DNA of 51,075 nt from Patescibacteria group bacterium. GTDB taxonomy: Bacteria; Patescibacteriota; Minisyncoccia; UBA6257; UBA9933. Where the stretch lies: the NCBI GenBank assembly GCA_038065035.1, contig JBBTRV010000002.1:1-51075 (forward strand), in the 5' to 3' direction. Made by a program: the position numbers and the translations under genes. Of this stretch, positions 1 through 51,075 are shown piece after piece; positions within the stretch are counted from its first letter, which is position 1; each line of letters opens with the position of its first letter. The notes beneath the pieces were generated by a model. That model saw nothing but the letters and a program-made list of their open reading frames with translations, had not been told where the DNA came from and ran no database searches.

Positions 1-1
1 G

Positions 2-73
2 CTCCGCGGGTAGGATTCGAACCTACGACCAATCGCTTAACAGGCGACCGCTCTACCACTGAGCTACCGCGGA
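2..73 (-). tRNA. tRNA-Asn(GTT)
   Basis: Reverse complement folds as cloverleaf: acceptor TCCGCGG/CCGCGGA, anticodon arm GTCGC-CTGTTAA-GCGAT, T-loop GGTTCGAATCC; 3' end at window edge. Confidence 0.95.
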
Positions 74-126
74 ATATTAAATTGTCAATTTATGAAGCTT
101 ATCAAAAATTAATTGCCTTTGCAATA

Positions 127-603
127 TCAAACGCTACTATCTGATGCGACAACGCGTCTTGCCATGAAAACCGATGTGACAAATAAAATCGTTGAAGCCG
201 CGGCTGAAATCAAACAATACTCGCAAACGGCTTTAATCACGAAAAATTGAAGATAAATAAAAAAAAGCGACATTAAAAACGCCAGAGCCGTTAAAGCTAA
301 AAACACGATTATAATTTTATTATTTTTTGTTTTTAAATAAGCTAAGGAGAATAAAAAAACAGTTGAATAAAACAGCGCGCCAATTAAAGCAATCGGAACG
401 CCGAAAACTTCCGAATATTTGCTCGTTAAAACAGTCTCGCAGCCATTCAATAAAGTGCAAGGCGGAATAACGCCTTTATAATGGTTTATCGTAACAAAAA
501 CAGTATCCACCACGCCGACTAGGCTGACAATGGCAAAAAAAATAATTACTAAATTAGAGATTATTATTGATTGATTGTTCAATAATGTTTTTAAAATCTT
601 CAT
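127..603 (-). CDS. Vitamin K epoxide reductase (VKOR) family membrane protein
   Basis: CTLLNGCETVLTSKYSEVFGVP loop cysteines, C-terminal CEYC motif, 4 TM segments; next to DsbA. Confidence 0.9.
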   Translation of the reverse strand: MKILKTLLNNQSIIISNLVIIFFAIVSLVGVVDTVFVTINHYKGVIPPCTLLNGCETVLTSKYSEVFGVPIALIGALFYSTVFLFSLAYLKTKNNKIIIVFLALTALAFLMSLFFIYLQFFVIKAVCEYCLISAAASTILFVTSVFMARRVVASDSSV

Positions 604-1276
604 AGCTTGTTGGTGAAATTTTCTTGGCGTTTAAGAAAAACGTCGGCGTGGAATTTACTCCGGCTGATATGCCGCTGTTCAAATCGCGTTTTACTTTATC
701 TTTTAATTCTCCTGATTCTATATCCGGCTTAAATTGTTCAACATTTAAACCGATTTCTCCGGCGTATTTAATGAATAATTCTTTCACGTTGCTGTTTTCC
801 GACCATTCTTTTTGATTATTGAAAATCGCGTCGTGCATTTCCCAAAATTTCCCCTGTCGGCCGGCGGCTTCGACTGTTATAGCGGCAAGCTCCGCGTTTT
901 TATGCTGGCTTAATGGAAAATGGCGATAAGCAAACGCCACTTTATCGCTGAAATTATCCATTACCTGCTTGACTATCGGATAATAAGAAGCGCACGCCGG
1001 ACATTGAAAATCGCTGTATTCAATTAAAGTAAGATTAGCTCCTTTATTGCCTTTTACCCAATCAGAATCGCTGATGGCGCCCACCGGCAAAGCCGGAACT
1101 TCAGAACCGCTGTTTCCGCCGAATTTCACGCCTAAAAACACAAAACCAGCGATAATCACGGCAATTATAATTCCAAAAGCAACATATTCTCTAAGCCGCT
1201 TTTTTCTTTCCCGTTCTTGAGCCGCTTCTTTTTCTTGACGCATTATTTCTTTTTGCTCTTTCCGCGATAAGTCCAT
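554..1276 (-). CDS. DsbA-family thiol:disulfide oxidoreductase, membrane anchored
   Basis: EYSDFQCPAC, YRHFPL, GVNSTPTFF motifs; N-terminal TM helix. Confidence 0.92.
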   Translation of the reverse strand: MDLSRKEQKEIMRQEKEAAQERERKKRLREYVAFGIIIAVIIAGFVFLGVKFGGNSGSEVPALPVGAISDSDWVKGNKGANLTLIEYSDFQCPACASYYPIVKQVMDNFSDKVAFAYRHFPLSQHKNAELAAITVEAAGRQGKFWEMHDAIFNNQKEWSENSNVKELFIKYAGEIGLNVEQFKPDIESGELKDKVKRDLNSGISAGVNSTPTFFLNAKKISPTSYEDFKNIIEQSINNNL

Positions 1277-1298
1277 TGCTAAATAATACTATATTTTC

Positions 1299-1342
1299 AA
1301 AAAAAAGCCCACCTTTTAACAAAATTTATTAGAAGGCGGGCT
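1299..1342 (-). terminator. Rho-independent terminator of the 1361..1702 gene
   Basis: On minus strand AGCCCGCCTTCTAA...TTAAAAGGTGGGCT followed by a T run. Confidence 0.7.
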
Positions 1343-1360
1343 AATAGTTAAAAAATTCCA

Positions 1361-1702
1361 TTATCTTTCCAACGCCATTTCTCGTTCTTGTATTAAAAGC
1401 AACAATCTTTGATAATCTAATTCCCATAAAATCGTCGCTCTAGAACGGCTATTGCTTAAATAATTAAATTTATTATTAAACATCTGTTTAATCTCCTTTG
1501 GCTGTTTTCGAAAAAGACCAAGCCGTTTCAAAATTTCTTTTTCCACAAGCTTCTCAATTCTTGGCCGAGAAAAAAATTTTGCCATCATCCAAATGCCAAG
1601 CAAATAATACCGATCCCCTATTGAAATTGCTTCTTTTTTAATGAAATGAAACAATTCAATATCTCTTGCAATTCCTTCGCGATGATTATTATCCACTCTC
1701 AT
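1361..1702 (-). CDS. Hypothetical protein
   Basis: ORF with strong SD (AAGGAGG) upstream, own promoter and terminator. Confidence 0.7.
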   Translation of the reverse strand: MRVDNNHREGIARDIELFHFIKKEAISIGDRYYLLGIWMMAKFFSRPRIEKLVEKEILKRLGLFRKQPKEIKQMFNNKFNYLSNSRSRATILWELDYQRLLLLIQEREMALER

Positions 1703-1750
1703 GGCAATCCCTCCTTTCTTTTTTAGTTATTAAAGTTAATTTCTATCAAA

Positions 1751-1780
1751 AAGATACACTACTAATCCTATTTTTGTCAA
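1751..1780 (-). promoter_or_regulatory. Sigma70-like promoter
   Basis: TTGACA-N18-TATCTT on minus strand upstream of the 1702 start. Confidence 0.5.
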
Positions 1781-1799
1781 TTTCGGCGGATATAAACTT

Positions 1800-2150
1800 T
1801 CAGGATAATTTTATCATTGTCAAAATCATTTTAAACTTTGTAATTGCTTTTACAGCATGCGGCCTATCGGCCGGCATAATAATTGCTTCTCCTTGTTTTA
1901 AATGAAAAATTTCGCCGGCAATCGTAATCTCCGCCTCGCCTTCCAAAATTTGGATAAACGCGTCAAACGGCGTGGTATGCTCGCTTAATCCCTGATTTTC
2001 GTCAAAGGCAAAAGACGTAACCGTTCCGTCTTTTTTATCAATAATAGTCCGACTCACCACCGAACCGGTTTGATAATTGGCTGAATTTATTAAATTGATT
2101 ATTTTTTGATTATCTACCATAAAATAAACCATAAATAAGATAACATACAT
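1800..2150 (-). CDS. Cupin domain protein
   Basis: FAFDENQGLSEHTTP, ILEGEAEI, MPADRPHAVKA cupin motifs; true start may be the internal Met near 2120. Confidence 0.88.
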   Translation of the reverse strand: MYVILFMVYFMVDNQKIINLINSANYQTGSVVSRTIIDKKDGTVTSFAFDENQGLSEHTTPFDAFIQILEGEAEITIAGEIFHLKQGEAIIMPADRPHAVKAITKFKMILTMIKLS

Positions 2151-2244
2151 AAATTAAGTTGACAATCAGTATTAAACAATGATATATAAAATACAGAATC
2201 AAAAGTTAATTAATTTTAACCATCAAACAAAATAAGGAGGAAAT

Positions 2245-2684
2245 ATGAAATGTGAATTTTGCGGTTTTGACGCGGAAACAATAGTAATTTTAAACATTCC
2301 GAGCAAAAAAAATATCGGAAGTTTAAATAGTTTCGCGTGCCTGGATTGCGCGGGAAAAACGAAGCTTATTGCCTGAGACACGAAATACCAAACTTAGGCT
2401 TTTCTAACGCAACCACGGCTTGCCGGCTATGCATCGAAGAAAAGGTTGAACATCTTGGCGAGAAAATCGCTAATGAATATTTCTGCGAACTTTTAAAGGG
2501 TTTGCCAATGACTGAATTTAAGGAAGTTTACGACTGGTTTGAAACTGTAAGCATAATGCGAGACGAAGCAATTGAAAGATCAATTCTTCGCGGCATCATC
2601 ACCTACGCCGAAAGGCACAAAAAGCATCCCAATGAAGTTGTCGCGGAAATGATAAAGACATGCAATACGATAATTTTGGATTAA
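2245..2684 (+). CDS. Cys-rich (putative Zn-binding) protein split by a -1 frameshift near 2352-2358
   Basis: SD GGAGG at 2236-2240, ATG 2245 reads MKCEFC...ACLDCAGK to TGA 2374-2376; the -1 frame continues NEAYCLRH...ACRLC to TAA 2684. Confidence 0.65.
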
Positions 2685-2708
2685 TCCAAGTGTATTTTAG
2701 TTAGCTAT

Positions 2709-2746
2709 TGCCCGACCATTTTTAAATGGTCGGGCATCTTTTTTTT
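2709..2746 (+). terminator. Rho-independent terminator
   Basis: TGCCCGACCATTT/AAATGGTCGGGCA perfect stem followed by T run, between convergent genes. Confidence 0.85.
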
Positions 2747-2757
2747 ACAAACTCTCT

Positions 2758-3273
2758 TTAATTAATTTTCAAAAGCTCCACTTCAAAAATCAAAGTGGCG
2801 TTTGGAGGAATTATTCCACCCGCTCCGCGCTCGCCATAACCCAAGGAAGCGGGAATAATCAGCTTTCTTTTTTCGCCGATTTTCATTCCTAAAACTCCCA
2901 AATCCCAACCCTTGATTACCTGGCCGGCACCTAAAGTAAATTCAAACGGCTGACCCCTATCTAAACTGGAATCAAATTTCTGGCCGTTTTCCAAAATGCC
3001 GGTATAATGCACCGTTGCTTTATCGCCATTTTTTATTTCCGCGCCTTCGCTCTGCTTCAAAACTTCAATTATCGGTTTTTCTTGTTCTTGATTATTATTC
3101 ATATTTAAATTGATTTGCGTTTGATTTTCTTCTTGGCTTTCCTCCTGGTTTGTTTCTGATTGAATTTCCAACTGGCTTTGCCGGGAAAATAATAAAAGAA
3201 ATTCGTCTTGAAAATAATATCCTCCGATTAAAATAATTACCACCGCTAAAATTGTTAAAATTATGTTTTTCAT
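2758..3273 (-). CDS. FKBP-type peptidyl-prolyl cis-trans isomerase, membrane anchored
   Basis: [33 protein letters not shown]; start moved to ATG 3273 because the longer ORF overlaps tRNA-Ser. Confidence 0.93.
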
Positions 3274-3302
3274 ATTTTTATATAATAATATATTCTGAAA
3301 AT

Positions 3303-3392
3303 TGGCGGAAGGAGTGGGATTTGAACCCACGATACCGGTTAAGGTATGCCATCTTTCCAAGATGGTGCACTAGACCACTATGCGACCCTTCC
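3303..3392 (-). tRNA. tRNA-Ser(GGA)
   Basis: Anticodon arm CCATC-TTGGAAA-GATGG, long variable arm, encoded CCA. Confidence 0.95.
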
Positions 3393-3400
3393 TTAAAAAC

Positions 3401-3862
3401 TTATGCGGCCATCTTAAAATCTTCATCAGTGTCGCTTTTGAGAATTTCTGGAGTATAAAACACTTCCGGATGATTTGCAATTTCTGCTTTTAAAAATTCA
3501 GCCTCGTCTTCTGGCTTCACCGGATCATAATAACCATAAACACCCGTTCCTTTTAACAATTCATTATTTTCGAAATAAAACTTTCGCGCCGCATCCATTA
3601 CTTTTTCAGATAAAAGATTCTCATTTCTTTTTACTAGCTCATTGATAACCATCAAAGCCGAAGGTTCTATGATGTCAATATTCAAAATTTTCAAAAATTC
3701 GTCGTTTGATTCTTTCTGCAATTCTTTTAATTCTTGCCTTATCCTTTCCTGCGCTTCTTTCTCTGCCTGTTCTAATAAAATCTCTTTTTCCTCTTTAGAT
3801 AATTCATTATCTTTAATTTCAGCTTCCTCAATATTAAATTTTTCCCTCTCCAAATTTTCCAT
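3401..3862 (-). CDS. Hypothetical acidic protein
   Basis: 153-aa ORF packed 6 nt after htpX, Glu/Lys-rich. Confidence 0.7.
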   Translation of the reverse strand: MENLEREKFNIEEAEIKDNELSKEEKEILLEQAEKEAQERIRQELKELQKESNDEFLKILNIDIIEPSALMVINELVKRNENLLSEKVMDAARKFYFENNELLKGTGVYGYYDPVKPEDEAEFLKAEIANHPEVFYTPEILKSDTDEDFKMAA

Positions 3863-3868
3863 AATTTA

Positions 3869-4780
3869 TTAAATCTCCATTCCTTTTAACGCTTTTATCC
3901 TTTCCCCCACCGGCGGATGAGTCATAAACATTTTATGCAGCCAGGAAATTTTTTGCCCAGACTTGTCATATGGATCATCAAACCACAAATGCGCCGTGGT
4001 ATTGGTGGCGACTTTCAACGGCGTCAAATCTTTGGAAATCTTTTCCAAAGCGCTAGCCAATCCTTCAGGATAACGCGTGAGTAAAGCTCCATCAGCATCA
4101 GCCAAAAACTCTCTTTTCCGGGAAATTGCCAATTGAATTAAAGTGGCCGCGATAGGCGCCAATATCGCCAGAATAATGCCGACAATCATCAAAAATGCTT
4201 GCGCCTGGCCTCCTCCGCTGCTGTCCCGCCGCCTGCCAAATCCTCCCCAAAAAGCAGACCTCATAAACATATCTGAAAGAATGGAAATAAAACCCACTAA
4301 GATAACAACCGCGGTCGATAAAAGCATATCGCGATTGCCGATATGCGACAATTCATGGGCGATAACTCCTTCTAATTCTATTTTATTTAATCTTTTTAAT
4401 AATCCGGTTGTTACGGCAACCACGGCATGCTCCGGATTTCTGCCGGTGGCAAAAGCATTAGGCGAAGACTCGTCAACTATATAAATTTTCGGCATTGGCA
4501 AACCGGCGGTAATCGATAAATTCTCGACAATATTATAAAGCTCTGGCGATTGTTCGCGCTCAACAGGCCGCGCGCGAGACATCCTTAAAACAATTTTATC
4601 AGAATACCAATAAGCGATAATATTCATCAGAATGCTAAAAATAACAGCAATATATAAAATACCGGCGCTATTATAAATTTGAGCGAATATCCATCCTATA
4701 CCGATAACAACCGCTAAAAATATTCCGAAAAACAGCCATGTTTTTCTGATATTTTTATCTTTTTGAGTATAAAGCGTCAT
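3869..4780 (-). CDS. htpX: Zinc metalloprotease HtpX (M48)
   Basis: PNAFATG, HELSH, SRKREFLAD, THPP. Confidence 0.95.
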   Translation of the reverse strand: MTLYTQKDKNIRKTWLFFGIFLAVVIGIGWIFAQIYNSAGILYIAVIFSILMNIIAYWYSDKIVLRMSRARPVEREQSPELYNIVENLSITAGLPMPKIYIVDESSPNAFATGRNPEHAVVAVTTGLLKRLNKIELEGVIAHELSHIGNRDMLLSTAVVILVGFISILSDMFMRSAFWGGFGRRRDSSGGGQAQAFLMIVGIILAILAPIAATLIQLAISRKREFLADADGALLTRYPEGLASALEKISKDLTPLKVATNTTAHLWFDDPYDKSGQKISWLHKMFMTHPPVGERIKALKGMEI

Positions 4781-5802
4781 AATTTAATGATGTCTTTAAT
4801 TGTAATCGCAATCATTAAAAGTATCAGCAGGGCAAAACCAGCTGTATTCGCTATTTTTTCAAATTTCGGATCAAGAGGAGATCCCTTGATTTTTTCAATC
4901 CCTAAAAACAATAACCTTCCACCGTCTAAAGCAGGAAAAGGAAAAATGTTGATTACAGTCAAATTTAAAGAAATCAAAGCCATAAGTTGAAGTAAATAAA
5001 CAAACCCCATAGAACTTGCCTGAGCTGTTATTTTTGTAATGCCAATAGGCCCGGTAACCGCTTCCAATGAAGCCCGGCCGACAAAAGCCTTTCCAATCAA
5101 ATCAATGATTGCCATAAAAATCGTTATAATCAACGAAGCAGAAGCTTTTAATCCCTCCCAAAAACTTACAAAAATATTCTGTTTCTGAAGTTCGGCATCA
5201 ACCAAGCCGATTCCCAAAGCGCCTTCTCCTTTCGGCGGATTGATTCTAGGCATTGCTGAAATTTTTAAAGTTTCTCCGTTTCTTTCCACTTCCAAAACAA
5301 TTTCCTTGCCGCGGTTATTATTTATAAAATCAATCAATTCTTCAGTTGTTGAAAACCCCTTAATCATATCTCCTTGCACAAGTCCGGCTTCCGCTGCCGG
5401 AGTATTTTTTAACACATCCGTAACGACTACCGCCGAAGGCATGCCGATTGAAAAAATTATTGAAAGCACGAACCAGCCAAGCAAAAAATTAAAAAAAACG
5501 CCGGCCACTAAAATCACCGCCCTTTGCCAAGATTTTAAACTGGTAAAGCTTCTTTCTTTTTTATCTTCTGTAATTGCAGACGCTCCGTCTTCGCCGTAAA
5601 TTTTCACAAATCCGCCGAAGGGCAAGGCATTAATGCTGTAGATTGTTTCGCCGATTTTTTTCCCCCAAATTCTCGGCGGCAAGCCAAAGCCGAATTCCTC
5701 AACTAAAAGGCCAAATTTCTTGGCCGCTAAAAAATGCCCAAGCTCATGGACTAAAATCAATATTGAAAGAAAAATTATGACGAAAATTACGCCTGTTAAC
5801 AT
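4777..5802 (-). CDS. rseP: Site-2 protease RseP (M50) with PDZ domain
   Basis: HELGH, GFG, PFGGFV, NIFPFPALDGG. Confidence 0.93.
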   Translation of the reverse strand: MLTGVIFVIIFLSILILVHELGHFLAAKKFGLLVEEFGFGLPPRIWGKKIGETIYSINALPFGGFVKIYGEDGASAITEDKKERSFTSLKSWQRAVILVAGVFFNFLLGWFVLSIIFSIGMPSAVVVTDVLKNTPAAEAGLVQGDMIKGFSTTEELIDFINNNRGKEIVLEVERNGETLKISAMPRINPPKGEGALGIGLVDAELQKQNIFVSFWEGLKASASLIITIFMAIIDLIGKAFVGRASLEAVTGPIGITKITAQASSMGFVYLLQLMALISLNLTVINIFPFPALDGGRLLFLGIEKIKGSPLDPKFEKIANTAGFALLILLMIAITIKDIIKL

Positions 5803-5804
5803 AT

Positions 5805-6356
5805 TTACTCTTCTATTTCCTTAATTTTATTTTCCAGCATTGCCTCAATATTTTTATTTGACTTATCAATAATTTTTTGCACTTCTTCTTTTAATTTAAA
5901 CTTTTCGTCTTCGCTTATTTTATCTTCCTGTTCCCAGAGATTGATTTTTTTATTTTCTTCATCGCGCAAATGCCGGATATTAATGCGAGTTTCTTCGGCT
6001 TCTTTTTTAACAACTTTTATCAATTCCTGCCGCCTTTCTGTGGTCAAAGACGGCAAATTAATTCTTATTAAATTGCCGTCAATATTGGCGCTAACGCTTG
6101 AATTAGATATTTCAATCGCTTTAGCGGCCGCGGCCACCGCCTGCTTATCCCAGAAAGATATCTGAATCTCGCGCGGCGGCGCTATGCTAATTGAACCCAA
6201 TTGTTTTATCGGCATTTTTTGCCCAAAATAATCAACCAAAATATCTTCCACAAGCATCGGCGACGGCCGGCCGCCGCGAATAGCTCCCAACTGACTCTTT
6301 AAATATTGCAAAGTGTCGCTGATTTTTTTCTCTAAATCTTTTAATCTTTCATTCAT
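5805..6356 (-). CDS. frr: Ribosome recycling factor
   Basis: IRGGRPSP, LTTERRQEL, NIRHLR, ISEDE. Confidence 0.95.
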   Translation of the reverse strand: MNERLKDLEKKISDTLQYLKSQLGAIRGGRPSPMLVEDILVDYFGQKMPIKQLGSISIAPPREIQISFWDKQAVAAAAKAIEISNSSVSANIDGNLIRINLPSLTTERRQELIKVVKKEAEETRINIRHLRDEENKKINLWEQEDKISEDEKFKLKEEVQKIIDKSNKNIEAMLENKIKEIEE

Positions 6357-6380
6357 AACGCACTTTTTAATAATTAAATT

Positions 6381-6530
6381 TTACCATAAAAAATCTATGA
6401 TTTCAGCAACGAGCGGGTCGCCCAAAATCGTGCCAAAAACAGAGGTACCTATTTCAGACCAATAATTACCAATCAGCCAAAAAACAAATCCCCATATTAC
6501 AAATAAAACTATAATGCCCCCTCCTTCCAT
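6381..6530 (-). CDS. Small (49 aa) membrane protein, absent from ORF track
   Basis: ATG 2 nt after holB stop; MEGGGIIVLFVIWGFVFWLIGNYWSEIGTSVFGTILGDPLVAEIIDFLW*; fills the holB-frr gap. Confidence 0.6.
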   Translation of the reverse strand: MEGGGIIVLFVIWGFVFWLIGNYWSEIGTSVFGTILGDPLVAEIIDFLW

Positions 6531-6532
6531 TG

Positions 6533-7315
6533 TTAATTATTTAATAATGTTTTTAATTGCAACTTTTTATTCACATTAAACATCTTGATTAATGACAGCC
6601 GTTTCAAAATTTCTTTGGCAGAATCAATATCTTTATAGCCGCTATCGCGCAATTCAATCAGTTTATTTTCAAAAAACTCATTAATCTTCTCATTTTCAAC
6701 AACATCATCTATTTTGAAATTTTTGGTTTTTGGTTTTTGGTTTTGAATCATATCAATTGCCATTCCAGGCCTTCCAAATGAATTTTTAACAGCTTCGGCT
6801 ATTTTTTTCTTGTCTTCTTTTTTAACGCCCATATTCTCTAAATATTTTTTTATTTCAAATTCCGCTACTCTGGAAAAATAAATCTTTTGAAGACGCGAAG
6901 ATAAGGCGGGCAAAAGCGAATTTTCATCAGAGCTGATAAATATTATTAATGAAAACGGCGGATTGTCTTCAACTATTTTAAGCAGCGCGTTCTGGGCTTC
7001 GAAAGTCAAATTCTCAGCGTCACGAATGATAACAATTCTTTTTTTTGATAAAATCGGCGATTGAAAAAGAAAATCCCGCAATTTTCTGGCGCTTTCTATG
7101 CCGATCTTATTTTTTATATCAGGAGCGATAATCAAGGCTTCTTCCAATATCTTTCTCGGCTCTTCAAAAATTCCACATTCCAAATAATTCGCCATAGAAA
7201 CTGTGAATAAAAATTTTCCAACTTGAGATTCTCCAAAAAAAAGATAGGCGTGGAACAATTTATCCTTGTCTGCTAGTTTTTTAAATATTTCAATTTTATT
7301 TTGATGTCCAACCAT
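6533..7315 (-). CDS. holB: DNA polymerase III subunit delta'
   Basis: MVGH start, HAYLFFGESQVGK, AQNALLKIVED, LSSR; start trimmed to ATG 7315. Confidence 0.85.
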   Translation of the reverse strand: MVGHQNKIEIFKKLADKDKLFHAYLFFGESQVGKFLFTVSMANYLECGIFEEPRKILEEALIIAPDIKNKIGIESARKLRDFLFQSPILSKKRIVIIRDAENLTFEAQNALLKIVEDNPPFSLIIFISSDENSLLPALSSRLQKIYFSRVAEFEIKKYLENMGVKKEDKKKIAEAVKNSFGRPGMAIDMIQNQKPKTKNFKIDDVVENEKINEFFENKLIELRDSGYKDIDSAKEILKRLSLIKMFNVNKKLQLKTLLNN

Positions 7316-7327
7316 ATTTCCTTGAAT

Positions 7328-7447
7328 AAATTTAAAATGCAAATATCAAAATGTAAAATGACAATATAAAATATTAAAAATTTTAAAATTAAAACATTTT
7401 ATAATTTTAATTTGTCATTTTGATTTTTGATTTTTAAATTTTGATTT
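7328..7447. repeat. Inverted repeat with heptamer-periodic arms
   Basis: Left AAATTTAAAATGCAAATATCAAAATGTAAAATGACAA, right TTGTCATTTTGATTTTTGATTTTTAAATTTTGATTT; core AAAATGACAA/TTGTCATTTT. Confidence 0.8.
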
Positions 7448-8453
7448 ATCTCTTATTCAACAGCGTTCTCTTATAAACATCTAAATGGCTCAAGATTATT
7501 CCCGCTCCCTTTGCCACGCAAAAAAGCGGTTCTTCGGCAACATAAGTATTAACTCCTAGTATTCTCTTAAAAAATTCTGCAAGATTAAGTATTTGAGCGC
7601 TGCCGCCGGATAATATTATTCCTTTTTCCATAACATCAGCCACTAGCTCCGGCGGAGTTTCATTGAAAACCTGCTGGATTGAAGAAGCTATTTCTAATAG
7701 ATAGGGATTAATAGCTTCAGCAATTTCATTAGAGCTGATTAAAATATCTTTCGGCAAGCCGGAAATCAAATCTCTTCCCCTAACGGTATAAGTTATTTTA
7801 TTTTTTAGCGATAACGCCGAGCCGATTTCAATTTTAATATTTTCAGCCATCTGTTCACCGATAGCCATAGAATATTTCTTTTTTATATAATCAATAATCG
7901 CCGTATCGAATTTATCGCCGGCTATTCTCACGCTCGACCAAGAAACAATGCCGCCAAGAGAAATAACCGCCACTTCGCCGGTTCCGCCTCCGATATTTAC
8001 AATCATACTGCCAGAACGGGCATTAATTGGAATGCCAGCGCCCAAAGCGGCCAAAATCGGTTCTCGGACAATATAAGCTTCGCGCGCTCCGGCTTCTTTA
8101 GCGGCATTTATAATCGCCCGGCGTTCAGTCGGCGTAATGCCGGCAGGAGCGGAAATAACAACATCCGGCTTTAAAATATTGAAAGAACCAATGGCAGTAG
8201 CAATAAAATATTTAAGCATCGCCTTGGTAATGTAATAATCAGCAATCACTCCTTCGCGAAGCGGCCGATAAGGTTTGATATCGTCTGGCGTTCGACCAAT
8301 CATTTCTTTAGCTTCCTTACCAACAGCTAAAACAGTATTATCGGGCACGCTTAAAGCCACGATTGTCGGCTCATTGATAATAAAGCCCTTGCCGGGCATG
8401 AAAACAATCGTATTAGCCGTTCCTAAATCTATGCCGATTTTGCGAGTAAACAT
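7446..8453 (-). CDS. mreB: Rod shape-determining protein MreB
   Basis: GIDLGTANT, GVIADY, IGGGTGEVAVISLGG, SGG. Confidence 0.95.
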   Translation of the reverse strand: MFTRKIGIDLGTANTIVFMPGKGFIINEPTIVALSVPDNTVLAVGKEAKEMIGRTPDDIKPYRPLREGVIADYYITKAMLKYFIATAIGSFNILKPDVVISAPAGITPTERRAIINAAKEAGAREAYIVREPILAALGAGIPINARSGSMIVNIGGGTGEVAVISLGGIVSWSSVRIAGDKFDTAIIDYIKKKYSMAIGEQMAENIKIEIGSALSLKNKITYTVRGRDLISGLPKDILISSNEIAEAINPYLLEIASSIQQVFNETPPELVADVMEKGIILSGGSAQILNLAEFFKRILGVNTYVAEEPLFCVAKGAGIILSHLDVYKRTLLNKR

Positions 8454-8461
8454 AATTTATA

Positions 8462-8549
8462 AGCCACTAGCGACTAGGGTTTAGCCATTAGAGTAAAATT
8501 TATTTTAATCTTACACCCTAATGGCTAATAGCTATACCCTAAACCCTAA
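8462..8549. repeat. Inverted repeat with heptamer-periodic arms overlapping the murA stop
   Basis: TAGCGAC TAGGGTT TAGCCAT TAGAGTA ... ATGGCTA ATAGCTA TACCCTA AACCCTA; core TTAGCCATTAG/CTAATGGCTAA. Confidence 0.8.
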
Positions 8550-9834
8550 CAATCTCCGCTCCTAAATTTTTTAATCTCTCGTCTATTTTTTCATATCCTC
8601 TGTCAATTTCTTCAATTCCTTCTATTATTGATTCTCCCTTGGCAATCAAAGCGGCTGTTAAATGCGCCATGCCGGCGCGCAAATCAGAAACTTTTACATT
8701 TCTGCCGAAAAGCGGAGTTGGTCCGGAAATCACTGCGCTATGATACTGGCCTTCGCCGTTGAAACGACAGGGAAATTCTCCCAAACACTTTGAAAATACT
8801 TTAATATTTGCGCCCATAAAATTCAAGTCCTTAATATATTCAAAACGATTTTCATAAACAGTTTCATGAATTATGGAAATACTATTGGCTTGAGTAAGCA
8901 AAATAGCGAAAGGCTGCTGCCAATCGGTCATAAAACCCGGATGAGTGTCGGTCTCAAGTTCTATTGCCGAAAGACCGTCGGAACGCCAAAAAACAATGCC
9001 GTCGTTTTCCACCCTATATTCGCCACCAACCCGCCGGAACTCGTTTAAAAACGTTATTAAATGATTATGAATCGCTTCTTTGATTTTTATTTTATTTCCT
9101 TTGCTGGCCGCCGCAAGACACGCAAAAGAAGCCGCTTCGTTTCTGTCCGGCATTACTTTACGACGCACGCCACCCAGCTTTTTTACGCCGTCAATATAAA
9201 TAGTTCTATCCGCTCCCAAACCGATAATCGCTCCCATATTTTGAAGCATTTCTATCAAATCAATAATCTCCGGCTCAATAGCGGCGTTTTTAATTATTGT
9301 CCGGCCATTTGCTAAAACCGCCGCAAAAATTGCGTTTTCCGTGGCCCCCACGCTCGGATAGCGAAAATTGATTTTCGCGCCCTTTAATCCTTCTGGCGCT
9401 GTGGCTAAAAAATAATTTTCTAAAATTTCAATTTGCGCGCCAAGCGTTTTTAAAGCCGCTAAATGGATATCAACCGGCCGGCTGCCGATTTTATCGCCGC
9501 CTAAAAATGGAACTTGAGCTTTACCGAACCTTGCCAACAACGGCCCTAACGTTAGAATCGGAATTCTATTAACGCGGCCAAGAGATTCAACTTTGAAATT
9601 TTTTATTTCTGGAGTTTTTAAAACAGCCTCGTTGCTGTTGATATTGATTCCCGAACCGATAGAACGAAAAAATTCAGCGGTAATTTCCACGTCGCCGATT
9701 TGCGGAAAATTTTCAAAAATACATTCTTCGTCAGTAAGCAAAGATGCAACCATCATTTTGGTTGCCGCGTTTTTAGAACCTTGAAGCTTGATTTCGCCGT
9801 TTAAAGCCCTGCCGCCATTGACGATAAATTTCAT
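8539..9834 (-). CDS. murA: UDP-N-acetylglucosamine 1-carboxyvinyltransferase
   Basis: GSKNA, IGSRPVDIH, SVGATEN, PGFMTD, ETVYENRF, DLRAG, RGYE; start trimmed to MKFIVNGG at 9834. Confidence 0.95.
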   Translation of the reverse strand: MKFIVNGGRALNGEIKLQGSKNAATKMMVASLLTDEECIFENFPQIGDVEITAEFFRSIGSGININSNEAVLKTPEIKNFKVESLGRVNRIPILTLGPLLARFGKAQVPFLGGDKIGSRPVDIHLAALKTLGAQIEILENYFLATAPEGLKGAKINFRYPSVGATENAIFAAVLANGRTIIKNAAIEPEIIDLIEMLQNMGAIIGLGADRTIYIDGVKKLGGVRRKVMPDRNEAASFACLAAASKGNKIKIKEAIHNHLITFLNEFRRVGGEYRVENDGIVFWRSDGLSAIELETDTHPGFMTDWQQPFAILLTQANSISIIHETVYENRFEYIKDLNFMGANIKVFSKCLGEFPCRFNGEGQYHSAVISGPTPLFGRNVKVSDLRAGMAHLTAALIAKGESIIEGIEEIDRGYEKIDERLKNLGAEIVRV

Positions 9835-9838
9835 ATGA

Positions 9839-9939
9839 TTAGTATCAAGTATCAAGTGTTGGGTGTCAAGAAAATAACAATAATATCCAAATATACTCCT
9901 GATAATTCTTGACACTTAATACTCAACACTTAATACTTA
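9839..9939. repeat. Heptamer inverted repeat containing two divergent promoter-like motifs
   Basis: GTATCAA GTATCAA GTGTTGG GTGTCAA ... TTGACAC TTAATAC TCAACAC TTAATAC; each arm reads TTGACA-N17-RATACT outward. Confidence 0.8.
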
Positions 9940-9944
9940 TTAAA

Positions 9945-11252
9945 ATGACCAAAACAACCAGGCGTTTTTTATTTTACGGTCTTTTTATTCTTTTTATTCC
10001 ATTAAGCATAGCTATTATTCTTTATTCAACCGGTTGGAGGTTGAATGCCGAGAAATGTTCGGATATTCAATTATTAAATTGCTTGGGAATCAGAAAAACT
10101 GGCGCGATTTATATTGAAACAAAGCCAAAAGGCGTAAAAATCGAAATCAACGGAGAAATTTTTGAAGACCAGTCTGGCCTTATCCAAAGCGGCACTTTAA
10201 TATCAAACCTCCCGCCGAAAAACTATGAAGTAAAAATAGAAAAAGACGACTATCTTTTTTATTATAAAAATATTTCTGTCGCGCCTTCAATGGTTTCAGA
10301 ATTAATAGATACGATTCTAATTACCGAAAAAATAGAAAAACAAGAAATTATAAACAATAAATTAAGGGGTGATAAAATTATTGACTTAAGCAATGACACT
10401 AGAAAAATAATAATTAAAAATTCAAAAACTAATAATTATTATCTTTATAATTTTAGCGACCAAAAATCTGTTTTAAACATCAACGCGGCTTTCAATAATA
10501 TAAAAGCCAGCGAAATAGCAAAAATCTCTTTTCATCCGTTTGACTCAAACCGGCTTATTATTGAAGGCGAAAATGGGCTTTATATTTTCGACACAAACCG
10601 CCTTAAGCTGGAAATAATAACCGGCAAAACTATATTTTGGCTGACGAAAAATTCAAGCGTTTATTATTTGAAAGAAACAACAGATGAAAAATCGCCGAAA
10701 ACTAAAAATTACAGCTTGAATTCATTTAATTTGATATTAAGAACCGAAAGTGAAATTTTAAAACCGCAAACAAAAGCTAATAATTTTGCGAAATTCGATA
10801 TTTCAGACTCCGGAGACAGATTCGCGCTTATTGATTCCCTTGATAACCTGTATATTTTTAGCAATAATTCAAAAGAATTAAAACAAATCGCTCATAATGC
10901 CAAAGATTTTTTGTTTTCGCCTGATAATAAAAAAATTGCCTTTTTTGACCAAAATGGCCAGTTGAATATTCATTTCATTGAAGATTGGTATAAAAACTCA
11001 AGAAGAATTGCCGGCGACGCCAGCCGTTTTGGTTATGCGGAAAAATCATCGGAAATCTCCGATATTTATTGGCACAACTCATCCTACCACCTGATAATAG
11101 GGTATGAAAACAATATTGAATTCACTGAAATCGATGACCGTCCGCCGCTTAATAAATATAGAATCATTGAAGCAGACGATTTTTATTACAATCCCGAATT
11201 GTCAAAAATTTACTTTATCCAGAAAGAAAAACTTTATAGTTTTGAGATATAA
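9945..11252 (+). CDS. PEGA-domain membrane-anchored protein with probable beta-propeller
   Basis: N-terminal TM, TGAIYIETKPKG...YEVKIEKDDY PEGA-like segment, FSPDNKKIAF repeats; start trimmed to ATG 9945. Confidence 0.75.
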   Translation: MTKTTRRFLFYGLFILFIPLSIAIILYSTGWRLNAEKCSDIQLLNCLGIRKTGAIYIETKPKGVKIEINGEIFEDQSGLIQSGTLISNLPPKNYEVKIEKDDYLFYYKNISVAPSMVSELIDTILITEKIEKQEIINNKLRGDKIIDLSNDTRKIIIKNSKTNNYYLYNFSDQKSVLNINAAFNNIKASEIAKISFHPFDSNRLIIEGENGLYIFDTNRLKLEIITGKTIFWLTKNSSVYYLKETTDEKSPKTKNYSLNSFNLILRTESEILKPQTKANNFAKFDISDSGDRFALIDSLDNLYIFSNNSKELKQIAHNAKDFLFSPDNKKIAFFDQNGQLNIHFIEDWYKNSRRIAGDASRFGYAEKSSEISDIYWHNSSYHLIIGYENNIEFTEIDDRPPLNKYRIIEADDFYYNPELSKIYFIQKEKLYSFEI

Positions 11253-11255
11253 GTC

Positions 11256-11690
11256 CTACACCACTTCTGCTTTATAGCAATCCTCGCAATAAACTATTTC
11301 TGGCCTGTCTAGTGAATATGTCGTCTCAAATTTATTGGGGCAGAGTTTGACCAGCTCTCCCAATGTTTTGAATCTATTCGGATCTCCTAAGTCAACTCTG
11401 AACTGCGAATAAAAAGATTCCTGATAGCTGTTTTCCCAGGACGATGGCTTGGCGCTTCTGGAAAGGAAATCTGAATTTCCAACTCATTCAATGCTTTCGT
11501 AAATACTTTTGATCCATATTCCCGTCCGTTATCGGAATGGAAAATAGTAAGCCTTTGATTATTGGATAAGGCGAAAAATAAAGCCTGTAGCACCAACGAT
11601 ACAGAATAATTCATCATTACGCTGATGCCTGTTATTTTTCTAGTGAATATATCTATTAAAAGACTAATTTTATAATGAAACAAAATACAC
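11256..11690 (-). pseudogene. Decayed IS3-like (rve integrase core) transposase fused to a Cys-rich C-terminal fragment
   Basis: IDIFTRKITG, IFHSDNGREY, then after a 5-bp TTTCC duplication WENSYQESFYSQFRVDLGDPNRF; lacks N-terminal HTH and normal C-terminus; 5' limit approximate. Confidence 0.8.
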
Positions 11691-11795
11691 AATTTACATT
11701 TACTTCTGCCCAACCTCAGTTTGATAACATTTTCACTCTCTAACAAAAATTGCTTTATATTATTTTTTTCAATATATTTTCAAAATTGTTCAAAC

Positions 11796-12215
11796 TTACG
11801 CTTTTTTGGAAAATAATTTGAAGATAGCTAAAAAAGACAAGCCGCCTAAGAAGTCAAAAAATAAGTCTCCTATTGTGTCCGCCGCTCCCTGCTGGAAAAT
11901 TTGAGTGTAATTTTTTGAAGAAAAGAAAAAATCGTTAAGAAATTCGTAAAATTCCCAGAAAATACCGACTAAAGCAACAAGCGATAAAATGACAATTAGA
12001 AAAGTTAAAAAATTTTGGCTAAGGACTTCTTTAGAAATTGGAAATTGATAATTGAAAATTAAATATACAGCCGCCATTGCCACCCAAAAACCGCCTAAAA
12101 AATGCATCGGTATATCAAGCCATAAATAAGTCCAATACCAATAATTAAAAGTGGCTAAAATATGCAATGAAAGAACGGCTATTAGAAAAATAAGAACTGA
12201 TTTTGAAGAAACCAT
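11796..12215 (-). CDS. Integral membrane protein (VanZ/DUF2238-like)
   Basis: LDIPMHFLGG, WEFYEF, DTIGDL motifs, 4 TM; start trimmed to ATG 12215 (longer ORF overlaps rpsI). Confidence 0.75.
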   Translation of the reverse strand: MVSSKSVLIFLIAVLSLHILATFNYWYWTYLWLDIPMHFLGGFWVAMAAVYLIFNYQFPISKEVLSQNFLTFLIVILSLVALVGIFWEFYEFLNDFFFSSKNYTQIFQQGAADTIGDLFFDFLGGLSFLAIFKLFSKKA

Positions 12216-12231
12216 ACCTGATAGTATAAAA

Positions 12232-12687
12232 TTATCTCTTTCTCCATTGATGTCCTCTGCGAGCCTTATGAAGGCCGTATTTTTTACGCTCAACCGCGCG
12301 AGAGTCGCGGGTAAGATAACCGGCGCGGCGAAGCCGTTTTTTAAAATCAATGTTGAATTTTACCAATGCCCGGGATATGCCGTGCCGAACAGCTTCAGCC
12401 TGACTGGATAATCCGCCCCCTTTTACTTTGATTATAACGCCGAGTTTATCGGTTATTTTCATTCTCTCCAAAGCCGCGACGGCCTGCTTTTGAAGCCTCA
12501 ATAACGGAAAATAATCAGCGCAGTTTTTTTCGTTAATCGTAATACCGTCTTTTTTCGTGTAAAGCCGCACTCGTGCAACCGAAGTTTTTCTTCTTCCAAC
12601 CGCTTCAAAATAACGCTCCTTTTTAATGGTTGCGGTTTTGCTCTCTGATTTTGTTTCCTTTTTAATTTTAGCAATTTTTTCAACCAT
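12232..12687 (-). CDS. rpsI: 30S ribosomal protein S9
   Basis: GRRKTSVARV, GGGLSSQAEAVRHGISRAL, ERKKYG. Confidence 0.97.
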   Translation of the reverse strand: MVEKIAKIKKETKSESKTATIKKERYFEAVGRRKTSVARVRLYTKKDGITINEKNCADYFPLLRLQKQAVAALERMKITDKLGVIIKVKGGGLSSQAEAVRHGISRALVKFNIDFKKRLRRAGYLTRDSRAVERKKYGLHKARRGHQWRKR

Positions 12688-12693
12688 AAAAAA

Positions 12694-13038
12694 TTATTGT
12701 TCTATGAGTAATTTCTTCATTCTTCTTACTCTTAATTTATTTTCCGGCAGCATTTCTCTGACAATTTTTTTTAGCGCTTCTGCCGCCCCCTTTTTTTTAA
12801 TAAGCTCGGCAAGTGTTTGTTTTTTTAGATGGCCAATTTGAGTCGTGTGGCGATAATAAATTCTTTGTTCCGCTTTTCTCTGCGACAAGCTTATTTTATC
12901 AACATTTTTAACAATAACCTTATCTTCACCTTCTAATCTTGGGTTATAATTTGGATTTTTTTTTCCTTGCAAAATAACCGCTATTTCAGAAGCCAAACGT
13001 CCTAATTTTTTATTTGTAGCATCGATAGTATATTGCAT
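12694..13038 (-). CDS. rplM: 50S ribosomal protein L13 (short form)
   Basis: IDATNKKLGRLASEIA, GKKNPNY, MLPENKL. Confidence 0.95.
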   Translation of the reverse strand: MQYTIDATNKKLGRLASEIAVILQGKKNPNYNPRLEGEDKVIVKNVDKISLSQRKAEQRIYYRHTTQIGHLKKQTLAELIKKKGAAEALKKIVREMLPENKLRVRRMKKLLIEQ

Positions 13039-13043
13039 AATAT

Positions 13044-15185
13044 CTATTTCTTCCCAGCGGCGATCATTTGGGCTATATTATTCGGCACTTCGTCATATTT
13101 GTCAAATTCCATAGTGAAACTGCCTCTGCCCTGCGTCATTGAACGGAGTTTTGTAGCGTAGCCGAACATTTCGGACAACGGCACCTTAGCGTCAATTACC
13201 CTTACATTGGCGCGCTCTCCCATTCCTTCAATCCGGCCGCGTTTGCTTTGAAGATCGCCTGTTGCGTCACCGAGAAAATCCGGCGGCACAATTATCTGTA
13301 CTTTCATTATCGGCTCAAGAACTACTGGCTTGGCATTTCTAGTCGCCTCACCCAAAGCTATAGAACCGGCAATTTTAAAAGCCGCTTCAGAAGAATCAAC
13401 CTCATGGAAAGACCCGTCAAAAAGAGTTACTTCCAAGTCAACTATGGGATAACCGGCAATAATTCCTTTATCCAAAGCTTCTTTAACGCCTTTTTGCACT
13501 GCCGGAATAAATTCAGAAGGAATAATTCCGCCTTTAATCGCATCAACAAAAATAAATCCTTTTCCTCTTTCTAATGGCTTCACTTTCAGCCAAACATGAC
13601 CATATTGTCCGCGTCCTCCGGACTGGCGAATATATTTGCCTTCCGCCTCGGCTTCGCTTTTAATCGTTTCTTTATAAGCGACTTGCGGCCTGCCGACATT
13701 AGCTTCAACGCTGAATTCCCTTTTCATCCTGTCAACAATAATTTCCAAATGAAGCTCTCCCATTCCGGAGATAATAGTTTCGCCGGTATCGGGATCGCCG
13801 GAAATCCGAAATGTCGGATCTTCATCAGCCAACCGCCTCATTGCCAAACCCATTTTTTCCTGGTCGGCTTTGGTTTTCGGTTCAATTCTGATTGAAATAA
13901 CCGGCTCTGGAAAAATGATTTTTTCCAATATAATTTGTTTTTCTGAATCGCATAAAGTATCTCCGGTTGACGTATTTTTTAAGCCAACAATGGCGCCGAT
14001 GTCGCCGGCGTAAAATTCTTCAACTTCCTCCCGTTTATTCGCGTGCATGCGGACGATTCTTCCCACTCTTTCAGAATCGCCTTTGGTAGAATTTAAAATA
14101 TAGCTGCCCTTTTTAAGAACGCCTGAATAAATCCTGAAATAAGTCAGACTGCCGACATAAGGATCAGTGGCAATTTTAAAAGCCAGCGCGGTTAAAGGCT
14201 CCTCGTCGCTCGGCTGGCGAATAATTTCTTCGTTTGTTTTCGGATGAATGCCTTTAATTGGCTTTATTTCGGCTAAATCTAACGGCGAGGGCAAATAATC
14301 AATAACACCGTCCAAAAGAAGCTGAACACCTTTATTTTTAAGCGCCGAACCGCAAAAAACCGGAATAAAATTATTGCCGATAGTCGCTTTTCTTATGGCA
14401 GAGCGCATTTCTTCTTCAGAAATTGCGCTTCCTCCAAGATATTTTTCCATTAAACGGTCATCATATTCGGCAACTTTTTCCAAAAGATTTTTTCTGGCCG
14501 TTTCAGCTTCAACTTTTAAATTTTCGGGAATTTCTTTTTCAATAAGCTTTTCCCCATGCTCTCCTTCGGAACCATATGCTTTCATAGTCACAAGATCGAT
14601 TACGCCTTCAAAAGCCGATTCCAAGCCGATTGGAATCTGAACCGGATAAGCGTTTTGAGTAAGCCTCTCCTTTATTGAGCGGAATGAATTTTCAAAGCTC
14701 GCTCCCATTCTGTCTAATTTATTGATAAAACAAATTCTCGGTACTTTATATTTATCCGCCTGATGCCAGACTGTTTCTGATTGAGGCTCCACTCCGGCAA
14801 CGCCGTCGAAAACAACCACGCCGCCGTCTAAAACACGCAATGACCTTTCAACTTCAACGGTAAAATCAACGTGGCCCGGAGTGTCGATAATATTAATTCT
14901 GTGTTCGTGGGCTTCGCGGATTTTCTGCCTTTCCTTGTCTTCCGCCGCTTTTCTCAAAAGCCGGACAAAAGTCCAGAAACAAGTTGTTGCCGCAGCGGTA
15001 ATGGTAATTCCCCTTTCCCTTTCCTGCTCCATCCAGTCCATAATCGCCTGGCCTTCGTGAACTTCGCCGATTTTATGCGAAATGCCGGTATAAAAAAGAA
15101 TCCGTTCGGAAACGGTTGTCTTACCGGCGTCTATGTGCGCTATTATGCCTATATTTCTATATTTTTCTAAGGAGTATTGGCGCAT
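13044..15185 (-). CDS. fusA: Elongation factor G
   Basis: [34 protein letters not shown]. Confidence 0.98.
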
Positions 15186-15191
15186 AAGATA

Positions 15192-15659
15192 TTATCTGAC
15201 AAAACTTGCGAATGCTCTGTTTGCTTCCGCCATTCTATGAGTATCTTGCTTTTTCTTAATAGCCGCGCCTTCATTTTTATAAGCGGCGATAAGCTCTTCG
15301 GCTAATTTATTAGCCATCGGTTTTCCCTTTTTCAAACGCGCCGCATTGATAATCCAATGGCAGGCAAGGAAAAATTTTCTTTCCGGCCTGACTTCTCTCG
15401 GAATCTGATAATTGGCTCCGCCAACCCGTTTTGAAACGACTTCGAGAAAAGGAGAAGTATTTTCTAATGCCCTTTCAAAAACTGCCAACGGCTCTTCTTT
15501 TATACTTTTAGCGATAATATCAAATGCGCCGTAAATCAAATTTTCGGCAATCGCTTTTTTGCCGTCATTCATTAAATAATTAATAAACCTGCCAATTGCA
15601 ATATTATCATATTTGATGTCTGGTTCGCACTGTTTTTTGAATTTTCGTTTTTTTCTCAT
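15192..15659 (-). CDS. rpsG: 30S ribosomal protein S7
   Basis: RVGGANYQIP, HRMAEANRAF. Confidence 0.97.
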   Translation of the reverse strand: MRKKRKFKKQCEPDIKYDNIAIGRFINYLMNDGKKAIAENLIYGAFDIIAKSIKEEPLAVFERALENTSPFLEVVSKRVGGANYQIPREVRPERKFFLACHWIINAARLKKGKPMANKLAEELIAAYKNEGAAIKKKQDTHRMAEANRAFASFVR

Positions 15660-15678
15660 ATTCGCTATCGCTCACATT

Positions 15679-15757
15679 CCTACTAATTTACAAATTTTAC
15701 CAATATTACTAATAATTTATATTAGTACAATTAGTAATTTATTAGTACATTAGTAGG
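15679..15757. repeat. ~80-bp palindromic TACTAAT-unit element, copy 1
   Basis: CCTACTAAT...ATTAGTAGG; near-identical copy at 47571..47651. Confidence 0.9.
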
Positions 15758-15758
15758 G

Positions 15759-16169
15759 TTATTTCGATTTCTTTACTCCGTATTTGCTTCTCTCTTGTTT
15801 TCTTCCGTCAACTCCGATAGTGTCCAAAACCCCGCGGACAATATGATATCTTACGCCAGGCAAGTCTTTTACCCTGCCGCCTCTTATCACCACTACCGAA
15901 TGCTCCTGTAAATTATGGCCGACGCCCGGAATATAAGCTGTTGCCTCCATGCCATTGCTTAATCTTACCCTTGCCACTTTCCGTAAAGCGGAATTCGGCT
16001 TTTTTGGAGTAGTGGTAAATACTTTTAAACACACTCCTCTTTTAAAAGGAGAAGCTGAATAAACCGGCTTGTTCCTAATGGTATTAAAATAATACCCCAT
16101 CGCCGGAGATTTTGTTTTTTTGGATTTGCTTTTTCTTCCTTTTTTAATTAATTGATTAATTGTCGGCAT
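15759..16169 (-). CDS. rpsL: 30S ribosomal protein S12
   Basis: [30 protein letters not shown]. Confidence 0.98.
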
Positions 16170-16319
16170 CCCCCACCCTTCAAAGATTATATTTATAAAT
16201 TTTAATAAAAATTTATAAATGATAACTCATTAAAGTTTAATTTATTTTATTTATTTTCATTTTTTTTATTATCCCCTTATTTTCCCCTTCATTTTTCTAT
16301 CTTTGAAGGGTGGGGGGAT
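16168..16319. mobile_element. MITE-like element with 18-bp terminal inverted repeats
   Basis: CCCCCACCCTTCAAAGAT (16170-16187) / ATCTTTGAAGGGTGGGGG (16299-16316) around an AT-rich core, AT on both flanks. Confidence 0.6.
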
Positions 16320-16348
16320 AAAAAATAGAGACCCTTAAGGTCTATGAC

Positions 16349-16378
16349 AATATAGCAGAATAAATATTCCATTGTCAA
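16349..16378 (-). promoter_or_regulatory. Sigma70-like promoter of the rpsL operon
   Basis: TTGACA-N18-TATATT with extended -10 TG. Confidence 0.65.
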
Positions 16379-16382
16379 TATA

Positions 16383-17786
16383 TTACTCTTCCTCAAATAT
16401 CGGCAAACCGGATGGCGGACCCATTTTTTTGCTTTCCAAACGCTTGATATGAGGCGATGTCAAGACAACCGCAGTCGGCACATGGTAAATCGTCGCTAAT
16501 TCAGCGGTTGTTAATATAGAGGTTCTTGATTTGTTATTAAAATTCATCGGCGTGGAAGTATAAGCTTTCCCAAAAGCAATTTCTTCCGGCATTCTTCGAT
16601 TGCGGAAATTATACAAAATTCTTTGTTTTCTCGCCTCCACCCTCCTTTTAATAAAAATATAAGGAAAATAAATCCAGCGGGTTCTGGTTTCTATCTGTGG
16701 ATTATTTATAAAAAAATTATGGCTTTGAGCGGCGTATTGGTTCCAAGCGCTTAAAATTCCTTTACGAGCGAAATTAGTGCTGAAAATTGAATTCGGCGCC
16801 AAATAAATAAAGCGAATTAAGCTTTCAAATCCTTGTTTGGAGAGCTTATTTTCAACAGCTTTCAAAGTGTCTTGCTGGCCGGGCGTCAGCTTAAACATTG
16901 AAAACATATCTTCTTTTTTTTCCTCTTTCGTCGGCTCCGCCCATGTCGGATGCTCGACCGGAGCCCAAAATAAATTTTTAACGAATTCGTAAATGCCCTC
17001 ACCGAAAAAACTCTCGGCCTTTTTGCCATTTCTTCCAATCAATTCATTGATATACTTCTGGCCTTCTTCTTTCCAGTAAACATCAATTGGCCTTGTTAAT
17101 AATTGAATACAAACCATTTCTTCTTTATGAATACCAGCCATAATTTCTATTAACGCCGAAACCGGATCGATAGCCATTTCTTCTTTACTTAACTCAAAAT
17201 CTTCATAAGTTTTAAGTGGAAAATAATTAGGATTAGCCAGTAAAAATTCACCGCCAAAAAGATTTTCGTTTTTTTTGTAAATCTCTTTGGTGGAAGATGG
17301 AATTACGTTCATATAATCGTCAACCTCTTCAACTTCAACATTGGCATACTGGGCGTAAAGCGCGGACTCAACCATTTTTTTAAACTTTTTAGGAGTCTTA
17401 ATGTAAAAATGAACCCGTCCGCCAAAACTGACAATTTCAAAACTCCACCACAAAGGCACTTCTCCTTCAATATATTTTTCCAAGAAATTTCCCGGAGAAT
17501 TTTTCAAATCGTAAATATTTTTGAAGAATTGCTCCATTGCCCTTGGAGTTCTATCAACCTCGCGTGGAATTTTAAGCTCCAATAAAACCCAATCAACGGA
17601 ATTTTTATAAATTCCCTGACGATAAAAAAGCCATGTTTCCCTAAATAATTTTAAGAGTAAAATAAAAACGCCTAAAATAACCAGCCATGTTATTGGATTT
17701 TGATATTGATAAAATAATCTAACGGCTATGTTATAAAAATTAGAAAAAGAATTAAAAAGTCCTTGAAAAATTTCTAAAAAAGTCAT
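16383..17786 (-). CDS. Conserved CPR-type membrane-anchored hypothetical protein
   Basis: LLELKIPREVDRTPRAMEQ, WWSFEIVS, YAQY, ELATIYH; recalls the N-terminal region of CPR VirB4/TraG-like proteins but no Walker A seen. Confidence 0.7.
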   Translation of the reverse strand: MTFLEIFQGLFNSFSNFYNIAVRLFYQYQNPITWLVILGVFILLLKLFRETWLFYRQGIYKNSVDWVLLELKIPREVDRTPRAMEQFFKNIYDLKNSPGNFLEKYIEGEVPLWWSFEIVSFGGRVHFYIKTPKKFKKMVESALYAQYANVEVEEVDDYMNVIPSSTKEIYKKNENLFGGEFLLANPNYFPLKTYEDFELSKEEMAIDPVSALIEIMAGIHKEEMVCIQLLTRPIDVYWKEEGQKYINELIGRNGKKAESFFGEGIYEFVKNLFWAPVEHPTWAEPTKEEKKEDMFSMFKLTPGQQDTLKAVENKLSKQGFESLIRFIYLAPNSIFSTNFARKGILSAWNQYAAQSHNFFINNPQIETRTRWIYFPYIFIKRRVEARKQRILYNFRNRRMPEEIAFGKAYTSTPMNFNNKSRTSILTTAELATIYHVPTAVVLTSPHIKRLESKKMGPPSGLPIFEEE

Positions 17787-17797
17787 TTTAAAAAAAA

Positions 17798-18826
17798 TTA
17801 CGCCAAGTGATATCTTCCGTCCGCCAATTTTTTAAAATTCTTCCTATTTTGCAAATTTAATAATATGGTGTTATCCTTCAAAAATCTTTCCTGCTTCACC
17901 AGATTAATGACTTCTTCCGCTCGCATCGGTCCATTTTCTTTAAGAACTCTCCCGATTACCTCCTTTGCCGTGCCAGGCCTATGCCCCAATTCAGACAAGC
18001 CGTAAATTCCGCGGCCAACCAAAACAAAACGCGGGTCTTTTATCAATTCGTTATGCACAGTCGCCTCAAGAGCTTTGCGATTGTCAAAATTGGCTTCATT
18101 TATTTTTTTGGCAATATCCCTGAAATGCAATGAATTACTATGTTTTTTTAAAACTAAATAAGCTTTGGCTCTCATTGTTTTTGGATTAATTTCTCCCCAG
18201 CTAGACAACCCGAAATCTCCGAAAGAATTTTTGGTGAATTTTTTAGAAACGGAAATATAATTTAAAATCGTTTCTTTCCCGACTCCAGTTTCTTTTTCCA
18301 CAGAAGACAAAGAATCATTTATTTTCATGTCTTTCGACAAAAATTCGCTTTTCCTTGCCTTAAGAAATTTTTCCGCCTTAGCGATAATATCTGAAAGTTT
18401 TTTAAAAGAAGCGGCGTCCAAATACCAAAAATCATAAAAATTTTTATTGTTTTTAATGATATTCAATTTTCCGGCAATTTCAAAAATAAATTTTAATGTT
18501 TTTTTATCAAAATCATCGTCTTTAAATATAACTTTTAATCCTCGGACGAAATCGTCGTCTTTTTTTATTCCACCGCCTTTTCGAAGATAATCAACGGCTG
18601 ATTTTAATAATTTATTGGCCGGACTATTATTAAATTTTTTCTTAATTAAAGCCAGGGAACCATTTTCAATCTGCCTTACTCGCTCGCGCGTAAGATTGTA
18701 TTTTTCGCCTATTGCCGCTAATGTCAATTCTTCTCCATTTAAACCAAAGCGAGATTCAATAATATCCTTTTGCCTAGAAGATAAATCAGCGATTAAATCT
18801 TTAATTATGTTATTAATTTTTTCCAT
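17798..18826 (-). CDS. Sigma70 region-4 HTH plus HARE-type winged HTH protein
   Basis: RFGL...LTLAAIGEKYNLTRERVRQIE; LHFRDIA...TVHNELIKDPRFVLVGRGIYGL. Confidence 0.8.
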   Translation of the reverse strand: MEKINNIIKDLIADLSSRQKDIIESRFGLNGEELTLAAIGEKYNLTRERVRQIENGSLALIKKKFNNSPANKLLKSAVDYLRKGGGIKKDDDFVRGLKVIFKDDDFDKKTLKFIFEIAGKLNIIKNNKNFYDFWYLDAASFKKLSDIIAKAEKFLKARKSEFLSKDMKINDSLSSVEKETGVGKETILNYISVSKKFTKNSFGDFGLSSWGEINPKTMRAKAYLVLKKHSNSLHFRDIAKKINEANFDNRKALEATVHNELIKDPRFVLVGRGIYGLSELGHRPGTAKEVIGRVLKENGPMRAEEVINLVKQERFLKDNTILLNLQNRKNFKKLADGRYHLA

Positions 18827-18887
18827 TATAATATGAATAATTCATTTTAAATGATGAAATATTTTTTGATAATTGTCAACAAAAATC

Positions 18888-19772
18888 TTATTTCCCTTTT
18901 GCTGTCAATAAAAGCGGACTAGCAATAAAAATCGAAGAATACGTTCCGATTATCGTTCCTGCCATTATAACTAAGACGAAATATTTTAAAGATTCTGGGC
19001 CGAAAAGAAAAAGAGCCAATAAAACCAATACTAAAGTAAGGGAGGTGTTAATTGAACGCGCTATTGTCTGATTAACGCTGCTGTTTATCACTATTAATAA
19101 ATCCTTTCCGCGGCCAACAAGCAAATTTTCCCTAATTCTGTCAAAAACAACTATTGTATCATGGACTGAAAACCCTAAAATCACTAAAAGCGCCACAACA
19201 TATTTAGTGTCAAAATCAATTCCGTAACGCCAGCTTAAAAAAGATAAAATGCCTGCTGAAATCACAACATCATGAAACAATGTTACTAAGGTAATAATTC
19301 CATACTTGTAAGATTTCACCGGATAGGAAACTTTTCTAAAGGCGTAAGCGACATATAAAGAAATTCCAAGTAAAACAAGAATAACGGCTAAAACGGCTTT
19401 TGTTTTTAATTCGCCTCCGATTGCCGGACCGATTGTTTCATAGCTAATTTCTTCTGTTTCGCCGAATTTTTCTTTTAATTTGCCCAAATATTCTTGGTGT
19501 TGTTCTTCGGAAATATTGTTAAAACGGAATAAAAAATTGCCGTTTTCTGCTGGATAAATGGTTATATTTTCTATTTTTAATTCATTTTCAAAAAAACTTT
19601 TAATGCTGTCTGCTGTTAATTGTTGATCGTTGGTTAATCGAAGCTGCCAAAGCGTGCCGCCCGTAAAATCAATTCCCAGCCGAATTCCAAAAACAACCAA
19701 AGCAACAATACTGACAAAAATCAAAATTCCTGAAACTGAAAAATATATATTGCGATATTTAATGATATCCAT
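18888..19772 (-). CDS. secF: Protein translocase subunit SecF
   Basis: GIDFTGG, HDV, GFSVHDTIVVFDRIRE, GTYSSIFIA. Confidence 0.96.
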   Translation of the reverse strand: MDIIKYRNIYFSVSGILIFVSIVALVVFGIRLGIDFTGGTLWQLRLTNDQQLTADSIKSFFENELKIENITIYPAENGNFLFRFNNISEEQHQEYLGKLKEKFGETEEISYETIGPAIGGELKTKAVLAVILVLLGISLYVAYAFRKVSYPVKSYKYGIITLVTLFHDVVISAGILSFLSWRYGIDFDTKYVVALLVILGFSVHDTIVVFDRIRENLLVGRGKDLLIVINSSVNQTIARSINTSLTLVLVLLALFLFGPESLKYFVLVIMAGTIIGTYSSIFIASPLLLTAKGK

Positions 19773-19786
19773 TTAAATTATATTTT

Positions 19787-21040
19787 TTATTTTCTGACAA
19801 ATATCCTTAATAACGTCCTCGTGGTGATAATTGCTGAAAACATTGAAATCACAACTCCTATTCCCAAAGTCAAGGCAAAACCCTTGACAAAGCTTGATGT
19901 GAAATAATATAAAATGAATGCCGTAATAATCGTGCTGATATTGGAATCTCTAATAGACGGCCACGCTCTCTTGAAACCCTCTTCAATAGCTACAAGTTTA
20001 GAAGCTCCGTTTTTTATTTCTTCCTTAACTCTTTCAAAAATCAAAATATTAGCGTCAACCGCCATACCTATGGAAAGAATAAATCCCGCTATTCCCGACA
20101 AGGTTATTGTCATAGATGATGCCTTAAAAAACGATAAAGTTAAAATAGTATACAATAAAAGCGCGATAGCGGCGAAAAATCCGAAAAACCGATAATAAAT
20201 AATCATAAAAATCATTACGATAATAGTGCCGATAATGCCGGCATATATTGCTTTTTGCAAAGATTCACTGCCTAAACTCGCTCCAATTAATTGTTGGCTT
20301 TCAAGATTTATGGGCGCGGGCAAGGCTCCAGCGTTAAACCGGGAAACTAATTGTATTGCTTCATTTTTAGTAAATTGTCCGGAAATCTGCGCTTTGCCAC
20401 CGCTGATTTTTTCTCTTACCACCGGCGCGGAAATTTCATTATTGTCCAGAAAAATTCCCAACGGCTTACCGACATTTCTCTCTGTCAATTCTTCAAAAAT
20501 CTTCGCTCCCTCATCGTTAAATTCAACGCTTATGCTTGGTTGATTGGTAATGTTATCGGAAGCCACACTCGCGCTCTTGATATAACGTCCTGTTAAATTT
20601 GTCGGCATAAAAACCTGTTGTTCTTCTCCGGAAGAAGAATTAATTTCCAAAATTTCCCTAAAATCAAGAAGCGGAGTAGAGCCAATCTCCTTAACCGCCT
20701 CGGAAACATCTTTGATTCCGGCCAGTTCCACTATTAATCGGTAAGAATCTCCTTCTTTGGCGGAATTAATCAATGGCTCGGAAACGCCGAATAAATTAAC
20801 CCTCTTCTCAATCACGTCACGAAGTCCAGCCACCGCCGAATTACGCTCGCCAGAAGAGACTTTTGACATATCTACTTCGTAAATCAAATGCGCCCCGCCG
20901 ATTAAATCAAGGCCAAGCCGCCACGGTAAAGTGTGGCTTATAGAACCCATTGGACCAATAAGCCCAATGGGAGTAATAAAAACAACGGCCACAGCCGAAA
21001 CAATGATTATCGCTATTAATATAATTATTGGTTTTCGCAT
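19787..21040 (-). CDS. secD: Protein translocase subunit SecD
   Basis: LGLDLIGG, GVSEP, AGALP, GMAVDANILIFERVKEE. Confidence 0.96.
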   Translation of the reverse strand: MRKPIIILIAIIIVSAVAVVFITPIGLIGPMGSISHTLPWRLGLDLIGGAHLIYEVDMSKVSSGERNSAVAGLRDVIEKRVNLFGVSEPLINSAKEGDSYRLIVELAGIKDVSEAVKEIGSTPLLDFREILEINSSSGEEQQVFMPTNLTGRYIKSASVASDNITNQPSISVEFNDEGAKIFEELTERNVGKPLGIFLDNNEISAPVVREKISGGKAQISGQFTKNEAIQLVSRFNAGALPAPINLESQQLIGASLGSESLQKAIYAGIIGTIIVMIFMIIYYRFFGFFAAIALLLYTILTLSFFKASSMTITLSGIAGFILSIGMAVDANILIFERVKEEIKNGASKLVAIEEGFKRAWPSIRDSNISTIITAFILYYFTSSFVKGFALTLGIGVVISMFSAIITTRTLLRIFVRK

Positions 21041-21080
21041 AAGCCTTATAAAACCTATTATTCTTAATTAGTCCCATACT

Positions 21081-21148
21081 AAAATAAAACAGCCATGGAA
21101 TCAACCCCCCACATAATTTATGTGAGGGAGTCAAGGCTGTTTTATTTT
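21081..21148 (-). terminator. Terminator-like hairpin after the pilin gene with nested inner hairpin
   Basis: AAAATAAAACAGCC/GGCTGTTTTATTTT 14-bp stem enclosing CCCCACATAA-T-TTATGTGAGG. Confidence 0.7.
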
Positions 21149-21161
21149 AAAAACTTAAATT

Positions 21162-21836
21162 TTAAAAATCTCCGGTTATTCCTCCTGGCAAAATAGTCAA
21201 ATCCGTGCCGACTTCATAATAAGAAGAATTATTTCCGCCGTCTTTAGCCGCTCTGTCATCTTCCGCGCTTCCTGGACCATAAGTTCCGCTCTCCAGTATT
21301 GCGTCAACTTCAAATCCTAATGGCGATTTTCTGCAAGCAAAACGATATGCCAAAGTAGAACTGGAAATCTGTGTAACATCACTAGCTGATGGATTTGACG
21401 GATCAACTGGCATATTGGAAATCGGAGAACCGCCGGTAAGCGAATCTAAATTAACTTGAAGCCAGCCATTGCCATTTGTCAAACCATTATTATTAGCGAC
21501 CGTTGAAGTTGTAACCCTTAAAACCGAACTAGAAGCATTAATGCCCGTAACTCTCGTATCGCTTACCCACATTTTTGTTGTTGCGCCACCTCCGCCAATA
21601 CAAAAAGTATTTGTTCCGTTATCAAGCGACGGCGCATTTTTGCTGGCAATATAAATTCCTAAAGCTGTTTTAATTGTTGATAAATCGCTGATTCTTTGAG
21701 AATCCCTTGCCTTTCTTAAAGTTTCAGCCGGATTAAGCAAAAAAATCACAATCGCTCCTAAAACAGCGAGAATGGCGATAACAATTAGAAGTTCTAATAA
21801 TGTAAATCCTTTTTTATTTTTATTTAATTGCATCAT
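21162..21836 (-). CDS. Type IV pilin (probable major pilin)
   Basis: KKG-FTLLELLIVIAILAVL class III signal, ARDSQRISDL, two Cys. Confidence 0.9.
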   Translation of the reverse strand: MMQLNKNKKGFTLLELLIVIAILAVLGAIVIFLLNPAETLRKARDSQRISDLSTIKTALGIYIASKNAPSLDNGTNTFCIGGGGATTKMWVSDTRVTGINASSSVLRVTTSTVANNNGLTNGNGWLQVNLDSLTGGSPISNMPVDPSNPSASDVTQISSSTLAYRFACRKSPLGFEVDAILESGTYGPGSAEDDRAAKDGGNNSSYYEVGTDLTILPGGITGDF

Positions 21837-21888
21837 CTTAAAAAATATTTAAATCCGACCTTTCATTTTTTTAAAAAACAAATCTTGC

Positions 21889-22263
21889 TTATTGCAAATA
21901 TTTCTTGATTTTTTCAATAACTTCATCAATTCCAATATCAGCTTTAACTAAATACTCTATAACTCCAAGTTCTTTTATTTTTTGTACATCTTCCTGGGCG
22001 CCGATATTGGAAAGTACGATTACCGGAACATTTTTCCATTTATTATTGGCTCTTATTTCGCTTAAAACTTCAAAGCCACTTTTTTTCGGTAGCATTAAAT
22101 CAAGAACAACTAAATCAGGGGAATTATTTTTCTTTAAAAAATCTATCGCCGCTTCTCCATCGCTCACCGATAAAACATTAATTCCCTCTTTTTCCAGCTT
22201 AATAGAATAAGCTCTTGTTATGTAAAAATCGTCTTCAATTATTAAAACTGATTTTTTATCCAT
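21889..22263 (-). CDS. Single-domain response regulator
   Basis: IIEDD, LDLMLP, VLSN, YLVK. Confidence 0.93.
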   Translation of the reverse strand: MDKKSVLIIEDDFYITRAYSIKLEKEGINVLSVSDGEAAIDFLKKNNSPDLVVLDLMLPKKSGFEVLSEIRANNKWKNVPVIVLSNIGAQEDVQKIKELGVIEYLVKADIGIDEVIEKIKKYLQ

Positions 22264-22326
22264 ATTAATATTCTATACCTTTTCTATAATTCTATCAATA
22301 ATCTCCTCAAGCTGCAATCGCTAAAT

Positions 22327-23550
22327 CTAAATAGGTATCGTTAAATAAAATATCGTCCCCTTCCTTTCTTCTCCGCCTTTTTTTCCAATCCAGACAGTCG
22401 GAGATTCAAACCAAATTTTCCCTTTCCAAAATTCAACGAAATTTTTGACTAAAGTCAAACCAATGCCGTTGCCATCAGGGATTTTACTGATGGCATTTTC
22501 AGCCCTGAAAAATTTGTTAAAGATATTTTTCTGCTGGCCTTGAGGAATGCCAATACCATCATCTTTAATGGAATAAATAACGCTATTCCCAAAAACAGCA
22601 ATACTAATTTCAATTTTACCCTTATTATCAGTATAACGAATAGCGTTAGAAAGTAAATTAACTATTACTTGACTAAGCATTGCTTGGTCAATCAATACCT
22701 CTGGCAAATCTTTCTCAACTGCGTTAATTTTAATATTGATTTTTTTCTCCTTTGCTAAAAGCGCTAACGATTTAATGATTTCATCCGTAAATTTAACAAG
22801 ATTTGTTTTTACTGGATTAATTTTTACATTGCCTCCTCCTTCAATCCGCGCCAAAGAAAGAAGTATACCCAAAGCTTCATTAAGCTTTAAAATGCCGTTA
22901 TATATTTTTTCCATAAAAACTTTCTGGTCTTTATTAAGCGGGCCGGCATCGCCATTACTCAACATTTCCGAATACCATCTGATTGTCGTGAGTGGCGTCC
23001 TTAATTGATGCGAAGCGGTAGCGATGAAGCTTGATTTTGCTTCGTCTAATTTTTTTTCTTCTGTTATGTCGCTAAAAACAACAACTGCTCCAACAATATT
23101 CCCCTTGCTAACCAAAGGCGTTGAAATCAAAGTTATTGGAAATCTTCTGCCAGAAGAAACAATATAGTAAATATCATCATCTAGTCTGATTGTAACTATT
23201 TTGCCGGTTTTTAAAGTTTTAGCAACCGGCCTTTTTTCATCTGGCAATTTTTCACTGCCTTTATACATATTAATTATCTCTTTGGCATCTTTTCCAATGA
23301 CTCCGGCTACTGAAACTTCAAGAAATCTTGCCGCGATTTCATTTATTAAAACTATTTTATAATCATTATCAATAACCAATAATCCTTCTCCAACAGACGA
23401 AACTATCGTCATTGTTTTATCACGCTCGTTTTTCAGGTTAATTTCCAATTCCCGCTCATCTTCCAAAATATTCATCATTGCCAACTCAACTTGCTTAAAA
23501 TATTCTATCTGCTGTTTTAAATTATTTTTCGTTAATTGCTCGCTGGGCAT
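22327..23550 (-). CDS. Cytoplasmic PAS histidine kinase
   Basis: PAS, SHQLRTPL H-box, NLLSNAIRY, DDGIG, GNGIGL; no TM. Confidence 0.93.
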   Translation of the reverse strand: MPSEQLTKNNLKQQIEYFKQVELAMMNILEDERELEINLKNERDKTMTIVSSVGEGLLVIDNDYKIVLINEIAARFLEVSVAGVIGKDAKEIINMYKGSEKLPDEKRPVAKTLKTGKIVTIRLDDDIYYIVSSGRRFPITLISTPLVSKGNIVGAVVVFSDITEEKKLDEAKSSFIATASHQLRTPLTTIRWYSEMLSNGDAGPLNKDQKVFMEKIYNGILKLNEALGILLSLARIEGGGNVKINPVKTNLVKFTDEIIKSLALLAKEKKINIKINAVEKDLPEVLIDQAMLSQVIVNLLSNAIRYTDNKGKIEISIAVFGNSVIYSIKDDGIGIPQGQQKNIFNKFFRAENAISKIPDGNGIGLTLVKNFVEFWKGKIWFESPTVWIGKKGGEERKGTIFYLTIPI

Positions 23551-23554
23551 ATAA

Positions 23555-24991
23555 TTATTCCCTCTGCAACTCTTTGAGTTTTTTCTTTAATTCTATCATT
23601 TTTAATTCTCTACCAACTGTAAGCTCTTTAAATTTTTCCAGTTCCGTCAATTTTTCCTGAAGTTCTCTGGTCCGTTCAAAAACAATAATTTCAAGATTAT
23701 TTTTTAATTTTATCAAATCTTCGGTCCTTTCATGGATTCTTCTTTCCAAACTTAAATTAGTTTCTTTTAATTTAATTTCCGCTTCTCTGATTTTTTCCTG
23801 AATATCCTGGATATTATCAAGCATATTATTGAAAATCTCCGCCAAATAACCAATTTCATCTTTTGAATTTATATTAATCCGCGCGTTTAAATCGCTTTCT
23901 TTGGAAATTTTTTTAATAGCATTTATCACGCTTATTAAATTCTTTAAAAACCAACTGCTTAGGAAAATAATTCCCATAAACCCTATAATCAGCGCCAAAA
24001 ACGCGCCCGCCAAAAAATGATTAGTTATTATTTTTATCGGCGCCAGTACTTCTTTTAAACTTGCTTCTACTAATAAAACTACTCCCTCCAATTTTAAACA
24101 TTGAGAAATTCCTAAAGTTTCATTTCCTAAATAATTAATATATGTTTCGTTTATTTTTTTATCTTCTTCAAAACAAGCTTTAACTGGAAAAGTATTAATC
24201 TTTTGCTTTAAAACTGAATCTTTAATAAAACGCGAAGGCGTGATCATCAAACCATCGCCGTTAACAAGATAAATTTCTCCCGTTAAGTATTGATCTAAAA
24301 ACGTTTTTCCCGCGAATATCTCTTCTGACCATTTGCCAAGCAAAACATCGTTTAATTGTTTAGTATTGCTAAAATGAACTAATATAACAGCGTCTAAAGG
24401 AATCAGTTTGCCATTATCATCTGTTTTAGTTGAAAAAATTCTGGCTGTGCCATGAATCATCGGCTCCATACTCTCGTCTGTCTCAAAAACAATATTTTTG
24501 ACGAAAACTTCGCCGAAATTTGATTGAATTGCTTCGTAAAAACGAACGGCTCCATATTCCTTTTCTTCCTTGCTTTCGTCAACTCCGATTCTATCGGCTC
24601 TTGAAGAAACAATAACAATTCCGTTTTTATCTAAAATATCAACAATAATAACATCTTTTGCGTAAGGCAATTTCTTATTTTCCAAATAATCCCCAAATTC
24701 TTTAATCAATCCGGTCATCTGTTTATTGTCGCCGCTTGCTTTGCCAATTAAAATTTTTTCCGTCGTATTCCTTATATAACCGTCCGAACTCCAATCGGTA
24801 GTTCTAATTTTTATATTATTGTTAAAAGTAAAAAATGCGCCTTCGCTTATTTCAGCGATAATGCGAAAATCATTGATGATTTTATTTCTCAAATAATTTT
24901 TGAGATAATTATTGGTATAGTAAATTAAACCGCCAACCAAAAAAACTATCAATACCGTGAAAAATAAAATAAGTTTTGTCCTTAATTTCAT
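23555..24991 (-). CDS. Membrane sensor (Cache-like + HAMP + coiled coil) with no kinase domain
   Basis: Two TM helices, GEIYLVNGDGLMITPSRF, DEIGYLAEIFNNM, C-terminal VGRELKMIELKKK. Confidence 0.85.
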   Translation of the reverse strand: MKLRTKLILFFTVLIVFLVGGLIYYTNNYLKNYLRNKIINDFRIIAEISEGAFFTFNNNIKIRTTDWSSDGYIRNTTEKILIGKASGDNKQMTGLIKEFGDYLENKKLPYAKDVIIVDILDKNGIVIVSSRADRIGVDESKEEKEYGAVRFYEAIQSNFGEVFVKNIVFETDESMEPMIHGTARIFSTKTDDNGKLIPLDAVILVHFSNTKQLNDVLLGKWSEEIFAGKTFLDQYLTGEIYLVNGDGLMITPSRFIKDSVLKQKINTFPVKACFEEDKKINETYINYLGNETLGISQCLKLEGVVLLVEASLKEVLAPIKIITNHFLAGAFLALIIGFMGIIFLSSWFLKNLISVINAIKKISKESDLNARININSKDEIGYLAEIFNNMLDNIQDIQEKIREAEIKLKETNLSLERRIHERTEDLIKLKNNLEIIVFERTRELQEKLTELEKFKELTVGRELKMIELKKKLKELQRE

Positions 24992-25078
24992 ATACTAGGA
25001 TTTTATAAACATCACTAGTATTAATTTTACAACTTTTTTGTTTTTTTTAAAAGGGCTTTTTAAAGACTTTAAGGAACT

Positions 25079-25699
25079 TTATCGGAATTTGTCAAATTCA
25101 GCCATTAGCTGATTGAAATTTTTATCAAGATTATTGATAGTTTTTGATTCTTCGTTGATTTTGCCGACTAATTCCGCGATTCTGCCGTTTGTATTTTTAT
25201 CTTTTGAAAATTTCTGCCTTAAAATTTCTAAAAATTGGACTAAATAATCGTTATACGATATTAACCGGCTGATTAAAGTTGTTTCCGAACCGACTGCCTG
25301 AAGCGCTATTTGCGCCGCTTCCGGCGGTTCAATGCCAGAGATATTCTTCGTCATTTTTTCGAGCTGAGCCGACAAACTAATGGCTCTTTCGCGCGCCTGC
25401 CTATTATATTCTATTTCTTTAGTTATTAAATTAAGTGCGTCTTCATATTTCGCTTCTTTGTCTAATTCTGATATTTTGCTGATGTTGTTTGCCGTTTGAT
25501 TGGAGAAGCTGATAATATCTTGAGCAATAAGCGACGCTTCCTGGCGGGCTTTCAAAAATTCATTGGGCACTTCTTTTGTTTTTGAATTTGCCGCCAATAA
25601 ATAAAAAATCAAATAAGCCGCCACAATAAGAAAGGCAAAAATAATGGAAAACCTTAATCGCCTTGGAATTTTAAAATATAAATTGGCAAATGTGTTCAT
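25079..25699 (-). CDS. Hypothetical membrane-anchored helical protein
   Basis: 206-aa ORF, N-terminal TM. Confidence 0.7.
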   Translation of the reverse strand: MNTFANLYFKIPRRLRFSIIFAFLIVAAYLIFYLLAANSKTKEVPNEFLKARQEASLIAQDIISFSNQTANNISKISELDKEAKYEDALNLITKEIEYNRQARERAISLSAQLEKMTKNISGIEPPEAAQIALQAVGSETTLISRLISYNDYLVQFLEILRQKFSKDKNTNGRIAELVGKINEESKTINNLDKNFNQLMAEFDKFR

Positions 25700-25749
25700 T
25701 TTAAATACCCGACGCGAATAAACGCTTTTTATTACTTTATTAAATTAAA

Positions 25750-25777
25750 TTGCAAAAATCAAGGGAAAAGGTATAAT
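25750..25777 (+). promoter_or_regulatory. Sigma70-like promoter of tRNA-Gly
   Basis: TTGCAA-N16-TATAAT 11 nt before the tRNA. Confidence 0.7.
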
Positions 25778-25788
25778 AAAGCCAAAAT

Positions 25789-25859
25789 GCGGGTATCGTA
25801 TAGTGGCAATACACCAGTTTTCCAAACTGGCGCCAGGGGTTCGATTCCCCTTACCCGCT
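25789..25859 (+). tRNA. tRNA-Gly(TCC)
   Basis: GCGGGTA/TACCCGC acceptor, CCAGT-TTTCCAA-ACTGG, GGTTCGATTCC. Confidence 0.95.
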
Positions 25860-25964
25860 CAAAATTTATAATAAATTTTGAGCGAGGCTCGCCCGATTTA
25901 CTGGGTAGCCCGCTTATTGCATTCATCAAAAACATCCGCCCATAGACGGATATTTTTGAGTTTT

Positions 25965-26035
25965 TGGACCTATGGAGAATTGAACTCCACCCTCATCCAT
26001 GCCATGGATACGTTCTACCGATAAACTATAGGCCC
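25965..26035 (-). tRNA. tRNA-Ala(GGC)
   Basis: GGGCCTA/TAGGTCC acceptor with G3:U70, TATCC-ATGGCAT-GGATG. Confidence 0.93.
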
Positions 26036-26108
26036 AATTCAAATATATTACTTAAAATTTTATTTTCTTGCAACTTTTAAACAAAAAAGATAAACTAATA
26101 ACTAAATC

Positions 26109-26180
26109 GCCCTCGTCGTTCAATGGATAGGACATGGGTTTCCTAAACCTAAAATCGAGGTTCGATTCCTCGCGAGGGCA
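26109..26180 (+). tRNA. tRNA-Arg(CCT)
   Basis: GCCCTCG/CGAGGGC, TGGGT-TTCCTAA-ACCTA. Confidence 0.95.
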
Positions 26181-26181
26181 T

Positions 26182-26271
26182 GGAAGCGTGCCAGAGCGGT
26201 TGAATGGGCCGCACTCGAAATGCGGTATGCCGAAAACGGCATCGGAGGTTCGAATCCTCCCGCTTCCGCCA
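26182..26271 (+). tRNA. tRNA-Ser(CGA)
   Basis: CCGCA-CTCGAAA-TGCGG, long variable arm, encoded CCA. Confidence 0.95.
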
Positions 26272-26277
26272 ATTTTC

Positions 26278-27285
26278 ATGTTTTTCAATTTCGCCAAAAA
26301 ATCGCCGATTATAAAAATCGCCAAAGACATAATGCCAGCAATGGTTTCAATTTTAATTTCCGAAAAAAATAAAAAAACGCTTAAAAAATCAGGAAATTTT
26401 GATGAAGTTGAAATCAGCAACGGCTCCGGCTTTATCGTTGACAAAAGCGGCGTTGTATTAACCAACAGACATATTCTCAGCGACCAAACAGCCGATTATT
26501 CAGTTATCGCCAACGACGGCGAAAAATTCAAGGCGGAAATTATCGCCCGAGATCCAATAAATGACATCGCCATTCTAAAAATCGCGAATTCACACGAAAA
26601 AGAATCAAGATTCCCAATAGTTAAATTAGGTGATTCCAATAAAATTGAATTAGGAGAAAATGTAATCGCTTTCGGCAACGCTTTGGGAATTTTTAAAAAC
26701 ACTGTGTCTGCCGGAATTGTCTCCGGATTAGACAGGCATATTTCCGCAAAAATAAACTTACGAGCAGAAGCTCAAAAAATGAGAGGATTAATTCAAACCG
26801 ACGCGGCCATTAACCCGGGAAATTCCGGCGGGCCATTAGTTAATATAAAAGGAGAGGTAATCGGCATCAATTCGGTGATGCTTTACGGCGCTGAAAATAT
26901 CGGTTTGGCTATTCCAATTAATATTGTTAAAAAAGATTTAGAAGATTTAAAAAAACACGGCCATATTCGCCGGCCGCTTTTGGGCGTAAGATATTTAATA
27001 TTAAACGAGGATTTAAAAGAAAATTTCAATTTGTCTTCAAACCATGGCGCTTTGATAATTAATGAAAACGGCAATCGTCCCGGCATTGTCCCGAAAAGTC
27101 CGGCAGAATCAGCCGGACTCAAAGAAAAAGATATTATTTTGGAAATTAATAACGAAAAAATAACTTCGGAAAAAACAATAGAAGATTTTCTGGAAGATTT
27201 TTCAGCCGGCGATATATTGCGCCTTAAAATTCTCCGCGCTAAAAAAGAATTTGAAATAAATGTTGCTCTTGCGGAAAGAAAATAA
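26278..27285 (+). CDS. HtrA/DegP-family serine protease with PDZ
   Basis: GSGF, TNRH, NDIAIL, QTDAAINPGNSGGPL; start trimmed to ATG 26278 (longer ORF runs through two tRNAs). Confidence 0.93.
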   Translation: MFFNFAKKSPIIKIAKDIMPAMVSILISEKNKKTLKKSGNFDEVEISNGSGFIVDKSGVVLTNRHILSDQTADYSVIANDGEKFKAEIIARDPINDIAILKIANSHEKESRFPIVKLGDSNKIELGENVIAFGNALGIFKNTVSAGIVSGLDRHISAKINLRAEAQKMRGLIQTDAAINPGNSGGPLVNIKGEVIGINSVMLYGAENIGLAIPINIVKKDLEDLKKHGHIRRPLLGVRYLILNEDLKENFNLSSNHGALIINENGNRPGIVPKSPAESAGLKEKDIILEINNEKITSEKTIEDFLEDFSAGDILRLKILRAKKEFEINVALAERK

Positions 27286-27296
27286 TTACCATTCAA

Positions 27297-28232
27297 ATGG
27301 ATACAATAAAAATCATATTTTTTTTAATAATTGCCATTGTTTTAACGATGTTTTTTCTCAGCAATGTTCCGAATATCATAAGCAGATTAGAAACAATGCC
27401 GCCAAAAAAAACAACGGAATCGTTTATCCAAAAGCCGATTTACACGCCGCCAGCCACAACACCGATACAAACTCCCCCACCAACGCCATCGCCTATTAAC
27501 TCTACCACAACTTATTATCTTCCATATGTTTCCGATTATGAAATTCCAAATGGATTAAAACGCGAACAGCTTTCGCCTTATTTCAGAAAAGTAAGGATTT
27601 CTTCTGCTTCCGCTTATTCAACCGTTAATTACCCTTCAAAAATATCCCTAAATTATTATTTAAACGGCGGTGAAGCTATAAATATCACAAGGTGGAAAAT
27701 AAGAAGCAACAAGGGAGAAATTGAAATCCCAAAAGCAGTTGATAACTATGACCTCTCAATTTTAGCTGTTCCAAAAGATATTATCCTTCAAAATTACGGA
27801 TATATAGATATTTACAGCAATAAAAGCGCGATTAATCAAAATATCCGGCTCAATAAATGCGCCGGCTACTTGGAAAACTTCTACGATTTTGTCCCTTCTC
27901 TTACCCAAAATTGTCCGTTAATTTACGAATCTCGCGCTGAAATCGCCGGATTAGCCGGCTATTGCCAGTCATATATTTATTCTCTCGGAAGCTGCAAGCT
28001 TCCCGATACCGCGATTTATAATTCTTTTCCGGGAACCGATGAAGGAAATGCCTGCCGCGCTTATTTAAATACTATCAGCTACGGCACTTGCCTGAAAAAA
28101 CACTCCAAAGACGACGATTTTTTCAAAAACGAGTGGTGGCTCTGGGTTGATAAAATAATTCTTGACCAGATCCACGACCGCTTACGATTATTCGACGAAA
28201 AAGAGCTTTTAGTCGACGAGTATATTTATTAG
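27297..28232 (+). CDS. Exported hypothetical protein, Pro/Thr linker, Cys-rich, lamin-tail-like fold possible
   Basis: N-terminal TM, PT-rich linker, INITRWKI, six Cys, DRLRLFDEKELLVDEY. Confidence 0.7.
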   Translation: MDTIKIIFFLIIAIVLTMFFLSNVPNIISRLETMPPKKTTESFIQKPIYTPPATTPIQTPPPTPSPINSTTTYYLPYVSDYEIPNGLKREQLSPYFRKVRISSASAYSTVNYPSKISLNYYLNGGEAINITRWKIRSNKGEIEIPKAVDNYDLSILAVPKDIILQNYGYIDIYSNKSAINQNIRLNKCAGYLENFYDFVPSLTQNCPLIYESRAEIAGLAGYCQSYIYSLGSCKLPDTAIYNSFPGTDEGNACRAYLNTISYGTCLKKHSKDDDFFKNEWWLWVDKIILDQIHDRLRLFDEKELLVDEYIY

Positions 28233-31090
28233 ATTACAAAATTAATCAGCTTGTCCGCTACGAAAATAACTTTTTTAATTTCCTTGCCAGTGATTAAAAT
28301 TTTAATCCTGTCCGAAAACAATGCCTCTTTTTCCGCTTCTTTTTGGGAGATTCCGCTATTGGCCAAAATTTTATCGCGAGTCTTTCCGTTTATCTGAATT
28401 ACTAATTCAAAAGTTTCTTCTTTAATAAGATTTTTATCATATCGCGGCCATTTTTCCAGATGCACCGATTTTTTTCCGCCAAGCTGATGCCATAATTCCT
28501 CGCTAAGATGAGGCGCGAAAGGCGCCAATAACTTTAAAAATCGTTTTATTGTTTTATCATCGCATTGTTGATGATTTTCTTCTATCTTGTTGAATAAAAT
28601 CATCAACGCGCTAATCGCCGTGTTAAAATGAAAATTTTCAATATCTTCAGAAATTTTTTTGATAGTTTGGTGTAAAAGTCTTTCTAATTCATCGTTTTTA
28701 ACGCTTGATACTTGATACTTGATGCTTGATATTAATTTATTTATTCTTTCCAGAAATCTTTTAACTCCGAGTATCCCGGTCGGATTCCACGGTCCGCCTT
28801 GGTCATAAGGCCCCATAAAGCAAAGATACATCCTAACGGCATCACTGCCGAATTTTTTAACTAAATTGTCAGGGTCAACAACATTGCCGCGCGATTTAGA
28901 CATTTTTTGGCCGTCAGAACCAAGAATTATACCTTGATGACGCAAAGCCGCAAACGGCTCGCCAAAATTCAAATAACCGAAATCTTGAAGCGCTTTGGTG
29001 AAAAATCGTACATATAAAAGATGCATTGCGGCATGCTCGGCTCCTCCGATATACATATCAACCGGCAGCCAATTTTTTATTTTTTTCCCGTCAGCAAACT
29101 TCTTTGAATTATTCGGATCAACATATCGCAAATAATACCAAGAAGAACAGACAAACGTGTCCATTGTGTCTGTTTCTCTTTTTGCTGGATTGCCGCATTT
29201 AGGACATTTTACATTTACAAATTTTTTTGAATGAGCTAATGGCGATTTCCCTTCTTCTGTTGGCAAATAATTTTTGATATTCGGCAATATTACCGGCAGT
29301 TTTTTCTCCGGTACCGGAACAATTCCGCATCCGCCAGCTGGCGGATCGCAATAAATAATCGGAATCGGCGCACCCCAATAACGCTGCCTTGAAACAAGCC
29401 AGTCACGAAGTTTATAATTAATTTTCTTTTCACCCAATTTATTATCTTTAAGCCACTTCATCATTTTTTCTCTCGCTTCCTCGGATTTCATTCCTGTAAA
29501 TTGACCAGAATTAACAAGGACTCCATCTTCCGCATATGTTTCTTCGCCATTTAATCTTTTAACCCAATCGTCCATTTCCGCATGGCACAACGTATCATAA
29601 TTAACATTTTCTTTATCGACCCAGATTAACTCATGCGAAATTTCCCATTCTTTATCAACTGGAGATTTTTCTTCATTTATAAGGTCGAATAAAACGCCCG
29701 TTGTATAGGCAACCCTATTTTCATCTTTATGCTTGGCAAAATATTCAGCGCGAACTTCCCCGCCCAAAATTTTAACTAATTTAATATTTTTATAGCCGGT
29801 TTCTTCTTCTGTCTCTCTTCTGGCCGCTTCCACTACGCTTTCATTTTCTTCAATTCCTCCCATAGGAAAAGTAACCCAATGAAATTTTTTTGATTTTAAA
29901 CATAGAAATTTATTATTTTTTGGATTCCTTACAAGTGCGTGAACATTTTTTCTTTCCACTGTTTTTTTGCCATAAGCAGGCGGATTTTTTTTATCAATTC
30001 TATTTGGTATTACAACCTCTTTAATGGGCAAATTATATTTTTTCGCAAATTCCCAATCCCTTTCATCGTGCGCCGGAACAGCCATCACCGCGCCAGTGCC
30101 ATAATGCCCCAAGACATAATCCGCAATAAAAACCGGCACTGTTTCATTATTAAAAGGATTTATCGCTTTAATCCCTTTTAATTCAACTCCTGTTTTCTTT
30201 TTATCCGCCTCCAATCTTTGAAGTTCAGTTTTTTTTCTTGCCTGCTCAATATAATTTTCAACTTCTTTAATATTCAATATCTCAGATTTTAAATTTGAAA
30301 TTATGTCATGTTCAGGAGCGATAACCAAATAAGTGCATCCGAAAACAGTATCCGCACGCGTTGTAAAAACTTCAATTGAAAATCGAAGATTTAAAACTGG
30401 AAATTTAATTATCGCCCCCTCCGACCGTCCTATCCAATTTTTCTGCATTATTTTTGTTTTTTCCGGCCAATCCAGCTTATCTAAGTCATTCAATAATCTT
30501 TCTGCGTAATCAGTAATTTTAAAAAGCCATTGTTCAATATCGCGCTGAACAACCTGCGCATCGCATCTTTCACATTTGCCATTTATCACCTGCTCATTAG
30601 CCAAAACAGTATGGCATTTTGGGCACCAATTTGCCGAAACCTTTTTCTTATACGCCAAACCATTCTTAAACATCTGCAAAAACATCCACTGGGTCCATTT
30701 ATAATATTCCGGCTCAGCGGTAATGATTTTGCGCGACCAGTCATACATATTTCCCATACTTTCAAGCTGAATCGTCATTGTCTTGATATTTTTATAAGTC
30801 CAATCCTTCGGATGAATTCCTCTTTTAATAGCCGCATTTTCAGCTGGCAAGCCAAAAGCGTCGAAACCAATTGGCGATAAGACATTAAAACCAGCCATTC
30901 TTTTGAAACGGCTGAAAACATCGGCCGGAGCAAAATTATACCAATGGCCGATATGAAGGTTTCCAGAAGGATACGGAAACATCACTAAATGATAAAAATT
31001 CTTTCTGCTGAGAACTTTATCTTTCGTCTTATAAATCTTTTTTTGTTTCCATATTTTCTGCCACCTTTTTTCAATCCTATTAAAATCCAT
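28229..31090 (-). CDS. leuS: Leucine--tRNA ligase with inserted NUDIX domain
   Basis: HIGH, KMSKS, GTGAVMAVPAHD, SRQRYWG; Nudix box GGIEENESVVEAARRETEEETG. Confidence 0.97.
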   Translation of the reverse strand: MDFNRIEKRWQKIWKQKKIYKTKDKVLSRKNFYHLVMFPYPSGNLHIGHWYNFAPADVFSRFKRMAGFNVLSPIGFDAFGLPAENAAIKRGIHPKDWTYKNIKTMTIQLESMGNMYDWSRKIITAEPEYYKWTQWMFLQMFKNGLAYKKKVSANWCPKCHTVLANEQVINGKCERCDAQVVQRDIEQWLFKITDYAERLLNDLDKLDWPEKTKIMQKNWIGRSEGAIIKFPVLNLRFSIEVFTTRADTVFGCTYLVIAPEHDIISNLKSEILNIKEVENYIEQARKKTELQRLEADKKKTGVELKGIKAINPFNNETVPVFIADYVLGHYGTGAVMAVPAHDERDWEFAKKYNLPIKEVVIPNRIDKKNPPAYGKKTVERKNVHALVRNPKNNKFLCLKSKKFHWVTFPMGGIEENESVVEAARRETEEETGYKNIKLVKILGGEVRAEYFAKHKDENRVAYTTGVLFDLINEEKSPVDKEWEISHELIWVDKENVNYDTLCHAEMDDWVKRLNGEETYAEDGVLVNSGQFTGMKSEEAREKMMKWLKDNKLGEKKINYKLRDWLVSRQRYWGAPIPIIYCDPPAGGCGIVPVPEKKLPVILPNIKNYLPTEEGKSPLAHSKKFVNVKCPKCGNPAKRETDTMDTFVCSSWYYLRYVDPNNSKKFADGKKIKNWLPVDMYIGGAEHAAMHLLYVRFFTKALQDFGYLNFGEPFAALRHQGIILGSDGQKMSKSRGNVVDPDNLVKKFGSDAVRMYLCFMGPYDQGGPWNPTGILGVKRFLERINKLISSIKYQVSSVKNDELERLLHQTIKKISEDIENFHFNTAISALMILFNKIEENHQQCDDKTIKRFLKLLAPFAPHLSEELWHQLGGKKSVHLEKWPRYDKNLIKEETFELVIQINGKTRDKILANSGISQKEAEKEALFSDRIKILITGKEIKKVIFVADKLINFVI

Positions 31091-31093
31091 ATT

Positions 31094-32596
31094 CTATCTC
31101 TTTTTTATACTGAAACTAATCGTAAAATCAACGCCTCCGCCAGACGACACAATCCTATCTATCGGCAGATTAACATTTTCAAAATCTTGAATGCCGATTA
31201 AATTGTTTTTGAAATCAATCGCCGCTTGCTCATTAGCAGAACTAGCAGTTATTAAAACAGGCGCATCAATCGATTGTATGAATATTCTTCTAATATCAAC
31301 TCCTTCCGGCGTCAATGATTTTATTTTTTCAAAAAAAGCCGACCATCTTGACCGCTCGCCATAGGATTCCATCGCAAGGTCGATTCTTTTGTTTAAATTT
31401 ATTATTTCTTCCTGAAATTTTTGAACTTCGATATTTTCAGCTTGATTATCATTAATCAAAGAAGCGCGCTGCTCTCCCAAAGAAGCGCCCATTCTTATTA
31501 AAAATATATCCGCTGCTCCAAAAAAAATATTTATAAAAATTAAAAAGATGCAAAATGCAAAACTCCAAATTTTAACAAATCTTACTATTCTTTGATTATG
31601 AAATTCTTTTTCAGTGCCGATTTTAGATAAACTTATAATTGTATCTAGTGAACGGGGAATTAACCCTCTTAAAGCCGAACCTAAAACCGAAAAATTAAAC
31701 TGTGAAATATTTGAATATTTGGAAGGAACAAACGGCTGAACCTTAAAGGGAAAATTCTTGCCTATTAATTCAATAATTTCGTCTTTTAATCCATAAGCAA
31801 TTAAATAAAATTCTTTAACTTGTCCATCCCAATGAGTTGTATAAAAACTAATCACTCTTTTGATTTCTTCAACAATCACGTTTTTGAAAGAATCAAAAGA
31901 AACTTGCCGCTGATCCTTATAAATAGACTGCCAAGAAACAAAATGGTTAAAATAAATATCGCCGTTTTTCAACAAACTGAATCCAAGTCCGTTGACGCCG
32001 ACAAGAAAAAGAATAAAATGGTTATCTGTACCTATTATATTGGCGGCACCTTCTTTTATCAAACGGCCAAGAGCTAATCCACCGAATTCAATAGCTACCG
32101 GCATAAAACCAACAGCTTTTAAAGAACTATCGAAATCGTCTATTATTTCTTTTTGGATAAAAACTCCTAAAATCTCCATATCCCCTCCATCTTTCTTATT
32201 ATCGTCTAATATCTGCCAATCGGAATAAACATTAGCAAAATCAATAGGAGAAAGCATCTGCAAATTAAGCCTTATCGTTTCTTCCATGTTGGCGCCGATA
32301 GTAGGAGGAAGATTAAAAAGCTGAGTATAAATATTACTATCAGAAATATTAACTATAACGTAGTTTCTTTTTTTCCCCCCTGAAGAAATTTGCTTTTTCA
32401 GCTCTTCCAAGGCGCTTATTAATTTATCGCGTTTAACAATCTTGCCATCAACAACAACGCCAGTTTCCAGTTTAATTGAATAAAAAAGCGGCTCTCCTCC
32501 CCTAAAAAGGCAAAACCTTAAATCAACGTCCGTTATTTCTAAAGCATTAATCTGCGGCTGAGGGCTAATAATATTTAATATTTTTTTAAAATTCAT
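31094..32596 (-). CDS. PilM-PilN-like fusion (type IV pilus assembly)
   Basis: Actin-like N-part (ALEITD, GVVVDG, GSALRG), TM, coiled coil, PilN-like C-terminus. Confidence 0.75.
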   Translation of the reverse strand: MNFKKILNIISPQPQINALEITDVDLRFCLFRGGEPLFYSIKLETGVVVDGKIVKRDKLISALEELKKQISSGGKKRNYVIVNISDSNIYTQLFNLPPTIGANMEETIRLNLQMLSPIDFANVYSDWQILDDNKKDGGDMEILGVFIQKEIIDDFDSSLKAVGFMPVAIEFGGLALGRLIKEGAANIIGTDNHFILFLVGVNGLGFSLLKNGDIYFNHFVSWQSIYKDQRQVSFDSFKNVIVEEIKRVISFYTTHWDGQVKEFYLIAYGLKDEIIELIGKNFPFKVQPFVPSKYSNISQFNFSVLGSALRGLIPRSLDTIISLSKIGTEKEFHNQRIVRFVKIWSFAFCIFLIFINIFFGAADIFLIRMGASLGEQRASLINDNQAENIEVQKFQEEIINLNKRIDLAMESYGERSRWSAFFEKIKSLTPEGVDIRRIFIQSIDAPVLITASSANEQAAIDFKNNLIGIQDFENVNLPIDRIVSSGGGVDFTISFSIKKR

Positions 32597-32598
32597 TT

Positions 32599-33027
32599 TT
32601 AAATTTCAACTTCTCTGATAAATTCAACCTTAACTTCTTCATCGTTATTATCAACTCCGGTGACCGCCGTTAATTTACGCCGTTTGGGTCCGGCTGAACC
32701 CAAAGAAGTAATTTCATATTTTCCAATAGAAGGCGAATCTTTTAAAATCCAAACTTGTGTTGAATTATTACCGATATTTAAAACATAAGGGTAAGGCAAA
32801 ATAGTATCTCCCTTATTTCTAATAATCTTGATTATGGCGTCATCAACGCCGCTTTTAGCCGCCGATAATGCTTCTTCCGATATTTTAACTCCAAATCCGG
32901 AAGAATTCAAAAAATAAGAAATAAAAAGTCCAGCAATGCCGATTTCAACAATCAATCCGCCAATTAAAAGAATAACAGGCAAGACAGCGATACCGCTGAT
33001 ATTTTTATTTATATTGAATCTGCCCAT
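32599..33027 (-). CDS. PilX-like minor pilin
   Basis: SG-IAVLPVILLIGG N-terminus lacking E5, ALSAAKSG, ITSLG. Confidence 0.75.
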   Translation of the reverse strand: MGRFNINKNISGIAVLPVILLIGGLIVEIGIAGLFISYFLNSSGFGVKISEEALSAAKSGVDDAIIKIIRNKGDTILPYPYVLNIGNNSTQVWILKDSPSIGKYEITSLGSAGPKRRKLTAVTGVDNNDEEVKVEFIREVEI

Positions 33028-33475
33028 TTGAATTAATTGTTATTGTCGTTGTGGCCAAAGAATTATTTTTTAAAAAGATAACAACGGTTGTTGACGATGT
33101 TGGCAAGCCGTTCATTTTATTAAAAGAAATATTTTTACTATTACCAATAACCGGATCTAAAAATTGAATATTGGGACGCAAATTTTTCTTTGAGACGAAA
33201 GTAGTTGTTACTCCCCTATATAAAACATAAAAACCGCTATTATTAGCCGCATTTTCAAAATAAACTCCCCACTGACTGCTGTCTTCCTGACTTATTGAAC
33301 GATCTTGAGCGTTGCGCAAAACCGAAATAATTTCTCTAGCTGTAAGCTCTAGCTCGCTTTGCGATTTAAAATTAAATCCTATAATACTATAAGAACTAAT
33401 AATGATAATGACGGAAATAGCCATTACGATAATAAGTTCAATCAAAGTAAACCCCGACCCTCTGTCAATTCCCAT
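33005..33475 (-). CDS. FimT/GspH-like minor pilin
   Basis: SG-FTLIELIIVMAI, LRNAQDRSI, ITINSNGQI. Confidence 0.85.
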   Translation of the reverse strand: MGIDRGSGFTLIELIIVMAISVIIIISSYSIIGFNFKSQSELELTAREIISVLRNAQDRSISQEDSSQWGVYFENAANNSGFYVLYRGVTTTFVSKKNLRPNIQFLDPVIGNSKNISFNKMNGLPTSSTTVVIFLKNNSLATTTITINSNGQIQYK

Positions 33476-33821
33476 AATTTTTAATTATATTCAAAACCTG
33501 ACTATCGTCTTTTAATCTTGTTTTCCAAATAATTTTTTCCCTATTAATATAAATTTTACTTTCCGGGCCCCAAAAAGCATTTTCAAATTTCAAAACGCTA
33601 AAAGGATTTTGAGAATCAGAAATATTTTTCTGCAAGAAATAAACATCGCTTAAAAATAAATAAGGGAAAATGCTTACTTTTCCAAAATAAATATCTCCGT
33701 TTTCCAAATAAACCGCGTAATACGGTTTTTCAACATTATTTTGCCGCCAATAAATAATAGCCATCAAAATAATAACCAACGCTACAAGAAAAAGCAAAAT
33801 ATTTTTTTTTGATAAAAACAT
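33465..33821 (-). CDS. Conserved hypothetical membrane-anchored protein
   Basis: YAVYLENGDIYFGK, LSDVYF, GPESKIYINREKI. Confidence 0.75.
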   Translation of the reverse strand: MFLSKKNILLFLVALVIILMAIIYWRQNNVEKPYYAVYLENGDIYFGKVSIFPYLFLSDVYFLQKNISDSQNPFSVLKFENAFWGPESKIYINREKIIWKTRLKDDSQVLNIIKNYGN

Positions 33822-33842
33822 TAATTCAACTGATTTTTTTAT

Positions 33843-34901
33843 TTACGGACTCCAGCTTATATTTATTTCATCAACCTTTGGCCCGTAAGGCTGTGTTGAA
33901 GACACGAAAATTTTATATCGGAAATACCGATAGTTATTATTATACTGCAAATTTACCGATTTAACAGCTCCCGGACCGGAAGTTTCGTAATAAACGCCGC
34001 TTGTTCCATCTGGGCCATAATAATTCCAAGGACCGCTCGGACTACTAGTAGCGGCAATTTGAAATTTAACACTTGCAGATGGATTACCATTCAAATTTCC
34101 ATTCCAGCTAATAGTATTTATAGCCGCTTTGCTTTGGCCTGTTGACTGGCTAAAAAATTCAAAAACACTAGAGGTAAGTTTCGCGCTAGTTGATGTTGAA
34201 GTTTGATAGATATTGCCGCCATTGCCGCCGGAAAAGCTCATATTTGTTGAAGTGGTGAATTTATTATTGACGACTGCGGCGCCAGTTGAAGTAGGAAAAA
34301 ATTCCTGACCCGACCCATCGCTCCAATCGCTTTGTTTAAAATTAAAATTCCGATTGCGCGTTAAATAAACAGATCTTACTAAAGAACCGTTATTTTTCCA
34401 ATTAATTATTATGGTGACTTTTTGAGTTGAAGGGTCTTCCAAAACCTCGCCACTTGAAGGCCAAACAGAACAAGAAGTGCTGGTTGCGGCATTTGTAATA
34501 TTGCCAATCCCGCAAGAGTCGCGATTAATGTTTTCAATGGAAAAGTATCTGGTAAAATTCTCTCCCTCTATAACAGTTGATGAAGCGCCCGCTTCCAAAA
34601 CATAAGTCGTGCTTGAAGCAATTAGATGGAATTGCGAATTTGAACCCTTTGGATTTCCAGGGCAAACACCTGAGGGCGGACAATAAATTTCCAGCCACCT
34701 CGACTGTGAAATCGCATTGATATTATCAAAATATTCTTGTGCCAGAAAACTGGCGATTTGATTCATTCTTACTTCTAAACTATTCCTTAAAACAAGATAG
34801 ATAGCCGAAGTGGCCGCTGTAATAAAAATACCTCCGATTGTCAAAGCAATAATTAATTCAATCAAAGATTGGCCAGAGATTCTATTTAAAAATTGCTTCA
34901 T
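33843..34901 (-). CDS. PilV-like minor pilin with extra C-terminal beta domain
   Basis: SG-QSLIELIIAL, FTRYFSIE, DPSTQKVT, YRYFRYK. Confidence 0.8.
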   Translation of the reverse strand: MKQFLNRISGQSLIELIIALTIGGIFITAATSAIYLVLRNSLEVRMNQIASFLAQEYFDNINAISQSRWLEIYCPPSGVCPGNPKGSNSQFHLIASSTTYVLEAGASSTVIEGENFTRYFSIENINRDSCGIGNITNAATSTSCSVWPSSGEVLEDPSTQKVTIIINWKNNGSLVRSVYLTRNRNFNFKQSDWSDGSGQEFFPTSTGAAVVNNKFTTSTNMSFSGGNGGNIYQTSTSTSAKLTSSVFEFFSQSTGQSKAAINTISWNGNLNGNPSASVKFQIAATSSPSGPWNYYGPDGTSGVYYETSGPGAVKSVNLQYNNNYRYFRYKIFVSSTQPYGPKVDEINISWSP

Positions 34902-34948
34902 TAAAAAATTTATTGAATCCGCCAGTTAGCGGAATAAATTAAAAATTA

Positions 34949-36160
34949 TTAAAATTGCCCGACAAGCTGATAAATCGGCACAATAATAGATAAGGCAATA
35001 AAAGCAATAACTAAACCAATAATTAAAAGTAAAATAGGTTCCAAAAAAGAAACAAGACTTTTAATAGAAGACTCTATCTCTGATTCATAAAAATCTCCCA
35101 TAGTAGACAGCATATTTTCAATGTGGCCGGCTTTTTCAGAAATCGCCATTAAATTAACGACCATTCGCGGGAAAACCGTCTCGCGCCTAAAAGCTTCGCC
35201 AATTGTCATTCCCTTGGAAATTCCTTCACGAGATATTCTTAATAAAGAACTTTTTATCTCTTCCGAGCCCACGGCGTCGGCGGTTATTTCAAGAGAATTC
35301 AAAATCGGCATACCGGCTGATAGCAACGCCGACAGCGTTGAAACAAAACGCTGAAGGGCAATTTTTTTTAAAACCGATCCGACCGCTGGCAACTTAGTTA
35401 TAAACCGATAAAAGATTTTTCTGCCTGCCAAAGTTTTAAAAGAAAAAAACAATCCGCCGAAAATGATTAACATAAACAAACCCAGAATAATCCAAACATA
35501 ATCACCGATGAAAAGACTGATGGAAAAAACAACTCTTGAAAAAGCCGGCGGTTCAAACCCGCCAGAATTAAAAACATTGGCTATTTTAGGCAAGGCAAAA
35601 CTAATCAACAATACAAGCACAATAATGGAAACAATGGCAAGAATTATTGGATATGTAATCGCCGCTTTTATTCTATTTCTTAAATCTTGATCTCTTTGAA
35701 GGGAAATACTTAATTGTTCAAGAACATTCTCAAGATTCCCAGACGCTTCGCCGGCTTTTATTAAATTAACAAAAACTGGAGAAAAAATTTTCGGGTATTT
35801 GGCAAAAACATAACAAAATGGTTGACCTTTTTCCAAACCAAGCCGAATTTCGATTAAAAGGGCTTTAAGCGAGGGATTATCGAAATCAGCGATTAGAATA
35901 TCAATCGCTTTGAATAAATCGGTGCCAATCTTAAGCATCAATGATAAATATCTCGTTAAAAAAATTTTATCACTGATTAAAACAGATTTCTTGAAAATTT
36001 TAAAACCAGCGCTCTTCCCAACTTCTTTTAAAATTTTAAGGGATAACGGTTTCAATCCTTGATTAGCAAGGTATTTTAAAACATCGAGAGAATTATCAGC
36101 TTCATAATTGCCTTCTATAGTATTACCAGAAACATTAGTGGCGATATAATGAAAACGCAT
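34949..36160 (-). CDS. pilC: Type IV pilus inner-membrane platform protein PilC (GspF family)
   Basis: AGEASGNL, AAITYP, LEP, PIYQL. Confidence 0.92.
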   Translation of the reverse strand: MRFHYIATNVSGNTIEGNYEADNSLDVLKYLANQGLKPLSLKILKEVGKSAGFKIFKKSVLISDKIFLTRYLSLMLKIGTDLFKAIDILIADFDNPSLKALLIEIRLGLEKGQPFCYVFAKYPKIFSPVFVNLIKAGEASGNLENVLEQLSISLQRDQDLRNRIKAAITYPIILAIVSIIVLVLLISFALPKIANVFNSGGFEPPAFSRVVFSISLFIGDYVWIILGLFMLIIFGGLFFSFKTLAGRKIFYRFITKLPAVGSVLKKIALQRFVSTLSALLSAGMPILNSLEITADAVGSEEIKSSLLRISREGISKGMTIGEAFRRETVFPRMVVNLMAISEKAGHIENMLSTMGDFYESEIESSIKSLVSFLEPILLLIIGLVIAFIALSIIVPIYQLVGQF

Positions 36161-36240
36161 ATTAGTTAATTGGTTGATTAGTTAATTGGTTGATTAGTTT
36201 TTTACTAATTGACTAACTAACCAATTCGCTAATTAACTAT
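36161..36240. repeat. Inverted repeat with 8-nt-periodic arms
   Basis: ATTAGTTA ATTGGTTG ATTAGTTA ATTGGTTG ATTAGTT ... ACTAATTG ACTAACTA ACCAATTC GCTAATTA ACTA; fills the whole pilB-pilC gap. Confidence 0.85.
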
Positions 36241-37946
36241 TCTCGTATCACGCGAAGCACTTCATCAATTGTCGTCATTCCCAATTCCGCTTTCCGCAAA
36301 CCATCCTCAAACATAGTAACCATCCCCCCCTTCTTTGCTAAAACTAAAATATTATCCAAAGAAAATCCCGGGCTTATAATTTCTTTTCTTAAGTTTTCGT
36401 CTATACTTAAAATTTCAAAAATGCCAATCCGACCGGAAAATCCCGAATTATTGCAAGCCGAACAACCCTTTCCCCTATATAAAATTTTCGGCTCTTTATA
36501 ATTCAAAACCAATTTTAAATCTTCAATCTGCTTCTTTAATAATTCTAACAAATTTTCGGACGGCGTGAAAGACTCGATGCAATTAAGACAAATTTTTCTT
36601 ACTAATCTTTGAGCAAGCACTGCATTTAAAACCGCTGCCACCAAAAAAGGCGCTATTTTCATATCAATCATTCGAGGTACGGCAGTTGCAGCGTCATTTG
36701 TATGCAAGCTTGAAAGAAGTAAATGGCCGGTTAATGCGGCATGGACGCTAATTTCCGCCGTTTCTTCATCCCTAACTTCACCGACCATAATAATATTCGG
36801 GTCTTGTCTTAAAATCGAGCGAAGTCCGGAGGCAAAAGTAATGCCCGCTTGAATGTTTATTTGAGTTTGATTGATATATTTAATGTCGTATTCTATCGGG
36901 TCCTCAATGGTAACAATATTAACCTCTGGATGATTTAAAATATTCAAAATAGAATATAAAGTTGTTGTCTTTCCAGAGCCAGTCGGTCCAGTAATCAAAA
37001 CCATGCCGTAGCTTTTCTTAATATTTTCAATAATCAATTTTTCAACATCATCAAGCATTCCCAATTCTTTCAATGAAAGAGGTTTTTGCGTTGCCGGCAA
37101 AAGACGCATTTCCACTTTTTCACCGTAAAAAGTAGGTATTGTCGAAACTCTGATATCTATCAAATCAATCCCGACTTTATGGCGGAAACGGCCATCCTGC
37201 GGTTTTTGATGTTCATCTATTTTCAATCCGGAAAGCAATTTCATTCTAGCGATTATCGGCGCATGTACTTCCTTAGAAATCGAAAAGACCTCGTGGAGAA
37301 TGCCGTCTATTCTGAATCTCACGAAAATGCCGTCGTCAAAAATTTCTATATGAATATCCGAAGATCTCAACGACACCGCGTATGAAAGAAGATTATCTAT
37401 AATCGCCACTATCGGCATTGCCCGCGCCGCTTCTTCAACGGTGTTTATTTTCTGGCGCAAAGAAGCCTGAATATTTTCATCTATGATTTTTTTGAAATCT
37501 TCGGTGAATTGCTTGCCATAAACGGAAAATCCTTTATCAAGGTCGTCATTTGTAGCTAGAAAAGCCTTAATATTAGTTCTAAGATTTTTTTTTAAAAATT
37601 CTAAAATATTTAAGTCTGTTGGGTCTTCCATCGCCGCCAAAAGAGTACCGTCCGCTTCTTCATCAAAGATAATAACCCTTTTCTGCCTTGCCAATCCTTC
37701 TGATAATTTTCTTAATGCTTTTTCATTAATTTGACGATTGATTAAATTCGCTTTAACAACATTGAAATACTTTGACAAAACTGAATAAAGGTATTCCATC
37801 GATACAATATTTCTAGAAATCAAAACATCGCCAACATGTTGATTTTTCCTTAATGCTTCTTTTTCTACATCATCAAATGCGTCGCTTTCTATAAGCCCCT
37901 CACCTACTAAGATCTCTTTTAATTTTTTCGAAGGAATTTGAAGCAT
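36237..37946 (-). CDS. pilB: GspE/PilB-family assembly ATPase (copy 2)
   Basis: SDIHIE, PQDGR, GPTGSGKTTT, RQDPNIIMVGEVRD, CLNC/CSAC. Confidence 0.93.
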   Translation of the reverse strand: MLQIPSKKLKEILVGEGLIESDAFDDVEKEALRKNQHVGDVLISRNIVSMEYLYSVLSKYFNVVKANLINRQINEKALRKLSEGLARQKRVIIFDEEADGTLLAAMEDPTDLNILEFLKKNLRTNIKAFLATNDDLDKGFSVYGKQFTEDFKKIIDENIQASLRQKINTVEEAARAMPIVAIIDNLLSYAVSLRSSDIHIEIFDDGIFVRFRIDGILHEVFSISKEVHAPIIARMKLLSGLKIDEHQKPQDGRFRHKVGIDLIDIRVSTIPTFYGEKVEMRLLPATQKPLSLKELGMLDDVEKLIIENIKKSYGMVLITGPTGSGKTTTLYSILNILNHPEVNIVTIEDPIEYDIKYINQTQINIQAGITFASGLRSILRQDPNIIMVGEVRDEETAEISVHAALTGHLLLSSLHTNDAATAVPRMIDMKIAPFLVAAVLNAVLAQRLVRKICLNCIESFTPSENLLELLKKQIEDLKLVLNYKEPKILYRGKGCSACNNSGFSGRIGIFEILSIDENLRKEIISPGFSLDNILVLAKKGGMVTMFEDGLRKAELGMTTIDEVLRVIRE

Positions 37947-37948
37947 AT

Positions 37949-39652
37949 TTATTCAACCGCTACTCTTAAAACTTCTTCAACCGTAATTAATCCTTTTTCT
38001 ATTTTATCCAATCCATCTTCTATCATCAATCGCATACCATCTCTTTGCGCTTGTTTTTTTATGGCATTAACAGGCGACTTGGCAATAATCAAATTCCGAA
38101 TTTCATCGGAAACATACATAATCTCAAAAATACCTACTTGGCCGCGATAACCGGAAAAACCGCAAGCTCCACAACCTTGTCCCTGATATATTACCGACGG
38201 TAACGTCAATTTTACACTAGTATTCTTAGTATATTCTTTAAAAATATTAACTATTTCCTTCGTTGGTTTCGTTGAATGAACGCAAGAATTGCATATTCTT
38301 CTCGCCAATCTCTGAGCAATAACAACATTTACCGTTGAAGCTATCAAAAACGTAGGCACTTTTAAATCAATGAGTCTTGGAACGGCAGTTGCCGCATCAT
38401 TAGTGTGAAGAGTGGAAAGTAAACGATGGCCAGTCAACGCGGCGTTTACGGCAATATCAGCAGTTTCTGAATCGCGAATTTCACCTATCATAATAATATC
38501 CGGATTTTGCCTTACCAACGACTTCAAGCCAGCGGCAAACGTCAATCCTGATTTGATATTAACCTGTGTTTGATTGACTCCAACGATATCATATTCTATT
38601 GGGTCTTCTATAGTGGTGATATTCACTTTTGGAGTATTCAAGATACCCAATACTGCATAAAGAGTAGTTGTTTTTCCGGCGCCGGTCGGACCGGTAACTA
38701 AAATCATTCCCCGCGGTTTTTGAATCGCAATTTCCAAATTAATTAAATTATCAGACGAAAATCCAAGTTCATAAAGAGTAAGCGGCCGTAAAGAACCTTT
38801 TAAAAGCCTCATTTCAGCCTTTTCTCCATGGAACGTCGGGATAATTGAAACCCGAATATCTATAAACTGATCTTCTATGGGAAAACGGAATCGGCCGTCT
38901 TGAGGAGAGTTATGGACATCTATCTGCAAATTAGTTATTACTTTAATCCGCGCGACTAGAATTGAAGCTATTATTGGCGGAAGACTCAAAATCTCATTAA
39001 GAATTCCGTCAATCCTATATCTGACGATTAATTTGTTTTCAAATGGCTCAAAATGAATATCTGACGCTCCCATTGTTACCGCATGTTCGATAATCGTATT
39101 AACAATGGTAATAATCGGCAAAGCTCCAACCATTTTTGAAATATTAACGGCTCCGACAATTCCAATTGATTCATTTATATTATTTTCAATAATCTTTCCG
39201 AATTCTTCGTTAATTTTTTTCTTATACTGCCTTAAGCCGTATTTCAAATCGCTTGGCGTTACCAAATAAACATCCAGCCAAACATTTAGCTTAAGCATTA
39301 AATAATTAATAGTCTGAAAATCCTCCGGATCAATCATTGCCAGCTTCCCCTCTTTCGCCTCTTTATTGAATTCAAAAAGAATAACCTGGCGGCTTTTAGC
39401 GTAAGACTCCGGAATTAATTCCAGAATTTCAGCCGAAATTTTAATTCCCGAAAGATTGACAACCGGCACTTCAAAAAATTTAGCAATGTTCTCAGTTAAA
39501 TATTTTTCATCAATAAAGCCCTTGCCTATCAAAATATCGAGAGGCATCCTATTGCTTCGCTCCGCTTCTTCTTGAGCCGCTAAAAAATCTTTTTCTTTCA
39601 CCAATCCTGAGTCAGCGATTATTTTTTTTATATCTTCTGTTAATAAATGCAT
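37949..39652 (-). CDS. pilB: GspE/PilB-family assembly ATPase (copy 1)
   Basis: SDIHFE, GPTGAGKTTT, RQNPDIIMIGEIRD, CNSC/CGAC; start set to ATG 39652. Confidence 0.93.
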   Translation of the reverse strand: MHLLTEDIKKIIADSGLVKEKDFLAAQEEAERSNRMPLDILIGKGFIDEKYLTENIAKFFEVPVVNLSGIKISAEILELIPESYAKSRQVILFEFNKEAKEGKLAMIDPEDFQTINYLMLKLNVWLDVYLVTPSDLKYGLRQYKKKINEEFGKIIENNINESIGIVGAVNISKMVGALPIITIVNTIIEHAVTMGASDIHFEPFENKLIVRYRIDGILNEILSLPPIIASILVARIKVITNLQIDVHNSPQDGRFRFPIEDQFIDIRVSIIPTFHGEKAEMRLLKGSLRPLTLYELGFSSDNLINLEIAIQKPRGMILVTGPTGAGKTTTLYAVLGILNTPKVNITTIEDPIEYDIVGVNQTQVNIKSGLTFAAGLKSLVRQNPDIIMIGEIRDSETADIAVNAALTGHRLLSTLHTNDAATAVPRLIDLKVPTFLIASTVNVVIAQRLARRICNSCVHSTKPTKEIVNIFKEYTKNTSVKLTLPSVIYQGQGCGACGFSGYRGQVGIFEIMYVSDEIRNLIIAKSPVNAIKKQAQRDGMRLMIEDGLDKIEKGLITVEEVLRVAVE

Positions 39653-39673
39653 ATTCGCTTCGCTCAAAATAAT

Positions 39674-39709
39674 AAATAATAAATAAAAAATATTTTTTAT
39701 TTATTATTT
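39674..39709. repeat. Perfect 36-bp AT-only palindrome
   Basis: AAATAATAAATAAAAAAT/ATTTTTTATTTATTATTT, with AAATAAT heptamer units. Confidence 0.8.
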
Positions 39710-42290
39710 ACACACAAAGTCCCCAACTGCAAGTCGGACATTTGGTGCAACCTTCCTGTTTTACCAAAATCGTATTGCAATTAGGGCAATTTTTCAACAA
39801 ATTTTTCGGCTCTAAATTGCCATTATCAACCGGAGATAAGCCAAGACTTCCCGAAGAAGCCGCAATATTCGCTCCGGCCTCGGAATAGACAGCTAATCCT
39901 TTGGCTTTCTCGTCTTTAATAAGAGAAATTCTCATATTTTCTTTAGGTTTTTTCTTTGTACTGCCGCCAACCAATACCTGAGATTGTAAGGACCTGTCCC
40001 GATAAATTGTCGCGCCCTTACATCCAAGCTCGTAAGCCATCAAATAAGCTTTTTTAATGTCATCAACAGTCGCTTCAGCTGGGAAATTATTTGTTTTAGA
40101 AATGGAAGAATCCGTCCATTTCTGGAAAGAAGCTAAAACTTTAATATGGTCGGCTGGAGAAATATCCATCGCAGTAACAAATATTTTTTTTATTTTTTCC
40201 GGAATATAAGGGATGCTTCTCACGCTGCCGTTTAAAACCGCAGTGTCTTTTATAAGATCCTCATCCATTAATCCTTCTTTTCTCATTTTTTCTTCAAAAA
40301 CAGGGTCAATATAATAAAAATTCCCGATTGCCACGCTCTTTTCAAAAACCAGGCTGAAAACCGGCTCAATACCCGAAGAACAACCGGCAATCATTGAAAT
40401 AGAGCCCGTTGGCGCGATTACAGTATTGAAAGCATTGCGAATGCCGAATTTCTTTATTTTCTTCGCAATTTCATTCCAATCAAAATGCCATGATTTTTTG
40501 TCTTTAAATCCGGCAAACGGCAATTTACCGTCTTTATAAAACGACTTGTCAAAATAAGGCATTCTGCCGCGCTCTTTTGATAATTCAACTGAAGCCGATT
40601 TAGAATGATAATTAATAAATTCCATCAGCTTCTCCATAAATTCCAGCCCTTGTTTTGAAGCATATGGAATTTCAAGTTCATAAAGCAAATCTCCTGTGCC
40701 CATTACTCCCAAACCGAGTTTTCTCGTATTTAAAGTCATCTCTTCAATTTCCGGCAAAGGATATTTATTTATATCAACAACATTGTCTAGAAATTTCGTG
40801 GCGATAATAACATCATTCTCCAGCTGCTTCCAGTCAAAATGCGGTTTTTTATCGCCATTTTTCCTAAGATAAGCCCAGATATTGATTGAGCCGAGATTAC
40901 AGCTCTCATTTGGGTATAATAAAACTTCACCGCATGGATTAGTGCATTCTATGGGTCCTAAAGTTTTTGCAAAAGGATTATATTCATTGATGCGGTCGTG
41001 AAAAAGAACTCCCGGCTCGGCTGATTCCCAAGCATGATGGGCGATCATTTCAAAAAGTTGTTTGGCGTCGATTTCTTTTACCGCTTTGCCGGTCCTTGAA
41101 TTTATTAATACATAGGGCTTATTTTCTTCTATTGCTTTCCAAAATTCCGGCTTTAACATAATAGAAATATTAAAATTACGCAGAGCTTTATTGCCTTCTT
41201 TGGCGGTAATAAATTGTTCAATATCGGGGTGGTTGGAATTCAAAATTCCCATATTCGCTCCCCGTCTTATGCCGCCTTGTTTTATAACGTCAGTCATATT
41301 ATCAAACATGCTCATAAAACTTATCGGACCAGAAGCAAGGCCGCCTGTAGTTTTCACAAAGTCACCGGCAAACCTAAGTTTTGAAAAATTATAGCCGACT
41401 CCTCCGCCTGATTTAAAAATAATCGCCGCGGCTTTAAGAGTATCCATAATGGAATCAATAGAATCCTCAATGCCCAGAACAAAACAAGCGCTTCCCATTC
41501 CCAAATAATTTCCGAAATTAGCAATAGCCGGCGTATTGGGCAAAAACCGACGATTAACCATTAAATTATAATAAGCGGATATTTCGTCTTCGTATTTATC
41601 GAAATATCCTTTTTTTAAAAGATTTAGAAATCCGTTCCAGGAAACCTTGATTTTTCTTTGCTTGGCAAAACGGTCATATATCCTTTTCATTCCTTCAAGA
41701 TGAAATTGATTAAGCTTATACCTGCCTACGGAAAATTTTTGAGCGAATTTCACCAAATCAAAATCTTCAATCGCGTGTTCAGGCGCCTTGCTATTTCTAA
41801 CGTAAATTTTTTTGTCGTAGAAAAGAGAAGGGATGACCGCGTGAACCGCCACCCTTTCAAAAAGTTCTTTTACCGACTCAATCACTTCGCCATTTTCATT
41901 TTTTTTTAAATACCTTGAAGCTAAAACTCTTAAAGCATTAGTATCAAATTTTTTATCAATCTCGTCTATTTCCTCTTTATTTAAAATTTGTTTTTTCTCA
42001 TTTCTTATTTCAGCCCGATGCTGTCGGTATAAAATATAAGCTTTCGCTATCCTAGCCTTTCCCGAATCTATTAAAACCGATTCCACTATATCTTGAACAT
42101 CTTCAACATTCGGCAATGATCTTTTTTTAAATTTTTTATTAAGGCGCTCGACAATTTCTTTAGTTAAAGAATTTGCCATTTGCCAATTTTGTTCGCCAAC
42201 GGCGACTGATGCTTTATAAATAGCGTTTACAATTTTATCAGCCCTAAATGGCACTATCTGATTATTACGTTTTTTAATAGATTTAAACAT
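39708..42290 (-). CDS. nrdJ: Adenosylcobalamin-dependent (class II) ribonucleotide reductase with ATP cone
   Basis: N-terminal ATP cone, SACFV, RRGANMG, TNPCGE, CNLGSIN, APTGSIS, C-terminal CPNC...CTKCPTC. Confidence 0.92.
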   Translation of the reverse strand: MFKSIKKRNNQIVPFRADKIVNAIYKASVAVGEQNWQMANSLTKEIVERLNKKFKKRSLPNVEDVQDIVESVLIDSGKARIAKAYILYRQHRAEIRNEKKQILNKEEIDEIDKKFDTNALRVLASRYLKKNENGEVIESVKELFERVAVHAVIPSLFYDKKIYVRNSKAPEHAIEDFDLVKFAQKFSVGRYKLNQFHLEGMKRIYDRFAKQRKIKVSWNGFLNLLKKGYFDKYEDEISAYYNLMVNRRFLPNTPAIANFGNYLGMGSACFVLGIEDSIDSIMDTLKAAAIIFKSGGGVGYNFSKLRFAGDFVKTTGGLASGPISFMSMFDNMTDVIKQGGIRRGANMGILNSNHPDIEQFITAKEGNKALRNFNISIMLKPEFWKAIEENKPYVLINSRTGKAVKEIDAKQLFEMIAHHAWESAEPGVLFHDRINEYNPFAKTLGPIECTNPCGEVLLYPNESCNLGSINIWAYLRKNGDKKPHFDWKQLENDVIIATKFLDNVVDINKYPLPEIEEMTLNTRKLGLGVMGTGDLLYELEIPYASKQGLEFMEKLMEFINYHSKSASVELSKERGRMPYFDKSFYKDGKLPFAGFKDKKSWHFDWNEIAKKIKKFGIRNAFNTVIAPTGSISMIAGCSSGIEPVFSLVFEKSVAIGNFYYIDPVFEEKMRKEGLMDEDLIKDTAVLNGSVRSIPYIPEKIKKIFVTAMDISPADHIKVLASFQKWTDSSISKTNNFPAEATVDDIKKAYLMAYELGCKGATIYRDRSLQSQVLVGGSTKKKPKENMRISLIKDEKAKGLAVYSEAGANIAASSGSLGLSPVDNGNLEPKNLLKNCPNCNTILVKQEGCTKCPTCSWGLCV

Positions 42291-42304
42291 AAAAAAATAA
42301 TACT

Positions 42305-42385
42305 AAACCACGAATGTATGCGAATGCCGCAAATTTTATTTAAGTCGATTTCTATTTTCGTGGAATTCGCATGTATTTGTAGTTT
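42305..42385. repeat. Inverted repeat with 9-10-nt CGAAT units
   Basis: AAACCACGAATGTATGCGAATGCCGCAAA ... TTTCGTGGAATTCGCATGTATTTGTAGTTT. Confidence 0.75.
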
Positions 42386-42395
42386 TGCATCGCGT

Positions 42396-43730
42396 TTATT
42401 TTCTTTTTTTTCTTAAAAATGTCGGGATATCCCAAATTTCTTCTTTTTGAATACCTGTTTCTTTTTGCTCGGCTGGTTGTTTATCAGCATTTTTCCCGGT
42501 TTTCGCAGATTTATCTTCATACGCGTTATCGGAAAAACGATTAATATCCGATAAAAAAAGATTAGGTGTGGCATTAATTTCCCTTTTAAAATCGCCATTA
42601 AAACTGGTTGCTATCAAAGTCACTTTCAATTCTCCCTTTTTCAATTTTCTATCATAATGCGCTCCAAATATTATCCTTGAAGAATGATGCGACTGTTCGG
42701 AAATCAGCCTCGCTATTTCATAAATCTCATTCATTTTCAAATCTTTATGCCCCGAAACACTAAAAATTATTCTTTTCGCCCCGTTAATCGAAGTTTCAAG
42801 CAATGGCGAATTAATCGCGGCATTAACCGCGGTAAGCGCCCTGTCTCCGCCAGAACTAACGCCTAATCCTATTATCGCCATACCGGCATTCTGAATAATA
42901 GATCTCACATCGGCAAAATCAATATTAATTATCCCGGGAGAAGCAATTAATTCAGCGATTGAGAAAACGGAATTTTTAAGAACTTCGTCTATGGCTTCAA
43001 AAGCTTTTATAAGCGATGTATTTTTGCTGATGACGGAAAAAATCCGATCATTGGGAATCATAATTAAAGTATCAACTCGGTCTTTTATGCGGCTCACTCC
43101 TTCGTCAGCGATTCTCATTCTTTCAAATCCTTCGAAAATAAACGGCTTAGTGATAACAGCCACTGTTAAAATTCCCATTTCTTTAGCCATTTCCGCTATA
43201 ACGGGCAAAGCGCCCGTACCGCTGCCGCCGCCGAAACCGGCTGTCAAAAAAAGCAAATCGGCGTCTTTTATCGCTTCGGATATTTCATTCCGGCTTTCTT
43301 CAGCCGCCAATTTTCCAAGCTCAGGATCCATCCCGGTACCCAATCCTTTGGTAATATTTTTTCCTATGCAAATTTTCTTCTTAGCAACGCAATAATTCAA
43401 ATCCTGAATATCGGTATTAATGGCGATGAGGTCAATACCCCTTAGAAAACCTTCACTCATCCTCGTTATTGCGTTGCAACCGGCGCCTCCGATACCAATT
43501 ACTTTTATCTTCGCCAAATTATATTCTTTCAACTTATGGCTTACTTTATTTTTTGCTTTTCGGCGGATAATTTTTGACGCGGTGCTTGATTTATTTCTAT
43601 AACGAACCGGTTTGATATTTTTTTTACTTCGCTTTACCGAAGCTCGTAAGAGCGAAGGCGAGAAACGGCGAATAGCCGCTTTAATTTTAATTTTGGATTT
43701 TAAATTATTTTTTTTTGCCTTTTCTTTCAT
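42396..43730 (-). CDS. ftsZ: Cell division protein FtsZ with basic N-terminal extension
   Basis: IKVIGIGGAG, GGGSGTG, NIDFADV, DIPTFLR. Confidence 0.96.
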   Translation of the reverse strand: MKEKAKKNNLKSKIKIKAAIRRFSPSLLRASVKRSKKNIKPVRYRNKSSTASKIIRRKAKNKVSHKLKEYNLAKIKVIGIGGAGCNAITRMSEGFLRGIDLIAINTDIQDLNYCVAKKKICIGKNITKGLGTGMDPELGKLAAEESRNEISEAIKDADLLFLTAGFGGGSGTGALPVIAEMAKEMGILTVAVITKPFIFEGFERMRIADEGVSRIKDRVDTLIMIPNDRIFSVISKNTSLIKAFEAIDEVLKNSVFSIAELIASPGIINIDFADVRSIIQNAGMAIIGLGVSSGGDRALTAVNAAINSPLLETSINGAKRIIFSVSGHKDLKMNEIYEIARLISEQSHHSSRIIFGAHYDRKLKKGELKVTLIATSFNGDFKREINATPNLFLSDINRFSDNAYEDKSAKTGKNADKQPAEQKETGIQKEEIWDIPTFLRKKRK

Positions 43731-43758
43731 TTTAAAAAATAAATCTTGCGCGATTTTT

Positions 43759-43834
43759 ATCCCGCTAGAAATAATATTCCTTCATCAATTTAAGGAATAT
43801 TTCCCTTAATAGAAACGAAAATTTCTAACGGGAT
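43759..43834. mobile_element. MITE-like element with 14-bp terminal inverted repeats
   Basis: ATCCCGCTAGAAAT / ATTTCTAACGGGAT (1 mismatch), inner hairpin AATATTCCTT/AAGGAATATT. Confidence 0.6.
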
Positions 43835-43877
43835 TTATAAAAACTCTCCTTTAGAAAATAAAATATCAACTCTATTA

Positions 43878-44279
43878 CTAGCCTCCGATAATCTCATTTA
43901 CTTTTTTAACAACATCGCTTAAATTATCCGTCTTATGAACATATCCGGCGGCTCCTATATTTTTCGCGAAATGTTCGTCAACTGAAGCTCCGGCAACATT
44001 TTCTCCGAGATTAGTTAAGAATACTATTTTGGGAATATTTTTTCCTAATCTATTTTTTAGCTGGTCAAAAAATTCAAAACCATCCATTCCCGGCATTGAA
44101 ATATCCAAAAGAATTAAAACAGGTTTTTCAAATTCAATTTCTTTTAAAGCCTCTAAGGGGTTTGAATAAGTTTTAATTTCAAATCCGGCATTGCCTAACG
44201 CTGTCCCGAAAATTTTTAAGAAAGAAACCTCATCGTCTATTATTAAAATTTTTGGCTTGGTATTCATATTGGTATTCAT
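43878..44279 (-). CDS. Single-domain response regulator
   Basis: IIDDE, LDISMPGMDG, FLTN, YVHK. Confidence 0.92.
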   Translation of the reverse strand: MNTNMNTKPKILIIDDEVSFLKIFGTALGNAGFEIKTYSNPLEALKEIEFEKPVLILLDISMPGMDGFEFFDQLKNRLGKNIPKIVFLTNLGENVAGASVDEHFAKNIGAAGYVHKTDNLSDVVKKVNEIIGG

Positions 44280-44336
44280 ATCTAGTATAAGAATTCTAAA
44301 TAAATTATTAAAAATATCATTTAGAATTCATTTTAT

Positions 44337-45014
44337 TTATTGATAATGATTATTTTCAGATAATAATTCCTTTAATTTATTTTCTATGATTTTTCTCAAA
44401 AATTCCACGTTTTCTTTACTAGTTAAATTACCGTCATTATAAGGCAAATTGATAATATTTGCAAAAATCGGCTGGCCAAAAAAAACCGAAATTTTATTAT
44501 AATGAAATAAAAAATTCATAATATTAAGATCAAAAGTGCCTGATAATGCAAGCGGAAGCACCGGAATGCCTGTTTTAAGGGCCAAATAAGCTATTCCTGA
44601 TTTAATTTCTCCCAATTCGCCGTTTTTTGACTTACCTCCTTCTACAAAAATTCCCACAACCTCGCCATTTTCCGCCAAAGAAACGGCATCCTTAAGTGAA
44701 TTTTCAATGCCTATATTATATTCAACCCTGAAAGTTCCATAAAATCTTAATATTTCCCTTAAAATCGGCTTATCAAAAATATTCGCTTTAGTCATGTATC
44801 TAATTGGAAAAAAATCAGAATTAAAAGGAAAAGCAGCTGCCGCAATAAAAGGATCGGCGTAATTCGCATGTATTGCCACCGCAACAATGAAAGGCTTTTT
44901 TAATTTTAAAAGATTTTCTTCTCCACGTACTTTAAATCGGCAAAAAAGTGTTAAAATCGGCCTGACAATCAACCATGTAAAATTCCAAATAAATTTTCTA
45001 ACCATTGTCTCCAT
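44337..45014 (-). CDS. Lysophospholipid (PlsC-like) acyltransferase
   Basis: HANYAD (HX4D), IFVEGGKS, GIAYLA, PVLP. Confidence 0.88.
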   Translation of the reverse strand: METMVRKFIWNFTWLIVRPILTLFCRFKVRGEENLLKLKKPFIVAVAIHANYADPFIAAAAFPFNSDFFPIRYMTKANIFDKPILREILRFYGTFRVEYNIGIENSLKDAVSLAENGEVVGIFVEGGKSKNGELGEIKSGIAYLALKTGIPVLPLALSGTFDLNIMNFLFHYNKISVFFGQPIFANIINLPYNDGNLTSKENVEFLRKIIENKLKELLSENNHYQ

Positions 45015-45037
45015 TCTTACTCATTATTTCTTATATG

Positions 45038-46294
45038 TTATGGCATAAAATATTTCAATACCTTTTTAAACGAAAGATTTTCTTTAATTAGCCAGCCGCT
45101 TTCCTTTGCGCATTGATCCATACCGCAATAAAGTAAACCCGTTACAGTGGCAAATTCCGGCTCATTAATATAATTTTCGAAATCACGGTGATAAATTTCC
45201 AATTCTTTTGTTTCCGGCAAACCGATATCCGAAGAAATTTTCAATTCTTTTTTCGCCAAATCAATAATGCCGGGAATTTTGGCGCCGCCGCCGCAAAGTA
45301 TCGCTCCAGCCGGCAATTGTCCATGTTTGCCAATGATTTTCAATTCTCTATTGATAAATTCAAATATTTCTTCTAATCTGCTTTCTATTATTTCCGCGAC
45401 AAAATATGCTGAAATGCTTGATTTAAAATTTTTATCAAGAGCGTTCGCTTCAAAGCCACTCTTTTCTAAAATTTCTTGAAGAGTTATTTTCCCTTTCGCT
45501 GGCACCTCGGAAGAAATCGCTCTTCCAAAAAAAATTTTAACTATCTCGGCCAAAGCAACAGAACATTTTAAACCAACAGCCAAATCATTGGTAATATTTG
45601 AAGACCCAATCGGGAAACTCATTGCATAAACAAGCTTTCCTTCTTCATATACGCTCATCGAAGTTGTACCAGCGCCAATATCAATCAGCACAACCCCTAA
45701 ATCTTTATTGCTTTTAGTCAAAATCGAACGGCTGGCGGCTAGTGGATTATACACTAAACCGCCCACGCCGCCGCCCAAAGATTCAATTGAATTCAAAATA
45801 TTCTTAACATTTAAAGAAAATACATCAATTACCAAACTGTTGACTTCCAATCTGGTTCCCGACATTCCTAACGGTTCTCTTACGTCATTAATTCCGTCAA
45901 TAATGTATTCTCTTGTAATATTATGGATTATCATCCTGTTGGGCAAAAGCTTTATGGCCTGAGATGCCTTAACGACTCTGTCAATATCATCTTGGGAAAT
46001 TTCATTATCCGCCCGCGAAACAGCGATTATACCGCGGGAATTCTGGCATTTTATATTAGCTCCGCCAACATTGACAAAAATATTTTTAATAGCTGCCTTA
46101 TCTTTAGCTTTAATTTTTTCGAAAATCTTTCCCATGGGGACTAAAATCTCGTTTACATCAACAATTTCCCCCTTGCGGACGCCACTAGAATACTCCTCTA
46201 AAACGTCTATTAAAAACGGTTTTCTATTTTTATCTATTTCTGCCAGAAAGGCTTTTATTTTATATGAACCAATATCTAAAGCAGTGATAAACAT
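45038..46294 (-). CDS. ftsA: Cell division protein FtsA
   Basis: LDIGSYKI, GVRKG, PLGMSGTRLE, DIGAGTT, ITNDLA. Confidence 0.95.
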   Translation of the reverse strand: MFITALDIGSYKIKAFLAEIDKNRKPFLIDVLEEYSSGVRKGEIVDVNEILVPMGKIFEKIKAKDKAAIKNIFVNVGGANIKCQNSRGIIAVSRADNEISQDDIDRVVKASQAIKLLPNRMIIHNITREYIIDGINDVREPLGMSGTRLEVNSLVIDVFSLNVKNILNSIESLGGGVGGLVYNPLAASRSILTKSNKDLGVVLIDIGAGTTSMSVYEEGKLVYAMSFPIGSSNITNDLAVGLKCSVALAEIVKIFFGRAISSEVPAKGKITLQEILEKSGFEANALDKNFKSSISAYFVAEIIESRLEEIFEFINRELKIIGKHGQLPAGAILCGGGAKIPGIIDLAKKELKISSDIGLPETKELEIYHRDFENYINEPEFATVTGLLYCGMDQCAKESGWLIKENLSFKKVLKYFMP

Positions 46295-46300
46295 AAATTG

Positions 46301-46789
46301 CTAAATTGCTGATTTAAAAATTGAATGATTAATTTTTAGTTTCCCGATTAGTATTTTTTCAATTTTTTCCATTTTAATTCTATCACTTTTCTTTTTATGG
46401 TCATAGCCAAAAAGATGTAATAAACCATGAACTAATAACTGATAACTAACAACTGATAATCCGCGACTGCTGTTTGTTGTTAATTGCAAGTCATTTGTCA
46501 AATTAATGTATATTTCTCCTATTGGTTTTATTTTCTTTGTTTTGCCGCGGCTAATTAACTCCGGATGAGGAAATTCTTCAGATTCATTAAAACTCAAAAC
46601 ATCTGCTGCTTTATTTTTATTCCTAAATTTCTTGTTTAAAAATTTCATTATTTTATCTCCAGCCAAATAAATTTCCAAATAAATATTATTTTTACCAAAA
46701 GCTTCCAATAATGCCTTCGCGGCTGAAAAAACCGGATTCTCTAATTTTTTGAATTCCCCTCCCAAGGAAAAAACGGTAATTTTATTCAT
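46301..46789 (-). CDS. ybeY: rRNA maturation RNase YbeY
   Basis: LNKKFR, DVLSF, GEIYI, HGLLHLFGYDH. Confidence 0.93.
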   Translation of the reverse strand: MNKITVFSLGGEFKKLENPVFSAAKALLEAFGKNNIYLEIYLAGDKIMKFLNKKFRNKNKAADVLSFNESEEFPHPELISRGKTKKIKPIGEIYINLTNDLQLTTNSSRGLSVVSYQLLVHGLLHLFGYDHKKKSDRIKMEKIEKILIGKLKINHSIFKSAI

Positions 46790-47243
46790 TTCCTAATTTC
46801 TTTTTAATTAATTCTACTATTAAGGCCGATTCCGCTCTTCCTTTTAATTTTTTGGCCGCCGCCGCCATTACCCGACTGAAATCTTTTTGGGAAAACGCTC
46901 CAGTTGCTTCAATCGCTTCCATCACTATTTTTTCAATTTCTTCAGAACCGGCTTGGACCGGTAAATAATTCTGGATAATTGAAATCTCTTTTAATTCTTT
47001 ATCGGTCAAATCCTTTCTTCCGGCATTAGAATATATCTGAACCGCTTCTTTTCTTTTTTTTATTTCCTTAAATAAAATTTCAACTATTTCTTCATCTGAT
47101 AATTTTGGATTTTCACCCTTTCCTCTTTTTTCTATTTCTTTGTTTTTAAATACGGCAATCATCATGCGTAAAACGCCTACACAAAAAACATCTCCTTCCT
47201 TAATGGCGTTTTTTACATCTTGATTTATTTTTTCTAATAGCAT
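46782..47243 (-). CDS. GatB/YqeY domain protein
   Basis: IKKRKEAVQIY, GRKDL, YLPVQ, LKGRAE. Confidence 0.9.
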   Translation of the reverse strand: MLLEKINQDVKNAIKEGDVFCVGVLRMMIAVFKNKEIEKRGKGENPKLSDEEIVEILFKEIKKRKEAVQIYSNAGRKDLTDKELKEISIIQNYLPVQAGSEEIEKIVMEAIEATGAFSQKDFSRVMAAAAKKLKGRAESALIVELIKKKLGNE

Positions 47244-47352
47244 AATTGATTAAAAATAAACGCCGAAACGCGTTATTGCCGCTATTCAAAAACCAAAAAC
47301 TGTCATCAACAAACTGCGCGAAAAAGCATTAGTCGTAAAAAACTACGTTTTA

Positions 47353-47556
47353 TCATTTTTTTTTCGCGCTGACAAATTCTTTTTTCTTCTTGGCGCGATA
47401 TATGGCCGAAACTCTTCTGGCACGACGGCTCACCTTCCTTTTTCGATAACGCCTTTTCTTAGCTTCCAGCAAAACGCCGCTTTGTTTCATTTTCGTGGAA
47501 AAACGGTGTAAAAACGCTCCGACCGATTCTCCTTCTTTTCTTTTTACTTCAATCAT
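47353..47556 (-). CDS. rpsU: 30S ribosomal protein S21
   Basis: IEVKRKEGES...LHRF...SGVLLEAKKRRY; rpsU-yqeY synteny. Confidence 0.85.
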   Translation of the reverse strand: MIEVKRKEGESVGAFLHRFSTKMKQSGVLLEAKKRRYRKRKVSRRARRVSAIYRAKKKKEFVSAKKK

Positions 47557-47570
47557 TTATTGCGTTTAAT

Positions 47571-47651
47571 CCTACTAATTTACAAATTTTTACTAATATT
47601 ACTAATAATTTATATCAGTATAATTAATAATTTATTAGTATATTGGTAAGG
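47571..47651. repeat. ~80-bp palindromic TACTAAT-unit element, copy 2
   Basis: Aligns with 15679..15757 with about 6 substitutions and 2 single-base indels. Confidence 0.9.
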
Positions 47652-47655
47652 CTTA

Positions 47656-48063
47656 TTAATGGATTATTTTTTTCTTTATTTCTTCTAATGTTTCTTTTGG
47701 CGGGTTATCGACCACAACGTGGATTGAACCGCCTTTATCGCCATGCCACCTCGGCATTACATGAATGTGAAGATGGTCAATGGCTTGTCCGCTCACTTTA
47801 CCATGATTAATTCCTATTGTAAATCCATCCGGCTTTAACGATTTGCTTAAAATCGCGACAACCTTTTTTACCGCCTTAAAAACATCTCCTATTTCTTTAT
47901 CCGTTAAATCTAAAATGTTTTCCGCATGGTTTTTCGGTAAAATCATCGTGTGGCCAGTGGTTTTCGGATGAACATCTAAAATAGCCATTGACATATTATC
48001 TTCATAAATTATCTCCGCTGATATTTCTTTTTTTATAATTTTACAGAATAAACAATTCTCCAT
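47656..48063 (-). CDS. HIT-family hydrolase
   Basis: CLFCKII, GHTMILPK, HLHIHVMPR. Confidence 0.93.
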   Translation of the reverse strand: MENCLFCKIIKKEISAEIIYEDNMSMAILDVHPKTTGHTMILPKNHAENILDLTDKEIGDVFKAVKKVVAILSKSLKPDGFTIGINHGKVSGQAIDHLHIHVMPRWHGDKGGSIHVVVDNPPKETLEEIKKKIIH

Positions 48064-48078
48064 AAATTACGTTGAAGT

Positions 48079-49389
48079 TTAATGAAATTTTTTTCTAACT
48101 TCTTCTACCACTCTTTTAACCGGAACCGCTTCCTGATTGCCAGTTTCCATATTCCTTATTATCACCGATTCTTCGAAAACTTCTTTCTGGCCGATAATCA
48201 AAGTCAATAAAACTTTCGCCTTGTCGGCGGCGCGCAATTGGGATTTTAAAGATTCCTTGCCAAGAGATTCAATCGCTTTAATTCCCGCTTTTCGCAATTC
48301 TTCAAAAATAACGAAATTTCTTTTTTTAGCTTCTTCGCCGATATGAATTAAAAATATTTTAGCTCCGCTTCTCGACAAAGGAGCGATTTCCTGCTGTTTC
48401 ATCAGTTCAACCACTCTGTCGATTCCGACTCCTCCGCCAACACTGTTCGTCTTTTGCCGATAAAGCATTTCCGCGAGATAATCATATCTACCGCCTCCGC
48501 CAACCGCTATATTAAAATTTTCCGTCTCGGAAAAAAACTCAAAAACGGTTCTATTATAATAATCCAGCCCTCTTACCAAAAAAGGATTAAGCGAATAAGG
48601 AATTGAGACAATATCAAGATATTCAATAGTGCCTTTAAAATGTTTTCTGCAAGAAACGCAAAGTTTGTCAATAATCAAAGGCGCTTCCGCTTTAACAGGC
48701 TGGCAAATTTCATTTTTGCAATCAAGCAGCCGGAGCGGCTTGAACGGCAGCCTTCTTAAACAATCCTTGCAAATCTTATCTTTTTTCGTTCTGTAATATT
48801 CCTGAAGCTTTTTTGCGTAAGCTACGCGGCATTGCCGGCAGCCGATACTATTAATATGAACGATAAGATTTTTGATTTTAAGTTCTTCTAAAAACCTAAA
48901 TGGCGCAAGAATCGCCAACGCGTCAAAATAAGGTTCTTCTTCTCCGCCTATTATCTCAAACCCAACTTGTTCATGCTGACGATAACGGCCGGCCTGCGGC
49001 TGTTCATGGCGAAAAAGCGGCCCTGAATAAAAAAGTCTTAATGGCTGTCCAAGCCTTGAAAGATTATGTTGAAAATAAGCGCGCATCACCGGAGCCGTCA
49101 TTTCCGGCCGCAACACTAGTTTATCGCCGCCTCTTGCTTTTACAAAATACATCTGTTTTTCAACAATATCGGTTGCTTCTCCGGTACGCTCAAAAACCTC
49201 CGCGGATTCAATTATTGGCGTATCAATCCTTAAAAAATCATAGGATTCGGCGATTTTTCCAGCTGCCCTGCGCGCTTTTTCCCAATAAAGCTGATCATCA
49301 GGCAAGATATCATGCATCCCCTTAAGGCTCTGAAGCGACACTTTCTCTTTTCCTCTTTTAACGCTTTTCTTTTTTATATGTTTAGGCAC
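48079..49389 (-). CDS. hisS: Histidine--tRNA ligase
   Basis: LRPEMTA, FRHEQPQAGRYRQ, LVRGLDYY, GGGRYD; GTG start. Confidence 0.97.
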   Translation of the reverse strand: MPKHIKKKSVKRGKEKVSLQSLKGMHDILPDDQLYWEKARRAAGKIAESYDFLRIDTPIIESAEVFERTGEATDIVEKQMYFVKARGGDKLVLRPEMTAPVMRAYFQHNLSRLGQPLRLFYSGPLFRHEQPQAGRYRQHEQVGFEIIGGEEEPYFDALAILAPFRFLEELKIKNLIVHINSIGCRQCRVAYAKKLQEYYRTKKDKICKDCLRRLPFKPLRLLDCKNEICQPVKAEAPLIIDKLCVSCRKHFKGTIEYLDIVSIPYSLNPFLVRGLDYYNRTVFEFFSETENFNIAVGGGGRYDYLAEMLYRQKTNSVGGGVGIDRVVELMKQQEIAPLSRSGAKIFLIHIGEEAKKRNFVIFEELRKAGIKAIESLGKESLKSQLRAADKAKVLLTLIIGQKEVFEESVIIRNMETGNQEAVPVKRVVEEVRKKFH

Positions 49390-49404
49390 GATAAATTCAA
49401 AAAT

Positions 49405-49956
49405 TTAATACTCCGGTTTTTCTACTGCCATTGCTTTTGCGAACGGCCAAAGTCTTAAACGAACGGCTCCGATAATCTCACCTTCTTTTACTGCCCCCCA
49501 GCTTCTTGAATCAAAACTAAAATCGCGATTATCTCCCAAAACAAAATATTCATTTTCGCCAACTTTTATTTTTTCCTTAGCGCTGGTTGTTTCTTCGTAA
49601 AAAGGAAGATAGTTTTCCGTCAAAATCATTCCTTTTGGAGAATCTTCGTTAAAAACCGTTATCTTTCCTCCTTTAAATTCCAGTTCCTCTCCCGGCAAGC
49701 CGATTATTCTTTTAATATAATAATATTTCTCGTCGTTTGGATAATGGAAAACTATAACTTCGCCGCGTTCGGGCTCGCGGAAACGGTAAGAAAGCTCGTC
49801 TATGAGCAAATAATCGCCGTTATGGAAATTCGGCTCCATTGAAGCGCCGCTCACCAAAAATGGCTGGACCAAAAAAGTGCGGATGATTAAAACGGAAACT
49901 ATGGCGATTAAAGCCACTTCGATTGTTTCCCAAATGACGTAAAAAAAGGATTTCAT
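49405..49956 (-). CDS. lepB: Signal peptidase I
   Basis: SGASMEP, YIKRIIGLPGE, GDNRDFSFDSR. Confidence 0.95.
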   Translation of the reverse strand: MKSFFYVIWETIEVALIAIVSVLIIRTFLVQPFLVSGASMEPNFHNGDYLLIDELSYRFREPERGEVIVFHYPNDEKYYYIKRIIGLPGEELEFKGGKITVFNEDSPKGMILTENYLPFYEETTSAKEKIKVGENEYFVLGDNRDFSFDSRSWGAVKEGEIIGAVRLRLWPFAKAMAVEKPEY

Positions 49957-49986
49957 TTGATTGTTTTTGTATTATAATAGGATTAT

Positions 49987-50574
49987 ATGAAATTGCAAGA
50001 TATAAGATTAATCGTCGGATTAGGCAATCCGGGAAAAGAATATGAAAAAACCTACCATAACGCGGGATTTTTGTTTATAGAATATATAATTAATAAAAAT
50101 CCCGCTAAAATCAAAAATCAAAAATCAAAAATCAAAAATTTTGAATTTATTAAAACTGACGGATTAATATTCATAAAATCACTTACTTTTATGAACGAAT
50201 CAGGAATAGCCGTAAAAGAAGTAATGAAATATTTTAAGGTAAACCTGGAGGAAATTTTAATTGTTCACGACGATTCCGATATTGAACTTGGCAATTACAA
50301 ACTTTCTTTTGGCCGGGGAAGCGCCGGGCACAATGGCGTGGAATCAATAATAAGAGCGCTGAAAACAAAAAATTTCTGGCGGTTGCGCATCGGCATTGGA
50401 AAAGTATCAAGTATCAAGTTTCAAGTATCAAAGGAAAAAGCAGGCTTGCCCGCCGAAGCTTACCGAGCAAAGGCGGGCGATTTTGTATTAAAAAAAATTA
50501 GTAAAAAAGATCTGGAAATACTAAATCAAATTTTTACAAAATCTGCCCAAAAACTTCCTATAAAAAATTCCTGA
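49987..50574 (+). CDS. pth: Peptidyl-tRNA hydrolase
   Basis: VGLGNPG, HNAGF, FMNESG, VHDD, GHNGV, RLRIGIG. Confidence 0.96.
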   Translation: MKLQDIRLIVGLGNPGKEYEKTYHNAGFLFIEYIINKNPAKIKNQKSKIKNFEFIKTDGLIFIKSLTFMNESGIAVKEVMKYFKVNLEEILIVHDDSDIELGNYKLSFGRGSAGHNGVESIIRALKTKNFWRLRIGIGKVSSIKFQVSKEKAGLPAEAYRAKAGDFVLKKISKKDLEILNQIFTKSAQKLPIKNS

Positions 50575-50595
50575 AATATTTCAGGAATTTTTTAT
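50560..50595. terminator. Perfect 36-bp palindrome, probable bidirectional terminator
   Basis: ATAAAAAATTCCTGAAAT/ATTTCAGGAATTTTTTAT overlapping the pth stop, between convergent units. Confidence 0.75.
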
Positions 50596-50737
50596 TTATT
50601 TGTGCCGCGGTGATGAATTGTCCCGCACAAATTGCTTCGCAATTTAACGGGGTTACTGTTTGTAGCCGAAATTTTTTCGCTTCACTCAAAATTTCGGACA
50701 AACAAGGAAAACACCCGTCGATAATCTCTTAAATTTG

Positions 50738-50809
50738 TGCCGGACCCCAGAATCGAACTGAGTACGCCTTCCTCTTCAGGGAAGCGCTCTGCCAATGAGC
50801 TAGTCCGGC
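50738..50809 (-). tRNA. tRNA-Phe(GAA)
   Basis: GCCGGAC/GTCCGGC, CTTCC-CTGAAGA-GGAAG. Confidence 0.93.
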
Positions 50810-50878
50810 TTATTTAATTTTTTATATCATAACAAAATTTATATTTCTTTCAATAACTAAATAAATCAGAAAATTATA

Positions 50879-50950
50879 TGCCCCCGCGGGGAATCGAACC
50901 TCGATCTACTCCTTAGAAGGGAGTCGTTCTATCCATTGAACTACGGGGAC
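50879..50950 (-). tRNA. tRNA-Arg(TCT)
   Basis: ACTCC-CTTCTAA-GGAGT, GGTTCGATTCC. Confidence 0.93.
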
Positions 50951-50980
50951 GAAATCAAAAATAGAATAACAAAAATCGCC

Positions 50981-51009
50981 TTGCAAGTAAATCCCCGGCG
51001 TAGTACTAT
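50981..51009 (+). promoter_or_regulatory. Sigma70-like promoter of tRNA-Pro
   Basis: TTGCAA-N17-TACTAT. Confidence 0.6.
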
Positions 51010-51022
51010 AAAAAAATCTTAA

Positions 51023-51075
51023 CGGGCTGTAGTATACCGGCAGTATACATGTTTTGGGAACATGAGGACTGGGTT
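51023..51075 (+). tRNA. tRNA-Pro(TGG), truncated by window end
   Basis: CGGGCTG start, CATGT-TTTGGGA-ACATG, begins T-arm GGGTT. Confidence 0.88.

Follow-up and report, generated by a model that had tools for sequence, protein, structure and literature searches.

Heptamer repeats in bacterial genomes

Heptamer repeats, an oddity noted in bacterial genomes since around 1990, have, to our knowledge, no established mechanism. In cyanobacteria, the short tandemly repeated repetitive heptamers go under the name of STRR. Repetitive DNA also occurs in frame in conserved genes, as in the case of the Rickettsia palindromic elements, a single family of palindromic copies of roughly 100-150 bp.

As cited in PMC4692102, tandem units of 7 nt are over-represented in prokaryotes compared to other unit lengths, the cause being unknown (Mrazek et al. 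2007), and the repetitive heptamers of heterocystous cyanobacteria are described from Calothrix PCC 7601; the same source states that detailed literature on heptamer repeats was absent by 2015. The GGGAATC / GGGGAYT arrays of Xanthomonas and Nostoc show a preference for about four units, with some inverted pairs; these G-rich arrays are believed to fold into G-quadruplexes and are depleted in coding regions (PMC4692102). The TAACTGA direct repeats of Beggiatoaceae, Cyanobacteria and Bacteroidetes occur at many loci in sets of 2-6 copies, with one fixed unit that is found mostly just upstream of start codons and is a proposed regulator binding site (PMC4679880). Among the matches listed in a literature search confined to the papers proper, none joins "heptamer" with CPR terms.

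The window analyzed here, a stretch of 51,075 nt from a groundwater member of the CPR/Patescibacteria, contains runs that, in our best reading, represent a coding-region variant of the heptanucleotide SSR/STRR class. The arrays are head-to-tail tandems of 7-nt units with at least three copies, and period 7 is specifically over-represented and unexplained, as in the SSRs described by Mrazek et al.; those repeats, as cited, are mainly intergenic, whereas 28 of the 36 arrays in this genome are located in ORFs, translated, and found at recurrent positions of housekeeping enzymes. The resemblance to STRR pointed out in the first-pass annotation is supported as a likeness to this class: by description, both consist of several heptamer units that form short tandem arrays dispersed through a single genome, but the arrays analyzed here come from a different phylum, have A-rich, stop-free units, and lie in coding regions. 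Heptamers and the preference for about four units are shared with the described GGGAATC / GGGGAYT arrays, but A-rich units cannot form G4, and therefore the four-unit preference needs another reason here. The TAACTGA repeats, as reported, are likewise heptamer direct repeats at many loci per genome, although the present arrays comprise many units and are inside genes. As with the Rickettsia palindromic elements, repetitive DNA is tolerated in frame at permissive surface positions, here in the form of 21-41-nt tandem repeats without a common sequence. The repeat class is already known, mainly from the spaces between genes; in this bacterium, as in its relatives, it is present in translated loops and linkers of essential enzymes.

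Genome-wide excess of period 7

The genome (589,600 bases) was scanned for strict arrays, defined by 19 or more matches out of 21 in a lag-7 window. The scan identifies 22 strict period-7 arrays in the ~590-kb genome, compared to 1, 3 and 3 at lags 6, 8 and 9, respectively; the 6 found at lag 14 are a harmonic of lag 7. Three kinds of controls yield between 0 and 1.6 period-7 arrays, namely, 0.05 expected from 20 order-3 Markov simulations, 0.0 in 15 runs of codon permutation within genes, and a mean of 1.6 (maximum 4) in 15 synonymous-codon shuffles, and periods 8 and 9 show no excess over the synonymous-codon shuffle across the whole genome. The genome-wide lag-7 excess claimed in the first-pass annotation, and the comparison of lags 7, 8 and 9 with shuffled codons proposed there as a check, are thereby borne out. 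Exact arrays with at least three copies number 11 at period 7, 0 at period 8 and 2 at period 6 in the whole genome. At looser lag-score cut-offs, the observed loci still exceed the expected ones (63 vs 13.2 at a score of at least 17, 152 vs 52.8 at 15 or higher, and 258 vs 120 at 14 or higher).

The synonymous-codon shuffle keeps all peptides and yet cuts the 22 arrays to 1.6, so that, in agreement with the first-pass annotation, the periodicity resides in the DNA and does not merely follow from the peptide sequence. This result contradicts the explanation that selection acts on the peptide, e.g., on two beta-strands seven residues apart, with the DNA repeat as a side effect; moreover, a peptide repeat would produce a period of 21 nt rather than 7 nt, and spacers hold arrays as well. 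The array peptide of the LeuS hairpin (KFEIRNSKFEIP type) does match the alternating two-strand pattern of homologs without a repeat, but peptide selection is, overall, very improbable.

The units are diverse, as the 37 arrays of the genome represent 24 canonical units. The AAGTATC type, together with its AAGCATC variant, occurs at 5 unrelated loci and AAAAATC at 3. The trinucleotides TCA/TGA, CAA/TTG, ACT/AGT and CTA/TAG are about twofold enriched among the units, and an obligatory unit motif is rejected because no consensus extends beyond these enrichments. The arrays span 21-41 nt, are themselves not palindromic and have no common sequence, and a comparison of the genome's arrays detects neither shared flanks nor terminal repeats.

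The occurrence of identical units at unrelated loci, along with GC-rich palindromes within or beside arrays (in the window's pth and in LigA from L092, L074, L110 and L113), would be compatible with small mobile or selfish DNA that, similarly to the Rickettsia palindromic elements, is copied between loci and survives only in frame. However, the multiplicity of units in one genome, which is not what a dispersed single palindromic family would show, the unshared flanks, the absence of terminal repeats, the lineage-specific units at orthologous positions, and the lack of a length change at two sites largely contradict this explanation. GC hairpins within 40 nt of an array number 3 in this genome vs 1.4 expected, which is not significant. 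Selfish DNA therefore appears improbable.

By a crude ORF call, about 93% of the genome is ORF, and because of this compaction the arrays are mostly intragenic. Such minimal genomes leave the repeats no refuge in spacers, and the behavior of the repeats becomes visible against the scaffolds of conserved proteins. The consensus unit is free of stops in all frames in 19 of the 29 coding arrays, and the reverse complement of the unit contains a stop in 26 of the 29, compared to 37% for background heptamers. As for copy number, 4 copies are found in 96 arrays, 5 in 26 and 8 in one, and none has 6 or 7. The frame constraint is not the whole reason for 4-5 copies because the intergenic Xanthomonas arrays, as described in PMC4692102, also prefer about four.

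Repeat sites in the window

Sites in the window were given their highest lag score, with 21 as the maximum, and TRF was used in addition. The nine in-gene sites listed in the first-pass annotation were given with correct peptides and coordinates, and the gene names agree with the Pfam matches (DNA_pol3_delta2, SecD_SecF_C, LeuS domains and Pept_tRNA_hydro); the membrane protein at 12034 has no Pfam family match. The periodicity itself is strong for holB, leuS 28704, pth 50107 and pth 50402 and moderate for the membrane protein, but ranges from chance level to weak, in this genome alone, for secF 19605 and leuS 30270, 30374 and 28540. Three units make 21 nt, and an array is therefore translated as a 7-residue peptide cycle.

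In holB (DNA polymerase III delta'), the array at 6719..6745 on the minus strand consists of approximately 3.6-3.9 copies of coding-strand ACCAAAA (18/21; TRF, 3.6 copies at 100% matches) and encodes IQNQKPKTKN. The spacer between holB and the next gene contains TTTTGAT x4.3 at 7418..7447 (TRF 82%, 17/21, moderate), and an exact AGTATCA x2.4 repeat at 9841..9857 (15/21, TRF), short and weak on its own, sits at the divergent start region of the ORFs 8539-9915(-) and 9909-11252(+). The recurrence of units noted earlier, with AAGTATC at 9841 and the TTTTGAT spacer array, is real. In the membrane protein gene, on the minus strand, GAAATTG (given for the plus strand) is repeated 3.7 times at 12034..12061 (TRF 84%, 17/21), encoding LIFNYQFPIS; only one ortholog spans this site, and its length differs there. 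The variable loop of secF following the GG motif (19605..19639, minus strand) shows weak periodicity only (15/21), and its length varies from -4 to +4 among 4 relatives (5 rows, with one relative present twice). An array absent from the first-pass list is located at 46430..46459 on the minus strand, in the ORF 46301-46789, and can be described as AACTAAT x4.3 or as a 14-mer x2.1 (TRF matches of 78% for the 7-nt period and 93% for the 14-nt one).

The leuS gene, on the minus strand, contains four of the sites. The strong one, at 28703..28730, consists of four copies of coding-strand TATCAAG (19/21) encoding ISSIKYQVSS and occupies a variable loop N-terminal to the anticodon-binding domain; the loop length of 26 is inside the normal range of 19-38. 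The segment at 28540..28571 (aa 840-851) scores 13/21 at lag 8 and is not significantly periodic. The other two are decayed arrays, one at 30270..30302 (aa 263-274, IISNLKSEILNI, 14/21), which is a recurrent site, and one at 30374..30408 (aa 228-239, IKFPVLNLRFSI, 13/21), which corresponds to the beta-hairpin preceding VFTTR.

The pth gene, on the plus strand, contains two arrays. The first, at 50105..50140, is an exact AAAATCA repeat of 4.7-5 copies (21/21) with the peptide AKIKNQKSKIKN, and the second, at 50402..50431, follows the RIGIG motif and consists of AAGTATC x4.3 (19/21) encoding KVSSIKFQVSK; in relatives, the latter loop contains other heptamer-type peptides. In the Pth structure model, the lowest confidence falls at the array segments, with pLDDT of 84 for the 41-50 block (array 1) and 61-62 for residues 141-160 (array 2). 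Adjoining array 2, a GC-rich hairpin, GCCCGCC..GGCGGGC (50448..50478, plus strand), is in frame (AGLPAEAYRAKAG) and has a 7-bp stem, a 17-nt loop and an energy of -23.2 kcal/mol. Related hairpins are found in a contig 9 spacer and in three relatives; only this separate hairpin has look-alikes elsewhere.

Recurrent positions and segment lengths in orthologs

Comparison with the protein scaffold reveals the positions where arrays originate, their lengths, whether residues are added or replaced by them, and in what way the units differ from lineage to lineage, which turns an old descriptive heptamer puzzle into testable comparisons. Among 78 LeuS genes, 19 contain a total of 31 arrays, which cluster at aa 228-233, 263-270, 786-789 and 840-844. 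Arrays are present at aa 228-233 in 10 orthologs and at aa 263-270 in 8 (e.g., IISNLKSQISNLKF in L179); the loop matching leuS 28703..28730 carries arrays in L175, L179, L157 and L170, and L183, L156 and L157 carry heptamer arrays at the positions of G000 LeuS aa 840-844. All four leuS sites of the window thus coincide with positions of strong arrays in orthologs. In LigA, the arrays fall into about 5 clusters of alignment columns, and columns 813-819 alone contain arrays in 20 of the 82 rows, built from 8 or more different units. The units at a given orthologous position vary among lineages. The notion of an agent that deposits repeats finds no support here; units vary by site and lineage, which fits a local origin better than deposition.

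The first-pass annotation also described the repeats as inserted, which agrees with some sites only. The holB segment, located in a variable region, is about 9 residues longer than the G026 ortholog in a comparison that drew on four relatives' genomes; pth array 1 is about 7 residues longer than several orthologs; and segments exceed those of G016 by 7 to 10 residues at pth site 2, in the LigA site-1 loop and elsewhere. By contrast, orthologs of the LeuS hairpin and the LigA linker are of the same length without a repeat, the very outcome that had been named as refuting insertion. The LeuS hairpin (aa 226-246) is at the exact modal length of 21 in 5 of the 9 array-bearing orthologs, which is the mode across all LeuS, Clostridia included, and the length found in this genome as well, and the LigA linker has a length of 28 in 48 of the 82 orthologs, with or without an array. 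The lengths of the LigA site-1 loop have modes at 7 residues (19/76) and 14 residues (10/76). A clean 7-residue length quantum is not tenable because Pth site 2 peaks at 15, 19 and 26 residues in 120 homologs. In these alignments, array segments are thus extra relative to orthologs at some sites and length-neutral at others. In practical terms, array segments will mimic lineage-specific "insertions" in CPR protein alignments and structure predictions.

Distribution among relatives and the Avd-like PF05635 genes

The lineage-wide extent suggested in the first-pass annotation is confirmed by two sets of loci. Examination of 80 related LigA loci (960 kb) identifies 56 period-7 arrays, whereas periods 8, 9 and 12 account for 7, 1 and 2, respectively. 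The CPR-titled LeuS loci contain 26 period-7 arrays in 198 kb, with zero arrays at the other periods from 5 to 11, and the Bacillota-titled loci contain 1 in 192 kb. Among relatives, the array density ranges from 0 to 16 per 100 kb, a more than twentyfold spread. The period-7 excess is not uniform in the family because G016, a whole genome from the same family, has 4 strict period-7 arrays vs 4 at period 8.

Alternatively, a dedicated system linked to the Avd-like "intervening-sequence protein" genes (PF05635), which lie between inverted arms of 7- or 8-base repeats, might make or maintain the arrays; the solo in-gene arrays would then be products, targets or relics of a PF05635 element. The single PF05635 gene of the genome (contig 9, 12855-13166; bAvd Pfam match of 1e-7, under the Pfam cut-off) is located in a spacer between 51-nt inverted arms that are 73% complementary and built of degenerate heptamers. 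This gene, but not the arrays of the window, resembles the 23S rRNA intervening sequences in being an ORF within stem-capable inverted flanks. Most spacer arrays of the genome form the arms of small hairpins in which the units are related. Of 28 PF05635 genes in relatives, 10 lie within 220 nt of an array scoring at least 17/21, and 14 are flanked by inverted repeats of at least 19/24, many of them visibly 7- or 8-periodic. Across 16 genomes of the family and order, strict array density is correlated with the number of PF05635 copies, which ranges from 0 to 8 (Spearman rho 0.62, p ~0.01, uncorrected for phylogeny and with some contigs chosen for carrying PF05635 genes), and rho is unchanged when arrays within 1 kb of these genes are left out.

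However, arrays are present in genomes without a PF05635 match (4 in G015, 3 in G013 and 4 in G016), and G020 has 5 PF05635 copies yet only 1 array in 160 kb. Among 101 metagenome or genome contigs, only 4 of which carry PF05635, strict arrays number 4.97 per 100 kb with vs 6.91 without the gene, although a loose measure on the same set with its 4 carriers gives 24.8 vs 11.2 (p = 0.02). The 24 different units, set against one PF05635 copy, count against sequence-specific binding. No match to the reverse transcriptase family RVT_1 is detected in the genome, which is 92% complete, and therefore, despite the Avd-like gene, this is not a diversity-generating retroelement. The link between PF05635 and the arrays is a lead only, and an RT-free system tied to these genes that writes arrays or keeps their units uniform, as opposed to passive microsatellites, is rather unlikely. 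If such a system were real, it would account for both the strictness of the 7-nt register and the upper limit of 4-5 units. Throughout CPR, its machinery would then rewrite tolerant loops of essential proteins time and again, and it might also act in cyanobacteria and in further phyla that have heptamer repeats.

A likely origin of the arrays

The above observations are best compatible with slippage or templated homogenization in a 7-nt register, in place and filtered by selection, which we consider the probable origin. Under this scenario, an array would arise and stay uniform at its own locus through copying in the 7-nt register, either by strand slippage or by transient misalignment of the template between adjacent units. 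Selection would then retain only arrays that preserve the frame, only units that are free of stops in all three coding-strand frames, and only arrays in tolerant segments, i.e., surface loops, linkers and a beta-hairpin. Such tolerant positions would be hit repeatedly across orthologs, with units differing by lineage, and the outcome would be either a gain of 7-10 residues or the overwriting of residues without a length change. Local slippage or homogenization could, accordingly, provide a route for non-adaptive repeat DNA to reshape the loops of essential enzymes. In keeping with this origin, a Pfam search of the genome (92% complete) yields no match to the repair family MutS_V.

Variant units in contiguous blocks ("aabb") are the signature expected of growth from an imperfect two-copy seed. 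This signature was dropped because it is found in 9 of 22 columns over all data vs 6.5 expected; in this genome alone, the block pattern appears in 6 of 8 columns, and a first, differently biased count gave 16 xxyy, 12 xyxy and 11 xyyx. The recurrence of units at unrelated loci and the trinucleotide enrichment are not predicted by a purely local origin. Against an origin in place, slippage steps of one unit would be lethal frameshifts in essential genes, so that a three-unit step or length-neutral homogenization must be assumed.

The same frame effect bears on the possibility that the arrays are contingency loci, which switch genes on and off via gain or loss of units, as the heptanucleotide repeats of Haemophilus are reported to do (PMC8262952). 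The genes in question are essential, single-copy and housekeeping, and a change of one unit in either direction breaks the frame; furthermore, the exact Pth sequence is found on 3 contigs with no variant. A switching role is accordingly hardly credible.

A search for close relatives yields none for Pth between 65% and 100% identity; for LigA, the best match in metagenomes reaches 69%, and the 40 relatives include no genome of the same genus. The window itself is present in groundwater metagenome runs (8 rows, from 2 studies).

Period-7 arrays in the genome and its relatives

The genome under study (G000; 589,600 bases, 12 contigs, G+C content of about 36%) includes the window as contig 2, a sequence that is also present in groundwater metagenomes. 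A lag-autocorrelation scan of this genome, with a threshold of at least 19 matches of 21 and low-complexity runs removed, identifies 22 arrays at lag 7, one at lag 6, three each at lags 8 and 9, and six at lag 14, the harmonic. Order-3 Markov simulations (n = 20) yield a mean of 0.05 lag-7 arrays. The codon-shuffled control proposed in the first-pass annotation is decisive: against the 22 arrays observed, codon permutation within genes yields none in 15 runs, and a synonymous-codon shuffle that keeps every protein sequence yields 1.6 (maximum 4). Because the synonymous shuffle removes the signal, the periodicity resides in the DNA rather than in the peptide, as that annotation had held; periods 8 and 9, which it had included in the proposed scan, stay within the level of the synonymous shuffle. 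The lag-7 excess persists at lower stringency: a threshold of 17/21 gives 63 loci vs 13.2 expected, and one of 16/21 gives 99 vs 28.9, so that G000 contains several dozen decayed arrays as well.

Among relatives, Pth loci (29 loci, 96 kb) give 13 period-7 hits, and metagenome LigA loci (80 loci, 960 kb) give 56 arrays of period 7, seven of period 8, one of period 9, two of period 12 and 20 of the harmonic period 14. CPR-titled LeuS loci (26 loci, 198 kb) contain 26 period-7 arrays and zero at every other period from 5 to 11; a single period-7 array is found in Bacillota-titled LeuS loci (26 loci, 192 kb). Density is uneven, from 0 to 16 arrays per 100 kb, and the whole genome of the relative G016 has only four. 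In sampled sequence, two other relatives reach 14.5 (G003, 138 kb) and 16.2 (G006, 80 kb) strict arrays per 100 kb vs 3.7 in G000, and G003 also has five period-8 arrays. No close strain of G000 was found in the collections searched.

The period-7 arrays are a real, lineage-wide, DNA-level repeat phenomenon. Within a known but unexplained class of repeats, they represent a coding-region variant. The excess of heptamer SSRs and the cyanobacterial heptamers (PMC4692102) are already known, as are TAACTGA repeats (PMC4679880). A literature search of main texts for "heptamer" together with CPR names found no paper.

Sites in the window

The gene names assigned at first pass (DNA polymerase III delta' holB, SecF, LeuS and Pth) are confirmed by Pfam, in which no family matches the membrane protein. 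The in-gene sites listed there are strong at pth (50107, 21/21, and 50402, 19/21), leuS (28704, 19/21) and holB (6721, 18/21, with 3.6 exact copies by TRF), moderate in the membrane protein (17/21) and weak in secF (15/21), whereas in leuS the sites at 30270 (14/21) and 30374 (13/21) and the 8-mer run (13/21) are at chance level when G000 is taken alone. The spacer array near 7420 is moderate (17/21) and the run at 9841 weak (15/21). TRF detects one further array, at 46430-46459, that was missing from the list.

Other repeats include the 16-nt unit ATTAGTTAATTGGTTG, tandemly repeated 2.4 times without mismatch in an intergenic spacer (36161-36199; TRF score 78), and overlapping 21-, 16- and 8-nt tandem repeats in the AT-rich spacer upstream of holB (7328-7410). 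Inside pth, a possible 11-bp stem, GCGGGATTTTT / AAAAATCCCGC (50062-50105), ends exactly at the start of the first array, and its right arm contains the array unit; this arrangement may be chance.

Anatomy of the arrays

A looser scan of G000 brings the count to 37 arrays, among which 24 canonical units are represented; with holB filtered out, 28 of the 36 lie in ORFs, six in spacers and two at ORF edges. The 29 coding-strand units are A-rich (107 A, 45 T, 35 C and 16 G in total). As 7 and 3 have no common factor, each of three successive units falls in a different reading frame, and the resulting 7-residue peptide cycle is identical for any entry frame (e.g., AAGTATC gives KYQVSSI). In 19 of 29 arrays, no reading frame of the consensus unit contains a stop codon; the remaining ten arrays are short or imperfect. 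The reverse complement of the unit would contain a stop codon in 26 of 29, compared with 37% for background heptamers, which accounts for the uniform orientation of the arrays. Across G000, G016 and a set of pth, LigA and LeuS loci, 96 arrays have four whole copies, 26 have five and one has eight; six or seven never occur. Strict arrays in the 80 LigA loci span only 28-41 nt.

Spacer arrays on contigs 1 and 4 of G000 (20174-20225, 27266-27320 and 103609-103670) form inverted pairs, short hairpins with the related units GTCATAA / TTATGAC, which may be terminators or processing sites.

Recurrent positions, length and structure

Mapped onto alignments of orthologs, the arrays fall into a small number of positions. 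Among the 82 LigA rows, about five column clusters are occupied, and the linker preceding the BRCT domain carries arrays in 20 rows. These comprise at least eight different units, with the AAGTATC of AT-rich genomes at one extreme and GC-rich quasi-repeats at the other. Heptamer-type peptides with differing units occur in the loop that follows RIGIG in the Pth of many genera. The 78 LeuS genes contain 31 arrays, spread over 19 genes and clustered at G000 residues 228-233 (10 arrays), 263-270 (8), 786-789 (5) and 840-844 (3). These clusters match exactly the four leuS places noted at first pass, three of which are not significant in the G000 sequence; given that arrays of orthologs fall at the same places, the sites at 30270, 30374 and the "8-mer" site gain comparative support as putative decayed arrays or array-prone spots.

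The closest LeuS ortholog (L153) is 73% identical, with a similar gene length. LeuS of the window (28229-31090, minus strand) contains a NUDIX domain at residues 380-496, inserted within or adjoining the editing domain (Pfam E = 1.9e-14). In four CPR orthologs (L168, L172, L182 and L171), entire domains of 130-225 residues are inserted at the segment of the array-hosting hairpin (G000 residues 226-246); in two of them, a GHSLGA-type motif points to a hydrolase fold.

The first-pass account is right in outline, but "insertion" is too simple. Extra length is seen in holB, which at the array is about nine residues longer than in the relative G026, in several G000 arrays (7 to 10 residues more than in G016), and in the LigA loop flanked by ENYLG and YCELKIDG, with length modes of 7 (19/76) and 14 residues (10/76) and lesser groups at 21, 28 and 35. 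By contrast, for the LeuS segment preceding VFTTR the modal length across all LeuS, with those of Clostridia counted, is 21 residues, a length shared exactly by five of nine array-bearing orthologs (e.g., KFEIRNSKFEIP). In the LigA linker slice, 48 of 82 rows have a length of 28 and another 21 rows have 29, whether or not an array is present. Since both keep their length, arrays can replace existing residues. The linkers of L078 and G016, whose LigA proteins are 81% identical, are unrelated in sequence and differ in length by one residue. At the second Pth site, lengths in 120 homologs are multimodal, with no clean multiple of seven.

Modeled with AlphaFold2 from a 27-sequence alignment, Pth has a mean pLDDT of 89.2. 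Confidence is lowest (61-62) over residues 141-160, the second array plus the hairpin peptide, and drops to 84 over residues 41-50, the first array.

Small GC-rich hairpins are a feature separate from the arrays, at shared tolerant spots: they adjoin the second pth array and lie inside LigA arrays of four other lineages. Hairpins that share the motif TTGCCCGCCGAAGC..GGCGGG are found in pth (50448-50478, in frame), in a spacer of G000 contig 9 (about 3720) and in three relatives (L312, L325 and L269), and the pth hairpin peptide, AGLPAEA.RAK, recurs in distant homologs at the same loop.

Possible mechanism

Given the strict register, the diversity of units, the lineage-specific change of units at fixed positions and the length-neutral homogenization, we propose that units are copied locally in a 7-nt register, through slippage or transient misalignment between neighbors, a process that could homogenize a segment without changing its length, with selection acting as a filter on the products. 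Starting from one or two seed units, the addition of three, the fewest that preserve the frame, would then give four or five copies; however, intergenic Xanthomonas arrays also prefer four units (PMC4692102), so the frame is not the sole cause of copy number. G000 has no MutS_V match.

A candidate link is provided by PF05635 ("23S rRNA intervening-sequence protein"), a family likened to the Avd protein of diversity-generating retroelements (PMC10053308), although we consider a tie between these genes and the heptamer arrays to be of low probability. A search of G000 and 40 relatives identified PF05635 genes in 28 of the 41 genomes, in up to eight copies. Among 28 PF05635 loci of relatives, an array lies no more than 220 nt away in 10, and 14 have inverted flanks. 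Copy number correlates with array density in 16 genomes (Spearman rho 0.62, p about 0.01, uncorrected for ancestry), also after masking 1 kb around the PF05635 genes, but G020 and G015 are counter-examples. In a contig-level retest, only 4 of 101 contigs carried such a gene; their strict array density was 4.97 per 100 kb vs 6.91 in the others, and the loose measure gave 24.8 vs 11.2 (p = 0.02). No reverse transcriptase was found in G000. Its only PF05635 gene (contig 9, 12855-13166, minus strand; L233 1465-1833) encodes 122 aa and lies in a 640-nt spacer, where inverted arms of 51 nt, built of degenerate heptamers, enclose it; one flank also contains a direct repeat with a spacing of about 63-69 nt.

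Follow-up and report, generated by a model that had tools for sequence, protein, structure and literature searches.

The window considered here is a stretch of 51,075 nucleotides from the 590-kb genome (92% complete; G000 below) of a tiny groundwater bacterium. Gaps between its protein-coding genes, among them holB, mreB, murA, rpsL, rpsG, nrdJ and ftsZ, hold eight inverted repeats that are predicted to fold as hairpins (H1 to H8). They are listed below with their repeat units, arms, any period reported by TRF, and the z-score for folding of the sense-strand RNA relative to 200 dinucleotide shuffles of each hairpin.

H1, 7328 to 7447: family A, TCAAAAT-type heptamers, filling the spacer from the mreB stop to the holB start; arms 7329 to 7387 and 7389 to 7447 (59 nt, 75% complementary); period 7 at 7328 to 7379 and 7418 to 7447; z −4.45.
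H2, 8462 to 8549: 7-mers ending in TAG, recognised by eye, in the murA/mreB gap; arms 8468 to 8494 and 8515 to 8541; no TRF period; z −4.40.
H3, 9838 to 9940: AGTATCA-type heptamers between the divergent murA (ATG at 9834) and an ORF starting at 9945; arms 9838 to 9872 and 9906 to 9940; period 7 at 9841 to 9857; z −7.22.
H4, 36161 to 36240: 8-mers TTAGTTAA/TTGGTTGA in the gap between the pilB-type and pilC-type genes; arms 36163 to 36198 and 36204 to 36239; period 16 (2 × 8) at 36161 to 36199 with 100% matches; z −7.00.
H5, 39667 to 39710: AAATAAT heptamers, the ribonucleotide reductase stop codon being its first unit of sequence; arms 39673 to 39691 and 39692 to 39710 (19-bp stem, 100% complementary); period 7 at 39667 to 39710; z −6.65.
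H6, 42305 to 42392: family B, weakly periodic ACGAAT/GCGAAT units in the ftsZ/nrdJ spacer; imperfect stem 42310 to 42390; no TRF period, the word detector finding 2 + 3 units of ACGAAT; z −3.30.
H7, 15678 to 15758: family C, TACTAAT units with ends CCTAC...GTAGG, in the rpsL/rpsG spacer; z −7.37.
H8, 47571 to 47650: family C, second copy in the window; z −3.80.

An earlier note on this DNA had reported H1 to H6, and all six are present, with z-scores from −3.3 to −7.22; its inventory overlooked the two family C copies, which extend the range for the window to −7.4. No shuffle folded equally well for any of H1 to H5 (0 of 200 each), and one of 200 did so for H6. The stems are A+T-rich, 40–120 nt long, with 19–47 base pairs and loops of 0–33 nt. 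Arms made of tandem 7–10-mers, as the note described them, are evident in four of its six hairpins, where TRF gives a period of 7 or 16, but are weak at 8462–8549 and 42305–42385. None of the eight hairpins contains an ORF. Rfam 15, applied to the window at gathering score, returns eight tRNAs and no family for the hairpins; nor did it give a family for a conserved element present in five copies.

About 27 such hairpins were counted by eye across the genome. All lie between protein-coding genes, none is in 23S rRNA, and 23 of the 27 listed separate co-directional genes within operons. In 19 of these 23 co-directional cases the hairpin starts −7 to +8 nt from the upstream stop codon, and in 21 it ends −9 to +20 nt from the called start. 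The note was right that the repeats touch stop or start codons or run into them. H4, for example, begins at the TAG that ends the pilB-type secretion ATPase gene upstream and stops 2 nt short of the pilC-type ATG, and the first unit of H2 includes the final codons of murA together with its stop codon, which thus lies within an arm. Arrays also run in frame within pth. For annotation, such elements explain why some ORF calls are too long and some gene ends are altered.

Stable stems within intergenic DNA could be intrinsic terminators or attenuators, an explanation that we regard as very improbable. As the note had stated, the sequences lack a G+C-rich stem and a T-run, and they are located between tightly linked operon genes. 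Ordinary terminators with a G+C-rich stem and T-run do exist elsewhere in the genome, mainly in convergent gaps. The segment 7200–10100 has five terminator-like sites, none of them at a hairpin.

An objective scan covered the 265 gaps of 30–250 nt in the whole genome, and found an excess of the kind whose absence the note had named among its grounds for refutation. The word detector was positive in 15 of the 265, compared with 0–2 (mean 0.8) in 10 shuffle sets, while hairpins of at least 20 bp with both arms periodic numbered 9, compared with 0–2 in eight shuffle sets and none in coding windows. A test for exact 5-mer words, whose strictness excludes degenerate units, gave 6 of 265 against 0.13 in shuffles. 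By mean folding energy alone, gaps and coding windows could not be told apart (−20.4 versus −20.7 kcal/mol). Counting hairpins of at least 30 bp gave 18 in the real gaps and 3–11 per A+T-rich shuffle set, a yield that would suit chance palindromes of A+T-rich, low-complexity spacers. Given the z-scores, the two periodic-arm detectors and the occurrence of the same hairpin families in several genomes, the probability of that explanation is negligible.

The six hairpins of the earlier note have a common architecture without a common sequence, as it stated; for each of them, however, similar sequences exist at other places in the genome. Multi-copy families in G000 comprise A (five copies, found also on contigs C7, C9, C11 and C4), B, C, D and E; the four copies of family C have their CCTAC...GTAGG ends in common and lie in unrelated flanks. 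In copy number, size (50–500 bp being the MITE range), terminal inverted repeats and defined ends, the families resemble MITEs. They also qualify as paired opposed tandem arrays, their 7–9-mers being repeated on opposite strands, near each other, in intergenic DNA. That the elements exist, depart from random sequence and recur in several copies is shown by these data.

Elements of this kind also occur with a gene inside. The sole TIGR02436 gene of G000 (C9:12819–13187; 89.5 bits to TIGR02436 and 90.9 bits to PF05635), which encodes a four-helix bundle, is flanked by inverted arms of TTATGAC-type heptamers, and this loaded copy has a unit family in common with three gene-less hairpins. The note had mentioned such arms around TIGR02436 and GxxExxY (TIGR04256) genes of other genomes, and for TIGR02436 the link is supported. 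Inverted periodic arms (p ≤ 0.005) flank 21 of 28 TIGR02436 loci, 27 from relatives plus the G000 copy, compared with 3 of 135 control genes drawn from the other small genes of G000; TIGR04256 has no match in G000, and no gene other than the four-helix bundle was found with such arms on either side. In loaded loci the median distance is 8 nt from arm end to ATG and 11 nt from stop codon to second arm, and in all 25 of the relatives' loci that have an identified neighbour the gene points the same way as the genes beside it.

Gene and hairpins also tend to occur together. Among nine related genomes, picked for long contigs, hairpins were detected in 25 of 196 gaps where the gene is present and in 2 of 198 where it is not. 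One genome with no detected gene, G013, gave 2 hits in 49 gaps, and family B stands at ftsZ/nrdJ in G011, G013 and G016, where no gene was detected. G000 itself has one loaded copy for its ~27 hairpins, most of which belong to other unit families. The note further suggested that the hairpins are remnants, or sites that are filled in some genomes and empty in others. A purpose-built HMM returned only noise from the G000 gaps (best non-self E value 2.8), and the idea of remnants gains no support, there being no detectable trace of the gene in the gene-less hairpins. A filled counterpart was found at one junction (C4 94666–94779), which is hairpin-only in G000 and gene-loaded in G007, but not at the mreB junctions (0 of 109 loci), nrdJ (0 of 18) or rpsL (0 of 29); the only four-helix-bundle gene in the mreB loci, in L065, is 4.5 kb away from mreB. 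A junction may be tight, hairpin-only or gene-loaded depending on the genome, and the elements have unit families in common with loaded cassettes.

The holB/mreB and mreB/murA junctions were compared across 29 relatives and 80 metagenome loci. Both are bimodal, measuring either next to nothing or 40–230 nt, and in relatives they are tight (0–25 nt) or occupied by other hairpins. Where G000 has family A at mreB/holB and H2 at murA/mreB, its nearest tree tip, L061 (MreB 94% identical), has family A at murA/mreB and only 11 nt at mreB/holB; the two family A elements agree throughout 37 nt of arm. On an MreB tree the minimum number of state changes is 14 for 74 tips, with label shuffles averaging 16.9, and 18 for 88 tips, with shuffles averaging 25.6. 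In 16 of 30 loci the rpsL/rpsG gap does not exceed 13 nt; it is 99 nt in G000, 1 nt in G017 and 1–8 nt across G017, G004 and G002, and family C occupies this same junction in G006 and G023. Family B hairpins are found at ftsZ/nrdJ in G002, G006, G011 and G013, and in partial form in G016. Comparing tight with occupied junctions, in a set that holds no strain-level pairs, yielded no clear target-site duplication. Even among close relatives, elements appear, disappear and change place.

These comparisons bear on the view that the hairpins are intercistronic RNA structures made by the host, serving translational coupling or the stability or processing of mRNA. On this view they grew in place through heptamer slippage and quasi-palindrome correction, with four-helix-bundle genes inserting into pre-existing hairpins. 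The native end of murA (R-V-stop) does serve as the opening arm unit of H2, and in L063 the different unit found there matches that locus's own murA end (R-I-stop). An element with the same ends as H2 is present in L066 and differs from the G000 copy by a paired change that affects each arm. The exact stop-to-start fit and the retention of hairpins in three genomes without a detected four-helix-bundle gene are likewise consistent with host-made structures. We nevertheless judge this view unlikely. Near-identical elements stand at different junctions in close relatives, G003 has bursts of near-identical copies (at least eight in 100 kb), and the multi-copy families have sharp ends in unrelated flanks. 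The many relatives with tight junctions imply that the structure is dispensable. Moreover, stem mismatches show no G-U bias: 32 are G-U-compatible in the sense and 30 in the antisense orientation, beside 108 of transversion type, and this ratio of about 1:2 is that expected from random change, so the stems bear no RNA signature.

H3, which lies between divergent genes, suggests instead that the arrays might be read as DNA, as operator, iteron-like or promoter-bearing sites bound by a regulator. Both of its arms carry an outward TTGACA-17-nt-GATACT/AATACT match (10/12), placed for leaderless transcripts, and paired opposite-strand 7–9-mer sites in Geobacter metallireducens were proposed to be sites for a global regulator (PMC2700814). 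Promoter-like matches in 7200–10100 are within the shuffle level (14 versus 9.1, s.d. 3.1). Since most listed hairpins (23 of 27) separate co-directional operon genes, and the many unrelated units would have to be served by the few regulators of a 590-kb genome, DNA-level binding arrays are an improbable explanation.

The reading that we prefer, with a probability of roughly 60%, is that the hairpins are gene-less, MITE-like forms of a hairpin cassette of the intervening-sequence (IVS) type, belonging to several palindromic families at operon stop-to-start junctions. These small elements, with arms composed of 7–9-nt words in arrays, would have inserted exactly at the junctions. Counting against this reading are the lack of filled alleles at the mreB, nrdJ and rpsL junctions, the lack of a gene remnant in the gene-less hairpins, the single loaded copy in G000, the family B hairpins of genomes with no detected gene, the co-occurrence being drawn from nine related genomes, the stem mismatches with their random pattern, and the failure to identify a target-site duplication. 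The loaded form would carry, between arms of the same kind, a promoter-less gene of ~120 amino acids for a four-helix bundle of the 23S rRNA intervening-sequence family (PF05635/TIGR02436, Avd fold), oriented like the host operon. Hairpins would be co-transcribed with the operon, and their arms would probably pair in its transcripts as double-stranded RNA stems of 19–47 bp, so that the stop codon on one side and the start codon on the other would meet where the stem begins. The geometry of a tight, translationally coupled junction may be kept in this manner, which would explain why insertions are tolerated. By analogy with the rRNA intervening sequence, the stems may also be substrates for RNase III, whose gene is present in G000.

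A broader proposal is offered tentatively. The Avd-fold protein might itself act in trans to spread or maintain the word-armed hairpins, which would make them a transposase-free class of mobile element; loaded cassettes, MITE-like copies, 23S rRNA IVSs and the intergenic heptamer arrays of many bacteria could in that case be one phenomenon. A search of G000 for Y1_Tnp, RVT_1 and tyrosine recombinases found no transposase-bearing parent with the same ends. Neither Y1_Tnp (in an assembly that is 92% complete) nor RVT_1 has any match, and the one tyrosine recombinase is housekeeping-like in appearance.

Intergenic tandem heptamers of the STRR type, the family named after the '23S rRNA intervening-sequence protein', and the survival of selfish DNA in extremely streamlined genomes have each gone unexplained for decades. 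If hairpins and four-helix-bundle cassette are one element, all three puzzles acquire a testable handle. The exact stop-to-start span suggests a simple rule for harmless insertion inside essential operons, here those for ribosomal proteins, cell division and the cell wall in a 0.6-Mb genome.

Several known systems resemble parts of this picture. Integron cassettes are also small, promoter-less, co-oriented genes with hairpin-forming recombination sites (attC) and 'empty' and 'filled' states; here, by contrast, there is no integron integrase or attI array, arms stand on both sides of the gene, and cassettes are dispersed singly at operon junctions. The Correia/NEMIS elements of Neisseria and ERIC are small, multi-copy, palindromic intergenic MITEs that are co-transcribed and in some cases cut by RNase III. 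The present elements differ in having internally periodic arms, the four-helix bundle as their only associated gene, and neither a transposase-bearing parent nor a target duplication that could be found. REP/BIME sequences, too, are imperfect intergenic palindromes within operons. An identity with the REP/BIME-RAYT system was rejected: REPs are short, G+C-rich and Y1-dependent, whereas the stems here are A+T-rich and G000 has no Y1_Tnp match.

Similar intergenic arrays are known as the STRR heptamers of cyanobacteria. Intergenic tandem 7–9-mers in two opposite-strand arrays able to form stem-loops have also been described from Xanthomonas (convergent GGGAATC pairs, 70 in X. campestris and 75 in X. 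citri; PMC4692102) and Geobacter (24 and 21 paired sites of 3–5 tandem 7–9-mers; PMC2700814). Those arrays were interpreted there as G-quadruplex or regulator sites, and have one dominant unit per genome, in contrast to the many A+T-rich unit families found here. No four-helix-bundle gene is mentioned in the searched text of either paper ('S23' being absent from that of PMC4692102 and 'four helix' from that of PMC2700814).

In protein fold and family, the cassette gene is akin to the Avd accessory protein of diversity-generating retroelements, PF05635 being regarded as homologous to bAvd (PMC10053308). The G000 protein scores 32.8 bits against the bAvd-like model, under the cut-off of 40, and the lack of RVT_1 led us to reject such a retroelement in this genome. 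The IVS of 23S rRNA differs in its host site, helix 45 of the rRNA rather than the spacer of a protein-coding operon, and the elements here have word-array arms and are mostly ORF-less (8 of 8 in the window). In Coxiella burnetii, PMC4990558 describes a 28-bp stem, cut by RNase III in its middle, with an ORF in the loop; it cites ORF-bearing IVSs in Leptospira as well, and regards the IVS as a selfish element that is co-transcribed with its host gene. Like the loaded cassettes described here, the rRNA IVS has terminal inverted repeats that form a stem, and its loop holds an ORF for a four-helix bundle of the PF05635 family.

The genome that holds the window totals 589.6 kb in 12 contigs (C1 to C12, the window being C2), with 36% G+C and 92% completeness, and the DNA runs containing the window are groundwater metagenomes. 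Nearly all genes in the window are carried by the minus strand. Pfam upholds the gene names given in the earlier note for DNA polymerase III delta' (holB), MreB, MurA, T2SSF (pilC-type), two T2SSE ATPases (pilB-type), ribonucleotide reductase and FtsZ; the label 'PEGA' for the ORF at 9945-11252 has no Pfam confirmation. All six intergenic inverted repeats claimed in that note were found where it had placed them, and two further hairpins of the same build, which both belong to one family, can be added.

Hairpins in the window, with tandem periods called by TRF
7328-7447, between mreB and holB; period 7 at 7328-7379 and 7418-7447
8462-8549, between murA and mreB; no TRF call
9838-9940, between murA and the ORF starting at 9945; period 7 at 9841-9857
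36161-36240, between pilB and pilC; period 16 (2 x 8) at 36161-36199
39667-39710, between nrdJ and pilB; period 7 throughout
42305-42392, between ftsZ and nrdJ; no TRF call at 42305-42385
15678-15758, between rpsL and rpsG; added here
47571-47650; added here

Folded as sense-strand RNA, the window hairpins have z values of -3.3 to -7.4, and at most 1 of 200 dinucleotide shuffles folds equally well. The description of their arms as tandem units is borne out by TRF for four of the six, and is less secure for the murA/mreB and ftsZ/nrdJ hairpins, whose periodicity is weak. Genome-wide folding of 299 gaps of 25-500 nt yielded 27 hairpins, chosen by eye, with arms built of tandem 7-9-nt units (word-armed hairpins). 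Objective counts were made on 265 gaps of 30-250 nt. Hairpins of at least 20 bp with both arms periodic occur in 9 gaps, compared with 0-2 in eight shuffle sets and none in coding windows; exact 5-mer chains occur in 6 (mean 0.13 in 100 shuffles), and degenerate 6-mer chains in 15 (0-2 in 10 shuffles). All three counts speak against chance. The mean folding energy of the gaps is no better than that of coding windows. Ordinary terminators with a G+C stem and T run are also present, mostly in convergent gaps, and form a separate class. The observation of word-armed hairpins is thus confirmed and extended.

The six listed hairpins look mutually unrelated, yet sequences related to each of them occur at other places in the genome. 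No Rfam family matches them.

Repeat families by unit type
Family A, TCAAAAT-type units; 5 copies in this genome
Family B, TACGAAT-type units
Family C, TACTAAT-type units; 4 copies in this genome, with conserved ends CCTAC...GTAGG and unrelated flanks
Family D, TTATGAC-type units
Family E, TTAGTTAA-type units

Families also recur in other genera; for example, relative G003 has family B together with a TAAAGTT family, and copies of family A occur in G006 as well as G007.

Several other repeats were observed. The peptidyl-tRNA hydrolase gene (49987-50574, plus strand) holds two in-frame heptamer arrays, AAAATCA x4.7 (50107-50139) and AAGTATC x4.3 (50402-50431), whose units are those of the mreB/holB and 9838-9940 hairpins; these arrays are one-armed and lie within a conserved gene, the 182-residue product of which spans 166 Pfam profile positions. 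TRF also reports heptamers within called ORFs: CTTGATA x4 (28704-28731), AACTAAT x4.3 (46430-46459) and TTTTTGG x3.6 (6720-6744). Just upstream of rpsL, at 16170-16316, is a perfect G+C-rich inverted repeat of 18 nt, and the A+T-rich loop of 111 nt within it contains many short tandem repeats; a similar arm end is present at C11 36855-36933. Five copies of a structured element, conserved in the core and variable in the outer stem (C3 30793-30910, C4 113422-113513, C7 22838-22942, C9 42479-42599 and C12 27695-27791), have no Rfam match; the element occurs also in relative G015 (locus L038).

Word-armed hairpins are closely fitted to the genes on either side. Among 23 co-directional cases in the genome, the hairpin starts -7 to +8 nt from the upstream stop codon in 19 and ends -9 to +20 nt from the called start in 21, so that in these cases the hairpin constitutes the entire spacer. 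The first unit of the murA/mreB hairpin includes the final two murA codons and the stop, and at pilB/pilC and nrdJ/pilB the stop codon forms the first bases of the hairpin. The hairpin at 9838-9940 is a special case, since it lies between divergent genes. Its arms (9841-9869, minus strand; 9909-9937, plus strand) contain outward-facing matches to TTGACA-17-GATACT/AATACT, 10 of 12 positions each, which rank highest among the promoter-like matches in the region. The second hexamer ends 7-8 nt before both start codons, and these putative promoters would give leaderless transcripts. Separately, two copies of GCGAA followed by TAT directly precede a start codon at 15660-15678 and 39652-39666 in the window and at C7 45200 and C7 66271, immediately after a word-armed hairpin at three of the four sites; a looser pattern of this type occurs 15 times in the genome and 1-4 times in shuffles.

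The same junctions vary widely among relatives. In the mreB region, compared across 29 relatives, each from another genus, and 80 metagenome contigs, the murA/mreB (63 measured) and mreB/holB (69 measured) spacers are bimodal, with one class at about 25 nt or below and the other at about 40-230 nt. Many of the long spacers are word-armed hairpins whose unit differs between genomes. On an MreB tree (FastTree, 108 rows), tight versus spacer states require at least 14 changes over 74 tips at one junction (label shuffles: mean 16.9, range 11-19) and at least 18 over 88 tips at the other (mean 25.6, minimum 20), which indicates fast turnover. The nearest relative, locus L061 (MreB 94%), carries a family-A element at murA/mreB and only 11 nt at mreB/holB, whereas the genome studied has family A at mreB/holB and the 8462-8549 hairpin at murA/mreB. 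The family-A arms of the two share an identical 37-nt stretch, and their placement at different junctions reflects relocation and not inheritance in place. The 8462-8549 hairpin is also found in the more distant L066 (84%), where its ends are identical and both arms have changed in a way that preserves pairing.

Elsewhere, the rpsL/rpsG spacer is 13 nt or less in 16 of 30 loci (1 nt in G017 versus 99 nt here), and family C occupies it here and in G006 and G023 while being absent from the closer G017, G004 and G002. At ftsZ/nrdJ, family-B hairpins are present here and in G002, G006, G011 and G013, partially in G016; in G024, G004 and G021 the two genes are 3-10 nt apart.

The genome has one TIGR02436 match, at C9:12819-13187 (89.5 bits; PF05635, 90.9 bits; nearest solved structure 2GSC), and no match to TIGR04256. 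This four-helix-bundle gene is flanked by inverted arms of family-D heptamers. TIGR02436 was found in 28 of 41 genomes, this one included, with up to 8 copies per ~0.5 Mb, some being fragments or containing stops. The flanking of such genes by periodic inverted arms, which the earlier note mentions for other genomes, is evident at 21 of 28 loci (27 from relatives plus the one in this genome; empirical p <=0.005). When the same arm test was applied to 136 small genes of the genome, four passed, one being the four-helix-bundle gene itself and the other three ordinary genes adjoining hairpins. The arms hug the gene, with median distances of 8 nt to the ATG and 11 nt from the stop codon, and often include the start and stop codons. 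Its orientation matches that of its neighbours at all 25 relatives' loci with an identifiable neighbour (four loci had none).

Several of the relatives' loaded junctions, meaning those with the gene between arms, were placed in the genome through homologues of the neighbouring genes. The gene-less hairpin at C4 94666-94779 is loaded in G007. Tight junctions correspond to loaded ones at C1 3309/3311 (G009, G002, G028 and G022), C7 38470/38486 (G018), C9 24887/24893 (G012) and C12 13864 (G020). The earlier proposal of empty cassette sites or RNA-processing stems is supported in part: the link to the four-helix-bundle gene holds, but no such gene lies in the compared mreB, nrdJ or rpsL junctions of relatives.

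In 60-100-kb samples, our detector marked 13/46, 2/52, 4/34, 5/26 and 1/38 gaps in five relatives with the gene and 0/56, 0/34, 2/49 and 0/59 in four without, although the nine genomes are mutually related and were selected for long contigs, which weighs against this co-occurrence. Also counter to the link, family-B hairpins are kept in three genomes with no detected four-helix-bundle gene. No traces of the gene were found in the gene-less hairpins of the genome studied. At the ribosomal protein L15 gene (C11 32750-33260, locus L238), a hairpin lies on the upstream side, and related units form a one-armed array between the stop codon and the start of the next gene, so host genes, too, can come between arrays.

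The hairpins are best read as a gene-less mobile form of a four-helix-bundle cassette of the type found as 23S rRNA intervening sequences (IVS), seated in stop-to-start junctions. Only one tyrosine recombinase was found in the genome, and neither a reverse transcriptase nor a Y1 transposase. The arms may serve as double-stranded RNA substrates of RNase III, as suggested by the co-orientation of the cassette gene with its operon, the stop/start geometry and analogy to the Coxiella IVS, in which RNase III cuts the middle of a 28-bp stem whose loop contains an ORF (PMC4990558). RNase III is encoded in the genome, at C4:103695-104366. A family-D hairpin (C4 103608-103672), of the same unit family as the cassette arms, sits 23 nt upstream of its gene. 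Stem mismatches carry no wobble signature (G-U-compatible, 32 sense versus 30 antisense; 108 transversion-type).

Our literature search found nothing for TIGR02436 or for an intervening sequence protein with a four-helix bundle, and a survey of diversity-generating retroelements (DGRs) equates PF05635 with Avd (PMC10053308). Paired, opposed arrays of tandem 7-9-mers are already known: the passages searched describe 70 and 75 convergent pairs in Xanthomonas (PMC4692102) and 24 and 21 paired arrays in Geobacter metallireducens, interpreted as regulator sites (PMC2700814), and do not mention a four-helix-bundle gene. The TAACTGA repeats of Beggiatoaceae, in contrast, are direct and unpaired (PMC4679880).
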